From a virus (taxonomy: Duplodnaviria > Caudoviricetes), in the IMG/VR virus record IMGVR_UViG_3300029288_007102, positions 64,001 to 128,000 of that record: a stretch of 64,000 bases of DNA. One strand, given 5' to 3'. Of the stretch, positions 1-64,000 are shown in pieces. How positions within the stretch are numbered: the stretch's first letter is position 1; each line of letters begins with the position of its first letter. A program made the translations under genes and the position numbers. The notes under the pieces were generated by a model, which was not told the origin of the DNA, did no database searches, and was given only the letters and a program-made list of their open reading frames with translations.

Positions 1-24
1 AAAATAAAAGCGAGGTGAATTGCT

Positions 25-501
25 ATGCCTTTAAATCCAACACCAGTAACAAGAACTAGGTTATCGATAGCCTACTCAATTTATATCACTGCTTATGATG
101 GGAAAAGACACAAAGTAGGTACCTTTAGAAAATTGAGCACATCTGAAAATAGGAACGTGAATGCTGTTTTCTCTATAGATTCTGATCTCTCCGGGCAACC
201 TTATGAGACTATTCCGGAAATTGCCAAAGACAAGAGCTTGACTTATGAAGCTTTAACTTTGTACACACAGAACCTTATGGAGGCTATTGCCGACAAGCAA
301 CAGAGAATAGAGTCGTTAGTAGATTTTAATATCCCATTTGACATAGAGGTCATAATCACTGCTCCCGATGGGTCGACAAAATCTAAGAAGTATGTAAGCT
401 GTTGGTTAACTAGTTATGATGAGAGTGTTGATATTGGCTCTCTTATTGTATCTGCAAGTGGCAAGATTATCTACGAGAGAATTGATTACCCATTGACATA
501 A
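25..501 (+). CDS. Probable tail tube protein
   Basis: 158 aa, upstream of chaperones and tape measure; C-terminal 'PFDIEVIITAPDG..KKYVSCWLTSY' resembles contractile tail tube proteins; SD GAGGTG. Confidence 0.65.
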   Translation: MPLNPTPVTRTRLSIAYSIYITAYDGKRHKVGTFRKLSTSENRNVNAVFSIDSDLSGQPYETIPEIAKDKSLTYEALTLYTQNLMEAIADKQQRIESLVDFNIPFDIEVIITAPDGSTKSKKYVSCWLTSYDESVDIGSLIVSASGKIIYERIDYPLT

Positions 502-507
502 AATGGA

Positions 508-1044
508 ATGAATAGGAGGATTAGTATGACTGTAAAAGAGAACGAAACTGATTCAAAACCGACTGTGACAGTGGTGGATTTAGAGGATCTTCTTTTTAAA
601 TCTAAAACACTACAAGATACTTTTACCATAGGCAAGCATAAGATATTAGTAAGAACTTTGACTGGTGCTGAGAGGAAAGAAGTGTGGGATAGGCCTATAG
701 TGAGATCGGCCTCTGGCATTCTTGATAAGATGGAGTTCTCTAAGATTCCGGTGCTTGCCAGGGTAATTGTTTCTATAGATGAGACACCTTGGATGGCAAG
801 AGATGAAATAAAAAGAATATTAGATAAGAATCCCTCCCGCAAACTGGAAGACGCCATCGAGGAATTTCTTGGCTCCTTGTCAAATGAAACCTTAAATATG
901 CTTTATGGTTTATATTTAAGGGTTATGTCCAAAGAAAGGCAGGCAATTGATTTGCTAAAAAAAGATTTACCGACCCTGCCTTCAGAAACAGGTGGCGAGT
1001 CTGCAGGAGTTTCGGGTATAGATTTGATGACTCGTCTGTTTTAA
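508..1044 (+). CDS. Tail assembly chaperone (G-like); likely start 526
   Basis: Between tube and tape measure; 'VRTLTGAER' motif; A-run slippery site near 3' end; SD AGGAGG before ATG at 526. Confidence 0.7.
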   Translation: MNRRISMTVKENETDSKPTVTVVDLEDLLFKSKTLQDTFTIGKHKILVRTLTGAERKEVWDRPIVRSASGILDKMEFSKIPVLARVIVSIDETPWMARDEIKRILDKNPSRKLEDAIEEFLGSLSNETLNMLYGLYLRVMSKERQAIDLLKKDLPTLPSETGGESAGVSGIDLMTRLF

Positions 1045-1349
1045 GCGATTTGAGTGAGATCCAACTTCTTTGGTGTCTTTTGAATACAGAAGAGGATTAT
1101 AAAGAGAAGGCCTCTTACAATAGAGATATGATTGAATCTTTATTGCCTTGGTTGAACCCCCAAATGTATTCTAAAATGAAAGAGCGAGAGAGGCTGGAAG
1201 AAGAGACTAGCGATTCTGAATATCAAGGGTATGTGGACGAGTTGAGGCAACATGGCGTACCAGAAGAAGAAATAAAGAGGTTTATAGATTTAGAAAAAAG
1301 GAGTAAGCGAGAGAAGGAAGCGAGACAAAAAGAGCTTACTTTAGGATAA
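951..1349 (+). CDS. Tail chaperone C-terminal extension (GT-like), reached by -1 frameshift
   Basis: -1 frame is open from 951 (after TGA 948-950) to 1349, reading KRFTDPAFRNRWRVCRSFGYRFDDSSVLSDLSEIQLLW...; no good independent start. Confidence 0.75.
   Translation, partial: FAKKRFTDPAFRNRWRVCRSFGYRFDDSSVLSDLSEIQLLWCLLNTEEDYKEKASYNRDMIESLLPWLNPQMYSKMKERERLEEETSDSEYQGYVDELRQHGVPEEEIKRFIDLEKRSKREKEARQKELTLG
957..964 (+). promoter_or_regulatory. Programmed -1 ribosomal frameshift slippery site A AAA AAA G
   Basis: Heptamer in the correct phase of ORF 508..1044, just inside the start of the open -1 frame. Confidence 0.75.
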
Positions 1350-1373
1350 TTACCTTACGTTGGAGTCCTTTCT

Positions 1374-3419
1374 ATGGTTGAAAAAGAAAAAGAGAAGAAA
1401 ATTGATATAGCAGCCGCAAGAGATCTAGTTTCTATTTTTGATGATCTCGATGATGCTTCTAAAAAGTATTTAGACAACATGGATTTAACAAAAAATGCTT
1501 TGAAGGAGCAGACTATAGAATTGGGACTCCAGACTAGGGAGTTAGAGTTGGCAGGGGTGTTGACAAAAGCCCAGGCAGATATGATATACAAAACCCTTTA
1601 TACTTTTGGGCAGTTAGAAAAATCATCAAAGATGTTTAGCGATAATGTCGCCCGGGCAAGAAAAGACCTTAAAGAATCTGATATAGAAAAGCTTGCCAAA
1701 TCTTTTGATACAGTTAATGGGATGATCGGGAAAGTAAGTTCTAGTCTTTCGGGGATTGGAAAGAGTATTGGTGATATTGCCATAGGATTTTCTAAATCTA
1801 GAGGGGCTGGAGTAACAGCTGGTTTGGGGGCTTTGTTGGAGCTTGCTGTTGCTGTAAATAAAGAATTTGTAGAAATGAATAAACAGGCCATAACGGTTGG
1901 CGGTAGTCTTGGGAAATTAGCCTTACCGGGTAGAGCGGAACCATTTACGGGGTTTTTACAAAAAGAGGTAAGAGAGGCAACTGCGGGGTTGACGTTTACT
2001 TATGGCCGGGAAATAACTAAAGAGATGATTGGTGCTGGGGCAGGAATAGGAATAGCCCCCTCAAGAACGCCAGAAATAGAGTATATTGGGGCAGTATCAA
2101 GAATTATAGGGACAGATATAAGTACAGCTGCACAACTTGTTGCAGATATTTCCGTTAAAACAGGCAAAAGTATTGCTTCTACAGCTGTAGTTTTCCAGCA
2201 ATTTGGGGAAGATTTTGATGACATACGAGAAAATGTTAAAATGTCATTTGAGGAATATGTAGCCCAGGTAATGAATGTTTACGAAAGGACTCGTTTATAT
2301 GGGGGGTCCCTAGAGGAAGCAACTGCTATAACTAAAACATTTGCTTCTGAGTTAAGAACTGGCACATTAAGTATGGGGACTTTAACAAATATCCTTACTA
2401 CGGGGGGAAAATCGCCAACAGACACCTTTAAAGCTTTAGGGTGGCTTGGTGCTATGGGAATGACCGTTTCCGGCTCTGTAGGGGGCACAGCTGTCTCGGA
2501 GATGAGTCCTGTTGCTCAATCTATGGCGATATTTACAAACCCAAAGATCCAAGATGCTTTGATCTCCCAGCTCATGACTGCCGGGCAAAAATTTGGAGCT
2601 CAAATGGGGTATGGGGGAGCTGAGGGGAAGCTAATAGGGGAATACTTTCAAAGAGAGTTTGTGAGCCAGGTTTTTGGGGTTAATTTGGGGGCTTCTGAAT
2701 GGAAGACTTTCCAAGAAAAGGTTATGCCTGCGTTAGCGGCAGGGGTACCTGCTACCGAAGCAATGGCAGGGGCGGGGTTACAAACTGAGGCTGAGGCTAT
2801 GGCGGATTATATTACTGACTGGAGATTGTGGGCTAGCGAATCAAGAACTTGGGAAGATAAGGTAGAGTCTCTCTTGCAAATTATGGCTCTTCATTTAGGG
2901 ATAATCCCTGGGACTATAACTGCTTTAGCTAGCGGTCTTGCATCTCTCTTTCCTAATATAGAGGCGAGGATGTTTGACACTTTTACTTTAAAGGCTGAGG
3001 GGATGTTAAAAGGGGTATTAGAAGCAAAGGCGGCAGGGGAGTTAACTACAACAGATTATGAGAGGGCGATAGAAAGCTTTAAGGCGTTAACGGAAGCATT
3101 TCCTAAAATAGGCTTGGTGGCAAGTGCTGTAGCTTCCTATGGGTTAATGTTTAAGTCATTAGAGCCAACAGCGGAGACGTCGTTAGCTGGGTATGATTAT
3201 GGAACGAGCTATGTCCCGGCTACAGGGATGTATACCTTACATAAAGGTGAGGAAGTGGTTTCCTCACAGAGTGTTAATAGGGGGGCATCTATAGCGGTGA
3301 ATTTGAATATAGGGAGATTGGATTCTGCGGCAATAGAAGAGATAGGAAATTTGGCAAAAGAAAAAGTCATTTCTGAATTGAGAAGGCAAGCTCTTTATGA
3401 GCCAGCTTTTGGAGTATAA
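1374..3419 (+). CDS. Tape measure protein
   Basis: 681 aa, Ala/Gly-rich, helical; C-terminal 'GYDYGTSYVPATGMYTLHKGEEVV' motif typical of TMP ends; position. Confidence 0.8.
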   Translation: MVEKEKEKKIDIAAARDLVSIFDDLDDASKKYLDNMDLTKNALKEQTIELGLQTRELELAGVLTKAQADMIYKTLYTFGQLEKSSKMFSDNVARARKDLKESDIEKLAKSFDTVNGMIGKVSSSLSGIGKSIGDIAIGFSKSRGAGVTAGLGALLELAVAVNKEFVEMNKQAITVGGSLGKLALPGRAEPFTGFLQKEVREATAGLTFTYGREITKEMIGAGAGIGIAPSRTPEIEYIGAVSRIIGTDISTAAQLVADISVKTGKSIASTAVVFQQFGEDFDDIRENVKMSFEEYVAQVMNVYERTRLYGGSLEEATAITKTFASELRTGTLSMGTLTNILTTGGKSPTDTFKALGWLGAMGMTVSGSVGGTAVSEMSPVAQSMAIFTNPKIQDALISQLMTAGQKFGAQMGYGGAEGKLIGEYFQREFVSQVFGVNLGASEWKTFQEKVMPALAAGVPATEAMAGAGLQTEAEAMADYITDWRLWASESRTWEDKVESLLQIMALHLGIIPGTITALASGLASLFPNIEARMFDTFTLKAEGMLKGVLEAKAAGELTTTDYERAIESFKALTEAFPKIGLVASAVASYGLMFKSLEPTAETSLAGYDYGTSYVPATGMYTLHKGEEVVSSQSVNRGASIAVNLNIGRLDSAAIEEIGNLAKEKVISELRRQALYEPAFGV

Positions 3420-3421
3420 TA

Positions 3422-4096
3422 ATGCCATTAGATTTACAGGTTGATCTTACCAGCTTTCATATAGTGAATAACCTTTTTGATATGGGGTTAGAGTTTATAA
3501 CGATCCCTACATCTTTAGGGTTTAGGTATGATAAAAAAAATCCTATAACCCCAACAGTTAATGATTTTGTTATAGAGCATTGGAAAACTCCGCCACAAAC
3601 CTTAACTATAAGTGGGCAAACTAGATTTAGGATTCTTCAAAATTTCCTTGCAACTAAAGTCCCCTGGGCTATAAATTTAGACACTATAAGGTTTGGTCCT
3701 CAAACAACCTCTGTAACTAGCAATAATCAACAAGCTGGCCTTGTTCCTGTAGCGGACGTGGCCTATTGGCTTATAAATAAGATGGCATTGGACGATCAGA
3801 AGAGGCTTTCAGAAGTATTTGAATTGAAGACCAAGCAAGAGATAGATGCTAAATTAAAAGGGAAAGAAGATCGGGTTAGAACTTTTATCTATTTCAATTA
3901 TAGTATTTATGAGGTTATGTTTAATCAGGTTAATATTTCCAGAGACGCCACTAGAGTCGTTTTTACTTATACCTTAACCTTTACTGTTTTAAATTATAAG
4001 TCTATATATGATTATATTTTTAGAACGAAGTTGGGGAAGTATGCCTTAAAAGGGGTTATAGGGGCAGAGCTTTTAGGGGATCTTATAAAAATATGA
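3422..4096 (+). CDS. Tail/baseplate initiator-like structural protein
   Basis: Directly after TMP; 'EHW..PQTLTISG' and 'FTYTLTFTV' beta-rich tail-protein pattern. Confidence 0.5.
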   Translation: MPLDLQVDLTSFHIVNNLFDMGLEFITIPTSLGFRYDKKNPITPTVNDFVIEHWKTPPQTLTISGQTRFRILQNFLATKVPWAINLDTIRFGPQTTSVTSNNQQAGLVPVADVAYWLINKMALDDQKRLSEVFELKTKQEIDAKLKGKEDRVRTFIYFNYSIYEVMFNQVNISRDATRVVFTYTLTFTVLNYKSIYDYIFRTKLGKYALKGVIGAELLGDLIKI

Positions 4097-5910
4097 TACA
4101 TACATATGGAGCTGAAAAAAATCCTATAATTAAAATGTATGTTCTGAAGAAGAAAATAAACGAGTCTGAAGAAAGGGCAGACAAGTACGACTCTTTTCTG
4201 AAAAATAAGTTGATGATAGATGGAGCAGATACCAAATATCACACCTTAATAGAATCTCTCCCTTTAATGTTTGATTATACAAAATATTGGATAGTCATGG
4301 GGCTGGAGAAGGCTATCCCGTCAATATCTACAGAGATCTCGGTTTCCGGCTCTGCTTCGGCAACTATTACCATCAAGAATTATCAAAAATGGCTCAATTT
4401 GATGAGGTTAGGAACATCTGATTTATATACTTACGGAACAATTTATCCAGAAACAGCTGCGTCTATGCTTCCTTTGAAATTTAAAGATAAAAATTATAAA
4501 TCTGACCAGGAGCTCTCCACATACATATTATCTGGAGAAAATTACAATAAGATGACAATGAGTCTTCCGGTGTTAGATTATGAGTCTGAAACTTTATTTT
4601 TTACAAATGACGCTGTTATTGTAAAGCAGTTTTCAAAACTATGTTATGAGCATGAGACTTGGACGTCAATAGACGATTGTTATAAAACTATATTTACGGG
4701 GTATATAAATAAGGTAGGTCAGGCAGGTAGGGGACAATCTAACGACATTACCCTTGAGTGTGAAGGGATGTCTAAAAGGTTGAGAGCAGATTTGTTTGTT
4801 CAATTTAGATCCTTAGCTGACTTAGTAGCTCAAACAGGAACAGCTACCGAAGAATATAGGCTTTCCGGAATTGCTTCTCCATTTAGCAATTTAACTGCGT
4901 CCCAGATGGTAAGTGAGATGCTTCTTAATTATTTTTATTTGGATGTTGGAAGGAAGTCGTTTAATTTTATAGCTGGGGAGGAAACTCTTACAGAGGCGGA
5001 TGGATATAAAAAGACAGCTAATTATTCTAATTTGTATATCAATAAAGATAATGTGAAAAAGTTTGCTGTAGTTAGAGATATAAACACGAGAGCGTTTGAT
5101 TATATAGAATTGAACGATTTTAATAATTATTTTTTTACTGAATATTATAGGCCATTAGAGCTAATAGATAATATGAAGAACAAGTTTATGTATTTTTTCT
5201 ATCAAAAAAATGATGGAACGTTTGTTTTTGATGATTTTAATCGGACGATCTCTTCAATTTCTGAGAAGGAATATCTATATAAAATAAATCTTGATAAAGT
5301 TTTTAGATTTAATATAACCCAGGATGATAGCACTTTGTTGACTCGAGTAAGGATTGTTCCTGAATTCCAATTTGATGTGGGAGTTTTAACTCAAATAGAG
5401 ACAAGGGAAGATATAATCCCAGACGTTGAAGAGAGATATGGGATTAGGACGTACGAAACAAAGACTATTCGTGGGGTTTCTTCCATAAAGGAAATTTATA
5501 ATTATGCTAGATCATATTTAATAAGAAATAACGATCAATATGAGAGTATGTCTATTGAAATGCTTGGGGACCCCTTATACGATTTAAACGATAATGTTCT
5601 TATTGAAGATTATATGACAATTTTTATGATAAATAAGATCTCCAGGAATATAGACTCTACTGGGTCAAATACGATGACCCTAGATCTGAGATTTTCAAGA
5701 AAACCATTAAATATAAAAGAGATGAATCGGATAGAAAACTCAGAAACGGCAAGCGTGAACGCCTTAACTGATGCTACAACAAAAGTTTACAAATTTAACT
5801 ATTTAGATCAATATGTGGATACAGCATCAGAAGAAAAAGTTTTATATGGACTGTATTGGCAAATTATTCCAAGACTGCTCTATAGTGAAGGAAGAATTCC
5901 GACGGGATAG
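4093..5910 (+). CDS. Baseplate hub protein (gp27/gpD-like)
   Basis: Position; 'IFTGYINKV', 'EERYGIR', 'SMSIEMLGDP' hub-type motifs. Confidence 0.65.
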   Translation: MIHTYGAEKNPIIKMYVLKKKINESEERADKYDSFLKNKLMIDGADTKYHTLIESLPLMFDYTKYWIVMGLEKAIPSISTEISVSGSASATITIKNYQKWLNLMRLGTSDLYTYGTIYPETAASMLPLKFKDKNYKSDQELSTYILSGENYNKMTMSLPVLDYESETLFFTNDAVIVKQFSKLCYEHETWTSIDDCYKTIFTGYINKVGQAGRGQSNDITLECEGMSKRLRADLFVQFRSLADLVAQTGTATEEYRLSGIASPFSNLTASQMVSEMLLNYFYLDVGRKSFNFIAGEETLTEADGYKKTANYSNLYINKDNVKKFAVVRDINTRAFDYIELNDFNNYFFTEYYRPLELIDNMKNKFMYFFYQKNDGTFVFDDFNRTISSISEKEYLYKINLDKVFRFNITQDDSTLLTRVRIVPEFQFDVGVLTQIETREDIIPDVEERYGIRTYETKTIRGVSSIKEIYNYARSYLIRNNDQYESMSIEMLGDPLYDLNDNVLIEDYMTIFMINKISRNIDSTGSNTMTLDLRFSRKPLNIKEMNRIENSETASVNALTDATTKVYKFNYLDQYVDTASEEKVLYGLYWQIIPRLLYSEGRIPTG

Positions 5911-5917
5911 AGGTTAT

Positions 5918-6589
5918 ATGCCTTTTGATTGGCCTTATGGCGAATTAGCAAAAAGAGAGTTTAATATACGATTTGGCATAGTAAGATCTGTAGATAATAA
6001 TGCCAAAAAGATGAAAATTGAAATGTGTGATACCCCGGGTGTCTATGTTGACATATACTTTCAAAATATGGTTCAACCAATGTTGGCATCGGGGTTGACA
6101 GCGGGCCAAGGGTGGGGAGTATACACAATCCCTACCGGAAATATAGGGACGGTTGCGGTCATTTGTTTTTATAAAAACGAGTTTCCTTTAGTTTTAGGTT
6201 ATATGGCCTCAGATTATAGAACAGATGTGGCCACAGGAAAACTTGATGATATAAAAAGTGGGGAGATAAAAATAAAATGTGTTAGAAAATCTGAAATATA
6301 TTTAGATGAAAACGGAAATTTATCCATAAAGTGTTTCGCTAAAATGACGATCTTAAACTATAACGATCCAACAGCAACAGCAGAAAGTTTAAGAATTGAA
6401 ATTGATGGCGGGAATATTGTTATGAATAATGGCACTAAGAATGTGGCAAGGGTGGGGGATACAGCGGCAGCCAATTCTGAATTGTGGACTTGGATAAACG
6501 ATGTTAGTACGGCTACGGGAGTGACTCCGCCAACGACCAGTACTATTGTAGCTATTAATTCGGGGACCAGTAAAATAAAAGTAGATTAA
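5918..6589 (+). CDS. Baseplate spike (gpV/gp45-like)
   Basis: N-terminal OB-like 'FGIVRSVD', C-terminal 'KNVARVGD...INSGTSKIKV'; ATG at 5918 follows GAGG. Confidence 0.65.
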   Translation: MPFDWPYGELAKREFNIRFGIVRSVDNNAKKMKIEMCDTPGVYVDIYFQNMVQPMLASGLTAGQGWGVYTIPTGNIGTVAVICFYKNEFPLVLGYMASDYRTDVATGKLDDIKSGEIKIKCVRKSEIYLDENGNLSIKCFAKMTILNYNDPTATAESLRIEIDGGNIVMNNGTKNVARVGDTAAANSELWTWINDVSTATGVTPPTTSTIVAINSGTSKIKVD

Positions 6590-6600
6590 GGAGAAATCTG

Positions 6601-8040
6601 ATGGCAACATTCTCTCAAATAGTTACATCAATGATAAACTATATTTTAGGTAAAAAGCCGGATGTGGACACAAGTGTCGGCACAGTACTAAGAGATGTTA
6701 CGATAGAATGTCCGGCAAATGAGATAACGAATCTTTATACAGAGATTGATACGACAAGGGAAATGATAGCTTTTTACGATAATGCCTCCCTTTTGACTAC
6801 TGATCAATTAGATAGTATTGCTAATAATTACGGTCTAACCAGATCTTCGGCAACTACCGCAACGGGGCAGGTAAGGTTTATAAAATATACTATCCCCACC
6901 TCAGATATAGTTATTCCGCAAGGGACCATTGTTTCAACAAGCTCTACAACAAACCAAACATCTGTCAATTTTTATACTCTTTCTCAGATAACAATGTCTG
7001 TTACAAGTTATATATACGATTCTGTTAGGGCATATTATTATGTTAACGGGGACATACAATGTACTGCTGCCGGGTCCTCCGGGAACGTAGCAGCAGATAC
7101 CATAACAACTTTCTCGAGTTTAGCCGGAATTGATCTTGTTTCAAATATTCTTCCGACAACTGGGGGGTCTGACTCCGAATCAAATGCTAATTTGGCCGGG
7201 AGAATAAGAACCAAATTGATGGGGAATAATTATGGGACAAAGAATGGGTATATTAGTCTTGTTAGCACTATAAGCCCTATAGTAGAAGTGATGGCTGTTG
7301 GGCCAAATGATCCTGGAATGCTTAGGAGTGAATATGGCGGAAAAGTAGATGTTTTTGTGAGACCTTCTTCTTATTCGGCAGGATTGGTATCAGAATCGGA
7401 GAATATTGTCTTTGTGTCTGGAACAAATACCTATGTGTTAACTTATCAACCGATTAGAGTCTCAAGCTCGGCAACGGTTACTGGAACTTATTTAGGAAGT
7501 GCTCATACTTTTGTTGAAACTTCTGATTTTGTTCTTTCGGCGGATACTGGCCAAGAATCTGGGTCTAATAGGGCAGCAGATAGTATTTCTTGGGTAGGAA
7601 ATAAACCAGATGATGGTACTGTCTTCACTATAACTTATAATTCTGTTGGGTATATAGCTACAGCTCAAGATTTGATAGATGGAGACACTTATCATATTTT
7701 AACGGCAGATGCTCTTGTTAGGGAGGCTGAGAGGGCTCTTGTCGATGCAACAATTTCTATAGTTAAACTGACAGGATATACTTTAACTTCTGTTTCTAGT
7801 TCGGTCACTTCCGCTTTTACAAGTTATATCACGGCATTGCCATTAGGGAGCAATTTGGATGAAAGTGATATAGTAAACGCTATTTATGATAATGCGATTG
7901 GGGTTGATTCTGTAATTCTTCCCTTTACTTTATTCCAGAAAAGAGATCTCCAGGGAACACATGTAGACGTTGACGGGAGAATAGAGGCTAGTAAGGGGCA
8001 ATATTTTGGAGTGGGGACTTTAACGATTTCTGTGAGGTAA
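6601..8040 (+). CDS. Baseplate J-like wedge protein
   Basis: 'LDSIANNYGLTRSSATTATGQVRF', 'IPQGTIV', 'CTAAGSSGNV', 'GGSDSESNANL..RI' are Baseplate_J motifs. Confidence 0.9.
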   Translation: MATFSQIVTSMINYILGKKPDVDTSVGTVLRDVTIECPANEITNLYTEIDTTREMIAFYDNASLLTTDQLDSIANNYGLTRSSATTATGQVRFIKYTIPTSDIVIPQGTIVSTSSTTNQTSVNFYTLSQITMSVTSYIYDSVRAYYYVNGDIQCTAAGSSGNVAADTITTFSSLAGIDLVSNILPTTGGSDSESNANLAGRIRTKLMGNNYGTKNGYISLVSTISPIVEVMAVGPNDPGMLRSEYGGKVDVFVRPSSYSAGLVSESENIVFVSGTNTYVLTYQPIRVSSSATVTGTYLGSAHTFVETSDFVLSADTGQESGSNRAADSISWVGNKPDDGTVFTITYNSVGYIATAQDLIDGDTYHILTADALVREAERALVDATISIVKLTGYTLTSVSSSVTSAFTSYITALPLGSNLDESDIVNAIYDNAIGVDSVILPFTLFQKRDLQGTHVDVDGRIEASKGQYFGVGTLTISVR

Positions 8041-8730
8041 ATGATGTCTATAGACTATAAATTGTTTAATCTGTGTGATCATTATATGATAGAGGAAGAG
8101 CTAGTCATATCAGGTCTTACAGCAACATTAAAATATACCTCCAATAAGAGTCTAAATCAGATGGTTGTTTTTAGAAAATATTGGGGGACGGAGATTGTTG
8201 GGTGGACTTTAGGGGCAGATGCTAAAACTATAACTTTTGTGTCAGGTTCTATTATAACAGACACAACAATTTATCCTCAACCGATTTATCTTTGCAATTA
8301 TACTGCAAATCAGATCTTCTGCCCAAAATGCCAAGGATCATCTGTCATGAAGGACATGAAATATTCTTCTTCAGGATTAATAGATGAAGTAGCAGATGCA
8401 GAAAAGTTAAAGCAATATTTAAAGAAGGCTATTATAACAACTATTGAGAGTAATTCTTTCCATGAAGATTATGGTACTTATTTATCAAGTTTGATAGGAT
8501 ACAGAATAACTCCACAAATGATTGTTAAGATGAACTTTACTATAGATCAGATGGGGGATTCGTTAAAAGGGTACCAGAACGACTCTTTTAACCTTAATGA
8601 TAAAGAAATAATTTATAGTATCTCTAATATAAAAATTGAGCAGACAGATGAAAGAACTTTAGGGGTAAATATAACAGTAACAAATAAAGAGTATGTTGAA
8701 ATTGAGACTTATATTGAGGTGCTTTTGTGA
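8041..8730 (+). CDS. gp25/GPW-like baseplate wedge protein with N-terminal Zn-binding extension
   Basis: 'EKLKQYLKKAIIT..SNSFHEDYGTYLSSLIG' gp25-like; CDH...CPKC motif. Confidence 0.7.
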   Translation: MMSIDYKLFNLCDHYMIEEELVISGLTATLKYTSNKSLNQMVVFRKYWGTEIVGWTLGADAKTITFVSGSIITDTTIYPQPIYLCNYTANQIFCPKCQGSSVMKDMKYSSSGLIDEVADAEKLKQYLKKAIITTIESNSFHEDYGTYLSSLIGYRITPQMIVKMNFTIDQMGDSLKGYQNDSFNLNDKEIIYSISNIKIEQTDERTLGVNITVTNKEYVEIETYIEVLL

Positions 8731-9545
8731 AGAAAGGGAAGATTGGTGCTGTTATCACTTATTATGAAAAACCAAAAGAATTATCTTATGTTTTAACTTC
8801 TTTAAAAAAACAGACAAAGAAGTTGTATGAAATTGTTGTTGTAGATGATCAATCCTCAACAGACTTTGGGGAAAAATTATGTAAAGAGATGGAAATAAAG
8901 TATATAAGACAGGAATATCCGACTAAGGAGTTCCGGGCTGGGCAAGCAAGAAATAAAGGATGGAAAGAATTAGATTCTGAGTATATTCTTTTTGTTGACG
9001 GTGATATTTTATTAGATAAGGAATATGTAGAGAAAGCTTTAACTTATCTTAACAATAACCCTGGAGATATGATTTCTGGTGATGTGATTATGTCTATTCC
9101 TGTTTCTGAAATCGAAAAAAAAAAGGTAGGGGATTTATTTTTAAAAAAAGTAAGTGAAAATTTGGAAATCCGAGATCTTCATTGGGATTTTCTTGGATCA
9201 AATCAGTTTGTTATCTCAAGAAAGATAATGAAGAAGTATGGCGGATTTGATGAGAATTATTATGGTTGGGGAGAAGAAGACACAGAATTGTTTTATAGGT
9301 TTTTTAAGGATGGGGTAAAAATAAAACTTAATCCTGAAATGAAAGCGTTGCATTTTGCTCATTCCAATAATTTTGCGTCTCATATGAAAACTATAAGAAG
9401 GAATGCTGAATATACAATAAAGAAACATCCAGAAATGAAAGATATGGCAAGAAGAGCTTGGTATTATTTTCATACTTTTGACACTTCTATTTCTATTAGA
9501 GGAGATAAGCCAGATTTTTTGTTGCCTATTGAGAGGAAAACCTGA
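8727..9545 (+). CDS. Glycosyltransferase family 2 (GT-A, with GT7C-like C-terminus)
   Basis: 'EIVVVDDQS', 'AGQARNKG', 'ILFVDGD', 'GGFDENYYGWGEEDTELFYR'. Confidence 0.9.
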   Translation: MKKGKIGAVITYYEKPKELSYVLTSLKKQTKKLYEIVVVDDQSSTDFGEKLCKEMEIKYIRQEYPTKEFRAGQARNKGWKELDSEYILFVDGDILLDKEYVEKALTYLNNNPGDMISGDVIMSIPVSEIEKKKVGDLFLKKVSENLEIRDLHWDFLGSNQFVISRKIMKKYGGFDENYYGWGEEDTELFYRFFKDGVKIKLNPEMKALHFAHSNNFASHMKTIRRNAEYTIKKHPEMKDMARRAWYYFHTFDTSISIRGDKPDFLLPIERKT

Positions 9546-12280
9546 TGAAATTTTCTAGTCCAGAAAGATTGACGAGGTCTTATCAAATAGCAAAATATCC
9601 TTCTATTGTCAGAGACAATGAGAATAAATTTATTGTTGCCTGGCAGGATAATAGAAAATTTGAGAGATTTAATATATACGCTAAGAGGATAAATGCCGAC
9701 AATTCTATTGTTTGGGATCAAAAATATTTTACAAATCAACATTATGATTGTGTTTTTCCAGATATAGCAGTAGACCAGAATAATAGATCTCATATCGTAT
9801 ATGTCGGGTTCCGGGGGGATTTGGGTTGGACTACAAAGTATGATGGCGATGTTTTGCCGGATTCTATTGGATGGGTTGCTGGAGGGAGCGGGGCTGGAAG
9901 TTTTGGGTCAGTTTCTGATGGCATTCTATCGATAGCTCCATACAATGTTACTGGTTTTTGGAGGTATTATTCGTACAACTGGGCCGCATCATATGCAACA
10001 GGATATCGTGTTGATATGAAATTTAAGATGGAGAAGTTGTCTTCAGTTTATACTGACAATTCTTTTGTGACATTAGAACTTAAAGATGGGACAAGGGTTT
10101 TTCGTGTAAATTTCCATCATGATAGACTTTCTATTCAATATGCTATATCGCCTATTCGTTGGTATGTATACTATCATGATTTTTATGAATGGAGCACTAT
10201 AAGGGTCGAGAAGGCAGCTGGGACGAATGTTTACGGTATATATTTAAATAACATTCTTATAAAGACGATAACGATACCTCTTTCTTCTTCCTCTAACTCT
10301 ATTGCTTTTGGATATCAAACGGGATATTCCGGCCCTCCTTTCCCGGATCCTTACAATGCAATAGCAAAATTTGATTATGTCTATTTTTGTACAAGCGGGC
10401 CAATATTGACGGGGAGTTCGGAAACATCTGATCTTGGGTATGTGAGTTTTGATGAAAATGGGGAGAATGCGTCAAGTACAATATTAAATACTGCAACCGA
10501 TTACACTAACTCTTATCCGATTATACAAGTCGGATCGGATAATAAATTATATGTTAGTTGGCAGATGTCCGAGAGCGGTGGTTATGAGGTTTATGTCCAA
10601 AGATTTAATAATGATGGCTCTATTGATGCAGGTTTCCCTATTCCGATAAAGGTTTCTAATGCTGGAGTTGTTGCTGGGGCAGTACGGTATCCGCACGATA
10701 TGGTTCTTGATTCTGATGATAATTTTTATGTAGTCTGGAATGATAATCGAGTTGGGGCAGATTTTGTCTATGGAAGAAAATGTGATAAGGATGGGGTGAT
10801 GTTGACAGCAGAACTTTTGCTTCAAACAATACCTATCCCAGGATATGCTCCAAGATTGGTTTTAGATTTAAGTGGGAGGATAAATGTTGTCTGGTCTGGT
10901 TTATCTGTTAATAAATATAACATATATTTTAAGCGATTTGCCTCTGATTTTTCTTATGTAGGGACAGACAGGGATGTGACTATCACATCTTCTTACGCTC
11001 TCTATCCTGATTTGTTTATAGATTTAGAGGAAAATATCCAAATAGTTTGGCATGAATTTGCTGAATCTTCCGGTTATTATGTTTATTTTAGAGCATTAGA
11101 TAAAGATCTTAATATAATAACTCACAAAAAAAGGTTAACATGGTTGCCTGGAGATAATAGGTATCCTAGAATAGTAAACAATTCTATTGAAATTGCTAGC
11201 GTAGAGGTACAAGATTCTTCTGGGCCTCCAATAAAGGCTCAATTTGTTGGGTATGGGTTAATAGGTGGAATTAAAAGAAACAATGGTGATAATATTTTTG
11301 TTACTGAAAACAGCGATATAACTATAACTGGACAAAATACCCCCGTTTATGTTTATAGGAGAGCGGATGCAACAACAACTACAGGAACTTTAATAAAAAC
11401 TATAGCAGTAGGTGAAACTATTTGGACAAATGTCCCCCCTGGATATTATTTCTTTAGGACTCCGGATGCATATGCTTCTGCCGGGATATTTACCCTCACC
11501 TATAATGTTAGGGATTCTAAAATTGTGTACCACAGCGACATGGGGTTTGCGTATAATTATGAGATATACGATATCCAATCAGCTGCGGAAGGTAATGTTT
11601 CTTGCGAATTTAAGAGATATTTGTCTGCATCTGACACTTCTTTTGTCTGGAATGCGATTGCGTTGCCAGAAGCATCATCTCCAGCTTGGACAGTAACAAC
11701 TACAGTGGGCCCTGATCCTGTTTGTGTTGGTGGAGAGATGTATAATGCAGATTTGTCTATAGTATCTTATAGGGACTGGAATATCCAAACCTCATTGCTT
11801 CCGTCAATATTGGCTGATAGTTTTGATTTTAAGGTAGAAATGAAAGCTGGCCCAGGAGGTGGGACATCAAACCAATATAGTTTTTATGTTTCTGATGGGG
11901 CAAATTTTATAATGCAAATTTACCTGTTTGATTTTGGGACATATAATTTAGAGATGTTTTTTGGGTATTCTGGGGGGTATGGGGATTTTTTAAGTCTTCA
12001 GACTACTACTTCTATCACCTCTAACCATATTTATACTATTAGTTTTAGAAGGCCAAATGTCGAGTTTTTGATAGATGGGGTGGCAATTTATACGGGGATT
12101 TGGGATCATATTATAAGCGAGGATTATCTTGTAGGGGATATGTTAGTTAGCATGGAGCCAGGTGGCTCGGCAATGTCGGGTTATGTAAAGAGTTTTAAGT
12201 TAGAGAAATCTACTACAGTTACAAAGTTTGTTCCAAAAATAGAGAATGCTAGTTCATATTCAAGTACAATTAAGTATTAG
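9545..12280 (+). CDS. Large virion structural/receptor-binding protein (beta-propeller repeats plus lectin-like beta-sandwich inserts)
   Basis: Repeated 'P.I..D.....VVW.D.R...IY.KR' propeller blades; aromatic-rich beta domains; located in tail module. Confidence 0.55.
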   Translation: MKFSSPERLTRSYQIAKYPSIVRDNENKFIVAWQDNRKFERFNIYAKRINADNSIVWDQKYFTNQHYDCVFPDIAVDQNNRSHIVYVGFRGDLGWTTKYDGDVLPDSIGWVAGGSGAGSFGSVSDGILSIAPYNVTGFWRYYSYNWAASYATGYRVDMKFKMEKLSSVYTDNSFVTLELKDGTRVFRVNFHHDRLSIQYAISPIRWYVYYHDFYEWSTIRVEKAAGTNVYGIYLNNILIKTITIPLSSSSNSIAFGYQTGYSGPPFPDPYNAIAKFDYVYFCTSGPILTGSSETSDLGYVSFDENGENASSTILNTATDYTNSYPIIQVGSDNKLYVSWQMSESGGYEVYVQRFNNDGSIDAGFPIPIKVSNAGVVAGAVRYPHDMVLDSDDNFYVVWNDNRVGADFVYGRKCDKDGVMLTAELLLQTIPIPGYAPRLVLDLSGRINVVWSGLSVNKYNIYFKRFASDFSYVGTDRDVTITSSYALYPDLFIDLEENIQIVWHEFAESSGYYVYFRALDKDLNIITHKKRLTWLPGDNRYPRIVNNSIEIASVEVQDSSGPPIKAQFVGYGLIGGIKRNNGDNIFVTENSDITITGQNTPVYVYRRADATTTTGTLIKTIAVGETIWTNVPPGYYFFRTPDAYASAGIFTLTYNVRDSKIVYHSDMGFAYNYEIYDIQSAAEGNVSCEFKRYLSASDTSFVWNAIALPEASSPAWTVTTTVGPDPVCVGGEMYNADLSIVSYRDWNIQTSLLPSILADSFDFKVEMKAGPGGGTSNQYSFYVSDGANFIMQIYLFDFGTYNLEMFFGYSGGYGDFLSLQTTTSITSNHIYTISFRRPNVEFLIDGVAIYTGIWDHIISEDYLVGDMLVSMEPGGSAMSGYVKSFKLEKSTTVTKFVPKIENASSYSSTIKY

Positions 12281-12288
12281 GAGATCTT

Positions 12289-14445
12289 ATGGCTTGGAGA
12301 GGTTATGAGGCAGATGTTCTTCCGGAAAATGATGGGTGGGAGATAGTACAGACATCTGGGGATATAACAAAACAAATAACTGGTGGGGCTTTTGTTGTTA
12401 CTGGAGATGTGGGTGGCATTTTACGATATGACAAGAAAACGTTTATTTCTCCGACTGCAACATTAGGTCTACAATTCCAAATTAGAGCGAAGAAAACTTT
12501 AACGACTATTGGCCATAATTCTCCGGGGATAGAGTATATAGTTAATGGCCTTGTAGAAGGAAGTTATCAGGATTATAAGATAAGTATAGGTCTTACAACA
12601 TCATCTGGTTCCTATCAAATGATTGTGTTTAAGGTAGGGCTTGCTGATGAGTCTGATATACAAACTGTTCAAATTGTCGGAGATGTAGCAAATTGGCATA
12701 CTTATCGGGTAGAATTCTTAGATAACACCCCATATGCGGTCATTAATTGTTATATTGATGATTTTATTGTCGGGACAAGTGTTACGGCCTTAAGTTTTCC
12801 TACAGATATTCAATCGGAATATTTTAGGATGATAGTAGATCCGATAGACAATACGGATACTATAGAAATAGATAATATCCGGTGGTTAGTCTTTGGTTTG
12901 CCTGCCTCAACTATGCCTGGATTAGGGGAAGATGAGCTTATCCCCTCCTTAGTTAACACTCGGGTGATTTATTGGGAGATTCCGGACCCCTATCTTGTGG
13001 ACATAGATGCAATTAAATTTGAATTGCAGGTTGATTCGGCAAACACATTTGATACTTCAAATTTGAGGACATATTATTATAACAGTTCAACAGATAACAA
13101 TATAGTGAGTTACCAAAATGGGAGATTGATTAAGGCTTTTGAGGTCCCAATTCCATTTAGACAAGATAGTGGGGAATTAACTTATTATTATAGGGTCCGA
13201 GCAACAGGAGCTTATACTTCGGCAGAATGGTCTACAATAAATTCTTTTGTGGTGGATCAAAAATATGAAGACTCTTATGCAGAAGATATGTTTGATAATC
13301 TTGCAGATAGAAATGCCTACAGTAAGGAAAATAAAGATTCTAATATTTACCAAATTATGCAGATGTATGGTCATGAATTTGATCAAACAAAATTAGAAAA
13401 TTTATTGACAGAATATGATATGACTATAAAAGAATGTCGGAATGCTCAATATCAAGCTAATTTTGGTAGGCTTGTCAATTTCAATAAAAGTGATGATTTT
13501 GTTTGGGCTGAATATAGGGAAATTGTTAAGGTCCTAATTGATGCCTTTTTGCATGGGGGGACGCCTTATGCAATCAAAAAATTTGTAAAAATCTTGACAG
13601 GGCAAGATCCTTACATATTAGAGTATAGAAAAGATTTTTCTGGGTGGACATTGGATTATAATTATATCCATTTTCCGAGAAGTTTTGTGGTAGGAGATAC
13701 GAGATCGTCAGAATGTTTCAGTCTTACGGTTACTCCTGGAGTTGTTTACACCTTAGGGGTGGCGACACTTGGTGCTGCAAACAGGTGGATTGTTGATAGT
13801 TTAGAGTATACTGGTATTGCTGGCACTTCCTTATTGTTGTCTATAATTCACCCGGCTGGATGGTATTATATAAAATGGAATGGGACAGCATTTGCTCTAG
13901 AGCCCTATAGTCAAGATGTTGCTTTTGGGTATTCTGGTGTTATTTGGGCGGTCTATTGGAGTGGAAATGCGGTTATGCAAACAATAGACATGAGAAATAT
14001 TTATAATCCAGAATTTGGTGGTGGTACTTCTATAACTTATCCTTCTTACAATCTCTTTTTGACCCCGCCTATAAAACTTTATAGTGGGTATGAAATAGAT
14101 CATGGATGTGAGATTCATATTGGGGATCCTTTCCAAATTTTTACGAATGCAATAGCGAATCCGGTAACTTCTACTTCTACTACAATTAACTCAATTTTTA
14201 CGACCTCTAAATTCCCGTCTTCCGGTTTTCTTTATATAGACGGGGAAATTATAAAGTATTCTGGTTCTGCGACGACTAGTTTTACTGGATGTACCCGAGG
14301 AGTAAATGGGACAGTTGCTTACCCTCATAATATAGGAGATACTATAGTTAGAGGCGATTACCATGAATTATTTGTAAAATTTATAGAATTAATTAAGTCG
14401 GCAAACGTTAAAATAAATTATGTCTATCACTCAGAAGCGATATAA
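12289..14445 (+). CDS. Baseplate wedge/tail fibre attachment protein (gpI-like core) with accessory domains
   Basis: 'YREIVKVLIDAFLHGGTPYAIKKFVKILTG' gpI-type motif; Fn3-like 'YYYRVRA'; C-terminal 'GFLYIDGEIIKY..FTGCTRGVNGT..AYPH' domain. Confidence 0.6.
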   Translation: MAWRGYEADVLPENDGWEIVQTSGDITKQITGGAFVVTGDVGGILRYDKKTFISPTATLGLQFQIRAKKTLTTIGHNSPGIEYIVNGLVEGSYQDYKISIGLTTSSGSYQMIVFKVGLADESDIQTVQIVGDVANWHTYRVEFLDNTPYAVINCYIDDFIVGTSVTALSFPTDIQSEYFRMIVDPIDNTDTIEIDNIRWLVFGLPASTMPGLGEDELIPSLVNTRVIYWEIPDPYLVDIDAIKFELQVDSANTFDTSNLRTYYYNSSTDNNIVSYQNGRLIKAFEVPIPFRQDSGELTYYYRVRATGAYTSAEWSTINSFVVDQKYEDSYAEDMFDNLADRNAYSKENKDSNIYQIMQMYGHEFDQTKLENLLTEYDMTIKECRNAQYQANFGRLVNFNKSDDFVWAEYREIVKVLIDAFLHGGTPYAIKKFVKILTGQDPYILEYRKDFSGWTLDYNYIHFPRSFVVGDTRSSECFSLTVTPGVVYTLGVATLGAANRWIVDSLEYTGIAGTSLLLSIIHPAGWYYIKWNGTAFALEPYSQDVAFGYSGVIWAVYWSGNAVMQTIDMRNIYNPEFGGGTSITYPSYNLFLTPPIKLYSGYEIDHGCEIHIGDPFQIFTNAIANPVTSTSTTINSIFTTSKFPSSGFLYIDGEIIKYSGSATTSFTGCTRGVNGTVAYPHNIGDTIVRGDYHELFVKFIELIKSANVKINYVYHSEAI

Positions 14446-14457
14446 GGAGGATGTATA

Positions 14458-16041
14458 ATGGTTGATGTTAAAATGAAAGGGACAGATTACTTCAGTGGCC
14501 AGAAAGTTTATGTGGAGGATTTAAGTCGTGATTCTAAGGGTCTTGCTGAAGAAATAGGTGATCATTTAAGGGATATAGTCCATTCTACGAGATCTTCAAC
14601 CCCTCCGGTGACATTGCCTGACGATACGATTATGTCTGGTATAGTTCATGATATGCGTGACGATATTCATTATATAGATACATATGGTGGTGGACATGAT
14701 TTTGCGTTAACGAGATCCTCAACTTATACGACCAGGATAAATGTTGGTTCTGGGTTAGCATATGATAGGTATGGGAGAAGAATTTATATTTCAAGTAGTG
14801 AGAGTGTAGAATTTAATGCGGCTAACCCGTCAGCTACCCCTTCTCAATCTACAGGGAATATAGATATAGATTTAACTGCTGCTGGCGGAAATGGAACGGG
14901 AACTGATTGGAATTATATTTATATAAAGTGGCTAGAAGTAAAAAATACAGGAATAACGGCAATAAGCCAAGTTGATGGGACTTTACATTATATCGCAAGA
15001 GAAGATGGATATAAAATAATTGCCGGAATCGGAACTTCTTATATGCCTGCTACTTTTTTATCTGTGGACGCCAATAAAGATTATGTTTATATTGGGGCAG
15101 TGCAAGCCAATAGTGGTTCTGCTTTAAATACGGCAAATATAAGAAATGATGTTGCCAATAGGCAATATTTAGGGGTATCCGGAAACCATATTAAGGCAAG
15201 AACGCCGAATACTACTGGAGATAAGCCTACCTCTGCTGAATATACCCAGAATGTAATTGTAACTCTTGAACAACATATCAGGGCGGTAGAAAATCCAGCA
15301 TTAGTAACTCCTGATAATCCTCATGGGATGGTTGTTGGTGGGACTGGTGATCATAAAGTTATGGCTTCGTCAGGAGATCCTACGCCAGATTATTTACTTG
15401 GAAAAGTAGATAATGTTACTATGGATATTGTAGCAAATAAGCTTGCAATAAAAGCATTAGGTGTGAATACAGCTCAAATAGCTAATAGTGCTGTTGACTC
15501 GTCAAAAATAGCAGTTGATCAGGTGAAGAGTCAACATTTAGAGGCGATTGTTACTGGACCTCCAGGATCATCTACTGTTAAGAGAACTCATTTAGATAAT
15601 AGTGGATCAACTACTTATATTGGTGCTTTGGTAAATGGTAGTAATGCAGATAGTTTACATTTACATGCAGGTACACTTATAACTTATGGTAAGAATGCTG
15701 TAAATACATCAAGCAATCTTGCGTCAGGAACTCACTCTCTAGTTTCTGTTATTACCCCAGCTGTTTCGTCAAATGATAGGATATATATATCTACTCTGTG
15801 TAGCACAAATGGTGGTGGAGATGGGACTTTACATAGTATGTATATCACTGTAGACGGAGTAGCTGTATCAGATGCGATACCATTTACGGGAGCTAGTGTG
15901 ATGGGAGCTGTATCTATGTCTGTGATGGCGACAGTCTCTTCTGGAGCACACACATTGACGCTTGTTTTTAAACAGAATGGGGGATCAAGTGTCACAGTTT
16001 GGAGAGGTGTGATAAATTATATGATCTTTGGTCATTCTTGA
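14458..16041 (+). CDS. Tail fibre protein
   Basis: 'INVGSGLAYDRYGRRI', 'DNPHG', repeats 'VNTAQIANSAVDSSKIA', 'NADSLHLH', beta-rich C-terminal tip. Confidence 0.7.
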   Translation: MVDVKMKGTDYFSGQKVYVEDLSRDSKGLAEEIGDHLRDIVHSTRSSTPPVTLPDDTIMSGIVHDMRDDIHYIDTYGGGHDFALTRSSTYTTRINVGSGLAYDRYGRRIYISSSESVEFNAANPSATPSQSTGNIDIDLTAAGGNGTGTDWNYIYIKWLEVKNTGITAISQVDGTLHYIAREDGYKIIAGIGTSYMPATFLSVDANKDYVYIGAVQANSGSALNTANIRNDVANRQYLGVSGNHIKARTPNTTGDKPTSAEYTQNVIVTLEQHIRAVENPALVTPDNPHGMVVGGTGDHKVMASSGDPTPDYLLGKVDNVTMDIVANKLAIKALGVNTAQIANSAVDSSKIAVDQVKSQHLEAIVTGPPGSSTVKRTHLDNSGSTTYIGALVNGSNADSLHLHAGTLITYGKNAVNTSSNLASGTHSLVSVITPAVSSNDRIYISTLCSTNGGGDGTLHSMYITVDGVAVSDAIPFTGASVMGAVSMSVMATVSSGAHTLTLVFKQNGGSSVTVWRGVINYMIFGHS

Positions 16042-16115
16042 TTTTAGAATGATCGACCAAATATAGATATTTATAAATTAATCAAATGAACTAATCGAAA
16101 AGGAGATTATAAATA

Positions 16116-17291
16116 ATGATTCTCAACGAATGGAAGAAAGATCTTTGGAAGAATTATAATTTAGATTTCAGAAAAGTCATAGGATACGAATTAGGGGGTG
16201 ATTATGGGAGGCTCCTTAAAGAAACGATGGAGTTGTTTGATCGTGGTTCATATGCCCATCTGATATTAAGAAACAATGCTACATTAATTGGGCAGAATAT
16301 CATAAATATGGCTGGAACTGTAAGTTTAGATGAAGAAGAAACTTTGTTAATGAATTGTGATTTAGTTGTAACTTCAGATACAGGACTGTGCGATCTTTTG
16401 AATAAAAAGAATCGTAGAGTCCTGTTTTTGTCTACATCGAGTCTTAGTTCTTTTGAATTTTTGTCTAAGGTTAGAGAAATTGTTGAGTATGGAGTTTACA
16501 AAAAATTAAATGTTGTTGGGATGGATTGGGATGTAAATACCACACTAAATAATTTTAATAAGGCAGTCGTAGTAGAGAAAGTGGAGGCGAAAGTTTTCCA
16601 GGAGAAAAAAGAGCTTTCTAAGTCTATCGGGATTGTTATGCCGTTATATAATCAAGAGAAGTATGTAGGGAAAACCATAGAAAGTCTATTAAGGCAAACT
16701 TTTAAAAATTGGAATCTTTATGTGGTAAATGACGGCTCATTAGATAGGTCTAAGGAGATTGTCGACTCTTTTAATGATAGAAGGATTGTTTCTGTAAGCC
16801 ATATGAAGAATATGGGGATCTCTGCTGCGTTAAATACTGGCTTTAAATTGGCCAAGGAACCTTATCTTACGTGGATTTCCGGAGATAATATTTATTATGA
16901 AGATTGTTTTAGTGAAATGTTAAATGTAATGATGTCGACAAGAAATGTAGAGTTTGTTTATGGGAACTATGACATTATTGATAAAGATGATAATTTTTTA
17001 AGAAGTGTGACGAATTTGCCATATGACCGGAAACAGCTTTTGGATAGTTATAATTTAGGGATCTGTTTTTTATTTACAGAGCAGATAAAAAAATCTGCTG
17101 GCGAGTATAGGGCGGGATATGCCCAAGATTATGACATGGCTGTAAGAATGTCTCAGTTTGGTCAATTTTATAGATTGGATAAATCTTTAGGGGCGTTCCG
17201 GCAGCATGAAGAACAAGCTTCCACTAAGAATGTTTCTGGTGATACAAAAGAAGTCAAAGAGCTTGCAAAGAAAGTGATAAAAAATAGATAG
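16116..17291 (+). CDS. Glycosyltransferase family 2 with degenerate GT9-like N-terminal region
   Basis: C-term 'IVMPLYNQEKY', 'VVNDGSLD', 'NMGISAALNTG', 'QDYDM'; N-term 'CDLVVTSDTGL' resembles GT9. Confidence 0.85.
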   Translation: MILNEWKKDLWKNYNLDFRKVIGYELGGDYGRLLKETMELFDRGSYAHLILRNNATLIGQNIINMAGTVSLDEEETLLMNCDLVVTSDTGLCDLLNKKNRRVLFLSTSSLSSFEFLSKVREIVEYGVYKKLNVVGMDWDVNTTLNNFNKAVVVEKVEAKVFQEKKELSKSIGIVMPLYNQEKYVGKTIESLLRQTFKNWNLYVVNDGSLDRSKEIVDSFNDRRIVSVSHMKNMGISAALNTGFKLAKEPYLTWISGDNIYYEDCFSEMLNVMMSTRNVEFVYGNYDIIDKDDNFLRSVTNLPYDRKQLLDSYNLGICFLFTEQIKKSAGEYRAGYAQDYDMAVRMSQFGQFYRLDKSLGAFRQHEEQASTKNVSGDTKEVKELAKKVIKNR

Positions 17292-17302
17292 GAGAGAATG
17301 AA

Positions 17303-18841
17303 ATGACTGAACCCCTTGTGTCTGTAGTTATTCCTACATTTAATAGGAAAGTTATTGTTCAGCGGGCAATAGAAAGCGTTCTTAAGCAGACCTACAAAAA
17401 TGTTGAAATCGTTGTTGTTGACGATGGCTCAACAGATGGTACTGATCTGATTATAAAAAGAAGCTATAATGCTCCTAACATAAAGTATATTTATAAGGAG
17501 AATGGGGGTTGTGGGTCTGCATTAAATAAGGGCATAAAAAACTCATCTGGGGATTTTATCTGCTGGCTTTCTTCTGATGATTATTATTATGATACAACTA
17601 CATTAGAAACTATGTTGGAGGCATTAAAGGTTAAGCCTGAGGCTATGGTGGCGTATTCAGATTTTTTTATAGAGTATGACAACGCCTCCCCTTTCACGGT
17701 ATCTCACGAAAAGATGACCCTCCATCACGCTAAACATTTTGATACAAAACAAGAAAGATATCTTTATAATTTTAAAGAATGTCTTATGAATGGCTCAACT
17801 ACTATGTTCAGAAAAGAGATCTTTAAAAAGGTTGGGTTGTTTAATGAGTGTTATAAGTACTGTCAAGACTGGGATTTATGGTTTAGGATTCTTTATGATT
17901 ATGAGGTTGAATATATAGCCAAACCATTGACTGTATATAGTGCCCATAAAGATGCTCAAGGTTTAGCGATTATGGATCACAGAAAAGCGTACGAGAGACA
18001 GAAATTTGAGAAAGAAAAGATGCTTGTGGCAAAACATCAAAGATTGTGGCTTAACAGAGGGAATAGGCCTACTGTCTGTGTGATGCTTTGTGTAAAGGAT
18101 GAGGAAGAAATGATTGAACAATGTTTGGATGATATAATCCAATGGGCAGATAAAATTGTTATATTTGATGATGGATCTACCGACAAGACGCCAGAATTAA
18201 TAAGACAGTATCCAAAGGTTGTAGATATATATAGACAGAAAAATAAGGGGAACAAAAGAACGGAGGGGAAGGATAGACAAAAATTGTTAGATATGGCAAA
18301 AAATACCGGGTGCGATTGGTTATTCTTCATTGACACAGATGAGATATGTGAAACCCGGTTTAAGTGGGATATTTACGATCTCATCAGCGATAAGAAGATT
18401 AATCTATATTATATGAAAGAACTTAATTTGTGGAGGAGTCTGACCCATAGAAGAGTCGATGAGATGTACGATAAAGGGTGGTTTGGTAGGATGTTAAGAA
18501 ATTTCCCGGAATTAAAAATCCATTCAGAAATAAACGAGCATTGTTGTGGAATTCCTTATAATATCCCCGGGGCTTCTCCTTGGTATTCTGAAGCAGATAC
18601 TAATTCTAAAAAGATGGATGTTGGGATGATTCATTATGGGTTTGCATATTGGGATAGAACGATTAAGAGATATGCGGCAAGAATGGAAAGAGACCCATAC
18701 AGAAACGATAAAGTCCAGGGAAGATGTATTGGTGGGTGGCTTTACTATGAAAGAATGATTGATGAGACTCATTTAGAGTTGGAGCCTTACGAATACATAA
18801 AGAATCAGATGAAGATAGTTGATGATTATATAATAAAATGA
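17303..18841 (+). CDS. Two-domain glycosyltransferase family 2
   Basis: 'PLVSVVIPTFNR..VVVDDGSTD..WLSSDD..QDWDLW' and a second domain 'CVKDEE..FDDGSTD..WLFFIDTDE..IHYG'. Confidence 0.9.
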   Translation: MTEPLVSVVIPTFNRKVIVQRAIESVLKQTYKNVEIVVVDDGSTDGTDLIIKRSYNAPNIKYIYKENGGCGSALNKGIKNSSGDFICWLSSDDYYYDTTTLETMLEALKVKPEAMVAYSDFFIEYDNASPFTVSHEKMTLHHAKHFDTKQERYLYNFKECLMNGSTTMFRKEIFKKVGLFNECYKYCQDWDLWFRILYDYEVEYIAKPLTVYSAHKDAQGLAIMDHRKAYERQKFEKEKMLVAKHQRLWLNRGNRPTVCVMLCVKDEEEMIEQCLDDIIQWADKIVIFDDGSTDKTPELIRQYPKVVDIYRQKNKGNKRTEGKDRQKLLDMAKNTGCDWLFFIDTDEICETRFKWDIYDLISDKKINLYYMKELNLWRSLTHRRVDEMYDKGWFGRMLRNFPELKIHSEINEHCCGIPYNIPGASPWYSEADTNSKKMDVGMIHYGFAYWDRTIKRYAARMERDPYRNDKVQGRCIGGWLYYERMIDETHLELEPYEYIKNQMKIVDDYIIK

Positions 18842-18855
18842 AAAGGAGAATATGA

Positions 18856-20760
18856 ATGAAAATAGTCAACATTTCTTTAAATTATGATCCAGCTTGTGCG
18901 GGAGAACTTTTAAGTCGTGTTATAAACAAGAATACGGATCATGTTTGTAGATATATCATTGGGGATTACACAAGATTCCCTGCTGGAAGTAAATTTAACG
19001 AATCTTCTGATATTGTATTTTTTGATAAGTTTAACATAAATGAGGTCCATCAAATATTGAGAGAGGCCGATGTTCTTCACTTTAACCAATATGATTGGAC
19101 AACTAAATGGGAGGATTTATATTGGATTTCGTCTAGAAAATCTTTATATCCTAAAGAGGAACTTCCTGCTATAGACTGGAAATCTTATCTTTCTGGAAAA
19201 GTTGTTGTGTGGCATGGTCATGGTGGGGCTTGGTTGTTAAATCCGGAAAAGCAGATGAAAATCTGTCGTGATGTGGGGGCAGTTCCTATAACATGCTCAC
19301 CTATAGATGAAAAAGTAGCCCCGGGACTTGTTTGGATGCCAAATCCGTTATCAACAGAATCTTCTTATTTAAAACCAAAGGAGAGAAACTGGGATGGAGA
19401 ACTTTTAGGGGGGATGGCATCTGTTGCCGGAGACTATAAAGGAAAAGTTATAGCCGAATATGTGTTTGAATATGTCAATAAAGCTGGTTATCCAGTTAAA
19501 TTTGATTATATAACACAGAAGACTAGAAGAGAGTCTCTTGAACAGAGGAAAAACTGGCATATAACTATAGATAATTGGACACAGGGGTTCTTTGGTTTGG
19601 CTGGGCTGGAAGGGTTAGCTTTAGGTCATATAACTATAGCAAGATTAGATCCTTTAGCTAGAGAAAGATGGGATTCTATGTTCAAGTACGATCCAGTTCC
19701 TGTTGTTGATGTTAAAGGAATGGATGAATGTGGAAAGGTTTTAAGAGATTTGTGTAACGATAGAGCATTAGCAAAATGGATGTCGGTAAAGTCAAGTATG
19801 TGGATACAGAATAATTATTCAGAAAAGAAAATGGCTGATAGATGGATTAAATTTTATGAATCGTGTCCGGTTGCTCATGGGGGTAAAAAAAATATTTCTA
19901 TGTCGACGAATTCTGTTGATACAAGGGAAGCTATAAAAACATCTGAGAAGGAAAGTAAGGTTTTTAGTGTAAGGCCAGTTTTTGAAGAAATTTCAACAGT
20001 TGAAGATCTTGTGAAAAGGGAAAAAGAAGAAAAAGTTATTCTAGCTCCTATAGTAGAGAATGAGAGGGGAACTGTGATAGAGATTCTTCCTGATACTCCA
20101 GCTATTGATAAAATAGAGAAAGATTATCCTGTTTATCATAACTATGTTCATGATCAGTTCGATCAGACAGGAGATCTAAAAAAACCATTAGATAGGATTA
20201 TGGGGAATGAATCAAAAAATGATTACGAACTAGATATGATTAAAAAAGTTATGATGGAAAGGGTGAATTTTAAAGATAAAACCAGAGTTATGGACGCCGG
20301 ATGTGGAATAGGAAGACTGTTTCCTGTATATAAGGAGTTGGGATTTAAGGAAGTTGTTGGGATGGATTATTCAACTTGGATGGTTGAGCAGTGCAGGAAG
20401 AAGTATCCAGATTCAAAAATTTATAATACGGACTTGGAGGCTATGTTTGCCTTCCCGGAGAATTCAGTAAATGTTGCTGTTGCTATGTATGTGTTTATTC
20501 ATATTCTTGATGATGATAAATTAACGAGAACGATAAATGCTATGGAGCATGCAGCGAAGGATCTTATAATAATAGGGCAAGTTATGGACCCTGAGCATTT
20601 AATTTCTACTGAATTTTGTAAAGTTAGGGAAGTGTATGATCTTTATAAGAGGTTTAAGACATTTAAAATGAAAAACTTTTTTAAAGATTATTACTCGGTG
20701 AAAGCCGACGATGGGAGTTGGGAGAATAAGATCTCGTTTCTTGTTATGAGTAAGGTATGA
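18856..20760 (+). CDS. GT-B-like glycosyltransferase fused to class I SAM methyltransferase
   Basis: 'ADVLHFN', 'GFFGLAGLEGLALG' (GT4-like); C-term 'RVMDAGCGIGR..VGMDYS'. Confidence 0.75.
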   Translation: MKIVNISLNYDPACAGELLSRVINKNTDHVCRYIIGDYTRFPAGSKFNESSDIVFFDKFNINEVHQILREADVLHFNQYDWTTKWEDLYWISSRKSLYPKEELPAIDWKSYLSGKVVVWHGHGGAWLLNPEKQMKICRDVGAVPITCSPIDEKVAPGLVWMPNPLSTESSYLKPKERNWDGELLGGMASVAGDYKGKVIAEYVFEYVNKAGYPVKFDYITQKTRRESLEQRKNWHITIDNWTQGFFGLAGLEGLALGHITIARLDPLARERWDSMFKYDPVPVVDVKGMDECGKVLRDLCNDRALAKWMSVKSSMWIQNNYSEKKMADRWIKFYESCPVAHGGKKNISMSTNSVDTREAIKTSEKESKVFSVRPVFEEISTVEDLVKREKEEKVILAPIVENERGTVIEILPDTPAIDKIEKDYPVYHNYVHDQFDQTGDLKKPLDRIMGNESKNDYELDMIKKVMMERVNFKDKTRVMDAGCGIGRLFPVYKELGFKEVVGMDYSTWMVEQCRKKYPDSKIYNTDLEAMFAFPENSVNVAVAMYVFIHILDDDKLTRTINAMEHAAKDLIIIGQVMDPEHLISTEFCKVREVYDLYKRFKTFKMKNFFKDYYSVKADDGSWENKISFLVMSKV

Positions 20761-21482
20761 AATTTTATCCTATAGTTTTGTGTAGCAAGATGCATAGTCA
20801 GATTTTAAACTTTAATTCAATAGGGATAATTATGGCAGGATCAATAAAGAAATTGGCCGAAAATTGGAGAAAATATTTCCCAAAAAGTAAGGTAAGTGTA
20901 AGTGCAAAGAATGATCATTCTGTTCTTTGTGAAGGATTAAATCTGGTGTATGATATTTGTAAAGAGAAGAGTTATGTCCCTGAGAATATTTTAGATGTTG
21001 GGTGTAGTGATGGGTTTGGAATGAGGATCTTGAAAAATTATTTTCCAAAAGCAAAGGTTTGTGGGATAACAATAAACCCAACAGAGAGCATGTTGGGGGA
21101 AACTGAATACGGCTTTAGTCAAGGGAAAGACATTCTTCTTATGGATATGCATGATATGACGTTTGAAGATAAAAGTTTTGATCTGATATATTGTCGTGAT
21201 GTTTTGGAGCATAGCATTTCCCCGTTGATAGCTTTATATGAAATGAATAGGGTGTTAAAGAATGAGGCTTATGCTTTTATCATTGTCCCGGATGAGAGAT
21301 CAATAGATTTTTTTGGCCATACTTATGTTTTGAATGAAAAACAATTAAAGCATATTTACGATAAAGCTGGGTTTGAGGTTGTCAATTATTCGTTTAGAGA
21401 TTATCCTAAATTCATTTTAGGGCAGAATAGGTATGTTTTAAAAAAAATAAAAGAACCTGTATATAATATTGTTGGATTTTAA
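20757..21482 (+). CDS. Class I SAM-dependent methyltransferase
   Basis: 'ILDVGCSDG', 'DMHDMTFEDKSFDLIY..VLEH..EMNRVLK'. Confidence 0.85.
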   Translation: MKFYPIVLCSKMHSQILNFNSIGIIMAGSIKKLAENWRKYFPKSKVSVSAKNDHSVLCEGLNLVYDICKEKSYVPENILDVGCSDGFGMRILKNYFPKAKVCGITINPTESMLGETEYGFSQGKDILLMDMHDMTFEDKSFDLIYCRDVLEHSISPLIALYEMNRVLKNEAYAFIIVPDERSIDFFGHTYVLNEKQLKHIYDKAGFEVVNYSFRDYPKFILGQNRYVLKKIKEPVYNIVGF

Positions 21483-21502
21483 TTGAAGGGGGAAGGAAAT
21501 AT

Positions 21503-22243
21503 ATGACTGAGGTATTATCTTATACAGATAAGGATATATTAGATTTTGTTGGTTCTGTACAATGGTATCAAGGGGATATAAAATTCCCTAATGGGTTAAC
21601 GACATCATCTCCTTATCCTTGCGATACTATTTTTAATATGTTTGGGGTGAAGGATGAGTACTTTAAAGGGAAAAGGGTTCTAGATTGCTGCTGCAATTCT
21701 GGATATTTTTCTTTTAAGGCGTTAGAGTTAGGGGCAGGGGAAGTTGTTGGCTTTGACAATTCAGAATATTGGATTTCTGTTGCAGAAAAAGTTAAAACTA
21801 TGAAGCTTATAAATAAGGAGCCTCATTATGGGAACAAATTAAGATTTTATGTGGAAAGTTTTAAGGATGTTGCCTGGGATCAGATTGGGAAATTTGATGT
21901 TGTTTTTATGAATTCGTGTCTATATCATATAAATATGGATATTCAGAATATTCTTGATATTCTTTCGGAAGCTTGCTCAGACAAACTTATAATTTTTACA
22001 AAGATATTCACATTTTGGAGTCCTGATTCATCTGAGCTTGGTGCTGATTGGAAGGGGAAATATGTTCCAACTTATGAGATGCTTGATTTTGAGCTATTGA
22101 GAAGGAAGTTTAATTTCATAGAACACTCAGCGTTGAAGAAAGAAGAGTTGAAAGAGGTTGGGGTGGGGATAAGCCTGGATGAGAGAAGGATTTTACAGCA
22201 GAAGTGTAATAAGATTTCTTTTGTAGCTTCAAAAAAGATATAA
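21503..22243 (+). CDS. Class I SAM-dependent methyltransferase
   Basis: 'WYQ', 'KGKRVLDCCCNSGYFSF..GAGEVVGFD', 'FDVVF...LYH'. Confidence 0.85.
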   Translation: MTEVLSYTDKDILDFVGSVQWYQGDIKFPNGLTTSSPYPCDTIFNMFGVKDEYFKGKRVLDCCCNSGYFSFKALELGAGEVVGFDNSEYWISVAEKVKTMKLINKEPHYGNKLRFYVESFKDVAWDQIGKFDVVFMNSCLYHINMDIQNILDILSEACSDKLIIFTKIFTFWSPDSSELGADWKGKYVPTYEMLDFELLRRKFNFIEHSALKKEELKEVGVGISLDERRILQQKCNKISFVASKKI

Positions 22244-22257
22244 CCTGGAGGGACTAT

Positions 22258-22965
22258 ATGTTTGGTAAAAGGAAGAAAGAGTTGGCAAAAGCTTCTATCG
22301 ATTTAAAAAACCATAAATGGTATCAAGGGGGATTAGATTTAGGGGATGGGACCGTTTCAGAAGCACAGGTTGACTGTAATGATATTTGGGTAAAAATGGG
22401 GATTGATAAGAAAGAGATAAAAGGGAAAAGGGTATTAGATATTGCTTGTTGCACTGGGTTTTTTGCGTTTAAGGCGTCTGAGTTGAAAGCAAAGTCTGTT
22501 CTCGGTTTTGATATAAACCAAAATGAAATAGAGATGGCAAACAAAGTAAAATTAAATAAAAAAATTAAAAATATTGAATTTTTATCCTGTCCTTTTGAGG
22601 GTTTTGATTGGGGAAAATATGGGCCATTTGATGTCTCTTTCGCTGTTAGATGTTTATACCACTTAAAAGGGGGGAATATACTTAAAACTATCTGTGACAA
22701 CACAAAGAGCACACTAGTTCTTTTTACTATGTTGTGGAGAGAAGATAACCCAAGCCATATTGGTTTAATCGGATGGGAAGGGCAGACGTGGAGATATATC
22801 CCAACATTTAAACAATTAGAGAAGGATTTGGAGGCTAATGGCTTTAAAATAGAATTGACCTCTGCACTTTTCCCTTGGCAATTAGAGTCCTGTAAGATTG
22901 TAGAATCTGAAAATGTATATGGTAATACGGCCCAGAGAATTATTATTAAAGCAAAGAGGAAGTAG
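22258..22965 (+). CDS. Class I SAM-dependent methyltransferase (paralog of preceding gene)
   Basis: 'WYQ', 'KGKRVLDIACCTGFFAF..VLGFD', 'FDVSF...LYH'. Confidence 0.85.
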   Translation: MFGKRKKELAKASIDLKNHKWYQGGLDLGDGTVSEAQVDCNDIWVKMGIDKKEIKGKRVLDIACCTGFFAFKASELKAKSVLGFDINQNEIEMANKVKLNKKIKNIEFLSCPFEGFDWGKYGPFDVSFAVRCLYHLKGGNILKTICDNTKSTLVLFTMLWREDNPSHIGLIGWEGQTWRYIPTFKQLEKDLEANGFKIELTSALFPWQLESCKIVESENVYGNTAQRIIIKAKRK

Positions 22966-22966
22966 G

Positions 22967-23590
22967 ATGGTTATTGGGATAAAAAATATTGAAAAAGAAC
23001 TTTCGAGGAAAAATACAAATTATGTTACCTATTTAGTTCATTTAACTGATGATACGCTTGGGGTTTGGAAACCATATGTTGTAAAAGGGAGATACAGAAC
23101 AGAACTACTTGTGTCAGATATAAACAAGATAATTGGTTTAGATTTGGTTCCAGAAGTGTCAGAAACTATATTTGAAGAAAAAGAAGGGATTGTAAGAAAA
23201 TATATTGAGGGTAAAAAGGGGGATTGTGTTGCTTATAGAACAATTAAAAAATCAGAGCTGCAAAAGTTGGCAATATTAGATTTTATCATATTTAATTGTG
23301 ATCGTGGATGGGGGAATGTTATTATCACAGAACAAGGTAAGATTTATGGGATTGACAATGATGCTACATTTATGGATGTTTTTGGGATTTCTTTGAATAT
23401 GGCTCATCTGATTGGGTGTGATTTGTGTGATGAAGCTTTAGATATGATAAAGGTAATAGACACAAATAAAGAAAAAATATCCGATAGGATGAAAGATTAT
23501 GGAATAACTCCAAGCTTATTCCAGTGGTACGAAAGAAGAGTTAATCTTTTAAATTATGTTGCTGGGCATGTCACTAAGATGGGATGGTAA
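22967..23590 (+). CDS. PI3/4-kinase/HipA/Fam20-like kinase
   Basis: 'GVWKP', 'LVPE', 'LDFIIFNCDRGWGN', 'GIDN'; ATG 22967 after AGGAAGTAGG. Confidence 0.7.
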   Translation: MVIGIKNIEKELSRKNTNYVTYLVHLTDDTLGVWKPYVVKGRYRTELLVSDINKIIGLDLVPEVSETIFEEKEGIVRKYIEGKKGDCVAYRTIKKSELQKLAILDFIIFNCDRGWGNVIITEQGKIYGIDNDATFMDVFGISLNMAHLIGCDLCDEALDMIKVIDTNKEKISDRMKDYGITPSLFQWYERRVNLLNYVAGHVTKMGW

Positions 23591-24324
23591 TTATGAATAT
23601 AGATAAAGTTTTAGATAGGTATCCAAACAAAGGGAGAGGGGTAGATTATGAGGTAGATGTTGTCTCCCTTAAAGATGGAGGGAAGGGGATTTTTAAAGGG
23701 AATATGAAAGCGGATCCTTACTCCATAATTCCGTTAAAAGAAGCCTTAGCGTACAAAGTGGATCAATTTATGAATTTTAATTTAGTGCCTGAGACAGAAA
23801 TCGTCTGGTTTGAAGGCCGGGCTGGTTCTTTACAAAGGTTTGTAAACGGGGTAGATGGACAGAAAGCCATTATCCAAAACAGTTTTAACCCCTCATTTGA
23901 GGAGATGCAAAAGTTAGCTATTTTTGATTTTGTGTTTAATAATTGTGATAGGTGGACTGTCAACTTTCTTTTAGAAGAGGATGGTTCTGTTCATGCAATT
24001 GATAACGCAGGATGTTTCCAAAATAGAGATACTTCTTCCTGTACTATCTATTATTTGCTTGGCCAAAAGATAACAGAAAAAAATTTGGTAATCATTAACC
24101 AGTTAATGAAAAATTGTAAAGAACTTTGCGAATTAATGTTGAGTTTTGAGTATGAGCCGTTAGAGGATGGAAAAAAGGTCAGTTTTAAAGAATTGTTTTC
24201 TGATAGCGTAAGGTTAACGACTAATCATATCTATTTGCTGGCTGGGTCCCAGGGGTGGGTACAGAACATAAATTATAAATTAGGATTGATTGCACCAGAA
24301 GAATTAGGGGTAAAAATGAAATGA
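23584..24324 (+). CDS. PI3/4-kinase/HipA/Fam20-like kinase (paralog)
   Basis: 'GIFK', 'EALAY', 'LVPET', 'GSLQRFV', 'FDFVFNNCDRWTVN', 'AIDNAGCF'. Confidence 0.75.
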   Translation: MVIMNIDKVLDRYPNKGRGVDYEVDVVSLKDGGKGIFKGNMKADPYSIIPLKEALAYKVDQFMNFNLVPETEIVWFEGRAGSLQRFVNGVDGQKAIIQNSFNPSFEEMQKLAIFDFVFNNCDRWTVNFLLEEDGSVHAIDNAGCFQNRDTSSCTIYYLLGQKITEKNLVIINQLMKNCKELCELMLSFEYEPLEDGKKVSFKELFSDSVRLTTNHIYLLAGSQGWVQNINYKLGLIAPEELGVKMK

Positions 24325-25640
24325 AAATATTATTATTGAGAATGAAAATTACAGATAAAGTTCCTATGCCGGAGGCCCCGCTCGGTCTTCTTTATATTGC
24401 TTCTGTTTTAGAGAATGCCGGACATGAAGTCATTTATAGAGATTTAACTTTTGATGAAATATCAAATGAAGAGTGGAAGATGATAGAAAGAGGGGAGTTT
24501 GAGCTTATTGGTATAACCATGCTCTCTTTTTTAAGGAATCAGGCTTACGATCTAATTAAAAAAGTAAAATCTTTGAATACTGGGGTTAAGATTATCGTTG
24601 GTGGGGTTCATGCTTCAGCAACCAGCCTTCAACTTGTAGACAATTTCCCAATAGATGCTGTTATCTTAGGGGAAGGGGAATTGACGGTCTTAGATATAGT
24701 AGAATGTATGCAAAATAAGGGGAATTGGAGAAAGATTAGAGGAATTGCCACAAAAGAAGGCCGAGTACACGAGCCTCAACCGCTTATTCAGAATTTAGAC
24801 TCTATTCCTTTTCCGGCATTTCATTTAACGGATATTGCAAGATATAAGATGTCTATTGCCTCTTTAAAGCCAGATAAGACTGTTAATGGGATACGGATTG
24901 GGGATGCTAATTGGGTTGGGATGATAGCCAGCCGGGGGTGTGTTGGAAGATGTATATTCTGTAATGCTTTTGATCATTGGGGATTAAAGGTTAGATTTAG
25001 ATCTCCCGAGAATATGCTTAATGAGATAGAATGGCTCCAATATGAGTTCGGGGTGTCTTTAATCGCTTTTAATGATGATGCTTTTCCTATATTGAAAAGG
25101 CAATGTATGGAGTTCTGTAACGGAATCGTAAAAAGAGGAATCAAGATAGCCTGGCAAACGACAACCAGACCGAATGTTTTAGATCAAGAAATGTGTCAGG
25201 CGATGAGGGAATCTGGATGTTTCATGGTCGTAATCGGATGTGAGAGTGGATCTCAAAAGATATTAGATAGGATAAAAAAGTTCATAAAAGTTGAAGATTC
25301 AGTAAGAACGATTAGGATGATATCTGAAAACAGGATGTGGAGTTATGCTCTTCTGATGATAGGAAATCCGGGGGAGTCAGATGGGACTATAGAAGAAACA
25401 ATTCAATTTTTACAGATCTCTAAACCAGATATTGTAAGTTTTGTTTCAGGTGTGATGATAACTCCGGGAACTGAAATGGAGCAGTTAGGGGTACAGGCAA
25501 AACTTCTTAAACCAAATTTTTGGGTTCAGGGGGCTGATGGGTTGCCTTTTTATACAGCTGAAGCTTCTTATGACAAGATATTAGGGTGGTCTAATAAGGT
25601 ATCGAAAGCATATCCTAATAATTTTGATAGATTAAAGTAA
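24321..25640 (+). CDS. Cobalamin-binding radical SAM enzyme (class B methylase-like)
   Basis: 'PLGLLYIASVL', 'VGGVHAS', 'GEGE', 'SRGCVGRCIFC' (CxxxCxxC), 'GCESGSQKIL'. Confidence 0.9.
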   Translation: MKILLLRMKITDKVPMPEAPLGLLYIASVLENAGHEVIYRDLTFDEISNEEWKMIERGEFELIGITMLSFLRNQAYDLIKKVKSLNTGVKIIVGGVHASATSLQLVDNFPIDAVILGEGELTVLDIVECMQNKGNWRKIRGIATKEGRVHEPQPLIQNLDSIPFPAFHLTDIARYKMSIASLKPDKTVNGIRIGDANWVGMIASRGCVGRCIFCNAFDHWGLKVRFRSPENMLNEIEWLQYEFGVSLIAFNDDAFPILKRQCMEFCNGIVKRGIKIAWQTTTRPNVLDQEMCQAMRESGCFMVVIGCESGSQKILDRIKKFIKVEDSVRTIRMISENRMWSYALLMIGNPGESDGTIEETIQFLQISKPDIVSFVSGVMITPGTEMEQLGVQAKLLKPNFWVQGADGLPFYTAEASYDKILGWSNKVSKAYPNNFDRLK

Positions 25641-25656
25641 AGAGGATTTAAAATAT

Positions 25657-26601
25657 ATGAAGATTGCTTTACTTCTCCCGGGGAATCTTGGAACACATAG
25701 GTTAGCGATTGAGTCTATCAAAAAAAACATAGTTGATCCAAACAATGCTGACGTTTTCGTGTTAACGTCAGCTAGCAATAACTATATTCATATGACAAAT
25801 TATGAATATAAGGGGAGAGATTTTCCTATACTTGTTGATGAGGATGATGAGAAAAAGATAAGGGATTGTTTTGGGGATAAGCTAGTTATGTTAAATTATA
25901 TAGAAGATATACAAGGGTATGATGATTTTATGAAAGATCAGATAGAAGACGCAAATAAAAGGTTGGCTTTGTGGTTTGGTCCTACAAATAGAGAGCATAC
26001 ACAGTTTTACGATTTTAAAAATAAGAGGATACTTAATCCCATAAAATATTTAAGTCAATTTTCTTTGATATATTATCTCACTAATTTTTTGATAAAGTAT
26101 GAAAAAGAAAAGAACATAAAATATGATTATATAATTAGGGCTAGGATTGATCAAAACTTTGACAAGAAGATAGAGATATGTGATGGTAAAGAAGGTCTAG
26201 AAAAATTCTTTTGGGTTGAAATGGACAACTTTTATTATGGGACAGCAGATATAATGAAGCTTTCTGGCTTAAATCTTATAAAAGAGATTGGGAGTTTTGA
26301 TAATCGTTGTATTACGGAAAAGGGGGATTATAGAAATACTATAGAGCCACAATTTAGGGAATTTATTAAAAAGTATGCAAAAATTTATGGGGTTGCATTG
26401 AATATAGCAAATATTAGAATAGGGATAAAGGTTTATAGCGAGAGTCAAGTTATCTCTATACCAATATGGAAAGTTTTTATGGATTCCCATCCCCAATTTG
26501 TTTTTGATAAAAATTTAACACCAAGATCTTATAATTTACCGGGAAAGTATAGGGGAGTGAATGAGATGTATCCTTTAGTTTGGACATATTATATATTTTA
26601 G
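25657..26601 (+). CDS. Putative glycan-related protein/glycosyltransferase
   Basis: 'MKIALLLPGNL', 'ADVF', 'KYDYIIRARID' pattern seen in uncharacterised glycan-cluster proteins; context. Confidence 0.5.
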   Translation: MKIALLLPGNLGTHRLAIESIKKNIVDPNNADVFVLTSASNNYIHMTNYEYKGRDFPILVDEDDEKKIRDCFGDKLVMLNYIEDIQGYDDFMKDQIEDANKRLALWFGPTNREHTQFYDFKNKRILNPIKYLSQFSLIYYLTNFLIKYEKEKNIKYDYIIRARIDQNFDKKIEICDGKEGLEKFFWVEMDNFYYGTADIMKLSGLNLIKEIGSFDNRCITEKGDYRNTIEPQFREFIKKYAKIYGVALNIANIRIGIKVYSESQVISIPIWKVFMDSHPQFVFDKNLTPRSYNLPGKYRGVNEMYPLVWTYYIF

Positions 26602-26617
26602 ATTAGGAGGGGTAGAA

Positions 26618-27361
26618 ATGGACACAAAAACAATGACAGCAGATTTGGCAATGATTGAGGCGGAGAAATGGGTAGAATTTAACAAAATAAATCCGGAGAC
26701 TATAGAACTTAACCATCCTCCTTCTGATTATACTCTTTTTGCTCAGAGTCGCACAGAGATAAAGGAGTTTGCTCAAGTTCTTGAGAAAATGGATAAAAGA
26801 GATATTGCTTTAGAGACAGGGGTATTTTACGGGGGCACTTTCTTTTTCTGGAAATTGTTTTTTGACCATGTGATAGGAATAGATATAAATCCTAAAAGTT
26901 GTGAGTTTGTAGGGAGAAAGTTAAAAGATTATGGCTGTGATCCCGCTAAACACAATCTTGTTTGTGGCGATGCTCATAATGTAGAGACTGAAGATAAGAT
27001 TAAAGAGATTCTCCAGGGGAGAAAAGTAGATCTCCTTTTTATTGACGGTTCTCATTCTTGCAGATCAATATTAAATGAATTTTTATGTTATGGAGCTCAT
27101 GTTCGAAGCGGAGGAATTATTGCAATCCACGATGTAGGGCAGGAAGCTTTTCCTGTCTGTGGGCACATTAAACCTGAGGAAAGGAATCATCTTTACTCTC
27201 TTAAAAATAATGTTTGGGTGAATTCTAACTGGGTATTTACGGAAATGAATTGTTGTGCAGTCCATTTAATGAGGGATCACGAAAGATATGGGGTTTCTAG
27301 GATGCAATTTATTCACCCTGAAATTCACCGTAGTGGTATTGGTTGGTGCATAAAGAAGTGA
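26618..27361 (+). CDS. SAM-dependent O-methyltransferase (Methyltransf_24-like)
   Basis: 'LETGVFYGGT', 'IGIDI', 'VDLLFIDGSHS', 'GGIIAIHD'. Confidence 0.8.
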   Translation: MDTKTMTADLAMIEAEKWVEFNKINPETIELNHPPSDYTLFAQSRTEIKEFAQVLEKMDKRDIALETGVFYGGTFFFWKLFFDHVIGIDINPKSCEFVGRKLKDYGCDPAKHNLVCGDAHNVETEDKIKEILQGRKVDLLFIDGSHSCRSILNEFLCYGAHVRSGGIIAIHDVGQEAFPVCGHIKPEERNHLYSLKNNVWVNSNWVFTEMNCCAVHLMRDHERYGVSRMQFIHPEIHRSGIGWCIKK

Positions 27362-27415
27362 ACAGGAAAGGGTTTTAGGTTGATTATATAAAGAGACTTA
27401 AGGAAGGGGAATGAA

Positions 27416-28582
27416 ATGAGAATCGTATCAGTTGCGGGAATTCGGCCAGACTTTATCCGGATGGCTAAAATAATTAGAGGTTTAGATGGCTGTGGTGGGA
27501 TAGAGCACATTTTGATTCATACTGGGCAACATTATAGCCACAATGTTAATGACATCTTCTTTGAGCAATTAAATATAAGAAAGCCGAACGTCAATCTTGG
27601 CATAAAATCAGGATCTTATGCAGAACAGACGGCAAAGTTGCTTGTGGCTTTAGAGAAAGAGCTGATTCGACTTAAGCCAGACGCTGTCCTTTTCTTAGGG
27701 GATTCAAATACTGCCTTGGGGGCCATTACCTCTGCAAAAATGAACATCTTTACGATTCATATTGAAGCCGGGATGAGATCTCATGATTGGCGTATGCCAG
27801 AAGAAAAGAATCGGGTGATAGTTGATCGACTCTCTAATTTACACTATGTGTATACAGAAAGATATAAAGAGAATCTGTTATATGAGGGATTTAACCCTGC
27901 CAATATTGTAGTTGTAGGTAATCCTATTGTAGATATTGTTAATAAATATAAAGACCAGGCTGCTAAGAGTGGGATTATACAGAAACTTAAATTAAAATAT
28001 GGTGAATATTTTCTGACAACCATTCATCGGGCTGAAAATGTGGATGATAAAGAAGTGTTAACTGAAATTCTTATGGGGCTAGGAATGGTGTACCGAAAAT
28101 ATAAGAAGCCGATAATTTATCCTATGTATTATAGGACCCAGAAGAGAATAAAGGAAATGGGGTTGGCTAACCAGATCCCTGAGGGTATTAGGGTTATGGA
28201 TCCTTTAGGGTTCTTTGAGTTTTTGGATCTGGAGGCCCATTCTATGTGTAATATAACAGATAGTGGGACTGTGCAGGAAGAAAGTCTGGTTTTGCGTACT
28301 CCTTGTGTTACTGCTAGATGGTCAACAGAACGGCCAGAAACAGTTGAGGTTGGGGCAAATATTGTTGCAGGTATTGAGGCGGGAGGAGTTTACCAGGCTG
28401 TAGTATCTATGGTTTCGTCTCAGCGGAGTTGGGACACATCAATACTGGGGGATGGGGAATCTAGTGTAAGGATTGTAGAAGATATAAAGGATAGGTCTGG
28501 GCAGATAATAAATAAAGAGCATCTCTTAATGGATCCTTTTGATTTTAGGAAAAGGAACTGTTTTGTGAAACGAGGGGCTTAA
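27416..28582 (+). CDS. wecB: UDP-N-acetylhexosamine 2-epimerase (non-hydrolysing; WecB/FnlC-like)
   Basis: 'GIRPD', 'HTGQHY', 'GDSNT', 'HIEAGMRS..MPEEKNR', 'HRAEN', 'TDSGTVQEE', 'TERPE'. Confidence 0.9.
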   Translation: MRIVSVAGIRPDFIRMAKIIRGLDGCGGIEHILIHTGQHYSHNVNDIFFEQLNIRKPNVNLGIKSGSYAEQTAKLLVALEKELIRLKPDAVLFLGDSNTALGAITSAKMNIFTIHIEAGMRSHDWRMPEEKNRVIVDRLSNLHYVYTERYKENLLYEGFNPANIVVVGNPIVDIVNKYKDQAAKSGIIQKLKLKYGEYFLTTIHRAENVDDKEVLTEILMGLGMVYRKYKKPIIYPMYYRTQKRIKEMGLANQIPEGIRVMDPLGFFEFLDLEAHSMCNITDSGTVQEESLVLRTPCVTARWSTERPETVEVGANIVAGIEAGGVYQAVVSMVSSQRSWDTSILGDGESSVRIVEDIKDRSGQIINKEHLLMDPFDFRKRNCFVKRGA

Positions 28583-29538
28583 TGAAAAATGTGCTGGTTA
28601 CTGGATGTGCTGGGTATGTTGGGGGTAGCGTAGTTGATCAATTAATAAAGAGCAATAAATATAATATTAGAGGATACGATAACCTTTTATATACCGATAC
28701 TTATATGCAGAAGATAGAATTTGTCAATGGGGATATAAGAGATGAGGCTAAGTTAAAAACACAATTGGATTGGGCTGATTGTGTGATTCATTTGGCAGCG
28801 ATAGTGGGAGACGCAGCCTGTTCTCTTTATCCAAAAGAGACTGTGGCGATAAACGAGAAAGCGGTAGAATTTATATCTAAAAATTTTAATGGAAGGATAA
28901 TTTTTTGTTCAACTTGTTCTGTCTACGGGATGCAAGACGGGGTTCTTACCGAAGATTCCCCAGCCAACCCTCTTTCTTTGTATGCCGGGACGAAATATGC
29001 TGCAGAGAAATATTTAAAAGGAAAGAACGCTTTAATTTTTAGATTAGGGACTCTTTATGGAATAGGGTATAGATTTGGGCGATGCAGATTTGACCTTGTA
29101 GTTAATGTTATGTCTTCTGACGCTTTTATAAATAAGAAATTGACAGTTTTTGGTGGAGAGCAGTATCGCCCATTACTCCATGTTCGAGATGCGGCATATA
29201 TGTTAATCCGGGCGATAGAGCATGATTATATAGGGGTATATAATTTGGCGTCGAAGAATATTAACATTTCTGATCTTGGCCAGCTAGTTGCTTCTAGAAT
29301 TAAAGGTTGTGAGTTGGAGACGATAGATATGAAATTTGAAGATAGCAGAAATTATCAGGTTGATTGTTCTAAGGCGGCTCAAGACATCTCTTTTGATGTA
29401 GAGAAAGCAATTCTGATAGAAGAGGGGGTAGATGAAATAGTAAAAATATTGAACGAAGGACGGATCAAAAATCCTAAAAATTGTATTCACTCAAATGAGT
29501 TTTTCTTGGGTAAACTGAAATATAATGGGAATAAATAG
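28582..29538 (+). CDS. NAD-dependent nucleotide-sugar epimerase/dehydratase (extended SDR)
   Basis: 'VLVTGCAGYVG', 'HLAAIVG', 'STCSVYG', YxxxK 'YAGTK'. Confidence 0.9.
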   Translation: MKNVLVTGCAGYVGGSVVDQLIKSNKYNIRGYDNLLYTDTYMQKIEFVNGDIRDEAKLKTQLDWADCVIHLAAIVGDAACSLYPKETVAINEKAVEFISKNFNGRIIFCSTCSVYGMQDGVLTEDSPANPLSLYAGTKYAAEKYLKGKNALIFRLGTLYGIGYRFGRCRFDLVVNVMSSDAFINKKLTVFGGEQYRPLLHVRDAAYMLIRAIEHDYIGVYNLASKNINISDLGQLVASRIKGCELETIDMKFEDSRNYQVDCSKAAQDISFDVEKAILIEEGVDEIVKILNEGRIKNPKNCIHSNEFFLGKLKYNGNK

Positions 29539-29609
29539 CGGGATGGAGCAGTGGTCAGCTCGTCGGGTTCATATCCCGGAGGTCGGTGGTTCGAATCCAC
29601 CTCCCGCAA
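29537..29609 (+). tRNA. Initiator-type tRNA-Met (CAT), no encoded CCA
   Basis: Cloverleaf AGCGGGA TG GAGC AGTGGTCA GCTC G TCGGG TTCATAT CCCGG AGGTC GGTGG TTCGAAT CCACC TCCCGCA A; 1:72 mismatch, A11:U24, GGG/CCC anticodon stem. Confidence 0.93.
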
Positions 29610-29627
29610 TAATTTTATAAAAGGAGA

Positions 29628-30086
29628 ATGAAAATGGAAATGGAGATAGTTAAACCTTTTACGGTTGACATTAAACACATTGCTGATGATAGAGGTTTTT
29701 TGGTCCCAATATCTCAATTTTTACCAGTAGAGTTGCAAAAAGAGATAAAGAGAACTTATGTGGTAGGGGATTATGGGAAAGGAGTGATCCGGGGGCTTCA
29801 TGGGCATAGGAAAGAAATGAAGATCTTTTATATCATTAAAGGGTCAGCTAAATTTGTTGCCATAAATATGGGGGATTCTACCGACAAGTATGAAATTACT
29901 TTAGGAGAACGGGCTAATAGGTTATTTGTAGTTCCGCCAGGATATTTTAATGGCTGGGTTAGTTTAGAGGAGGGAACCTTGTTGGTAGCACTATCTACTT
30001 CTACCTTTGAGGAATCGGTAAAAGATGATGAGAGGGAGGATCCTTATAGGTATGGTGCGGATATATGGGGTGTTAAGGCCAGATAA
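29628..30086 (+). CDS. RmlC/WxcM-like cupin sugar epimerase/isomerase
   Basis: 'DDRGFL', 'GVIRGLHGH', 'VVPPGYFNG'. Confidence 0.85.
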   Translation: MKMEMEIVKPFTVDIKHIADDRGFLVPISQFLPVELQKEIKRTYVVGDYGKGVIRGLHGHRKEMKIFYIIKGSAKFVAINMGDSTDKYEITLGERANRLFVVPPGYFNGWVSLEEGTLLVALSTSTFEESVKDDEREDPYRYGADIWGVKAR

Positions 30087-30099
30087 ATAAGGAGGAATT

Positions 30100-30420
30100 G
30101 TGGAAATTCAAGGATTTGCGGAAGAAATAGATAAGACAGGATACTTGACAATAACGGCGGAAGACCATTCTGGTATCCCTAAAGACGATCATTTGATCGT
30201 TTTTAATAACAAAGATAATCAGAAATATAAAGTGCTTTTATCTACTGTGTGTTCTTATGACTGGCAGAATCTAAAGAGGGTTTTGGATGGCGGGGAAGCA
30301 AAGATAATGGATCAGATGACCCGGATCGTGGGATACTATTCAAGGGTTAGCAACTGGAATAAGTCTAAGTTAGGGGAACTTGGTGATCGGCGTAAAGGAG
30401 ATTACAAAATAGGAATATAG
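30100..30420 (+). CDS. Stand-alone NrdD C-terminal glycyl-radical-domain protein
   Basis: 'MTRIVGYYSRVSNWNKSKLGELGDR' matches the class III RNR glycyl-radical motif; only 106 aa; SD GGAGG before GTG. Confidence 0.75.
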   Translation: MEIQGFAEEIDKTGYLTITAEDHSGIPKDDHLIVFNNKDNQKYKVLLSTVCSYDWQNLKRVLDGGEAKIMDQMTRIVGYYSRVSNWNKSKLGELGDRRKGDYKIGI

Positions 30421-30430
30421 GAGGACATAT

Positions 30431-31315
30431 ATGAATGAAGGAACTGAATTGAAAGAGACGAATGTGTTGGTCTTAGGATGTACCGGAATGCTTGGACATA
30501 GGGTGTTTATGGAGTTTGCTAATCAAGGGTTTAATGTTTCAGGGACAATGCGGAGTGGATTAAAAGAGTATGATAAATATGACTTTTTTAACCCCCAAAG
30601 TGTTGTAGAGTTTCTTGACCCTGTAAATCATTTTTCAGGGATACTTGAAGCAGTGGAACAATTTGATCCTTCAGTGATCATTAATTGTATTGGTAAAACC
30701 AAACCTCACACTAAGGATCCGGTGGCCACCATTGAGACTAATTCTGTGTTGCCGCACAAGCTTGCCCGTTTTTGCGATGAGTTTGGGATAAAGTTGATCC
30801 ATATCACTACCGATTGTGTTTGGACGGGTAAAAAGGGCGATTATGGCCTTTCAGACCCCCACGATGCCACAGATCTCTACGGGAAAAGTAAGAGTTTGGG
30901 GGAAGTGGCCTACGGAAACCATCTTACTGTCCGCACTTCTATTATAGGGAGAGAGCTGAATAGCCGGGATAATTTATTAGAATGGATCCTCTCTCAGCCT
31001 GGTGATAGCGTATTGTCGGGGTTTACGGAGCATCTTTGGAATGGGGTTACGACTATGGAGTTAGCCAATATCTTGGTTAGAATAGTAGATGATGAGCCAG
31101 AACTAAAAGGGATAATCCAGATAGCAGGAGAGAAGATCAACAAGTATGATTTGTTGAACCTGGTTAAAGATGTTTATCATCTTAACTTTAAGGTAGAGCC
31201 TAAACAGACTGAAAAATGCGACCGGACAATGATCAATACGAGTGGGCACACTCCTCCGTCAATACGACAAATGTTAGAAGAATTTTACGGCCAAGAAGAA
31301 TTATATAAGAAGTAA
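30431..31315 (+). CDS. RmlD-like NDP-4-keto-6-deoxysugar reductase (QnlA/WbvR-like)
   Basis: 'VLGCTGMLG', 'INCIG', 'HITTDCV', 'DLYGKSK', 'RTSIIG'. Confidence 0.85.
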   Translation: MNEGTELKETNVLVLGCTGMLGHRVFMEFANQGFNVSGTMRSGLKEYDKYDFFNPQSVVEFLDPVNHFSGILEAVEQFDPSVIINCIGKTKPHTKDPVATIETNSVLPHKLARFCDEFGIKLIHITTDCVWTGKKGDYGLSDPHDATDLYGKSKSLGEVAYGNHLTVRTSIIGRELNSRDNLLEWILSQPGDSVLSGFTEHLWNGVTTMELANILVRIVDDEPELKGIIQIAGEKINKYDLLNLVKDVYHLNFKVEPKQTEKCDRTMINTSGHTPPSIRQMLEEFYGQEELYKK

Positions 31316-31326
31316 GAAGTGGGCAT

Positions 31327-32049
31327 ATGAAGATTTGTGCGATGCTTCAAATAAGGGATTGTGGAAAAAAGATTCTGTTTCTGCTAATGGCGATATCTCG
31401 GTTTGTGGATGATATTGTCGTGTTAGATCATGCCTCTAAAGATGACACTCATAGGATAGTAAAATTATGCCCAAAGGTAAGAGAGGTTTTGCGGGAGAAT
31501 GAACCTAACTGGGCTTTAGTGGAAATGAAGAATAAACAACGGCTGTTAGAACACTCCTTATTATATAAGCCGGATTGGTTGTTTTGGATCGACTCAGACG
31601 AATTGCCTTCTTCCCCTCTAATTGAAGGGGTCCGGAGTCTTCCTGAGAAACATCCTTCTGTAAGCTTATTTGGTTTTCCAGAAGTCAATCTATGGAATGA
31701 TGAATATCATTATAGGACAGATGAAGGATGGTATCCGGCTTGGACTTATAGATTAATTAAAGTTAATGGGGGGTTGAAGTTCTCACAAAAGAGGGGGGTA
31801 GGGCCACGCAACCCTATGATCCCAGAAGGAAAGACGCATCGTGAACCCTTGCTTGTAAATAATATGCCTATTCTTCATTATGGGTATATGACTGAACAGC
31901 AACGCCAAGATAAATTTAAACTTTATATGAGTTTGGATGACAACAAGGATGAGATGGACAAATATTTTACTTACAATAGGATTGTTGAAGATAAGATCGT
32001 AGTCTTAAAGGAGGTAGAACCCAAATGGCTATTGACCCCACAAACTTGA
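31327..32049 (+). CDS. Glycosyltransferase family 2-like
   Basis: 'IVVLDHASKD', 'DWLFWIDSDE', 'ILHYGY'; similar to second domain of 17303..18841. Confidence 0.8.
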   Translation: MKICAMLQIRDCGKKILFLLMAISRFVDDIVVLDHASKDDTHRIVKLCPKVREVLRENEPNWALVEMKNKQRLLEHSLLYKPDWLFWIDSDELPSSPLIEGVRSLPEKHPSVSLFGFPEVNLWNDEYHYRTDEGWYPAWTYRLIKVNGGLKFSQKRGVGPRNPMIPEGKTHREPLLVNNMPILHYGYMTEQQRQDKFKLYMSLDDNKDEMDKYFTYNRIVEDKIVVLKEVEPKWLLTPQT

Positions 32050-32492
32050 AGTTAAAATTGTCCCAGAATTTTAGTCTAGGTGAATTTGCGGTTTCTGCGG
32101 CCTATCCTGATTTAGCCAGTAAAATTGTTTTTACGGAAGGGGATGTAGTTAAATTATTGTATCTCTGCAAGACGATATTGCAACCTCTCAGAAACTTTTT
32201 GGGGGAGGCTATTGTTGTTCTTAGCGGGAAGAGATCTTTGGAGTTAAATACTGCGGTTAAAGGTGCCCCAACGTCTGACCATTTATTTATGGGGTTTTCT
32301 TGTGCTTGTGATTTTCTCCCGGTCAAAGGGAGTGATTTGTCAAAAGTTCAACCCTGGTTAACTCAATATCCTAATAGTTTTGGTCAACTGATTACTTATA
32401 AAGATAATGGGGGGAATTTGCATTGGTGTCATGTTTCTTTGCCTACTGATAGGCATATTGGGGAGTTTATGACGACAGTTATAGGAGAATAA
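32025..32492 (+). CDS. Endolysin, peptidase M15A family
   Basis: 'LSQNFSLGEF', 'LQPLR', 'SGKRS..LN.AVKGAPTSDH', 'ACDF', 'WCHVS'. Confidence 0.85.
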   Translation: MAIDPTNLKLKLSQNFSLGEFAVSAAYPDLASKIVFTEGDVVKLLYLCKTILQPLRNFLGEAIVVLSGKRSLELNTAVKGAPTSDHLFMGFSCACDFLPVKGSDLSKVQPWLTQYPNSFGQLITYKDNGGNLHWCHVSLPTDRHIGEFMTTVIGE

Positions 32493-32510
32493 AAAGGGGG
32501 TGAGCAATAT

Positions 32511-32879
32511 ATGAACTGGGATTCAATATGGAATGGTGTGGTAAGTTTTGTAGCCAATAACCTAATACAGATTGCTTTAGTGGTTATAATTGGTTATGCT
32601 TGCAAGAAGGGAAGTAAACTTGGGGATTATATCATAAGCAATCAGACTGCTCAGAAGGTTATTTTGATAGCTGATGATATTACTGATGAGATCTTAGCAA
32701 GTTGCCCAACAAACAATCTGGCTCAATTTTTGGACAAAGCAGTAGATAAAATAATTTCTGTTACCGGGATTAGTCAAGAAACTGCAACTAGAATAATGAC
32801 TGCTGCTTTTATCCGGGCGAATATTAACGGAAAAATTAAGTCGGCAGAGCTTGTTGCCAAAAACAATGTGGTAAAATAG
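32511..32879 (+). CDS. Probable holin
   Basis: N-terminal transmembrane helix; directly after endolysin. Confidence 0.5.
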   Translation: MNWDSIWNGVVSFVANNLIQIALVVIIGYACKKGSKLGDYIISNQTAQKVILIADDITDEILASCPTNNLAQFLDKAVDKIISVTGISQETATRIMTAAFIRANINGKIKSAELVAKNNVVK

Positions 32880-32889
32880 ATTTTATAAA

Positions 32890-32916
32890 CGGTAGGCAGA
32901 TGATCTCTGCCTACCG
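32890..32916 (+). terminator. GC-rich hairpin ending lysis genes
   Basis: CGGTAGGCAGA-TGATC-TCTGCCTACCG perfect 11-bp stem; no U-tract. Confidence 0.5.
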
Positions 32917-32931
32917 GATTCGAATGGGGGA

Positions 32932-33204
32932 ATGAACATGTCAAAAGAAAGAGGCACCTATAATCGGAGGAATTGGGTCCAGCGATGGAAAGGTCGGATC
33001 CTTAATGCTGTTGAAAATGAGCAAGAGAAACTGGCCAGACGTTATAATGTGGGGGGTGGTTGGAGGAAACCATTAATCCGGCAAGAAGCAGTAAACCCCG
33101 CCCAATTGATCCAAGCTACTCCCGGCCAATTTAAAGAATCGAAAAAGAAGGGGCTTAAGACTTTATTTGGTTTTTTAAAAAGTAAAGGTAAAAGGAGACG
33201 CTAA
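32932..33204 (+). CDS. Hypothetical basic protein
   Basis: ORF with SD GGGGG; stop overlaps next start. Confidence 0.5.
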   Translation: MNMSKERGTYNRRNWVQRWKGRILNAVENEQEKLARRYNVGGGWRKPLIRQEAVNPAQLIQATPGQFKESKKKGLKTLFGFLKSKGKRRR

Positions 33205-33410
33205 TGTCCCAAAAAATAACTTATATACATAATAGTAAGGGGATTAAGATCGGATCCGTTGTCTTTAATGATAGTAATCGTTTTTATTATGTTTATGACG
33301 CAAAGGGGGTTAAAATTGGTTATGCTCAAGAGGGGTATGGCACTTGGGATGCGAAAGGGATAAGAGTCTCTATGGAAGCTGTCCCCGGGATGTTATTTAA
33401 GACTGGGTGA
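33204..33410 (+). CDS. Small beta-rich protein, paralog of 33780..33965
   Basis: 'VYDAKGVKIGYAQEGYGTWDAKGIRVS' aligns with 'VIGSSGETLGYATEGSGTYDADGRMVS'. Confidence 0.65.
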   Translation: MSQKITYIHNSKGIKIGSVVFNDSNRFYYVYDAKGVKIGYAQEGYGTWDAKGIRVSMEAVPGMLFKTG

Positions 33411-33418
33411 TTTTATCC

Positions 33419-33447
33419 TTGACAGAGCTCATTTGATTTGTTATATA
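33419..33447 (+). promoter_or_regulatory. Sigma70-type promoter candidate
   Basis: TTGACA-N17-TATATA with TGn extension (TATAAT also at 33446). Confidence 0.55.
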
Positions 33448-33450
33448 TAA

Positions 33451-33600
33451 TATGACTAATTCGCAAGAATTGGTTCCTTCCTTATATCACACCCTTTTGA
33501 GTGGCGATAGGATGGTCATAGTGAGGGAAGTTTTAGGGATCTCATCCCCGAGACTTCCCTCCTCTCTTTATAACCCAGGTTTTTACCTGGGTTTTTTGTT
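33451..33600 (+). ncRNA. Putative small RNA with own promoter and terminator
   Basis: No ORF; successive hairpins (33454-33475 with GCAA loop; 33523-33561) between promoter and terminator. Confidence 0.5.
33572..33600 (+). terminator. Rho-independent terminator
   Basis: AACCCAGGT-TTTT-ACCTGGGTT followed by TTTTGTTTTTT. Confidence 0.8.
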
Positions 33601-33716
33601 TTTTAGATAAATAGAAAAGAAAAACATTATTATTTAATCCGTTTATAGTCCGTCAATTTGTAGTATTTTTCTTATAGAATATAGGGGGTTTTGTTTATTT
33701 TATTTAAAAATAGTTC

Positions 33717-33745
33717 TTGACAAAGTTGACAATATGTGCTATTGT
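33717..33745 (+). promoter_or_regulatory. Sigma70-type early promoter
   Basis: TTGACA-N17-TATTGT with TGn; AT-rich upstream element. Confidence 0.7.
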
Positions 33746-33779
33746 TATATTAGAAGAGAAAAGAGAGGGGTGATTAAAA

Positions 33780-33965
33780 ATGTTATACAAAACTATTTAC
33801 GGCGGCAAAGGGGAAGTCCAGGCGTGGATCTATAAAGAAGGTAGAGAGTTTACAGTGATAGGTAGTTCAGGGGAAACTCTAGGTTATGCCACAGAAGGTT
33901 CTGGCACATATGATGCAGACGGAAGAATGGTTTCTACGGACTGTGCTCCATCTATATTGGTTTAA
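33780..33965 (+). CDS. Small beta-rich protein, paralog of 33204..33410
   Basis: Strong SD GAGGGGTG; similarity to 33204..33410. Confidence 0.65.
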   Translation: MLYKTIYGGKGEVQAWIYKEGREFTVIGSSGETLGYATEGSGTYDADGRMVSTDCAPSILV

Positions 33966-33997
33966 ATAACTCTTAAAAAAAGGAAGGGGTGGGATAG

Positions 33998-34174
33998 ATG
34001 CTTATAAATAAGAAAAAAGTTAAGATGTATATAAAAGAGCACGGCAAGCACGTAACTCAAATAGATAAGAACTTTTATGATGCTCTTAACCGCAAGTTGA
34101 TCTTGGCTTTAGAAAAGGCCTTACAGGTCAATGCAAGCCGGAAAAGGTTAACCGGGGAAGCCTTACTATTCTAA
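33998..34174 (+). CDS. Putative histone-fold protein (58 aa; not in ORF track)
   Basis: MLINKKKVKMYIKEHGKHVTQIDKNFYDALNRKLILALEKALQVNASRKRLTGEALLF; helix-loop-long helix-RKR(L)T-short helix layout as in bacterial/phage histones; SD AGGAAGGGG. Confidence 0.6.
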   Translation: MLINKKKVKMYIKEHGKHVTQIDKNFYDALNRKLILALEKALQVNASRKRLTGEALLF

Positions 34175-34187
34175 AAAGAGGTGTGTT

Positions 34188-34961
34188 ATGAGAAAAATGC
34201 AGGAGAAAGTTTTGACCGATTACAGCGATCTGTTCTTCAAAGTAGAAAGAGAAAAGCTCTATACTACAAGTCATATCTATACCGGACAGGATGCTTTGAT
34301 CAACGGAAGCACCGGGAACGTGCTAGGTGTAGTCAGTAGCAAGTATCAGGTAATAGAACATAAAGAAGTCCTGGACAGTTTCTCTAAACTTATGGAGAAA
34401 AGGGATGATATAAAAATCCAGTCTGTCCGGAGCGTTAAGGATGGAGCAAAGTTCTATATGACTGCCGAAATAGACAATAAGATTTCGGTAGGCATTCTGA
34501 AAGATGGTAAACCGGATATTATTAAGCCTATGTTGGTCCTGAGCAACAGTTATGATGAGAGCACTAAGGTTGGCTTTGTAGCCGGGATCTGGCGGTTGGT
34601 GTGCAGTAATGGTGCCTATGTAGGAATTAAGGCTATAAACCTGGTTAGAAAACATCTAGGTGCTGTAGATTTTGATTTTAGCCAGGGATTGGCCGAAGGA
34701 ATTGACTTGGTGGAACGCCGGATGATGCCGAGTATTAAGAGGATGACTCAGACTGCTATAGGGAGTCCTCAGTTTGAACTGATCAAGAAAAACCTGCCGG
34801 AACGTTTGATCAAAAATATTGGTGGAGAGAAAGCCCTTATCGGTAGGACCGAGTGGGATGGTTACAATATGTTCACCAGGCACTTGACCCACGAATATAA
34901 AGGTAGTTTTGAGCGTCAGATGGATTTGAATGGGGCGTTGGTAAGATCCTTTAATATGTAA
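34188..34961 (+). CDS. DUF932/DUF945-like phage protein
   Basis: 'LGVVSSKYQVIEH.E', 'L.NSYD', 'RLVCSNG', 'W..YN..T'. Confidence 0.75.
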   Translation: MRKMQEKVLTDYSDLFFKVEREKLYTTSHIYTGQDALINGSTGNVLGVVSSKYQVIEHKEVLDSFSKLMEKRDDIKIQSVRSVKDGAKFYMTAEIDNKISVGILKDGKPDIIKPMLVLSNSYDESTKVGFVAGIWRLVCSNGAYVGIKAINLVRKHLGAVDFDFSQGLAEGIDLVERRMMPSIKRMTQTAIGSPQFELIKKNLPERLIKNIGGEKALIGRTEWDGYNMFTRHLTHEYKGSFERQMDLNGALVRSFNM

Positions 34962-34968
34962 GAATGGG

Positions 34969-34998
34969 TTGGAGGAGAAGGTCGCCCTTCTCCTCCAA
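34969..34998 (+). terminator. Strong intergenic hairpin
   Basis: TTGGAGGAGAAGG-TCGC-CCTTCTCCTCCAA, 13-bp perfect stem. Confidence 0.55.
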
Positions 34999-35040
34999 TA
35001 CCTTAATGTCCAGGTGGAAACCCAAAGGAGAAAAAAAAAG

Positions 35041-35361
35041 ATGAACGAACAAATTGAAAAGATGATTGCAGATTGGGACAAAAATTTTAAGGTTCTTGTG
35101 GAGAGCGACAGGGTGGCTAAGGAGCAGGGGATCCTGGTAGGTCGGTATGTAAGTGAGCCTTTTGCTGATGGCAAGGCGTATTATAAGATAGTGTCAGAGA
35201 GTAAGACTAAAGTTAAAATAGAAGTGGTTACTGGGATCGGTGATGACTGGATCCTGCCGTATTGGGGAAGTAAGACCTCAATAAGTAAGGCCTACGCTAA
35301 AAGACAGATTGAAGGGAGAGAAGCCTTAGAGAAATTATTCAGCAGGAAATCGTCAGTCTAA
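35041..35361 (+). CDS. Hypothetical phage protein
   Basis: ATG after AAAGGAG; the upstream TTG start in the ORF track lies in a hairpin. Confidence 0.6.
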   Translation: MNEQIEKMIADWDKNFKVLVESDRVAKEQGILVGRYVSEPFADGKAYYKIVSESKTKVKIEVVTGIGDDWILPYWGSKTSISKAYAKRQIEGREALEKLFSRKSSV

Positions 35362-35371
35362 GGGGTGCTTT

Positions 35372-35950
35372 ATGAAGATTAAAAATCAAACACAATGGCA
35401 GACTAAACAACTCCGTAAAATCTTTATGGCCTGTCTTAATAAGGTAAGGAAGGATGAGAAGGGGAGTTTTAATCCGCAAGAATTTAAACGCATGTCAGAT
35501 CTCCAGATCCTAATTAAGTGGCATAAGACAACTTGGGTAGGTGGGTTTGCCTACTATCATAGTAAGACAATGTGCGTTAAAATGCCCCGGAGAGAGTCTA
35601 TTGTAGGTGGATATCCTGTCTGGAAACGGACGGCGAGCACATTTATCCATGAACTTGGGCATTGCTTAGGGATGCAACATACTGGAAGGTTTTATACCTT
35701 TGAGCAGTATTATGACGAATGGATCAATCAGACTTTTACTCCAGAAGCGTATCCTTTAGAATATTATCCGGAGAAACAAAAATTGGAGATCAAAACCAAT
35801 CTTAGGGAGTCCCGGTATCAGAAGGCATTGAAGTTCCAAGAGCGGGCGATAAGGAAACTTGAGAATGCCCGGAAGGGTCTAAAGAAGTGGACGAATAAGG
35901 TTAAGTATTATGAAAAGGTCTTAGCGGTAGCGAAGGGGAAGGAGCAATAG
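35372..35950 (+). CDS. HExxH zinc-metallopeptidase-like protein
   Basis: 'FIHELGHCLGMQH' (HExxHxxGxxH). Confidence 0.6.
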   Translation: MKIKNQTQWQTKQLRKIFMACLNKVRKDEKGSFNPQEFKRMSDLQILIKWHKTTWVGGFAYYHSKTMCVKMPRRESIVGGYPVWKRTASTFIHELGHCLGMQHTGRFYTFEQYYDEWINQTFTPEAYPLEYYPEKQKLEIKTNLRESRYQKALKFQERAIRKLENARKGLKKWTNKVKYYEKVLAVAKGKEQ

Positions 35951-36691
35951 ATGTCTTGCAGAATTCACTCTAAATATTGCAAAATTAAGGGGTGTAAAGG
36001 GAAATATTTTTCTCTTGGTTATTGCGTGCGTCATTATAGTCAATTTTTAAGGGCTGGCACTCTTCCTGGCCGTAAAAAATGTAAAGTTTGGGGATGCAAA
36101 AGAGGGTGTTATGCAAAAGGATTATGTAGAATTCACTATAGTAGATTTCAGAAGACAGGAACTACTTTTTTGCAGGAATGGGGAGAGGTTTGTAAGGTTT
36201 TTAATTGCAAAACTCCGGCTAGAATATTGGGGTTTTGTGTTAAACATTACGATAGATGGAAAAAATATGGCAATTGTTATAAGAGAAAAGGCGGGGCCCC
36301 TAAAGGAAAAAAGAATTGGAATTGGAGTGGGGGTGTTTCTGAGTATCCACATCATGCAACATTAAAAAAGAATAGGTTAATAAAATTAAAACAAGTTGGA
36401 TGGAAATGCGAGCTTTGTGGTAAATTTGCGTATCAAACTTTTCATAAAAATAAAAATAAGACAGATCATCGAAGGGAAAATCTTTTAGCTGTTTGTACTA
36501 AATGTCTTGGCAAATGTAAAGTTGGATTAAAATATAAATCAGTTTTTTTTAGGATGTACGGATTGACTCTTAAAGAAATGGTGGAAGCGTTTGGTAGAAC
36601 AAACATTTATTATACTTCCTTACATAAGGAAGGAAGACTTAAGAAGTTTTTATTGAAGATAAAAGATGGAGAAATAGAAGAAGGAAAATAA
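35951..36691 (+). CDS. HNH endonuclease-like protein with N-terminal CxxxxC..CxxHY zinc-finger repeats
   Basis: Three 'CK..GC....GxCxxHY' repeats; 'NWNWSGG'; 'CELCG..H....DHRRENLLAVCTKC'. Confidence 0.75.
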   Translation: MSCRIHSKYCKIKGCKGKYFSLGYCVRHYSQFLRAGTLPGRKKCKVWGCKRGCYAKGLCRIHYSRFQKTGTTFLQEWGEVCKVFNCKTPARILGFCVKHYDRWKKYGNCYKRKGGAPKGKKNWNWSGGVSEYPHHATLKKNRLIKLKQVGWKCELCGKFAYQTFHKNKNKTDHRRENLLAVCTKCLGKCKVGLKYKSVFFRMYGLTLKEMVEAFGRTNIYYTSLHKEGRLKKFLLKIKDGEIEEGK

Positions 36692-36707
36692 GTTTTTAAG
36701 AATATCC

Positions 36708-36736
36708 TTGACAAGAGAACGGTTGTGTAGTATATT
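36708..36736 (+). promoter_or_regulatory. Sigma70-type promoter
   Basis: TTGACA-N17-TATATT. Confidence 0.75.
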
Positions 36737-36791
36737 GAGAGCAAAGGTAAAAATAGAGAGAGAGAGTGTTAGGGATATATAGGGGGGCAAG

Positions 36792-37463
36792 ATGTTAGAA
36801 AAAGAAATTAAAGAACAACACGAATCTTTTGGTTTAATTAGAATTGGCCGGGGAATGATCTCCGGCGGGGGTGGAACAAACTTATTTGGCAGCAGCATTG
36901 AGCATAGGAGTATTATTACCTTAGAAATCTCAACCGCAGAGATACAAAGAACTTTATCCCAAGATTGGGTTCATAGCAACAAGCAGTTGATAGAGGTAGA
37001 TATGTCTCCTACTCAATTTGCTGATATGGTTACTAGTTTAAATATGGGGGATGGAGTGCCTGTAACGATCCGGAAATTTAATGGCAAGACTATGGAAGAC
37101 TGCCCACATATAAGTAAGAGGAAACAGTTTTCCCAAGAGACAGAAGCACAGATGCAGGATATTGCCAAGATCGTAGATGGGGCTTTAGTCAAAGCTAAGG
37201 TGGTAGTGGAAAAGAAAACCCCGGCGACTAAAGGTGAATTGAAAGAGTTGTTAGATAGCTTGGTAAAATTAAAACAAGAGATAGATAGTAATTTGCCTTT
37301 CATTCATAATCAATTTAATCGCCAGATGGATAAGACCGTTGTAGAGGCAAAAGGGGAAGTTGAGGCGTTTGTTAATAATATAGTAGTGAAGCTGGGGATG
37401 GAAAAACTCCGGGAACAGGTTCCTTTGATAGAAGGACCTGAGAAGAATGAGAAGGCGGAGTAG
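36792..37463 (+). CDS. Hypothetical phage protein
   Basis: 223 aa ORF with SD directly after promoter. Confidence 0.65.
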   Translation: MLEKEIKEQHESFGLIRIGRGMISGGGGTNLFGSSIEHRSIITLEISTAEIQRTLSQDWVHSNKQLIEVDMSPTQFADMVTSLNMGDGVPVTIRKFNGKTMEDCPHISKRKQFSQETEAQMQDIAKIVDGALVKAKVVVEKKTPATKGELKELLDSLVKLKQEIDSNLPFIHNQFNRQMDKTVVEAKGEVEAFVNNIVVKLGMEKLREQVPLIEGPEKNEKAE

Positions 37464-37627
37464 GAGAAGATTATGATAAAGAAGAAAGAGTTTTATCTTT
37501 ATGGTGCAAAAGGCGACTATCAAGGGATGATCAGAACCTATACCCGGGAAGAAGCATTAGAGCAGGCGTTAGAGAAATTGGGTATCGATCTTACGCTAGA
37601 ACCTCGGGTATAAAAAGGAGAGGAACT

Positions 37628-38104
37628 ATGGCAAGTGTCCATTTTGTGAAAAAAGCTAGAAAAGCAAACAAGGAAGCTGGAATAAAGAAGGGTGAAAGTT
37701 ATTATTGGTGGTCCTTTAAATTCGGCGGGAAACGTTACAGTAAAACTTTACCAAGAGCTTCCCAATTAACACAGTCTGACTTCTTAAGTCAGGCATATAG
37801 TCTGAGTGAACAACTTGAGGATATAACTGTTGATATGGATATTGACGAGATAAGGTCTCAAGTGGAAGATGTTGTTGAACAGATCCGTAGTTTAGGAGAA
37901 GAGCAGGCGGAGAAGTATGATAATATGCCTGAGGGGTTACAGTCTGGTAGTACAGGAGAGTTGCTCCAGGGACGTGTGGATGAGTGTGAAGATTGGGCTT
38001 CTAATCTAGAGAGTGTTGATTTTGGGGACATTACTAATAAAGATACGGAAGTAAAATTGGACTTGATAGAAGAATTAAACAGTTGCGGATATAAAGGGGA
38101 ATAA
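37628..38104 (+). CDS. Hypothetical phage protein
   Basis: SD AGGAGAGG; 'IKKGESYYWW', acidic coiled coil. Confidence 0.65.
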   Translation: MASVHFVKKARKANKEAGIKKGESYYWWSFKFGGKRYSKTLPRASQLTQSDFLSQAYSLSEQLEDITVDMDIDEIRSQVEDVVEQIRSLGEEQAEKYDNMPEGLQSGSTGELLQGRVDECEDWASNLESVDFGDITNKDTEVKLDLIEELNSCGYKGE

Positions 38105-38647
38105 AATGAAAACGATTTGTATGGTGAAAAGTGATGGGGTCATTGTAGACTTAGTTGTTGCCAAAGATGCCCGGCGGAGATTGCTTCTCCGGTTCTCCCG
38201 GTATCAGAAAGAGATAGAGCGGGAGCATAAATTAACTATGGGTGAAGACTCTATCATCAACAGTCTGAAAGAGATCGTTAAGGAGGAGTTATAATGCCTA
38301 AAACTTATTTTGCAATCCCAATAGCTCTTTTTGCTATCAGTTTTGGAATAAGACTTATGAAACCCGAAGAAAAGTCAGAAACAAGCCAACTCCGGAATTA
38401 TTATATTTTTCTTGATGTTGCATCAATACTTATTGCTTTTATGGCAGGATTTCTTTTATCTGCCATTAATTGGTAGGTGCCTAAATGGATATGACTAAAG
38501 AACAAATAGAGAACTTTCGCAAGGTTTTATATGGAATAGTTGGTGCCTATGCTGGACTTATGAGTGATGAAGAGGTACAGGCATTTAGGGATAAAATGCA
38601 GAAGGACATTGATAGTATGCCTCAAAAGGAGAAGGGGGAGAAAACAA

Positions 38648-39322
38648 ATGAATGAAAAAAAGATGAGAAAGTTAAAGGCAATTTTAATTATTGTTAGTTG
38701 TGTCCTAGCGGTAGTTGCTTGGGCAAAAGTAAGATCTGATTGGGGTTCTCTTAGCATCCAACATTTAAAAACAGAAGTTTTGGTTTATACAGATGGTTTG
38801 CAGACTAAGGGGATTTTTGATAGCCCAATAAAAATGAATAGATATATTCAAGATAAAGTGATTACCGATTCCTCTTTCTTCTTTTTCAGCATTCTTCTTC
38901 CTATTGTATCTGTTTTGATTATTATTAAACAAATTAATAATTTAAGAAGGATTGCGGAAATTAATGACAAGGCGGTAATGATAGTTAATCCGTTTGAAAT
39001 GGTAGGCCAATTAGATGAGAAAAAGTATGGATTTTGGGGAAGAATGAATAGCAGGTTCACTCCAAATGTTTTAGATAAAAAAGATAGAAGACGGTGGTTT
39101 TTGGGATGGATAACTGCCTCTTTAACCGTAGTGATAGTTATTCTTGCAGTTTTATTGCCAATTTCTCCTGCTGTTGCCGTTTTGCTTTCATATGTTTGTA
39201 TAGGAATGTTTGTTATAACCTTATGGTTAAATCCTTGGGCTGCGTTTGCCCTTGCGACTTTATTCCTCATATTTACTAGCAGAGCTCACGATAAGGCACG
39301 AGAAAGGGAAAGCAATGGTTAA
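38648..39322 (+). CDS. Multi-pass membrane protein
   Basis: Several hydrophobic segments; SD GGGGAG before ATG 38648. Confidence 0.6.
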   Translation: MNEKKMRKLKAILIIVSCVLAVVAWAKVRSDWGSLSIQHLKTEVLVYTDGLQTKGIFDSPIKMNRYIQDKVITDSSFFFFSILLPIVSVLIIIKQINNLRRIAEINDKAVMIVNPFEMVGQLDEKKYGFWGRMNSRFTPNVLDKKDRRRWFLGWITASLTVVIVILAVLLPISPAVAVLLSYVCIGMFVITLWLNPWAAFALATLFLIFTSRAHDKARERESNG

Positions 39323-39583
39323 AAAAAAGAAAGCTAAATGGGTCAAACATATAATTAAAGAAGGGGCCCGGTATCATGTTATCTGGTGGGATAACCTGGG
39401 GGCTCATTGCTCGGAACCAAATTGTGAGATTAATAGGCCAATAAAGAGAAGTAAAAAGTCAGCTCCTCTTGGGGATATTTATGGTACCCCGCCAGTTAGA
39501 AAGGTAATAGAAGAACTGGAAAAATTTTCTGTTCTCCAAGAAGTCTTGAAGAGTTTTGGTATTATTCCGTTAAAGGAGACAAA

Positions 39584-39853
39584 ATGAATAATTTAGTAAC
39601 AGTTATGCCAGGGAGATTCTCAGAGAAGTCAAAATGTTCTATCAAGCGATGCAAGAAGAAGGTTAGATGGCTTATTTTTAGTTGGGACGGAAAACCGATG
39701 CTTTCTCGTCTTAGTAAACAGAGCTGTCATAAGCATTTGGCTGTTGTAGTTAAAAAGGCAATGATTGAGGACAAAAAGTTAGGAAACTTTAAGCCTACCG
39801 AGGTAGAACTATTGCGGGCAGAGATCGAACGGTTAAGGAAGGCCCAAAAATGA
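39584..39853 (+). CDS. Hypothetical protein
   Basis: SD AAGGAG; overlaps with neighbours. Confidence 0.5.
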   Translation: MNNLVTVMPGRFSEKSKCSIKRCKKKVRWLIFSWDGKPMLSRLSKQSCHKHLAVVVKKAMIEDKKLGNFKPTEVELLRAEIERLRKAQK

Positions 39854-40140
39854 AAAAAGATTTGATTTTTTGGGTGATAGTCATAATAATAATGTCTGCC
39901 TTTTTTGATCTCCGATTGGAGATGAAGTATAAGAAGTTTATGAAAGAAGTTGATCAGAAGATAGAGAATCAACAAATCTTTAAATCACAGACAGAACTGT
40001 TGACCAACCAAATAGAACTTTCCAAAAAATTAGCATATAATCAAAAGTTAATTTGTTATGCGATCTTGGGGGATGACTTTATTTTAGATCCAGAAGAGAC
40101 AAAAAGATTTAAAGGGACAGAAGATGACAAAGAAAAATGA
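39850..40140 (+). CDS. Hypothetical membrane-anchored protein
   Basis: N-terminal hydrophobic helix then coiled coil. Confidence 0.5.
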   Translation: MKKDLIFWVIVIIIMSAFFDLRLEMKYKKFMKEVDQKIENQQIFKSQTELLTNQIELSKKLAYNQKLICYAILGDDFILDPEETKRFKGTEDDKEK

Positions 40141-40558
40141 AGAATTAGATGGATTGGCGATAGTAAAACAAGCAATATTTTGGGTTAAGCAGATAGAAAG
40201 CGATTATTCTATTGAGGGGTTAACCTTAAAAGATAGGCAAGAGTTGAGGGTGGTCCTTTCTGCTGCGACTTTAATGTTAGAACAAGAAACTTTTAAGAAA
40301 AAAAGATGCGATGATATTACTTACAATAAACCTTGGCTTAGAGGTAAAGGTAAAAAATTTATAGTTAGGCAGTATGATGGATTTGACAATAATTGGATAG
40401 ATATCACTAAACCTTTGTCTTTAAAGGAAGCTATGAAAATCTGGAGAGCCCACACTAAAGATGGTACAGAAAAATATTGTTTTGAACACATAGATTATTA
40501 TGAGGTCTTCCCGGCTGGTACAAAAATGCTTTATAGTGCTGAGGGGCAAAATGGTTAA
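40124..40558 (+). CDS. Hypothetical protein
   Basis: Overlapping-operon arrangement. Confidence 0.5.
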   Translation: MTKKNEELDGLAIVKQAIFWVKQIESDYSIEGLTLKDRQELRVVLSAATLMLEQETFKKKRCDDITYNKPWLRGKGKKFIVRQYDGFDNNWIDITKPLSLKEAMKIWRAHTKDGTEKYCFEHIDYYEVFPAGTKMLYSAEGQNG

Positions 40559-40982
40559 GAAAGAGAGTAAGGCTCAGATAGAATTGTTCCCTGAGTTGAG
40601 CATAGAAGAAGATTATAAAAAACTTAAGAGGTCTTCTGTGTGGGAATTGGACACAAAATTGACCTTTGGTAAATATAAGGGGAAGACTATTAAAGAAGTG
40701 GTAAACAGTGATTGGAAAGGGTACAACTGGTTGGCCTGGGCATCAAAAAATATCAAATGGTTTAGGCTTAGCGATGCGGCTTTTGCTTATTGCAAGAAGA
40801 AGGGGATCCGTTATGCGGCTAAACATGGTAGTTATCTTGAACCAGGAACGTCTGAGGAAGGGTTCTTGCGGGCAACTGGATTGCTTGGTGGCCCAAGGGG
40901 AGAGTGTGCTCAGTTAGCTTACGAAGAAGGTTTAAATGTTGTGGATGAAGATGAATTCATAGATGGGGAGTGGGGCGGATGA
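40551..40982 (+). CDS. Protein with DUF3820/ExoX-C-terminal-like motif
   Basis: 'LTFGKYKGKTI.EV....YNWLAW'. Confidence 0.55.
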   Translation: MVKKESKAQIELFPELSIEEDYKKLKRSSVWELDTKLTFGKYKGKTIKEVVNSDWKGYNWLAWASKNIKWFRLSDAAFAYCKKKGIRYAAKHGSYLEPGTSEEGFLRATGLLGGPRGECAQLAYEEGLNVVDEDEFIDGEWGG

Positions 40983-41857
40983 AAGAGAGATTTCAAGAGC
41001 GGTTAGGGTTAAATCAAAACAATCGGGTAAGGTTAGGCGAGGTCAATGGCATACTAGAAGAATATGCTGCTGAGGGCTACAGATTGACTTTAAGGCAGCT
41101 TTATTACCAATTGGTATCCAGAGACCTTATACCTAATAATCAACGGGAATACGCCAAATTGAGCAATCTGTTGAAGAAAGGCCGGATGGGGGGAGTGGTA
41201 GATTGGGATATTATAGAAGATCGGATCCGGGCACCATACATTCCTTATTATGTTAGAGATGTTCCTGGTGCTTTAGAGGATACAATTGACCAGTACAGAT
41301 TGAATAGGATGGAAGATCAAAAAGTTTATATAGAGATTTGGGTAGAAAAAGATGCTCTCTCCGGGGTCTTGAAGCCAATTACTTCCTATTATCATATAAA
41401 TCTGATGGTCAATCGGGGCTATAGTTCTTGTACGGCCATGTATGATGCTAGTAAGAGAATTTTACGCAAACAGGGCCACAAACTTTGCTTTATCTTTTAT
41501 TTGGGAGATCACGATCCGTCTGGGTTGGATATGGTAAGAGATATTAGAGATAGGCTTGCAGAATTTGGGGCGGATCCCGATGTAAGACCTATAACCTTGA
41601 CCTCTGAACAGATAAAGAAATATAATCCCCCGCCTAATCCTGCGAAGTTTCAGGATCCTCGGGCAAATGATTATATTGCTAAATTTGGCCGTACTTCCTG
41701 GGAAGTCGACGCCTTAAACCCTAAAACTTTAAATCGATTAGTCCAGGGGGCTGTTGAGGGGCTCTTAGATCGGAAGAAATTTAATGCTAAACTGAAACAA
41801 GAAGAGAAAGATAAAAAGATACTAAGAACTTATGCTGAAAAATTAAAAAATAGTTAA
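40979..41857 (+). CDS. Topoisomerase VI subunit A/Spo11-like TOPRIM protein
   Basis: 'TLRQLYYQLV' winged helix, 'IWVEKDAL', 'RGYSS', 'YLGDHDPSG', 'WEVDAL'. Confidence 0.8.
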   Translation: MKERFQERLGLNQNNRVRLGEVNGILEEYAAEGYRLTLRQLYYQLVSRDLIPNNQREYAKLSNLLKKGRMGGVVDWDIIEDRIRAPYIPYYVRDVPGALEDTIDQYRLNRMEDQKVYIEIWVEKDALSGVLKPITSYYHINLMVNRGYSSCTAMYDASKRILRKQGHKLCFIFYLGDHDPSGLDMVRDIRDRLAEFGADPDVRPITLTSEQIKKYNPPPNPAKFQDPRANDYIAKFGRTSWEVDALNPKTLNRLVQGAVEGLLDRKKFNAKLKQEEKDKKILRTYAEKLKNS

Positions 41858-42002
41858 CAGTGCTGCTAATTGGGCATTGTTATTAAAAGTGGTCATGTCT
41901 TACTTCCCCTTGGGTTGACCCTCCACAATAAAGGTGGTATGTTAAAATCTACCTCTGAGAACCTTTAGAAGTGGAACAAGGGGTAAAATTATAGGAGGAA
42001 AG

Positions 42003-42368
42003 ATGAAGAAAGAAAATTTAATCAGAGACGAAAATAATTATAAATTTGTAATAGATAGTGATTTTTTGGGGGTTTATGTTAAGCGTAAATCTGATAAGAT
42101 TGTTGGTCGGGTCATTGAACATTGGCAGGGGGATTGTGATAGTATTTTGGTAATACGTTTCCCCGACAAAACAATTGATAAGGTTGACCTTCTTGATTGG
42201 AAAAAGGAGCATAAACCCCATGCGAGATCTATTGCCAGAAAAGATAAATATTTATTTAAAAATTTTAATGGCAAGTGGGTACGGCCAGACAATTGGAGTC
42301 AAATCCAATACATTAATGGGCAATGGATGCGTTATGTTAAAGAAGAATGGGTCCCGCTAGAAGGTTAG
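42003..42368 (+). CDS. Hypothetical protein
   Basis: SD AGGAGG. Confidence 0.55.
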   Translation: MKKENLIRDENNYKFVIDSDFLGVYVKRKSDKIVGRVIEHWQGDCDSILVIRFPDKTIDKVDLLDWKKEHKPHARSIARKDKYLFKNFNGKWVRPDNWSQIQYINGQWMRYVKEEWVPLEG

Positions 42369-42415
42369 TTTACTAAAATTGAATATGAGCAGTATGGGAA
42401 ATAATTCAAGGAAGA

Positions 42416-42496
42416 CTTGAAGTGGTGGAATTGGCAGACATAGGGACTCTAGTCCCGGGCGGAAACGCCGTGTTGGTTCAAACCCAACCTTCAAGA
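42416..42496 (+). ncRNA. Type II (Leu-like) tRNA-like RNA with truncated anticodon loop
   Basis: CTTGAAG/CTTCAAG acceptor, GTGGAATTGGCAGAC D-arm, GGGAC-TCTA-GTCCC anticodon arm, GGCG-GAAA-CGCC variable arm, GTTGG-TTCAAAC-CCAAC T-arm, A discriminator. Confidence 0.75.
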
Positions 42497-42517
42497 TTTT
42501 TAAAAGAGAGGGATTCA

Positions 42518-43354
42518 ATGTTAAAGAAAGAGCTCCAGGTTTCTGTGCCAGTGGTAAAATGTATTAATAATTGTAAGTTCTGTGTGGCCAAAATGCATTC
42601 TAACCCTTACGAATCTAGATGGGGTTTGAATGTGGATGACTGGTTCGGTAAGGATTATAAGCGGAGAATGTCTTTTGCTAGAGATATTGGGTGTAATGTT
42701 TTGGTTCTTACTGGCATAGGGGAACCACTACAGAATCGGGGGTTCTTAACAATTATTATGGAAATCAACGACCTCCTCCATTCACCTTTTTCGTGGGTTG
42801 AGCTTCAGACTACGGGAGTCTTGCTAAACAGGGAGATGTTATATTGGCTCAGAAAAATTAACGTTTCTGTTATAAGACTCTCTATATCAGATTTGTTTGA
42901 TGAGGGCAGAAATCAAGAAATTGTAGGAATCCCGAAGAAACTACGATTTGATAAAATTGAGTCTTTATGTTATGCGATAAAAGAGCAAGGCTTTAATCTC
43001 CAGCTTGATTTAAATTTAACTTATACTTTCGATTCTTATTCTGTTAAACAGATATTAGCTAAATGTAAAGAGCTTGGGGCAGACACTGTTCTGTTTAGGG
43101 AGTTGTACTCGGATTCCGGTAAGAACCATACTAAACAAGGAATATGGGTAGCTAAAAATAGTATAGATAATGATACTTTGTCGGCTATTGATACGTTTAT
43201 TTTTGAAAGCAAAAGAGCGGGAATAAATAGTGATATCCGATTTGATCAAAATTGTATGGAACCGGAAGAGGAAGGCAAACTTAAACGACTAATTCTCCAG
43301 GTAGATGGTAGATTATATAAGAGGTGGGAAGATCCAAAATCATTAATCTTTTAG
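42518..43354 (+). CDS. Radical SAM protein
   Basis: 'CINNCKFC' CxxxCxxC, 'LTGIGEP', 'ELQTTG'; true start ATG 42518 after GAGAGGG. Confidence 0.85.
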   Translation: MLKKELQVSVPVVKCINNCKFCVAKMHSNPYESRWGLNVDDWFGKDYKRRMSFARDIGCNVLVLTGIGEPLQNRGFLTIIMEINDLLHSPFSWVELQTTGVLLNREMLYWLRKINVSVIRLSISDLFDEGRNQEIVGIPKKLRFDKIESLCYAIKEQGFNLQLDLNLTYTFDSYSVKQILAKCKELGADTVLFRELYSDSGKNHTKQGIWVAKNSIDNDTLSAIDTFIFESKRAGINSDIRFDQNCMEPEEEGKLKRLILQVDGRLYKRWEDPKSLIF

Positions 43355-43681
43355 GGGATAGTATGCAAAAGATGAACGGGAAGTTAATACATAAAACGGA
43401 ACTTATTGCGGAGATAATAACTAAGGTACTCTGTAACAAAAAGTGTTCAGAATGCGATTTAACTGGAATGACAGTTGATTATTTTCATCGTTGCAAATGG
43501 AGGATCCCAATCCGCAAGGCGGCTTCCGCTGTCTGGCGGTCTTTGAGAGTAGATCAACCTAGAGTTAAGAAGCTACTGATTGCAGCCAGAAAAAGGGTTC
43601 CTGCTGATTATAGAAAATATCCAGATAGGGTTGTTAGAGCTATAGCTTGTGATATGCCTATATTAATAAAGGAAAAGAAAA

Positions 43682-43843
43682 ATGAGAACAAACAGGCCAA
43701 GCTGTAAATATTATAAGGTGTGTGGATCTGTTGATAATTGTCCGGGATGTATTGGGTATCAAAAGAAAAGGGTGCCCGTTATAGATCAGGTAGAAGAAAT
43801 TGAGGAAGCGGTAAGGCAGAGAAATCTTAGGAAGAAAAGGTAG
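43682..43843 (+). CDS. Small Cys-rich protein (53 aa, not in ORF track)
   Basis: MRTNRPSCKYYKVCGSVDNCPGCIGY...; fills gap before helicase. Confidence 0.45.
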   Translation: MRTNRPSCKYYKVCGSVDNCPGCIGYQKKRVPVIDQVEEIEEAVRQRNLRKKR

Positions 43844-43848
43844 GTTTA

Positions 43849-45192
43849 ATGAAAATCGAGATAAATGAGCAATTCAAGAAAGCTTTAGATCTAATGGAAA
43901 ATACAAATAAAAACATTTTTATTACGGGCGTGGCGGGTGTTGGTAAAAGTGTTCTTTTGTCTTATTTCCAGGCAATCACGAGCAAACGTTTGGCCGTCTT
44001 AGCCCCTACTGGGGTCGCCGCCCTCAACGTTAAAGGGGAGACGATCCACTCCTTCTTTTGTTTTAGACCTGGGATTACCAAAGAAAAAGTTTGGGAATTA
44101 AAGGTTAGTAATAAGAGAAGAATTTTATACCGTAACCTTCAAATGATAATTATTGATGAAGTTTCTATGGTACGGGCAGACTTGTTTGATTGTGTTGACG
44201 CATTTCTTAAAATTTATGGGCCAGCACCAGGGAAACCTTTTGGTGGGGTTCAAGCTGTTTTTATAGGAGATCTTCATCAGCTTCCCCCAGTAGTTACAGG
44301 CAAAGAAAATTTTATTTTTAAGAGATTCTATGATAGCCCTTATTTTTTCTCTGCCAAAAGTTTTAATAAGTTAAACGTAGAGCTTGTTGAGTTGACAAAA
44401 GTTTATAGGCAGAAAGACCCGGTTTTTATTGATCTATTAAACGCTATAAGGAACAATTGTCTTACGACAGATCAACTTATCTTGCTTAATACAAGAGTGG
44501 GAGCAGAGTTGCCAAGTGATAAGAGTGGTTATTCGGTTTATCTTACTACCACTAACAAAAAAGCTTCAAAGGTAAATGAAGAATCTTTGCGATCTATGGA
44601 GACAAAGATACACACTTTTAAGGCAAAGATTGCGGGGAACATAGATCGGTCTTTTTATCCTACTGACGAGGAACTTCAAATTGGTGCGGGTGCCCAGATA
44701 ATGCTACTAAATAATGATAGTCAAGATCGCTGGGTAAACGGTTCTATTGGAAGAGTTATTAAAATATATACTTTTGATGAGGATTGGACAGAAGCAAACA
44801 TAGATGTCCAATTAGACAATGGAAAGGTTGTTACTGTCGTTCCTCATTCTTGGGAAATTTTCTCTTATTTTTATAATAAAGAAAGGAATATTATTGATGC
44901 CGAAAGGATGGGGTCGTTTAGGCAGTTCCCTTTGAAACTGGCTTTTAGTTGTACTGTTCATAAGAGCCAAGGGAAAACATTCCCTTTGGTAAAATTAGAT
45001 TTAAGCCAAGGGATATTTGCACATGGACAGGCTTATGTGGCTCTAAGCCGTTGTGTGTCGCTAGAGGGATTGTCTTTAGAACAACCCTTTGATCAGAAGC
45101 ATATTTTAACTGATAGGGTTGTAGTTGAGTTTATGAAATGGTTGAGAGGGAAGGAAGAAGCAAATGTTCAGGAAATACGAAAAAACATTTAG
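43849..45192 (+). CDS. Pif1/RecD-like SF1B DNA helicase
   Basis: 'ITGVAGVGKS', 'APTGVAA', 'TIHSFF', 'IIDEVSMV', 'GDLHQLPPV', 'QFPLKLAF..TVHKSQG', 'YVALSR'. Confidence 0.95.
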   Translation: MKIEINEQFKKALDLMENTNKNIFITGVAGVGKSVLLSYFQAITSKRLAVLAPTGVAALNVKGETIHSFFCFRPGITKEKVWELKVSNKRRILYRNLQMIIIDEVSMVRADLFDCVDAFLKIYGPAPGKPFGGVQAVFIGDLHQLPPVVTGKENFIFKRFYDSPYFFSAKSFNKLNVELVELTKVYRQKDPVFIDLLNAIRNNCLTTDQLILLNTRVGAELPSDKSGYSVYLTTTNKKASKVNEESLRSMETKIHTFKAKIAGNIDRSFYPTDEELQIGAGAQIMLLNNDSQDRWVNGSIGRVIKIYTFDEDWTEANIDVQLDNGKVVTVVPHSWEIFSYFYNKERNIIDAERMGSFRQFPLKLAFSCTVHKSQGKTFPLVKLDLSQGIFAHGQAYVALSRCVSLEGLSLEQPFDQKHILTDRVVVEFMKWLRGKEEANVQEIRKNI

Positions 45193-45826
45193 AATATTGG
45201 TTCCGCAGATAGATATTCACGGAAAATATTTTCTGTCTGATCAGGATACTAAGCGATTATTTGGCGGGAAGCTAATTATAACCGAGAAGTTGGATGGGGC
45301 CAATGTAGGTATTGTCCGGCATAAGGATACCTATCGGCTCCAAAAGCGGGGATCCCTGGTAGATCGTTCGGAACATGAGCAGTACAACTTCTTCCGGGAC
45401 TGGGCTTTTAGGAATGAAGATAAGCTGATGAGGCTGCCTAAGGGGACTGTCGCCTATGGGGAATTGATGCGGTGTATTCATACTATACATTATAATAGAC
45501 TGCCGGATTGGGTTTGCTTCTTTGACATCTGGTCCAATCAACATAATGAATATCTCCCTTGGGATGAAACTGTTGAGATATTTAAAGAGATCGGTCTTTA
45601 TACTGTTCCCTGGATAAACTCTTGTGAGGGCGTAAATAGGGGCAACATCTTCAACATGATCCCTAAAATCAGCCTATATGGGTCTGGAGATGCAGAAGGG
45701 GTAGTGGTTAAGAATTATCGCCAACAGCTCCGGGGCAAGGTTGTCCAGGAAAAGTTTGTGAAGGAAATGGAAGAGTCAGATCATTGGAGACAGCAACCTT
45801 TACGATTTAATTCTCTTCGGGGGTAA
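45164..45826 (+). CDS. ATP-dependent RNA ligase (Rnl2-type nucleotidyltransferase)
   Basis: Motif I 'TEKLDGAN', 'YGE', 'FFDI', 'EGVVVK', 'KVV'. Confidence 0.8.
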   Translation: MFRKYEKTFRILVPQIDIHGKYFLSDQDTKRLFGGKLIITEKLDGANVGIVRHKDTYRLQKRGSLVDRSEHEQYNFFRDWAFRNEDKLMRLPKGTVAYGELMRCIHTIHYNRLPDWVCFFDIWSNQHNEYLPWDETVEIFKEIGLYTVPWINSCEGVNRGNIFNMIPKISLYGSGDAEGVVVKNYRQQLRGKVVQEKFVKEMEESDHWRQQPLRFNSLRG

Positions 45827-46044
45827 AATTTGTGAGCCAGATATTGACAGGGCATATTGTTTTATCTGTAGTTGTTGGGATGTTTTTAGGTGTCTTGCCT
45901 ATTTTTAGGGAGAAATACGAGAAGGTATCGTGTAATCTTGGGATATTGACATCGTTAGTGCTAGCGTCGTGTGGGTATTGGATTGGGGCAGGGCTGTTTG
46001 TTATAGCTTTTTCTGTAATCAGAATGTCTATTGAAGGAGAAGAA

Positions 46045-46368
46045 ATGAGTAATAACCCAGAGAAAGACAGGGAGAACATCATAAAGAACTGCTCCAAGTT
46101 GAAGTGGACAATGAAGACTGGGGAGAAGATTGTAGTTTCCAGCATGAAGGATAGCCATATTCAGAACTGCATTAGGATGTTAGAGAGGAATATTGTAACT
46201 AAATTGTTCACTGATATAGGAAATCCTTTTAACGAAGATACTGTAGCGTATGAAACTTTTCAATCAGCATCAGATGAAAACTTTGAGCGGTATGTTCTAC
46301 ACGCTACCCTTTGGATAGATATTTTTAATGCGGAATTAAAAAAGAGAGGATTGGAGGAAGTAAAATGA
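46045..46368 (+). CDS. Hypothetical phage protein (in-frame with an upstream hydrophobic ORF from 45832)
   Basis: SD GAAGGAG before ATG 46045; 'W..K.G..I.V..M.DSHI.NCI.ML' motif. Confidence 0.55.
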   Translation: MSNNPEKDRENIIKNCSKLKWTMKTGEKIVVSSMKDSHIQNCIRMLERNIVTKLFTDIGNPFNEDTVAYETFQSASDENFERYVLHATLWIDIFNAELKKRGLEEVK

Positions 46369-46594
46369 AAAAAAATAAATGGAAAAAGTCTGTACCTAAA
46401 GAAACAGGGTATTTTTGGTTTTGGGGATATTTATTTGACTCTTCTGCCATAAAAGAACTGGCAATAATTAAAGTCAGAAAAATCTCTAATGGTTATATAT
46501 ATATTTATGGAAGTCATGGAGTTAACCCTAAGGAGTTGACCGGGGTCTTTCTGAGAATAGAAGAGCCTAAAATTAACGCTAGAGGGGGAGTAGA

Positions 46595-46744
46595 ATGACA
46601 ACTAAAACCTCTATTTATTGTAGTTCTTGCGGTGCCTTTATCGGGAACGCTGAAGATTTTTCTCATATGGTTATCCCGGCAGAAGGAATAAAGTGTCCTG
46701 ATTGTGGTACTGTTGTTATTGCTAGCAACGATCCTATATTTTAG
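46595..46744 (+). CDS. Zinc-ribbon protein (49 aa, not in ORF track)
   Basis: CSSC...CPDCG; SD GGGGGAG. Confidence 0.55.
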   Translation: MTTKTSIYCSSCGAFIGNAEDFSHMVIPAEGIKCPDCGTVVIASNDPIF

Positions 46745-47152
46745 GAGATGAAATAAAGGGGGAATAATGCCTAATTATATTGTTGTTACAGAGGAAACTG
46801 ATTGGACGTTGGCAAATAAAGTAAATGCTAAGATCAAAGAAGGGTATAAGCCAGTAGGTTCTGTTAATCATACCGTAAAGAATGATACTTTTCTTGGGAC
46901 TACTATGAACACTAAGGAATCCTGGTCCCAAGCAATGATGAAGGAGTAAACAAATGGGTAAGGTTTTGAGGAAAAAGGCAAAAAGAGATAAGAGAAAAGA
47001 TAGAGATTATGAAATTGTTAGTAAAGAAACTGGACTAACAGTTATAGAATTAAAAATGTTGCTTTTAAAAGGGGCAACTAGTGAAGAGATAATGATGGCT
47101 GCTTGTATTAAAAAGAATAGGTTAGGGACTATTAAAACATAAAGGAGAGAAA

Positions 47153-47452
47153 ATGTATACTTATAAACCGGATAGATGTAAGGTGCCAATAAATGTATAT
47201 GCATTAGAAGGTTCTATAGAACCTAGTGCATTGGAACAGATAGAGAACACTGCCAGCTTGCCTTTTGCTGAAGGTGTAGTCCTGATGCCGGATGGGCATT
47301 TTGGAAAGGGTGCTCCGATTGGCGGAGTCCTAGCTACCTCTGGAGTTGTAGTCGTCAATTTCGTAGGCGTGGATATTGGGTGTTCTGTTTCATCGTATAA
47401 GACAAATTTATTGGCAGAGAGTAAAACAAAATCCGATAGCCTTAAAGGTTAA
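47153..47452 (+). pseudogene. rtcB: N-terminal fragment of RtcB RNA ligase
   Basis: 'ALEQI.N.A.LPF', 'MPDGHFGKGAPIGGVLAT', 'VGVDIGC'; stops ~22 aa later (full RtcB is ~400 aa). Confidence 0.8.
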
Positions 47453-47571
47453 GTTAATGGATATCAAACATAACACACTTCGGGAACGGATGGATGCGTT
47501 AGAGCTGGGAATAAAAATTTATTTAACTAACAAATATAGGAAGGCCTTAAAAGCTTTGACAGGGGAAGAAA

Positions 47572-47967
47572 ATGCCTAAAATTATTCCTATAGAGCAGTT
47601 TGGGAAAGATCATTGGTCAACTTTTGCTTATATCGAATGTCAATGTGTAGACAATGGCGGGGTTGTTAATTCTTCACGGATGAGAACCGATGGGGATCGC
47701 CGTCCTTGGTTTGGTTCTAGCAATTCTGAGAAAAAATATCCTACCAGATTAAAAGGGTATTTTGAAAATTCTGACCTTGCGGTATCTGATCACGATGATT
47801 GGGATTGTGCAATAGACCTAGAGAAAGCAGGGCTTTTAAAGATTGAGGGGACAGGGTTAAGCCCAATCTTTAAGCTTACAGATAAAGGAAAGATTGTGGC
47901 AGCCAGACTTCGGTCTTTTAAGGCGGATGGTGGAAACTTTGCCCAATTTGAGGTGGGGAGCATATGA
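47572..47967 (+). CDS. Hypothetical phage protein
   Basis: 'FGKDHWST', 'KYPTRL', 'HDDWDC' conserved-looking motifs. Confidence 0.55.
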   Translation: MPKIIPIEQFGKDHWSTFAYIECQCVDNGGVVNSSRMRTDGDRRPWFGSSNSEKKYPTRLKGYFENSDLAVSDHDDWDCAIDLEKAGLLKIEGTGLSPIFKLTDKGKIVAARLRSFKADGGNFAQFEVGSI

Positions 47968-48332
47968 ATCAGAAAACTAAAAAGGCAATAAAGAAATCAA
48001 TTTCCCATTGGGAGAAAATGTTGAAGTGGGCAAGTAAGCAGGATGAGTCAGAAAAATGCAATCTGAATCTAATGGCGGATTCAATAAAGGAAATCTGGAC
48101 GGGAGAGGATTGTCCTTTATGTGATCTTTTTCATGATACTCTTCCGCCAGGGAAAATGGGTCCGCACGTATTTTTGAGTTCTTGCTCTGGATGTCCGTTA
48201 TATGAAAAATATGGTCACTGTGGTGGTTGGAACAAAAATGCCTGGATCTTAGTACATCAATCGGTCTTTTGGGGACAATGGTGTCGCCAGGCCAAGAAAA
48301 TGATTTTTCAGTTAGAGAGGCTATTAAAATGA
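47964..48332 (+). CDS. Hypothetical Cys-rich protein
   Basis: 'CPLC..C.GCPL...C'. Confidence 0.55.
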   Translation: MNQKTKKAIKKSISHWEKMLKWASKQDESEKCNLNLMADSIKEIWTGEDCPLCDLFHDTLPPGKMGPHVFLSSCSGCPLYEKYGHCGGWNKNAWILVHQSVFWGQWCRQAKKMIFQLERLLK

Positions 48333-48516
48333 AAGAGAAAAATTTTATCCCACATACTAGGCCACACGGACGTAGAGAACTTGAAGCAACTATTCGGGGG
48401 ATCAAAAAACAAATCCATTACTGGAAAAGTATTGGCCGGAAAGAATCTATAGATTTTTGGAGTTGGCAGATGATCCAGCGGCAAAGACAATTAAAAGAAA
48501 GGTTTGGTAAAAAGAT

Positions 48517-48933
48517 ATGAATGAGAAGGAAATCCCGCAAGCAGTGAAAGAATACCAATGCCCTGGATGTATAAATGGGGGCGACTGTTTTGTCCCAGCA
48601 CCATCAGGAATCGGATGCGGCAAACATTTTTCAGGGACAACTGGTTCTCATATTGGGAGGATCTTTTTAGGTTTACCAAAAGGGTTCAATAGAACCGATA
48701 TGCGTGGCGATACCAAAATTACTATCTTTGAATCCGCTAAACAACAGAATGAACAGTGGGCTTACGATCAATTTGATGTCCCGGTTTGGTATTATAAAAA
48801 GGAGGGGGTTACGTTGATTAGGGGGTTCCAGCCCAGACTCAATCTGTCTTTTATCCACATCATCCTTTCAGGGGATCCGGATGTCTCCCGGGCTTATGAG
48901 ATTACAGATGAATTCTTAAAAGAAATTGATTAG
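48517..48933 (+). CDS. Hypothetical protein
   Basis: ORF overlapping upstream stop; 'YQCPGC'. Confidence 0.5.
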   Translation: MNEKEIPQAVKEYQCPGCINGGDCFVPAPSGIGCGKHFSGTTGSHIGRIFLGLPKGFNRTDMRGDTKITIFESAKQQNEQWAYDQFDVPVWYYKKEGVTLIRGFQPRLNLSFIHIILSGDPDVSRAYEITDEFLKEID

Positions 48934-48941
48934 GGGGAGAG

Positions 48942-56999: not shown

Positions 57000-58172
57000 A
57001 TGCCAATTATAAATAGCTTGCTCGATACGGACTGGTATAAAATCTTAATGTCCCAGGTCATCTATTTTAACTTTCTTGATGCTTCGGTTAAGTATAAATT
57101 TATCAACAGGAATAAGGAAGACAAGTTCCCCCGGGGATTTGACAAAAGGTTGAGGAAAGAAATTCGGCATCTAGCCACGCTCCGGTTAACTCAATATGAA
57201 AAAGACTGGTTGTTAAAACAGAACTCTATTTACCCGGAGTTTGTGGACTGGTTTGAAAAATATAGATTTAACCCTAAAGAGGTCAAAGTTAAATTAGTAA
57301 AAGGCGATCTCCAGGTTGAGATAGAAGGATCCTGGTTAAGAACTATTTTCTGGGAAGTGCCTCTCCTGGCTATAATTTCAGAATTGTATTATAAAATGTT
57401 GGGCTGTACTACGGATTGGCCTTATGTTAACAAGATGATGCGGGGGAAAAGGGTAAAATTGGCATTCCCTTTTGCCGACTTCGGTACCAGAAGGAGATTT
57501 TCTTATGATGTTCAGGACAGATTGGTAAAGACAATGAAGGCAGTTTTGTATGAAGATGGGCAGGACCAAATAACAAATCTTCACTTTCTTGGTACGTCAA
57601 ATCCTCATTTTGCAATGAAATATCGAGTAACCCCTATTGGTACCTATGCCCATGAAGCCCCTATGTTCATGCAGGTTTTTGGGTGTATAGAGGCTAGCAA
57701 TAATCACTGGTTAACCCTTTGGCGAGAATTGTACGGGAAACAATATAGCATAATGCTAACTGACACCTTAACTACTGATTATTTCCTTGATCATATGCCG
57801 GGGAAGTTCTTCCGCATGATGGATGGGGTAAGGTTGGACAGCGGTGACCCTATTAAGGTTGGCCAGAAGGTTCTCAATTTTTATAAAGCTCAGGGCATAG
57901 ACCCTAAACATAAGAAGTTTGTTTGGAGCGATAATTTAAACCCGGAGACTGCCAAGAAGATTTATGGACAGTTTAAGGACAAGACAAACTGTATATTTGG
58001 GATTGGAACAAATTTGACAAATGACTGTGGACAGAAACCTTTAAATATGGTGATCAAGTTGGATATGGTCAATGGGCAATATGTTGTCAAATTATCTGAC
58101 GATAAAGGGAAACATACCGGAAATCCGGTGATTATAGCAAGAGTGAAAGAGACTATTAAGAGGATAGGATGA
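57000..58172 (+). CDS. pncB: Nicotinate phosphoribosyltransferase
   Basis: 'SLLDTDWYK', 'DFGTRRRFS', 'GTSN', 'PIGTYAHE', 'GVRLDSGDP', 'FGIGTNLTND', 'KLSDDKGK'. Confidence 0.95.
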   Translation: MPIINSLLDTDWYKILMSQVIYFNFLDASVKYKFINRNKEDKFPRGFDKRLRKEIRHLATLRLTQYEKDWLLKQNSIYPEFVDWFEKYRFNPKEVKVKLVKGDLQVEIEGSWLRTIFWEVPLLAIISELYYKMLGCTTDWPYVNKMMRGKRVKLAFPFADFGTRRRFSYDVQDRLVKTMKAVLYEDGQDQITNLHFLGTSNPHFAMKYRVTPIGTYAHEAPMFMQVFGCIEASNNHWLTLWRELYGKQYSIMLTDTLTTDYFLDHMPGKFFRMMDGVRLDSGDPIKVGQKVLNFYKAQGIDPKHKKFVWSDNLNPETAKKIYGQFKDKTNCIFGIGTNLTNDCGQKPLNMVIKLDMVNGQYVVKLSDDKGKHTGNPVIIARVKETIKRIG

Positions 58173-58306
58173 CCATAAAAAAACACAAGCGTTGTTGCCG
58201 CAATTGCGGCTCCTTTTGGAGTTGTCCTAAATATTTTTCTCCACACAATGACTGGAGGGCGTGTAAACTCTGGTGGCCAAAAAAGAGAGAAAGGATAAAG
58301 AAATGA
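58169..58306 (+). CDS. Small Cys-rich protein (45 aa, not in ORF track)
   Basis: ATGA overlap with pncB stop; 'CCRNC...C...C..W'. Confidence 0.45.
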   Translation: MTIKKHKRCCRNCGSFWSCPKYFSPHNDWRACKLWWPKKRERIKK

Positions 58307-58444
58307 GAATAACGTTCCGGGAGGCACAGAAATTAGGGATCTGGGATAAGATCTCTGAGATCTCAGGGATAAACCCTTGGGCGGCTAATGAGGGGTTGTT
58401 AGACCCCGATGAACCGATAAACATAACCATAAAAGAAAAGGAGA

Positions 58445-58759
58445 ATGAAAGCAATGACAAAAAAGAAAACAAATAAGGTAAAGTTGACTAAAGCCCAAAT
58501 GAATTTCAGGGACAGGGCTAAATTTGTAGAGTTACAGAAGAACCGTTTGGCGGATGCTGCAGAACTTGTCAATGCCTCCTATGAAGCTTTACAGAAAGTG
58601 GGAGCATCTGTTGAGCCCCTCCGCCTGGTCTATGAGACCATCATTGATGTGGCGACAATGTTAGTTGACCAATACTTGATTACCCCTGAGGAGAAAGAAA
58701 GACGGGATTATAAACCGCCAGTAGAAGCGAAAGAAGAAGACAACGAACCTGAAGAATAA
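58445..58759 (+). CDS. Hypothetical protein
   Basis: SD AAGGAG. Confidence 0.55.
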   Translation: MKAMTKKKTNKVKLTKAQMNFRDRAKFVELQKNRLADAAELVNASYEALQKVGASVEPLRLVYETIIDVATMLVDQYLITPEEKERRDYKPPVEAKEEDNEPEE

Positions 58760-58779
58760 CCAACTAGAGAGGACAATTT

Positions 58780-58923
58780 ATGAAAATGAGATGTAGAAAG
58801 TGTAAGAGTACAATGACTTACATAAGGATCTCTACCGGAGAACGGGTTTGTCGTCACTGCGGAGATGTAGAAAAGATAAAAGGGTTGGGCACTAAAAAGA
58901 AGAAGGGGGCTGCTGATGTATAA
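58780..58923 (+). CDS. Zinc-ribbon protein (47 aa, not in ORF track)
   Basis: 'MRCRKCKS..Y.RI.TGERVCRHCG'; SD GAGAGG. Confidence 0.55.
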   Translation: MKMRCRKCKSTMTYIRISTGERVCRHCGDVEKIKGLGTKKKKGAADV

Positions 58924-59111
58924 GCCTAAAACGAAAAAGAGGATCTTAGCCAGGCTAATTGCTTTGGCAAAACTGCCAACAGCAGAAGAGATTAGTTTAT
59001 CAATTAGGGAGGAGGCAAGAGAGGGGATAAAAAATGAGATGATCCGCCAAATGGACAGATTCACAAAGAATAAAAATAGATTTTAATTTTTAAAAAGAAG
59101 GGGGTGAGGAT

Positions 59112-59285
59112 GTGGCTAAAATAAGGTATCAGTGTTTGTACAGCAATAGCTGTAAAGACACTCTCTGCCCGCATAGAGAAAAACATGAAGCGATGGTCGG
59201 GAAGGAAGGGAGATGCAATAGTTGTGAGACTCTTTGCAGCAATGGCGGGCAATTTGCCAAGAAGGTTTTTTGTGAAGTAGTGTAA
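59112..59285 (+). CDS. Small Cys-rich protein (57 aa, not in ORF track)
   Basis: GTG after GGGGTGAGG; 7 Cys. Confidence 0.4.
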   Translation: MAKIRYQCLYSNSCKDTLCPHREKHEAMVGKEGRCNSCETLCSNGGQFAKKVFCEVV

Positions 59286-59306
59286 CCAATAAGTAGGAGG
59301 GGGAGA

Positions 59307-59603
59307 ATGGGAAAAAGAATTAAGATAGACCGCAAGAAGGCTAATGAAATGAGAGCGAGAGCCAGACATCATGCAAAACAATTGATTCCGTTAGCTGTAG
59401 TTGTTCATGACATTTTATGCAATTTTAATGAAGATTGTTTTGGACAATTCAAAACCGCATTACATTTCCGCACACCCAAAGGGGTCTACAAAGTAAGGCC
59501 TTACGGTAATGGCCACAATAAGTATGTCGGCATAGAGGTTCTTCTAAAAGGGAAAAGACTGGTTGCTTTAAAAATAGATGAAAAACAAATGCAAAAAGAT
59601 TAG
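59307..59603 (+). CDS. Hypothetical protein
   Basis: SD AGGAGG. Confidence 0.55.
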   Translation: MGKRIKIDRKKANEMRARARHHAKQLIPLAVVVHDILCNFNEDCFGQFKTALHFRTPKGVYKVRPYGNGHNKYVGIEVLLKGKRLVALKIDEKQMQKD

Positions 59604-59615
59604 AAATTTTTGTGC

Positions 59616-59644
59616 TTGACAATAAAAGAGAAGTATAGTAGACT
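59616..59644 (+). promoter_or_regulatory. Sigma70-type promoter
   Basis: TTGACA-N17-TAGACT. Confidence 0.7.
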
Positions 59645-59757
59645 TAACATCGGACAAAAAGCCGAAAGTCATTCTTACTATTTTTCGGTAGCACAGAGAG
59701 TCTAATTTATGACCAGCACCAAAACAAATCACCCATAAAATTAAAAAACCAATAGTT

Positions 59758-59812
59758 CCAGCAGATAGGCCTAATAGCCTGTCTGCTGGCGTTTCTGTTT
59801 CTATTTTTTTTG
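59758..59812 (+). terminator. Terminator/attenuator-like hairpin
   Basis: CCAGCAGATAGGC/GCCTGTCTGCTGG stem followed by T-rich tract. Confidence 0.6.
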
Positions 59813-59881
59813 GTCTTTGATAACCGCCTGACTTGAATCCACTGAAAAGTTTGAATAATTTAATTTAAAGGGAGTTGACTA

Positions 59882-60235
59882 ATGAAAGAGCCTGACAACC
59901 TGTCTGCAAGTCTAACTAGCGATGCCGTTACCGTATGTTTGATCGGGGCAGTGATAAAACAAGCTATTGTAGATTATTTTAATCCTCAGATAAATGGTTC
60001 GGGATACTTCAAATTGAAATATAAAAGAACCGCCGATTACAAAAGAAAGATGATCCAAGAAGACGCAAGGAAATTTTTGTTCACAAAGGATCTTGACCAC
60101 TATTTACAACATTTTGGTTTAACTATCAATATTGCCTATTTACGCAAACTTTTACATAAATGCCAAAATGGGAAATATAGAACAAATTTGTTAGCACCCC
60201 ACCCTGACGTATTAATGAAAAATCTATGGATTTGA
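59882..60235 (+). CDS. Hypothetical phage protein
   Basis: SD AGGGAG; 'AVIKQAIVDY...DARKFL'. Confidence 0.6.
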   Translation: MKEPDNLSASLTSDAVTVCLIGAVIKQAIVDYFNPQINGSGYFKLKYKRTADYKRKMIQEDARKFLFTKDLDHYLQHFGLTINIAYLRKLLHKCQNGKYRTNLLAPHPDVLMKNLWI

Positions 60236-60477
60236 TTGAGATATTATGAAAATAAAAGATGTATTTAATAAATACAGAAAACTTGTACCCTTCCCTTGGA
60301 ACCAGAAGAAGATAAGGTGTTCCGGGCTGAATCCAAAAAAGTTTGTAAGAGATTTTGCCAAAGACCTTAATAGGTGTGAGGATCAAACAGTTGAGACTTT
60401 GCGGTTTTGTAAGAAAGTAAAAAGCTTAAAATAAATATTTGCCAGTCTATATAGAGTTGGCATATTTAGGATACCGA

Positions 60478-62010
60478 ATGACATTAGAGCTATGCGTTTC
60501 CGGTCAGTATGTATATTTCCGTAATCTTACCAACACCATCGTAGACAAATTAGACGACCACTTTTCGGTGTTTTTTCCGAATTATTGGTTTATGCCTTCT
60601 TTCAAGCAACACTTCTCTGACGGAAAATTTCACTTCTACAACAAGACCTACAACCGTTTACCTGGGGGACTTGTTCCCCTTATTGAAGAATTTTTGATAA
60701 TTGAAAATATCCCATACGAGAAGAGAGATACCCGTCAGATCAAACCTTTGGCAACCGGGGTAGACTTCTCTTTGGTTGGGGCTGAGGAGCGGAGTTACCA
60801 GATTGAGACAGTAAAGACAATCCTTTCTCAGAAGGCCATAATTGCCAACTCTGCCACGAACGCAGGTAAAACTGAGCTGGCCGCAATTGCCATAAAGATC
60901 TATCTGGAAAGCGGCTTTAAGGTCCTTTGGATTGTACATCGGAAGGCTTTAATGCGTCAGACAGCCAAACGTCTTATGCGTAGACTATCTCTTAAAGAGA
61001 GCGACATTGGGCTTATAGGAGATGGTGCTTTTGATCCTGAAAAGCAGCTTACGATTTCCATGATCCAAACTCTATCCCGATTAGCCATTGGGAAAGAGAA
61101 AGCTAATTCCAAAGTGGCAAGAAAATTGTTGGAAGAATGTGATGCTGTAATTGTAGATGAAGTCCATCACGGCAAATCAGATTCTTATTATAAAACCTTA
61201 ATGAAAATGCCTGCTGTTTATAGGCTAGGCTTATCAGGAACTGCCCTGAAACAAAAAGAGTTAGACTTGATGAGGATCAAGGCGGCAATCAGTTCTAATG
61301 TTTGTGTTATCACCAATGATTTTTTGATTCAAGAGGGGTATTCAGCTAAACCGACTATTTATCTGCATACCATTGAAAATATGACTATTGATAAGAAGAC
61401 GCCATCCCGGGATGAATTATTGTATGAAGAAACCGAAGATGAACGTGGCGAACCTCAAAAAGAACTGGTTTTAGACGAAAGAGGAAGGTCGATAGTGGTG
61501 ACGCCGGGCGTTTATCGCATAGGCGTTATAAACAACGATGGATTCAACGAGCAGGTAGCGGACATTGCCAAGAAGGACTCAAAAATCGGCAATGTCTTAA
61601 TTATCGTCAATCGTACTGAACATGGCGAGAATATCCTGGCAAAACTTGATAAAAGATTTAAGGCAGATCTGATATTTTCCGAACTAGGTACCGAAGAGGT
61701 TATGCAGAAGCTAGAGAACTTCCGGACAGGTAAGACAGAGATCTTAATTTCTACGCCTTTGGTTGACGAAGGTTTGGATTTACCGAACATAAAAATATTG
61801 ATCTTGGCAGCAGGCGGTGAATCACCCAGCCAGTTGTTGCAGAGGGTAGGAAGGGGGTTGAGAAAGAAGGGCGGAGACAACCGCTTATACGTCCATGATT
61901 TTATTAACTGTTGCCACCATCTATTGTTGAGCCAATCAATTAAACGATTTGACGAATATGTGAATGAAAAGTTTGAAATAATCCAAGACGGAGTTCGGTT
62001 GGAGGGTTAA
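60478..62010 (+). CDS. SF2 DExH helicase (UvsW/XPB-like)
   Basis: 'RSYQ', 'ATNAGKT', 'IVDEVHH', 'GLSGT', 'EGLDLP', 'QRVGRGLR'. Confidence 0.92.
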   Translation: MTLELCVSGQYVYFRNLTNTIVDKLDDHFSVFFPNYWFMPSFKQHFSDGKFHFYNKTYNRLPGGLVPLIEEFLIIENIPYEKRDTRQIKPLATGVDFSLVGAEERSYQIETVKTILSQKAIIANSATNAGKTELAAIAIKIYLESGFKVLWIVHRKALMRQTAKRLMRRLSLKESDIGLIGDGAFDPEKQLTISMIQTLSRLAIGKEKANSKVARKLLEECDAVIVDEVHHGKSDSYYKTLMKMPAVYRLGLSGTALKQKELDLMRIKAAISSNVCVITNDFLIQEGYSAKPTIYLHTIENMTIDKKTPSRDELLYEETEDERGEPQKELVLDERGRSIVVTPGVYRIGVINNDGFNEQVADIAKKDSKIGNVLIIVNRTEHGENILAKLDKRFKADLIFSELGTEEVMQKLENFRTGKTEILISTPLVDEGLDLPNIKILILAAGGESPSQLLQRVGRGLRKKGGDNRLYVHDFINCCHHLLLSQSIKRFDEYVNEKFEIIQDGVRLEG

Positions 62011-62011
62011 G

Positions 62012-62635
62012 ATGACAGGTAAAGATTTGGCGATTTTGTCAAAATTGAAGCAAGGGTTTGGAGTTAGACAACAGAAGGAAAGGAATTCTCGGTTAAAGGC
62101 GATGCAGCAAACCTTATCAGAAGAAGATAAGAAAATTTTCTCCCTTTTAGAGTCGTTCTACAACAGATATAAAGAAAAATATAAAGTATCCCCCAAAGAG
62201 TTAGCTTGGTTTGACGAATGCAAATTCGATTTCAGACGTTTTAGGATCTGGAAACAAATGAAAACAATCCATAAAATTTTAGTTCGTCTGGACATAGACC
62301 AAGAAAAATATTTGGGGTTTTTATTTAGAAACACCTGGTACCCAAAAATCTACGCTTTAGCTACCCCATTTTACACTGGACCTTACTTATCTTACTGTAT
62401 GAAAGATGGGACTTTACTCCCGGATGAATCTAAAAAATATTGGGATAAATTTGTCCAAAAAGGATTAAATACTTTCCACTTTAAGACTAGAGAAGATCTC
62501 TACAAAAACAAACCAGATTTTACCGTTTGGTTGCCTGAAGCTTACCTAGCAAAAGATGAGGTTTACCAAACCTTATTTCGCCAAGGAATATTCTCAAAAT
62601 TACCTCCTAAATCTACACACTCTTTAGAGGTTTAA
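62012..62635 (+). CDS. Hypothetical replication-associated protein
   Basis: Between SF2 helicase and DnaB-like helicase. Confidence 0.5.
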   Translation: MTGKDLAILSKLKQGFGVRQQKERNSRLKAMQQTLSEEDKKIFSLLESFYNRYKEKYKVSPKELAWFDECKFDFRRFRIWKQMKTIHKILVRLDIDQEKYLGFLFRNTWYPKIYALATPFYTGPYLSYCMKDGTLLPDESKKYWDKFVQKGLNTFHFKTREDLYKNKPDFTVWLPEAYLAKDEVYQTLFRQGIFSKLPPKSTHSLEV

Positions 62636-63014
62636 CCTGTGGATAACTCATCAAAACTAACATTTTTCCACTATACCTTTTTCTCGTCGCTGTCTCGTAC
62701 GCACGCACGCACACCCGGGCGGGAGATATAGGTTTTTGTATTTTAATAATTAAAAAATTAAAGCATTAAAGCATTAAATATTAGAATATTTAAAGTTTAG
62801 CAGAATGTTAGTCAAGAAGAGCGGAGAAATCGGCTGAGACGTTTTTTTTGATAGAAAAAGAAGACAGAACCTTAAACCCCTCCGCTCCAAAAAGCCGGAG
62901 CGGAGGGGCCGGTTCCACTGAAGACTTTAAAACTAAACAAAAGCAACTGCTTCAAGAATTACCACAGCTCAAAAAATTCCGCCTGGTTTTGCCGGGCGTT
63001 TAGGGGATATTAGA
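62636..63014. other. Candidate replication origin
   Basis: Non-coding; DnaA box TGTGGATAA 62638-62646, CGCA repeats, AT-rich tract with TTAAAGCA repeats, 12-bp hairpin 62877-62908. Confidence 0.5.
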
Positions 63015-64000
63015 ATGGCTGACCAATACAACTTTGGGGTGGATTTCCAAAAGCAGATCTTGCGGTTCTTGTTGAACAAAGAAAACCTTCACGAATACCG
63101 GGTGTTTATCCAGGCTGAGTATTTTAGCAACGAGATGCACCGGATGATTTATGGACTTATCCAAACGCACTATGAGAAGTATAAAGAAATCCCGGACCTA
63201 GATATTATGCTGGAAGAAGTAAGGATTTCTCAACAGAGCCTAAATAAAGACTATCTGAACTCGGAAATAAAAACTATTTTTGGAATGCGTGAGGAAAATA
63301 ATTTTGCATATATCCGGGATAAGGTTGTGGAGTTTGCCCAGCACCAAGCAATGAAGAATGCGATATTACAATCTGCGGATGCATTGAAAGTAGGGGATTA
63401 TGCTAAAATTAAGCAGTTGATTGCGGAGGCGAATAAAGTAGGGGATGTCCAAGATCTGGGGTTGGAATATTTTACTTCAATGGCAGATGGTTCATTTTTC
63501 CGAGGGCAGGATCATAAAGATACCCGTATCCAGACGTGCTTGGATGAATTAGATAACTATATGGGTGGAGGGTTGGATTATGGTGAGTTAGGAATAATCT
63601 TGGGGTCAAGTAAAAGAGGGAAGTCGATGTTCCTGGTGAATTTAGGGAAGGCGGCGGTATATTGGGGAAAGAAAGTTGTGCATTATACTTTTGAGTTATC
63701 TTTGAAGAAAACGGCTAAGAGGTATGATAGTACATTCTCAGGGATAGAATATAAAAAACTGGATGATGATCCGGTAGAGATTCGTGATCGGGTAATGAAC
63801 ATCATGAACGAGATGGTTGTCAATGAGGCTTTGGTTATAAAGTCGTACCCGACGAGGAGTTGCTCGGTGGATATGATCGCCTCACATTTAGATCGATTAC
63901 AGGCAAAAGGGTTTTATCCGGATATGTTAGTTGTTGATTATGCGGACATTATGAAAGCAAATCGCCGGATTAACGACAGCTTAAGGGAAGAGGCTAGTAT
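63015..64000 (+). CDS. DnaB-like replicative helicase (T4 gp41-type), truncated by window end
   Basis: MADQYNFGVDFQKQIL...; 'GGGLDYGELGIILGSSKRGKS' Walker A, 'HYTFEL', 'IKSYPT', 'DMLVVDYADIM'. Confidence 0.9.
   Translation, partial: MADQYNFGVDFQKQILRFLLNKENLHEYRVFIQAEYFSNEMHRMIYGLIQTHYEKYKEIPDLDIMLEEVRISQQSLNKDYLNSEIKTIFGMREENNFAYIRDKVVEFAQHQAMKNAILQSADALKVGDYAKIKQLIAEANKVGDVQDLGLEYFTSMADGSFFRGQDHKDTRIQTCLDELDNYMGGGLDYGELGIILGSSKRGKSMFLVNLGKAAVYWGKKVVHYTFELSLKKTAKRYDSTFSGIEYKKLDDDPVEIRDRVMNIMNEMVVNEALVIKSYPTRSCSVDMIASHLDRLQAKGFYPDMLVVDYADIMKANRRINDSLREEAS

Follow-up and report, generated by a model that had tools for sequence, protein, structure and literature searches.

The question raised by this locus is what an uncultured phage decorates with a block of glycan enzymes that takes up about one tenth of its genome. 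The window analysed here is the whole stretch of 64,000 nucleotides (positions 64,001 to 128,000) of IMG/VR record IMGVR_UViG_3300029288_007102, a 183-kb record that is 87% complete. Between distal tail and lysis genes, positions 16116-32049 of the window hold 17 genes, all on the + strand, with intergenic gaps of -53 to +89 nt and GGAGG-type ribosome sites at most of them, which bears out the co-orientation and tight packing described in an earlier, sequence-only reading. Its tally of enzymes was reproduced as well, i.e. five clear glycosyltransferase (GT) domains spread over four proteins, a further probable glycosyltransferase, five SAM methyltransferase domains, a B12/radical-SAM enzyme, two kinases and four nucleotide-sugar enzymes. 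The gene list itself needed correction: Met19 (22967) is the probable start of the 225-aa ORF, and the block additionally contains a gene for tRNA-Met and an unrelated small ORF. The features are:

8727..9545, + strand, additional GT2 glycosyltransferase (272 aa) between baseplate genes, outside the block; Pfam Glycos_transf_2 E 2e-21, Glyco_tranf_2_2 E 7e-21
12289..16041, + strand, two distal tail / fibre-like proteins (718 and 527 aa) immediately 5' of the cluster; weak PHROG tail-fibre/baseplate matches (718 aa only)
16116..17291, + strand, GT2 glycosyltransferase (391 aa), N-terminal domain weakly GT9-like; Pfam GT2 E 5e-28, GT9 E 1e-3
17303..18841, + strand, two-domain GT-A protein (512 aa); Pfam E 4e-49
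18856..20760, + strand, GT-B glycosyltransferase-SAM methyltransferase fusion (634 aa); methyltransferase domain 460-575 (Pfam), N-terminal GT-B predicted by ESM Atlas
20757..22965, + strand, three class I SAM methyltransferases (241, 246, 235 aa); Pfam Methyltransf_11/_31/_25, E 2e-16 to 9e-12
22967..24324, + strand, pair of minimal kinases with PI3/PI4-kinase fold, paralogues of each other (about 207 and 246 aa); paralogy, catalytic residues, predicted fold
24321..25640, + strand, B12-binding radical-SAM enzyme (439 aa); Pfam B12-binding E 1e-19, Radical_SAM E 2e-20
25657..26601, + strand, probable glycosyltransferase (314 aa); weak DUF7796 match, ESM Atlas
26618..27361, + strand, CmcI / rhamnosyl-O-methyltransferase-like methyltransferase (247 aa); Pfam Methyltransf_24 E 2e-10, RMNT_CmcI E 2e-6
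27416..29538, + strand, UDP-HexNAc 2-epimerase (388 aa) and extended SDR epimerase/dehydratase (318 aa); NCBIfam WecB, PDB
29537..29609, + strand, tRNA-Met (CAT) gene within the cluster; ARAGORN, Rfam RF00005, 60 bits
29628..30086, + strand, small cupin of sugar 3,4-ketoisomerase or 3,5-epimerase type (152 aa); Pfam FdtA E 8e-12
30100..30420, + strand, 106-aa ORF with NrdD-type C-terminal glycyl-radical motif; Pfam NRDD positions 531-561, E 6e-6, slightly under cut-off, motif visible in the translation
30431..31315, + strand, RmlD-like nucleotide-sugar 4-reductase (294 aa); Pfam RmlD_sub_bind E 1e-18, TIGR01214 E 9e-18
31327..32049, + strand, GT-A glycosyltransferase (240 aa), paralogous to domain 2 of the 512-aa protein; BLASTP E 4e-20 over 194 aa
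32025..32879, + strand, lysis genes (M15 peptidase endolysin and small holin-like membrane protein); Peptidase_M15_3, 28.3 bits vs cut-off 23.2
33572..33593, + strand, top intrinsic-terminator-like site of this strand, past the tail-glycan-lysis stretch; 9-bp stem with 5 GC pairs, then a T-run

The record carries the hallmark genes of a phage (terminase, portal, protease, major head protein, sheath and baseplate J), 244 of its 274 ORFs lie on one strand, and the carrier of the cluster looks like a virulent 183-kb myovirus. The 'tail fibre' that had been placed upstream of the block is borne out in part, by the weak matches of the 718-aa protein; the 527-aa protein has no family match and a poor predicted fold (pLDDT 31). 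Downstream, the endolysin (32025-32492) is followed by the small holin-like protein, whose single transmembrane helix is the sole strong hydrophobic helix of the region (KD19 2.17). With the best + strand terminator lying only past these lysis genes, the late operon looks continuous, and the position of the cluster suggests that it is expressed late. No transmembrane helix was found in any cluster protein by a hydrophobicity scan, and therefore they include no flippase, no polymerase, no transporter and no priming transferase bound to the membrane; the cluster is predicted to consist of soluble, cytoplasmic enzymes. The 106-aa ORF, in a record where no full-length NrdD was found, probably stands outside the glycan pathway.

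Phage-wide there are at least 10 glycosyltransferase domains, with six GT2 domains in four proteins exceeding the Pfam cut-off. Domain 1 of the 512-aa protein resembles chondroitin/heparosan synthases (PDB 2z86, E 6e-23, residues 4-113, phmmer), while domain 2 (residues 250-372) matches GmaR, the Listeria flagellin O-GlcNAc transferase (E 9e-10), and the glycocin S-glycosyltransferases SunS/ThuS (about 1e-5; PDB phmmer). Three such GmaR/SunS-like GT-A domains are present: this one, the 240-aa protein (by paralogy), which retains an acidic D-x-D-type motif, and the third domain of a 778-aa triple glycosyltransferase with a TPR-like tail that is encoded in the head module (GmaR E 5e-23, SunS E 4e-12; its middle domain matches procollagen galactosyltransferase, E 1e-7). 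The 272-aa GT2 has baseplate J (6601-8040) and another baseplate protein (8041-8730) as neighbours. For two proteins the assignment is a model-based lead: residues 1-340 of the 634-aa fusion, for which just 12 homologues were found in a set of 5.8 billion proteins, appear GT-B-like when compared by feature and by structure in the ESM Atlas (score 0.92, TM 0.64/0.89), and the 314-aa protein (ESM Atlas 0.97 to Uroviricota 'glycosyltransferase'/DUF7796 clusters, structure resembling capsule-biosynthesis proteins) is probably a glycosyltransferase of a mainly viral family.

The five class I SAM methyltransferase domains comprise the C-terminus of the 634-aa fusion and the 241-, 246-, 235- and 247-aa proteins. 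The 439-aa B12-radical-SAM enzyme, in which the CX3CX2C motif is intact and invariant, falls under all NCBIfam equivalog cut-offs and is probably a methyltransferase as well. Both kinases match their families weakly by sequence (PI3_PI4_kinase E 2e-5, TIGR03843 E 6e-13); their earlier identification is nevertheless upheld by the PI4K fold of the 246-aa protein (AlphaFold AF2 model, pLDDT 95.9; best Foldseek matches type II PI4K, E 1e-7), by its catalytic residues (in a 50-sequence alignment Lys and Glu are near-invariant, D-R-x3-N and Asp invariant) and by the paralogy of the 225-aa protein (27% identity, E 2e-20). They have no PHROG family and no match among 50,697 phage records, and they probably phosphorylate sugars. 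With regard to sugar supply, the 388-aa epimerase scores 287.6 bits against the NCBIfam WecB equivalog cut-off of 210 (nearest PDB matches 4neq, WbpI-type, CapG), the nearest PDB entry of the 318-aa SDR is 6vo6 (E 7e-31), and the cupin matches QdtA (E 2e-8) and RmlC (about 1e-5) in the PDB. Since the 183-kb record holds no sugar-1-phosphate nucleotidyltransferase, the sugar pathway must begin from a host nucleotide sugar, and the claim of an autonomous cluster with its own supply was overstated.

Synteny with structural genes, which had been proposed as a check, recurs in related loci. In L015, a diverged relative on a separate metagenomic contig, homologues of the 718-aa and 527-aa proteins (the latter duplicated) are followed in the same order by the GT2, the double GT2, the GT-B-methyltransferase and three methyltransferases, at 33-69% identity (51% for the 391-aa and 69% for the 512-aa protein). 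In L018, an unrelated phage, a head decoration protein and the major head protein are followed after 77 nt by a giant glycosyltransferase, beyond which lie a GT-B, a PI4K-like kinase, CmcI methyltransferases, the B12-radical-SAM enzyme and a second radical-SAM enzyme. A minor tail protein follows the module in L022, and the module follows tail-fibre genes in L028 and L036; the examined flanks of five of the ten longer related loci hold no recognisable structural genes. The radical-SAM enzyme has homologues of 40-47% identity in phage-like loci (L018, L021, L022 and L030), the CmcI-like methyltransferase occurs as three paralogous copies in L018 and L021, and the 512-aa protein is joined to a GT-B domain in L024 and L030. 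Among species-representative cellular genomes found by pattern scans the GT-B-methyltransferase is absent, and the cellular loci with a relative of the radical-SAM enzyme (also from pattern scans) have no cluster-like gene set adjoining it, two having one further cluster-gene homologue and the rest none.

The reading favoured here, in which we place about even confidence, is that the cluster glycosylates and tailors the phage's own virion proteins as putative acceptor. What has been observed are the genes present, their folds and catalytic motifs, their solubility, where they lie and how they are conserved; a presumed sugar, step order and acceptor may be placed on these observations as follows. 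Host UDP-HexNAc, probably UDP-GlcNAc, would be diverted into one or more rare sugars by the CapG/WbpI/WecB-family 2-epimerase, the extended SDR, the cupin and the RmlD-like reductase, whereupon GT-A domains of GmaR/SunS type (512-aa domain 2, the 240-aa protein and the 778-aa head-module protein) would put the first sugar on protein. The chain could then be extended by the chondroitin-synthase-like domain, the 391-aa GT2, the 634-aa GT-B and the 314-aa protein, methylated by the five SAM methyltransferases and the B12-radical-SAM enzyme, and phosphorylated by the two PI4K-fold kinases. A soluble cytoplasmic block at a conserved position in the tail-to-lysis stretch supports this, as do the protein-modifying relatives of the GmaR/SunS-like domains, the glycosyltransferases among baseplate and head genes, and the homologous modules beside capsid or tail genes in unrelated phages. 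On these points the virion coat of the sequence-only reading is the best-supported explanation, with the acceptor as its conjectural part: the GmaR/SunS likeness is confined to the GT-A domain and falls short of proving a protein acceptor, and Ser/Thr-rich tails, which are reported as glycosylated C-termini in mycobacteriophages, are not seen in the major head, tail-tube or sheath protein. Lipid-linked wall polymers at the inner membrane face can, moreover, be substrates of soluble glycosyltransferases too.

This last point leads to host-envelope remodelling, i.e. cytoplasmic decoration of a wall polymer or lipid-linked precursor (teichoic acid, LPS, capsule) resulting in superinfection exclusion or serotype change. 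It is the usual reading of prophage glycosyltransferases and of jumbo-cyanophage sugar clusters, including the 15-gene ones (Iyer et al. 2021, PMC7824862), and fits the best PHROG matches of the GT2 domains ('GtrB-like O-antigen conversion' families), a weak GT2 similarity to genes of the P-SSM2/P-SSM5 clusters and the IMG/VR 'provirus' tag of the record. However, the soluble set comes without membrane proteins, flippase, polymerase or GtrA/GtrC-type partners, no integrase or resolvase was found in the record, and glycosyltransferases are interspersed with head and baseplate genes, the L018 module even adjoining a capsid gene. Expression just before lysis, as the tail-lysis position implies, would also make a surface change of small value, and host surface conversion is thus weakened to an unlikely alternative. 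That all enzymes are soluble would also suit a free product (an oligosaccharide or small molecule bearing methyl or phosphate groups) or a target among phage or host proteins outside the virion. A B12-radical-SAM enzyme with a kinase, methyltransferases and glycosyltransferases recalls the sugar tailoring of secondary metabolites, and a cellular-looking FtsH-like protease lies next to L035; but the block has no aminotransferase, cyclitol synthase, polyketide/NRPS or export gene, and the recurrent capsid/tail-gene linkage would be left unexplained, which makes such a product distinctly improbable.

Linkage to structural genes is in itself ambiguous, as it also counts for DNA hypermodification, in which glycosyltransferases would modify phage-DNA bases and so evade restriction: phage glycosyltransferases with sugar epimerases put diverse sugars on 5hmC, and structural genes are sometimes found close to such clusters (Pyle et al. 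preprint). Yet the known hydroxymethyl-pyrimidine handle genes (thymidylate-synthase-family hydroxymethylase, TET/JBP dioxygenase) and a C5 DNA methyltransferase were not found in the record (87% complete; the TET control matched nowhere), the cluster is distant from replication genes, and a set of 17 genes, many of them for methyltransferases and kinases, goes beyond every DNA-sugar pathway described in that preprint, by which this alternative has become highly improbable. The case of a host O-antigen or capsule locus misassembled onto phage DNA, or of host DNA at a provirus edge, draws on the 'provirus' tag and on gene content like that of cellular polysaccharide loci, and is hardly credible: base composition continues through the block without a break, phage genes flank it over about 80 kb on one side and about 87 kb on the other, with strand and GC unchanged, the fibre-to-cluster junction recurs in L015, and neither the GT-B-methyltransferase nor cluster-like sets occur in the scanned cellular genomes and loci. 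The contig is real phage.

Returning to virion glycosylation, the closest parallel is found in mycobacteriophages (Che8, Corndog, Myrna), whose capsid and tail-tube proteins are, in later summaries, glycosylated by their own GTs and an O-methyltransferase (Freeman 2023 via PMC11600133, PMC12363180). These soluble enzymes (with the O-methyltransferase in cluster O phages) are likewise believed to act cytoplasmically; those summaries give 2-4 GTs, at most one methyltransferase and Ser/Thr-rich C-terminal acceptor tails, whereas the present, putative system has at least 10 GT domains, five methyltransferases, a B12-radical-SAM enzyme, two kinases, a four-enzyme nucleotide-sugar branch and no such tails seen. 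GmaR and SunS/ThuS are similar at the GT-A level (E 5e-23, 4e-12, 9e-10) and differ in that the domains here are fused in multi-GT proteins, encoded with extending and tailoring enzymes, and have a putative acceptor. Mimivirus and Megavirus fibrils (Megavirinae) and chlorovirus capsids are glycosylated with an own UDP-GlcNAc branch and with multi-domain GTs fused to methyltransferases, their particle proteins bearing rare, methylated sugars; these are eukaryotic giant viruses, and the likeness is one of description. We know of no B12-radical-SAM enzyme or PI4K-like kinase in their glycosylation clusters.

That so complete a cluster would be unusual for a phage does not apply to its size, since the 15-gene sugar production and modification clusters of jumbo cyanophages (P-SSM2 type; PMC7824862) share the gene number (about 15), a large myovirus as carrier, SDR epimerase/dehydratases, cupin isomerases, several GT families and weak GT2 similarity (about 29%). 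Those clusters are truly self-supplying because of PfkB sugar kinases and nucleotidyltransferases, in place of which PI4K-fold kinases and no nucleotidyltransferase are found here; they are taken as host LPS/capsule modification without structural-gene linkage, and B12-radical-SAM is not reported for them (PMC7824862). The combination of B12-radical-SAM enzyme, PI4K-like kinases and multiple methyltransferases for tailoring does look new for phages, and if the virion coat is real, it would most likely represent a far richer version of mycobacteriophage virion glycosylation.

The cluster between the tail-fibre-like and the lysis genes comprises 17 plus-strand genes at 16116-32049, which are spaced by -53 to +89 nt and mostly carry strong GGAGG-type ribosome sites. 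Annotation by Pfam, NCBIfam and PDB sequence searches reproduced every item of the gene inventory that the sequence-only reading had proposed.

Products of the cluster, with the features that follow it
391 aa, GT2 glycosyltransferase
512 aa, two GT-A domains
634 aa, SAM methyltransferase at the C-terminus, the first ~340 residues probably GT-B-like (a lead from ESM Atlas features and structure)
241, 246 and 235 aa, three SAM methyltransferases
225 and 246 aa, a pair of kinase-like paralogues
439 aa, B12-binding radical-SAM enzyme, CX3CX2C intact
314 aa, probable glycosyltransferase from a family known mainly from viruses
247 aa, CmcI-like methyltransferase
388 aa, 2-epimerase, above the NCBIfam WecB cut-off
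318 aa, extended SDR
152 aa, cupin of FdtA/QdtA/RmlC type
294 aa, RmlD-like reductase
240 aa, paralogous (E 4e-20) to GT-A domain 2 of the 512-aa protein
Downstream of the cluster, an endolysin of the M15 peptidase type and a small protein bearing the region's only strong hydrophobic helix
33572-33593, + strand, best terminator-like site, after the lysis genes

None of the 17 cluster proteins contains a membrane helix (the top 19-residue hydropathy is 1.83), and Pfam and hydropathy revealed no polyprenyl-phosphate priming transferase, flippase, polymerase or exporter/transporter in the cluster, which implies that the chemistry is cytoplasmic and that the acceptor is soluble or peripheral. Soluble glycosyltransferases encoded by the phage are found both in and beside the structural block, since besides the cluster itself (which runs from tail to lysis genes) two more lie among baseplate and head genes:

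8727-9545, GT2 glycosyltransferase, between baseplate genes
Genome 46977-49313, + strand (L004:6977-9313 in the locus numbering), 778-aa protein of the head-to-tail module, upstream of the window by 14.7 kb

The 778-aa protein consists of three GT-A domains (GT2_4-type, Anp1/GT62-like and GT2) and a TPR-like tail. For its third domain the search matched GmaR, the O-GlcNAc transferase of Listeria flagellin (E 5e-23), together with SunS and ThuS, and for its middle domain procollagen galactosyltransferase. Within the cluster, domain 2 of the 512-aa protein likewise matches GmaR (E 9e-10) and SunS/ThuS, while domain 1 matches the chain-extending chondroitin and heparosan synthases. GmaR, the peptide S-glycosyltransferases SunS and ThuS, and procollagen galactosyltransferase all act on proteins or peptides. 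On the acceptor side, the major head, tube-like (25-501) and sheath proteins have no Ser/Thr-rich C-terminal extension; the windows richest in Ser/Thr do fall in structural proteins, which is ordinary for beta-rich proteins.

In our judgement the balance is about even on whether the cluster is a late-acting cytoplasmic system that glycosylates virion proteins and tailors their glycans. The sequence-only reading had described an autonomous cluster that coats the phage's own virion, and of this the virion coat draws support from the soluble enzymes, the domains resembling protein glycosyltransferases and the linkage to structural genes, whereas the autonomy had to be given up: the 183-kb record has no PF00483 match, i.e. 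no sugar-1-phosphate nucleotidyltransferase, and the pathway must therefore begin from a nucleotide sugar of the host. The nearest PDB relatives of the 2-epimerase (by the depositors' names) are an archaeal UDP-GlcNAc 2-epimerase, UDP-2,3-diacetamido-2,3-dideoxy-glucuronic acid 2-epimerases and CapG. Judged by these similarities, the 2-epimerase, SDR, cupin and RmlD-like set would fit either the formation of UDP-ManNAc or a route via a 4-keto intermediate to an epimerised or 6-deoxy-L-HexNAc. The four nucleotide-sugar genes recur together with glycosyltransferases in the metagenomic locus L027, while L026, L028 and L036 have part of the set, and this joint recurrence supports a single pathway.

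Virion glycosylation alters antibody recognition of mycobacteriophages, and to our knowledge it has been shown only in a few of these phages, with small enzyme sets. As described in the passages of PMC11600133 and PMC12363180 that cite Freeman 2023, capsid and tail-tube proteins of mycobacteriophages are glycosylated by 2-4 glycosyltransferases, to which the cluster O phages add an O-methyltransferase. Jumbo cyanophages carry 15-gene clusters for sugar production and modification, with SDRs, cupins, PfkB kinases, nucleotidyltransferases and many glycosyltransferases (Iyer et al. 2021, PMC7824862). The present block resembles such a P-SSM2-type cluster in combining SDR epimerase/dehydratases, a cupin isomerase and several glycosyltransferase families, but differs in that a PfkB sugar kinase and a nucleotidyltransferase are present there, while here PF00483 is missing and the kinases have a PI4K fold. 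Given the jumbo cyanophages and the mycobacteriophages, large sugar clusters in phages and virion glycosylation are both of known kinds. What stands of the proposed unusualness for a phage is the scale (the 15.9 kb cluster and 3.2 kb of further glycosyltransferase genes make up ~10% of the record) and part of the content, as neither the PI4K-fold kinases, nor the B12-radical-SAM enzyme, nor the 240-aa glycosyltransferase belongs to a PHROG family; as a multi-gene sugar cluster it is matched by the 15-gene clusters of the jumbo cyanophages. With about a tenth of the genome spent on a soluble sugar line in a structural operon, particle glycans may be far more elaborate, and commoner in environmental phages.

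A metagenome scan with the GT-B protein alignment yielded 23 loci, which allowed the synteny with structural genes to be followed. On L015, a separate metagenomic contig, the cluster homologues occur in the same order: homologues of the fibre-like genes immediately upstream (the 718-aa protein at 41% identity, the 527-aa protein at 36% and in two copies), the GT2 (51%), the two-domain GT-A (69%), the GT-B-methyltransferase fusion (51%) and three methyltransferases (63, 39 and 33%). The sole intruder is a Vsr/restriction-endonuclease-like ORF (L015:9111-10004, + strand) between the two-domain GT-A and GT-B-methyltransferase genes, which looks like the insertion of a mobile endonuclease. In L018 the series begins with a head decoration protein of lambda-D type and a major head protein of PHROG 29, which has no relation to the capsid family of the present phage. 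After 77 nt comes a 1105-aa multi-glycosyltransferase, and behind it are a GT-B, a PI4K-like kinase, three methyltransferases of CmcI type and one further methyltransferase, a B12-radical-SAM homologue (43%) and a second radical-SAM enzyme. L022 has a minor tail protein 3' of the same core, and in L028 and L036 a GT-B fusion with 2-epimerase, SDR and RmlD-like genes stands 3' of collagen-like tail-fibre genes. The two-domain GT-A and the GT-B form one fused protein in L024 and L030, which argues that they act together. The linkage that holds in L015, L018, L022, L028 and L036 is not seen in five other longer loci, which contain no recognisable structural gene within the flanks covered (L035 looks cellular), so that the association of the cassette with structural genes is frequent but not universal.

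It is possible, if doubtful, that a portable glycan-tailoring cassette moves among unrelated tailed phages, inserts beside capsid or tail genes and equips virion proteins with a phosphorylated glycan that carries heavy methylation (possibly C-methylation). The core of such a cassette would be the two-domain GT-A and the GT-B, usually accompanied by the B12-radical-SAM enzyme, a second radical-SAM enzyme, PI4K-fold kinases and several methyltransferases. If true, this would be the first such phage-encoded protein glycan chemistry, and virion glycosylation would be widespread beyond actinophages. Related capsid-adjacent cassettes in unrelated phages offer a concrete and testable enzyme set (e.g. 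a B12-radical-SAM enzyme that acts on a glycan, and minimal kinases of PI4K fold for sugars or proteins), which could also serve glyco-engineering of phage particles and enzyme discovery.

Several other targets have to be weighed against virion proteins. Remodelling of the host envelope is how the jumbo-cyanophage sugar clusters are interpreted, namely as modification of host LPS or capsule (Iyer et al. 2021, PMC7824862); with a cytoplasmic chemistry it seems unlikely here, and a Wzx/Wzy O-antigen locus is ruled out by the absence of membrane proteins. Some other soluble product or target would be compatible with the soluble enzymes and is rated as slightly less likely still, an aminoglycoside-like pathway being ruled out by the absence of aminotransferases and of a cyclitol synthase. 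Hypermodification of DNA deserves mention since such clusters can adjoin structural genes (Pyle et al. preprint), and position alone is therefore not decisive. In DNA-glycosylating phage clusters, however, the hydroxymethyl-pyrimidine base handle is made by a ThyA-family hydroxymethylase, or by a C5 methyltransferase together with a TET-like dioxygenase (same preprint), and the record, at 87% completeness and with a TET search run without positive control, gave no match to PF00303 (thymidylate-synthase-family hydroxymethylase), PF12851 (TET/JBP) or PF00145 (C5 methyltransferase), which makes this explanation distinctly improbable.

That a host O-antigen locus had been joined to phage DNA by misassembly, which would have undone the sequence-only reading, was looked for and not borne out. 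The virus record measures 183,208 bp (the window being its bases 64001-128000 in IMG/VR), and 244 of its 274 ORFs lie on the plus strand by our own ORF call of the whole record. Large terminase, portal, protease-like protein and tail sheath were all found, the major head protein is encoded at genome 34660-35610, and a tape-measure-like protein, baseplate J and a second baseplate protein lie inside the window. Baseplate J is only 29% identical to that of the nearest deposited phage, Bacillus phage G, and the record is therefore that of a distant, uncultured large myovirus. The block shares its GC content (0.33-0.40) and GC skew with the remaining window, and co-oriented phage genes flank it for ~80 kb on one side and ~87 kb on the other. 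Compared with 50,697 phage records by megablast, the block as a whole gave no match; a pattern scan of 185,579 species-representative genomes with the GT-B-methyltransferase alignment found no relative, and scans of IMG/VR with single proteins and alignments gave none or one weak relative only. The B12-radical-SAM alignment found relatives in the same 185,579 genomes only at <=30% identity, mainly in Clostridia MAGs, and none of these relatives has a cluster-like gene set nearby (two have one further cluster-gene homologue). Composition, flanks, the gene order in L015 and the scans of cellular genomes together make such an artefact very unlikely, nearly to the point of being negligible. IMG/VR classes the record as 'provirus', yet it is phage-like and co-oriented end to end; no integrase or resolvase was found in the 87% complete record, and the label is therefore doubtful. 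The parent contig measures 188,201 bp in the protein library, so that ~5 kb were trimmed from the record.

The kinases were given extra tests because they were the weakest item of the inventory, their Pfam score falling slightly under the cut-off. A full HMMER search collected 818 relatives. Against the 50,697 deposited phage records the kinase gave no match. In a 50-sequence alignment of the 246-aa kinase, Lys and Glu are near-invariant and a D-R-x3-N loop and an Asp are invariant. Its AlphaFold model (AF2, pLDDT 95.9) finds type II phosphatidylinositol 4-kinases as best Foldseek matches (E 1e-7, TM 0.5-0.62), and with fold and residues taken together it shows the features of PI3/PI4-kinase-like kinases (kinase fold, conserved Lys and Glu, DRxxxN catalytic loop and metal-binding Asp). 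Alignment, model and fold match cover the 246-aa kinase, to which the 225-aa kinase is linked by paralogy (27% identity, E 2e-20); the alignment of the two suggests that the latter starts at Met19 (22967), right after the upstream stop. The 439-aa enzyme combines an N-terminal B12-binding domain with a radical-SAM core carrying CX3CX2C, as in class B radical-SAM methyltransferases, and reaches no NCBIfam equivalog cut-off. Only four phage records contain relatives, in other contexts; the Streptomyces phage SF3 gene was considered as a counterpart, and its nucleotide-metabolism context is not comparable. For the 527-aa protein upstream of the cluster, folding from three sequences gave a pLDDT of 31, which is unusable.

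Some smaller features complete the region:

29537-29609, + strand, tRNA-Met (anticodon CAT), beginning at the SDR stop codon and lying in the 89-nt gap between SDR and cupin
30100-30420, + strand, 106-aa ORF whose C-terminal R-I-V-G-Y-Y-S-R-V-S-N-W-N-K is a motif typical of the glycyl-radical loop of NrdD (anaerobic ribonucleotide reductase)
42422-43354, + strand, second radical-SAM protein (310 aa), outside the cluster in a tRNA-like/RNA-repair region

The 106-aa ORF falls into no PHROG family and lacks matches among deposited phages, and full-length NrdD is absent from the 183-kb record; going by its motif, the ORF may serve the host enzyme as a free-standing 'spare-part' glycyl-radical module, or may be a gene remnant. 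The PI4K-fold domain also occurs in giant library proteins of 2,900-6,200 residues (P0020, P0029, P0051 and P0164), in which it is repeated two to four times.

What the first reader, a model, noticed from the sequence alone, without database searches (positions are those of the whole stretch)
33998..34174. Unannotated 58-aa histone-fold candidate in the early operon
Seen: an ORF below the track cut-off with a strong SD, second gene after the promoter at 33717: MLINKKKVKMYIKEHG-KHVTQID-KNFYDALNRKLILALEKALQVNA-SRKRLT-GEALLF. Known: bacterial histones such as Bdellovibrio Bd0055 have 'LVV.SKVK..IK..G', a long alpha2 with '..D.L...I..L..K', and an 'RKT' L2 loop. Inference: a phage-encoded histone expressed immediately after infection, possibly coating phage DNA against nucleases or silencing host DNA. 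The canonical RKTxxxxD is only partly kept (RKRLTGEA).
Basis: partly seen in the sequence, partly recalled or inferred. Interest (0 to 1): 0.75.

Follow-up and report, generated by a model that had tools for sequence, protein, structure and literature searches.

The report
Phage-encoded miniature (alpha3) histone
A large uncultured phage carries a real 58-codon gene, second behind a host-type promoter, for a miniature bacterial/archaeal-type histone that very probably pairs up and binds DNA; such phage histones have already been catalogued by computer but never tested, so this is a good new example, not a new kind of thing.

Summary
The ORF at 33998-34174 (+) exists as described and is a real gene. 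Against a related phage contig it differs at 15 synonymous but only 6 non-synonymous codons. It belongs to an unannotated family of about 80 small basic proteins with no Pfam, PHROGs or NCBIfam hit. The family profile matches the solved alpha3-truncated histone HTkC (PDB 9F2C) at E = 7e-9.

The AlphaFold2 model (pLDDT 95) is a histone fold with a short third helix. Its three best PDB matches are HTkC, HBb and HLp, the three solved prokaryotic alpha3 histones. A four-copy prediction gives a confident handshake dimer (0.83 against 0.02 for the best control). It gives no confident dimer-dimer contact.

Basic residues at the usual DNA-contact sites are conserved. The RxTxxxxD motif is altered to RxR....E in the family and is further degraded in this protein.

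The gene follows a conserved sigma70-type promoter at the late/early boundary. The main clade of the family sits on integrative mobile elements, not phages.

Phage alpha3 histones were catalogued in 2024-2025, and this scan has noted the kind on many other genomes. DNA binding and biological role are untested.

The parts
33572..33593 (+). Intrinsic-terminator-like hairpin followed by a T-run, closing the preceding transcription unit
   Evidence: identical in the related phage contig L003
33717..33745 (+). Sigma70-type promoter: TTGACA, 17 nt, TG-extended TATTGT
   Evidence: one of two exact matches in the window; -35 and extended -10 are conserved in L003 while the flanks diverge
33780..33965 (+). 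First gene of the unit: 61-aa beta-rich protein with a weak Bflower-like hit. It is replaced by a different small gene in L003
33982..33991 (+). Shine-Dalgarno-like GGAAGGGGTG, ending 6 nt before the ATG
   Evidence: read directly from the sequence
33998..34174 (+). 58-aa alpha3-truncated histone-fold protein: alpha1 5-15, L1 16-23, alpha2 24-45, L2 46-52, alpha3 53-57. Net charge +8, pI 10.1
34188..34961 (+). Downstream gene 13 nt after the histone stop codon: DUF932 / TIGR03299 'phage/plasmid-like protein'. The pairing is kept in related contig L027 (95% identity)

Best explanation
The gene encodes a miniature alpha3-truncated histone of the HTkC/HBb/HLp kind. Two copies interlock into the classical histone handshake dimer. 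The dimer presents conserved lysines and arginines, from the N-terminal end of alpha1 (K5, K6, K7, K9, K13), from L1 (K17) and from L2 (R48, K49, R50), to the DNA backbone. It therefore binds DNA without sequence preference and bends or coats it. The gene is read from a host sigma70-type promoter at the start of the non-structural region, so the protein is probably made at the onset of infection. Its main-clade relatives sit on integrative mobile elements. Its most likely job is therefore to organise or shield incoming mobile-element DNA, or to damp its transcription, in the way plasmid-borne nucleoid-associated 'stealth' proteins do. What is shown: a real gene under purifying selection, sequence homology to a solved histone, and basic-residue conservation. 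What is predicted by model: the histone fold and the dimer. What is inferred: DNA binding, expression timing, and which DNA is the target.
For: Gene reality: 15 synonymous against 6 non-synonymous codon changes relative to L003. The family has 19 hits in an exhaustive search and 83 clusters by profile. Homology: the profile matches HTkC 9F2C at E = 7e-9 (A1) and 2.2e-8 (A3), and HLp 9QT0 at E = 0.06-0.1. Fold: pLDDT 95.4 with helices 5-15, 24-45 and 53-57. Foldseek gives HTkC TM 0.85 / rmsd 1.1 A, HBb 0.80 and HLp 0.79, and every listed row is a histone-fold chain. VIA-align gives HTkC Z 7.9 (rmsd 0.9 over 55 residues), HBb 7.0 and HLp 6.8, above nucleosomal histones at Z 5-5.8. Dimer: ipSAE 0.83 against a best control of 0.02. 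In the tool's calibration the mark was reached by 20 of 30 proteins solved as pairs and by 1 of 23 solved as single chains; that calibration used two copies, whereas this job used four copies and my own alignment. Runs agree in at least 94% of contacts and partner pLDDT is 86. The contacts are alpha2-alpha2' crossing near residue 34, alpha1 on alpha2', and L1 (19-23) with L2' (51), which is the handshake geometry. Like complexes are solved, so this pass may partly be memory. DNA-contact candidates: K/R is kept at positions 5 (96%), 9 (97%), 13 (97%), 33 (96%), 48 (91%) and 50 (97%), and the median core charge is +6. In the alignment to HLp, K7, K9 and K13 fall on HLp K15, K17 and K21, which contact DNA in crystals and simulations (PMC12701072). 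Timing: the promoter and its conservation, with topoisomerase, Dda-like helicase and RNA ligase downstream and tail/glycan genes upstream. Mobile-element link: the main clade has conserved synteny beside a HerA/TraG-like ATPase, RadC, DUF3150, DUF2958 and a DUF6094 methyltransferase. Only 1 of 301 sampled genomes in that MAG's phylum carries it.
Against: No experiment exists on this or any phage alpha3 histone (PMC13681535). The canonical RxTxxxxD 'RD clamp' is altered: the T position is R50 in 93% of the family, and the acidic position (E55 in 93%) is alanine in this protein, with E54 beside it. Several alpha2 positions of this phage subclade depart from the family consensus (E39, V44). Pfam histone models (PF00808, PF09123) do not score any of 21 members at E <= 1. 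Foldseek E-values are weak (0.04-0.15) because the protein is tiny, and VIA Z below 8 is within the range the tool warns can be a common helical arrangement. The case therefore rests on the combination with the sequence match. Promoter timing is an inference; no RNA data were found.
Confidence: 0.75

Rival explanations
1. It is a face-to-face (FtF) type histone: dimers pair into a closed tetramer that wraps about 50-60 bp of DNA, as shown for HLp and proposed for HTkC, and does not act as a simple bending dimer.
For: The closest relative by sequence and by structure is the FtF histone HTkC. N45 and R48 at the alpha2/L2 junction are 97% and 91% conserved, in the region where FtF histones make their dimer-dimer contacts (PMC12701072).
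Against: Compared with HTkC the family is two residues shorter at exactly this junction. In that register, the positions matching HLp tetramer residues R49 and N53 are V44 (N in the family) and A46 or a gap. Only R48 (= HLp R55) is kept.
Confidence: 0.15
2. It is a histone-fold regulator of specific promoters, for example an early-to-middle switch factor or a repressor of mobile-element genes, and not a general DNA-coating protein.
For: It is a small early-region gene behind a strong promoter. Histone-fold proteins such as NF-Y can be sequence-specific (established knowledge). The main clade sits among regulatory and replication genes of integrative elements.
Against: There is no extra DNA-reading element beyond the minimal fold. 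The solved relatives HBb and HLp bind without sequence preference (PMC12701072). The conserved residues are backbone-contact-type lysines and arginines.
Confidence: 0.07
3. It does not bind DNA. It is a protein-protein module, for example a decoy that forms mixed dimers with a host histone or blocks a host nucleoid or defence protein.
For: Some prokaryotic histone-fold families (DUF1931 pseudodimers) lack DNA-binding residues (PMC12701072). The RD-clamp motif is degraded in this protein.
Against: Net charge is +8 and pI 10.1, with basic residues conserved at the canonical DNA-contact sites. The host is unknown, and bacterial histones occur in fewer than 2% of genomes (PMC12701072), so a host histone partner is unlikely a priori.
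Confidence: 0.03

Closest known systems
HTkC of Thermococcus kodakarensis, a face-to-face (FtF) alpha3-truncated histone (PDB 9F2C; Schwab et al. 2024, PMC11390915)
   Same: Same length class (58 vs 59 aa) and same alpha1-L1-alpha2-L2-short-alpha3 fold (rmsd 0.9-1.1 A over 55-56 residues). Sequence homology is detectable (E = 7e-9; shared 'L(I/V)xK(K/S)KVKxF(I/V)K' and 'FYDAL' blocks).
   Different: It is phage-borne, not archaeal chromosomal. L1 is one residue longer and the alpha2/L2 junction two residues shorter. RKT is replaced by RKR and the acidic clamp residue is displaced. The FtF tetramer residues are not kept.
HBb (Bd0055) of Bdellovibrio bacteriovorus, a 'bacterial dimer' alpha3 histone (PDB 8FVX, 8CMP, 9EZZ, 9F0E; PMC11317129)
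   Same: Same fold (TM 0.80, Z 7.0). The predicted oligomer is a dimer, as for HBb. It is small and basic.
   Different: No HMMER-detectable sequence similarity, even at E <= 10. HBb is an essential chromosomal protein, whereas this is an accessory gene of mobile elements.
HLp of Leptospira perolatii, a bacterial FtF histone that wraps DNA as a tetramer (PDB 9QT0-2; PMC12701072)
   Same: Fold (TM 0.79, Z 6.8, 32% identity over the aligned part). The alpha1 lysines K15, K17 and K21 that contact DNA align with K7, K9 and K13.
   Different: The sequence match is only marginal (E = 0.06-0.1). The tetramer-interface residues R49 and N53 are not conserved.
Computationally catalogued phage histone-fold proteins: the 'phage histones' of Schwab et al. 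2024 and the Caudoviricetes clusters VTTHFP, VHHHFP, VFFHFP and BBVHFP of Liu et al. 2025 (PMC13681535)
   Same: Alpha3-type histone folds encoded by tailed phages and found in IMG/VR metagenomic virus records, the same collection this record comes from. None has been tested experimentally.
   Different: Schwab's phage histones and the VTTHFPs carry a long C-terminal tetramerisation helix, which this 58-aa protein lacks. Whether this family is one of the helix-less clusters (VHHHFP, BBVHFP, VFFHFP) could not be checked, because their sequences are not held. Those surveys do not report the main clade's residence on integrative, non-phage elements.
Plasmid- and phage-borne nucleoid-associated proteins, such as the H-NS-like 'stealth' protein Sfh of plasmid R27 and the HU-like TF1 of phage SPO1 (from my own knowledge, not checked here)
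   Same: A small, abundant-type DNA-binding protein carried by a mobile element, thought to manage the element's own DNA or its cost to the host.
   Different: Unrelated folds (H-NS and HU, against the histone fold). This is a functional analogy only.

Membership tests
Alpha3-truncated histones (Schwab et al. 2024) | Histone fold alpha1-L1-alpha2-L2-alpha3, with alpha3 cut to a few residues and a shortened alpha2 | tested here: met
   AF2 model pLDDT 95.4 with helices 5-15, 24-45 (22 residues) and 53-57 (5 residues). The best structural matches are the three solved alpha3 histones.
Alpha3-truncated histones (Schwab et al. 2024) | Sequence homology to established members | tested here: met
   Family profiles A1 and A3 against PDB sequences: HTkC at E = 7e-9 and 2.2e-8; HLp at E = 0.06-0.1.
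Alpha3-truncated histones (Schwab et al. 2024) | Handshake homodimer | tested here: met
   Prediction only: ipSAE 0.83 against a best control of 0.02. Contacts are alpha2-alpha2' at about residue 34, alpha1 on alpha2', and L1 with L2'. Similar complexes are solved, so the pass may reflect likeness.
Alpha3-truncated histones (Schwab et al. 2024) | RxTxxxxD motif (R-D clamp and L2 threonine) | tested here: not met
   In the HTkC register the family reads R48-x-R50-x-x-x-x-E55 (R 91%, R 93% with T only 3%, E 93%). This protein has R48, R50 and A55, with E54 adjacent. So the motif is altered in the family and further degraded here. Schwab's own phage histones also lack it, so it does not define the whole alpha3 group.
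Face-to-face (FtF) histones (HTkC, HLp) | Conserved tetramerisation residues at the end of alpha2, in L2 and in alpha3 (HLp R49, N53, R55), forming a closed tetramer | tested here: inconclusive
   Only the R55 equivalent (R48) is kept. The R49 and N53 equivalents are V44 (N in the family) and A46 or a gap, in a junction two residues shorter. The four-copy prediction listed confident contacts within one dimer only, which is not evidence of absence.
Bacterial dimer histones (HBb/Bd0055 type) | Alpha3 fold, dimer only, lacking the FtF interface residues; sequence clusters with Bd0055 | tested here: inconclusive
   The structural match is good (Z 7.0, TM 0.80), and the oligomer and interface features fit. 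However, no HMMER match to HBb chains appears at E <= 10.
'Phage histones' of Schwab et al. 2024 and VTTHFP of Liu et al. 2025 | Alpha3 fold followed by a long C-terminal helix that forms a tetramerisation domain | tested here: not met
   The protein ends at residue 58, directly after alpha3. Family members carry at most short unstructured tails.
VHHHFP / BBVHFP / VFFHFP clusters (Liu et al. 2025) | Membership of those sequence/structure clusters | not testable with these tools
   No supplementary sequences are held for PMC13681535, and motif searches in Schwab's supplements found nothing.
Pfam CBFD_NFYB_HMF (PF00808) / DUF1931 (PF09123) | Score above the Pfam gathering threshold | tested here: not met
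   No hit to either model at E <= 1 for any of 21 family members. None of the 83 clusters carries a precomputed Pfam domain.
DNA-binding histone (function) | Binds and bends, wraps or coats DNA | not testable with these tools
   Indirect only: pI 10.1, net charge +8, and conserved K/R at alpha1, L1 and L2.

The most novel reading that the evidence does not exclude
This is a mobile-element-specific lineage of alpha3 histones, shared by large phages and by integrative (ICE-like) elements. It has swapped the canonical RxT...D clamp for RxR...E. It acts as an entry-phase DNA coat: made first from a host-type promoter, it shields or silences the incoming element's DNA against host nucleases or xenogeneic silencing. 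That would be a histone-fold counterpart of plasmid 'stealth' H-NS proteins and of leading-region anti-defence genes.
Probability: 0.2. Interest if true: 0.6.

Novelty: new member of a known kind. Interest (0 to 1): 0.35.

Why it matters
Histones in bacteria and their viruses were recognised only in the last few years, and no phage-encoded one has been tested at the bench. This example is a clean candidate for a first test. It is 58 residues long, its model is very confident, it has a detectable solved relative, and its position behind a conserved host-type promoter suggests action at the very start of infection. The same family also sits on integrative elements beside anti-restriction-type and defence genes. 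That points to a general role in establishing foreign DNA, which would link chromatin-type proteins to the phage-defence arms race. As a discovery, however, it adds one unannotated family to an existing catalogue.

Tried and rejected
Single-sequence Pfam, PHROGs and NCBIfam scans gave only sub-threshold noise: HTH_16 at E = 0.13, phrog_11590 at 0.03, an SSB phrog at 0.055 and Cas5a at 0.011. I rejected these as chance.

P0004, a 993-aa repeat protein that scored E = 1.9e-15 through nine weak repeated stretches, was rejected as a repeat artefact and left out of the alignments.

No match was found in the INPHARED phage records by megablast or tblastn, nor in IMG/VR viral contigs by pattern scan. 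One scan could not run because the alignment was too diverse.

Contexts of P0002 and P0003 were therefore obtained indirectly through the search for related loci, or not at all.

Four-copy complex: confident contacts were listed only within one dimer. I do not count this for or against a tetramer.

Sequencing runs: 13 DNA holders from landfill, wastewater and groundwater metagenomes, and no RNA holder listed. Expression could therefore not be examined, and read laying was not used.

BFVD gave only weak matches to uncharacterised Caudovirales proteins. The ESM Atlas gave viral hypothetical clusters first and archaeal histone clusters lower down. Both are leads only.

DUF932 is not a conserved partner: it was not found within 5 kb of the main-clade genes.

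Motif searches of the two survey papers' supplements found nothing or had no files.

The host of the phage was not identified.

Full report
OBSERVATION. The window is bases 64001-128000 of a 183-kb IMG/VR virus record, with every long ORF on the + strand. A GGAAGGGGTG Shine-Dalgarno-like stretch ends 6 nt before the ATG.

Upstream, a terminator-like hairpin at 33572-33593 closes the previous unit. A sigma70-type promoter (TTGACA, 17 nt, TG-extended TATTGT) lies at 33717-33745. Only two exact TTGACA-N17-TATNNT sites exist in the 64 kb. They are this one and one at 36708, which heads the next gene block. The histone candidate is the second gene after the promoter, behind a 61-aa ORF.

Genes before this point are tail, glycan and related late functions (and earlier scan notes). 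Genes after it include DUF932, a zincin-like protein, an HNH endonuclease, a topoisomerase, a Dda-like helicase and an RNA ligase. The 'late/early boundary' description is therefore reasonable, though the timing is inferred.

IS IT A GENE? Yes. A metagenome contig of a related phage (L003) carries the ORF at 85% nucleotide identity, with 15 synonymous and only 6 non-synonymous codon differences. The gene immediately upstream has been exchanged for a different one there. A second contig (L027) shows the downstream order kept: histone, DUF932 (95% identity), a 130-aa ORF and the zincin-like gene. L027 lacks the HNH gene. The promoter's -35 and extended -10 elements form a conserved island between the two phages while the flanking spacer sequence has drifted.

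FAMILY. Pfam, PHROGs and NCBIfam give nothing above noise for the protein or its relatives. An exhaustive phmmer search of 1.84 billion representatives found 19 hits. All are small proteins of 54-108 aa, apart from one repeat-protein artefact. A profile search of the 5.8-billion-sequence set found 83 clusters, none with a Pfam domain and none with a meaningful name.

The consensus is L-I-N-K-K-x-V-R-x-F-I-K-E-x-G-K-H-I-T-Q-V-E-x-x-F-Y-x-x-L...A-I-x-N-N-A-S-R-K-R-L-T-Q-Y-E-L.

HOMOLOGY TO HISTONES. A profile of 21 members against all PDB chain sequences gives HTkC (9F2C) at E = 7e-9. The DUF1931-labelled HLp (9QT0) scores E = 0.06. A 67-member profile gives 2.2e-8 and 0.1. 9F2C is the face-to-face alpha3-truncated histone of Thermococcus kodakarensis (PMC11390915). 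9QT0 is the tetrameric DNA-wrapping histone of Leptospira perolatii (PMC12701072).

STRUCTURE. AlphaFold2 with the family alignment gives pLDDT 95.4, with helices at 5-15, 24-45 and 53-57. That is a histone fold with a short third helix.

Foldseek against the PDB ranks HTkC first (TM 0.85, rmsd 1.1 A), then HBb/Bd0055 (0.80) and HLp (0.79). Every other listed row is a histone-fold chain.

An independent all-against-representatives alignment gives HTkC Z 7.9 (rmsd 0.9 A over 55 residues), HBb Z 7.0 and HLp Z 6.8. Nucleosomal and TAF/NF-Y histone folds follow at Z 4-5.8.

The absolute scores are modest because the protein is tiny, and the tools warn that such values alone can reflect a common helical arrangement. 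Three things make the assignment firm: the exclusive histone ranking, full-length coverage, and the independent sequence match.

OLIGOMER. A four-copy prediction with the 67-row alignment scored ipSAE 0.83, 0.82 and 0.83 in three runs, against 0.02 for the best of three controls. In the tool's calibration the mark was reached by 20 of 30 proteins solved as pairs and by 1 of 23 solved as single chains. That calibration used two copies, so the counts hold only roughly here. The runs agree in at least 94% of contacts, and partner pLDDT is 86.

The lowest-error contacts are alpha2 with alpha2' around residues 30-37, alpha1 residues 8-15 on alpha2' residues 34-42, and L1 residues 19-23 with L2' residue 51. 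These are the hallmarks of the histone handshake dimer. Similar complexes are solved, so the pass shows likeness and not proof. Confident contacts were listed only between two of the four copies. I treat the tetramer question as open.

RESIDUES. Across 67 members, K/R is kept at positions 5 (96%), 6 (70%), 9 (97%), 13 (97%), 17 (75%), 33 (96%), 48 (91%), 49 (70%) and 50 (97%). The median net charge of the core is +6. This protein has +8 and pI 10.1.

In the HMMER alignment to HLp, K7, K9 and K13 fall on K15, K17 and K21. Those residues contact DNA in the HLp-DNA crystals and dominate the binding energy in simulations.

In the HTkC register, which agrees with the structural alignment ranges, the RxTxxxxD motif corresponds to R48-x-R50-x-x-x-x-E55. 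The threonine is arginine in 93% of members, and the acidic residue is glutamate in 93%. In this protein position 55 is alanine, with E54 beside it.

The HLp tetramer residues R49 and N53 have no clear equivalents, because the family is two residues shorter at this junction.

WHERE THE FAMILY LIVES. The two closest relatives (90-91% identity) are in related phages. The large main clade (about 50% identity) is different. In at least 14 metagenome loci it sits in one conserved neighbourhood, with a 335-aa protein upstream and a 137-aa protein downstream.

Around that neighbourhood lie a PD-(D/E)XK exonuclease, a HerA/TraG-like P-loop ATPase, RadC, DUF2958, DUF3150, a DUF6094 methyltransferase, an AAA ATPase and a beta-clamp. 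No virion genes were seen in the stretches examined.

One copy lies on a 407-kb contig of a delta-proteobacterial MAG, next to BREX and Gabija-like defence genes. Only 1 of 301 sampled genomes of that phylum has the family.

This is the pattern of an integrative mobile element, not of a core chromosomal nucleoid protein. The window's own neighbour, DUF932/TIGR03299 'phage/plasmid-like protein', belongs to the same mobile-element gene pool. It is not a conserved partner, however.

MECHANISM. Most likely the protein is a dimeric alpha3 histone that binds the DNA backbone without sequence preference and bends or coats DNA. It would be made at the start of infection from a host-type promoter. Because its relatives ride on elements that must establish themselves in a new cell, I favour a role on the incoming element's own DNA: organisation, shielding, or transcriptional damping. 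Host-nucleoid shutdown seems less likely to me, but nothing here tests that choice.

The rivals are a wrapping FtF-type tetramer, a sequence-specific regulator, and a non-DNA-binding decoy.

WHAT IS KNOWN. Schwab et al. 2024 defined alpha3 histones and a 'phage histone' category with a C-terminal tetramerisation helix. Liu et al. 2025 mined IMG/VR 4 and reported 289 non-redundant Caudoviricetes histone-fold proteins in clusters that include helix-less alpha3 forms. None of those has experimental data.

This protein lacks the C-terminal helix, so it is not Schwab's phage-histone type. Whether it lies in one of Liu's helix-less clusters could not be checked. This scan has itself noted phage alpha3 histones many times on other genomes: 54 notes in at least 45 genomes.

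The finding is therefore real and correctly read, and it is a new member of a known kind. Its individual points are the unannotated family, the RxR...E variant of the clamp motif, the first-promoter position, and the shared residence on phages and integrative elements.

Noticed in passing
window 33419-33600: A promoter-like site (33419), a roughly 150-nt non-coding stretch and the terminator hairpin (33572-33593) are far better conserved between the window and L003 than the spacer that follows. This fits a small structured RNA at the late/early boundary, already noted by the scan as e1-5688745.
   Followed up: partly
window 35951-36691: The 246-aa HNH endonuclease gene is absent from the otherwise syntenic related contig L027, where the zincin-like gene is followed more closely by the phrog_6452 gene. 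It looks like a mobile homing-type insertion.
   Followed up: partly
window 33780-33965 and L003:6538-6720: The first gene behind the promoter differs between the two phages. The window has a 61-aa beta-rich protein with a weak Bflower hit. L003 has instead a paralogue (41% identity) of the 68-aa protein encoded at window 33204-33410. The histone gene behind it is conserved.
   Followed up: partly
L029 (G001:C27:373100-393038): In the delta-proteobacterial MAG, the element carrying the main-clade histone gene is followed by a defence island. It holds BREX genes (BrxA, BrxB, a PglX-like methylase, PglZ), a HEPN protein, and a Gabija-like OLD-TOPRIM ATPase plus UvrD helicase pair.
   Followed up: partly
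L002, L013, L021, L022 and about 10 short metagenome loci: The main-clade histone gene is flanked in at least 14 loci by the same unannotated 335-aa protein (weak primase-like C-terminus) about 1.2-1.4 kb upstream. A 137-aa protein lies downstream in 7 loci. Both have no family assignment.
   Followed up: no
window 34188-34961: The DUF932 / TIGR03299 'phage/plasmid-like protein' starts 13 nt after the histone stop codon and is 95% identical in L027. It belongs to a family typical of plasmid and ICE accessory regions, of unknown function.
   Followed up: no
window 33700-36700: Near-identical DNA occurs in landfill, wastewater and groundwater metagenomes from eight studies, so the phage lineage is widespread in such engineered or subsurface habitats.
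   Followed up: no
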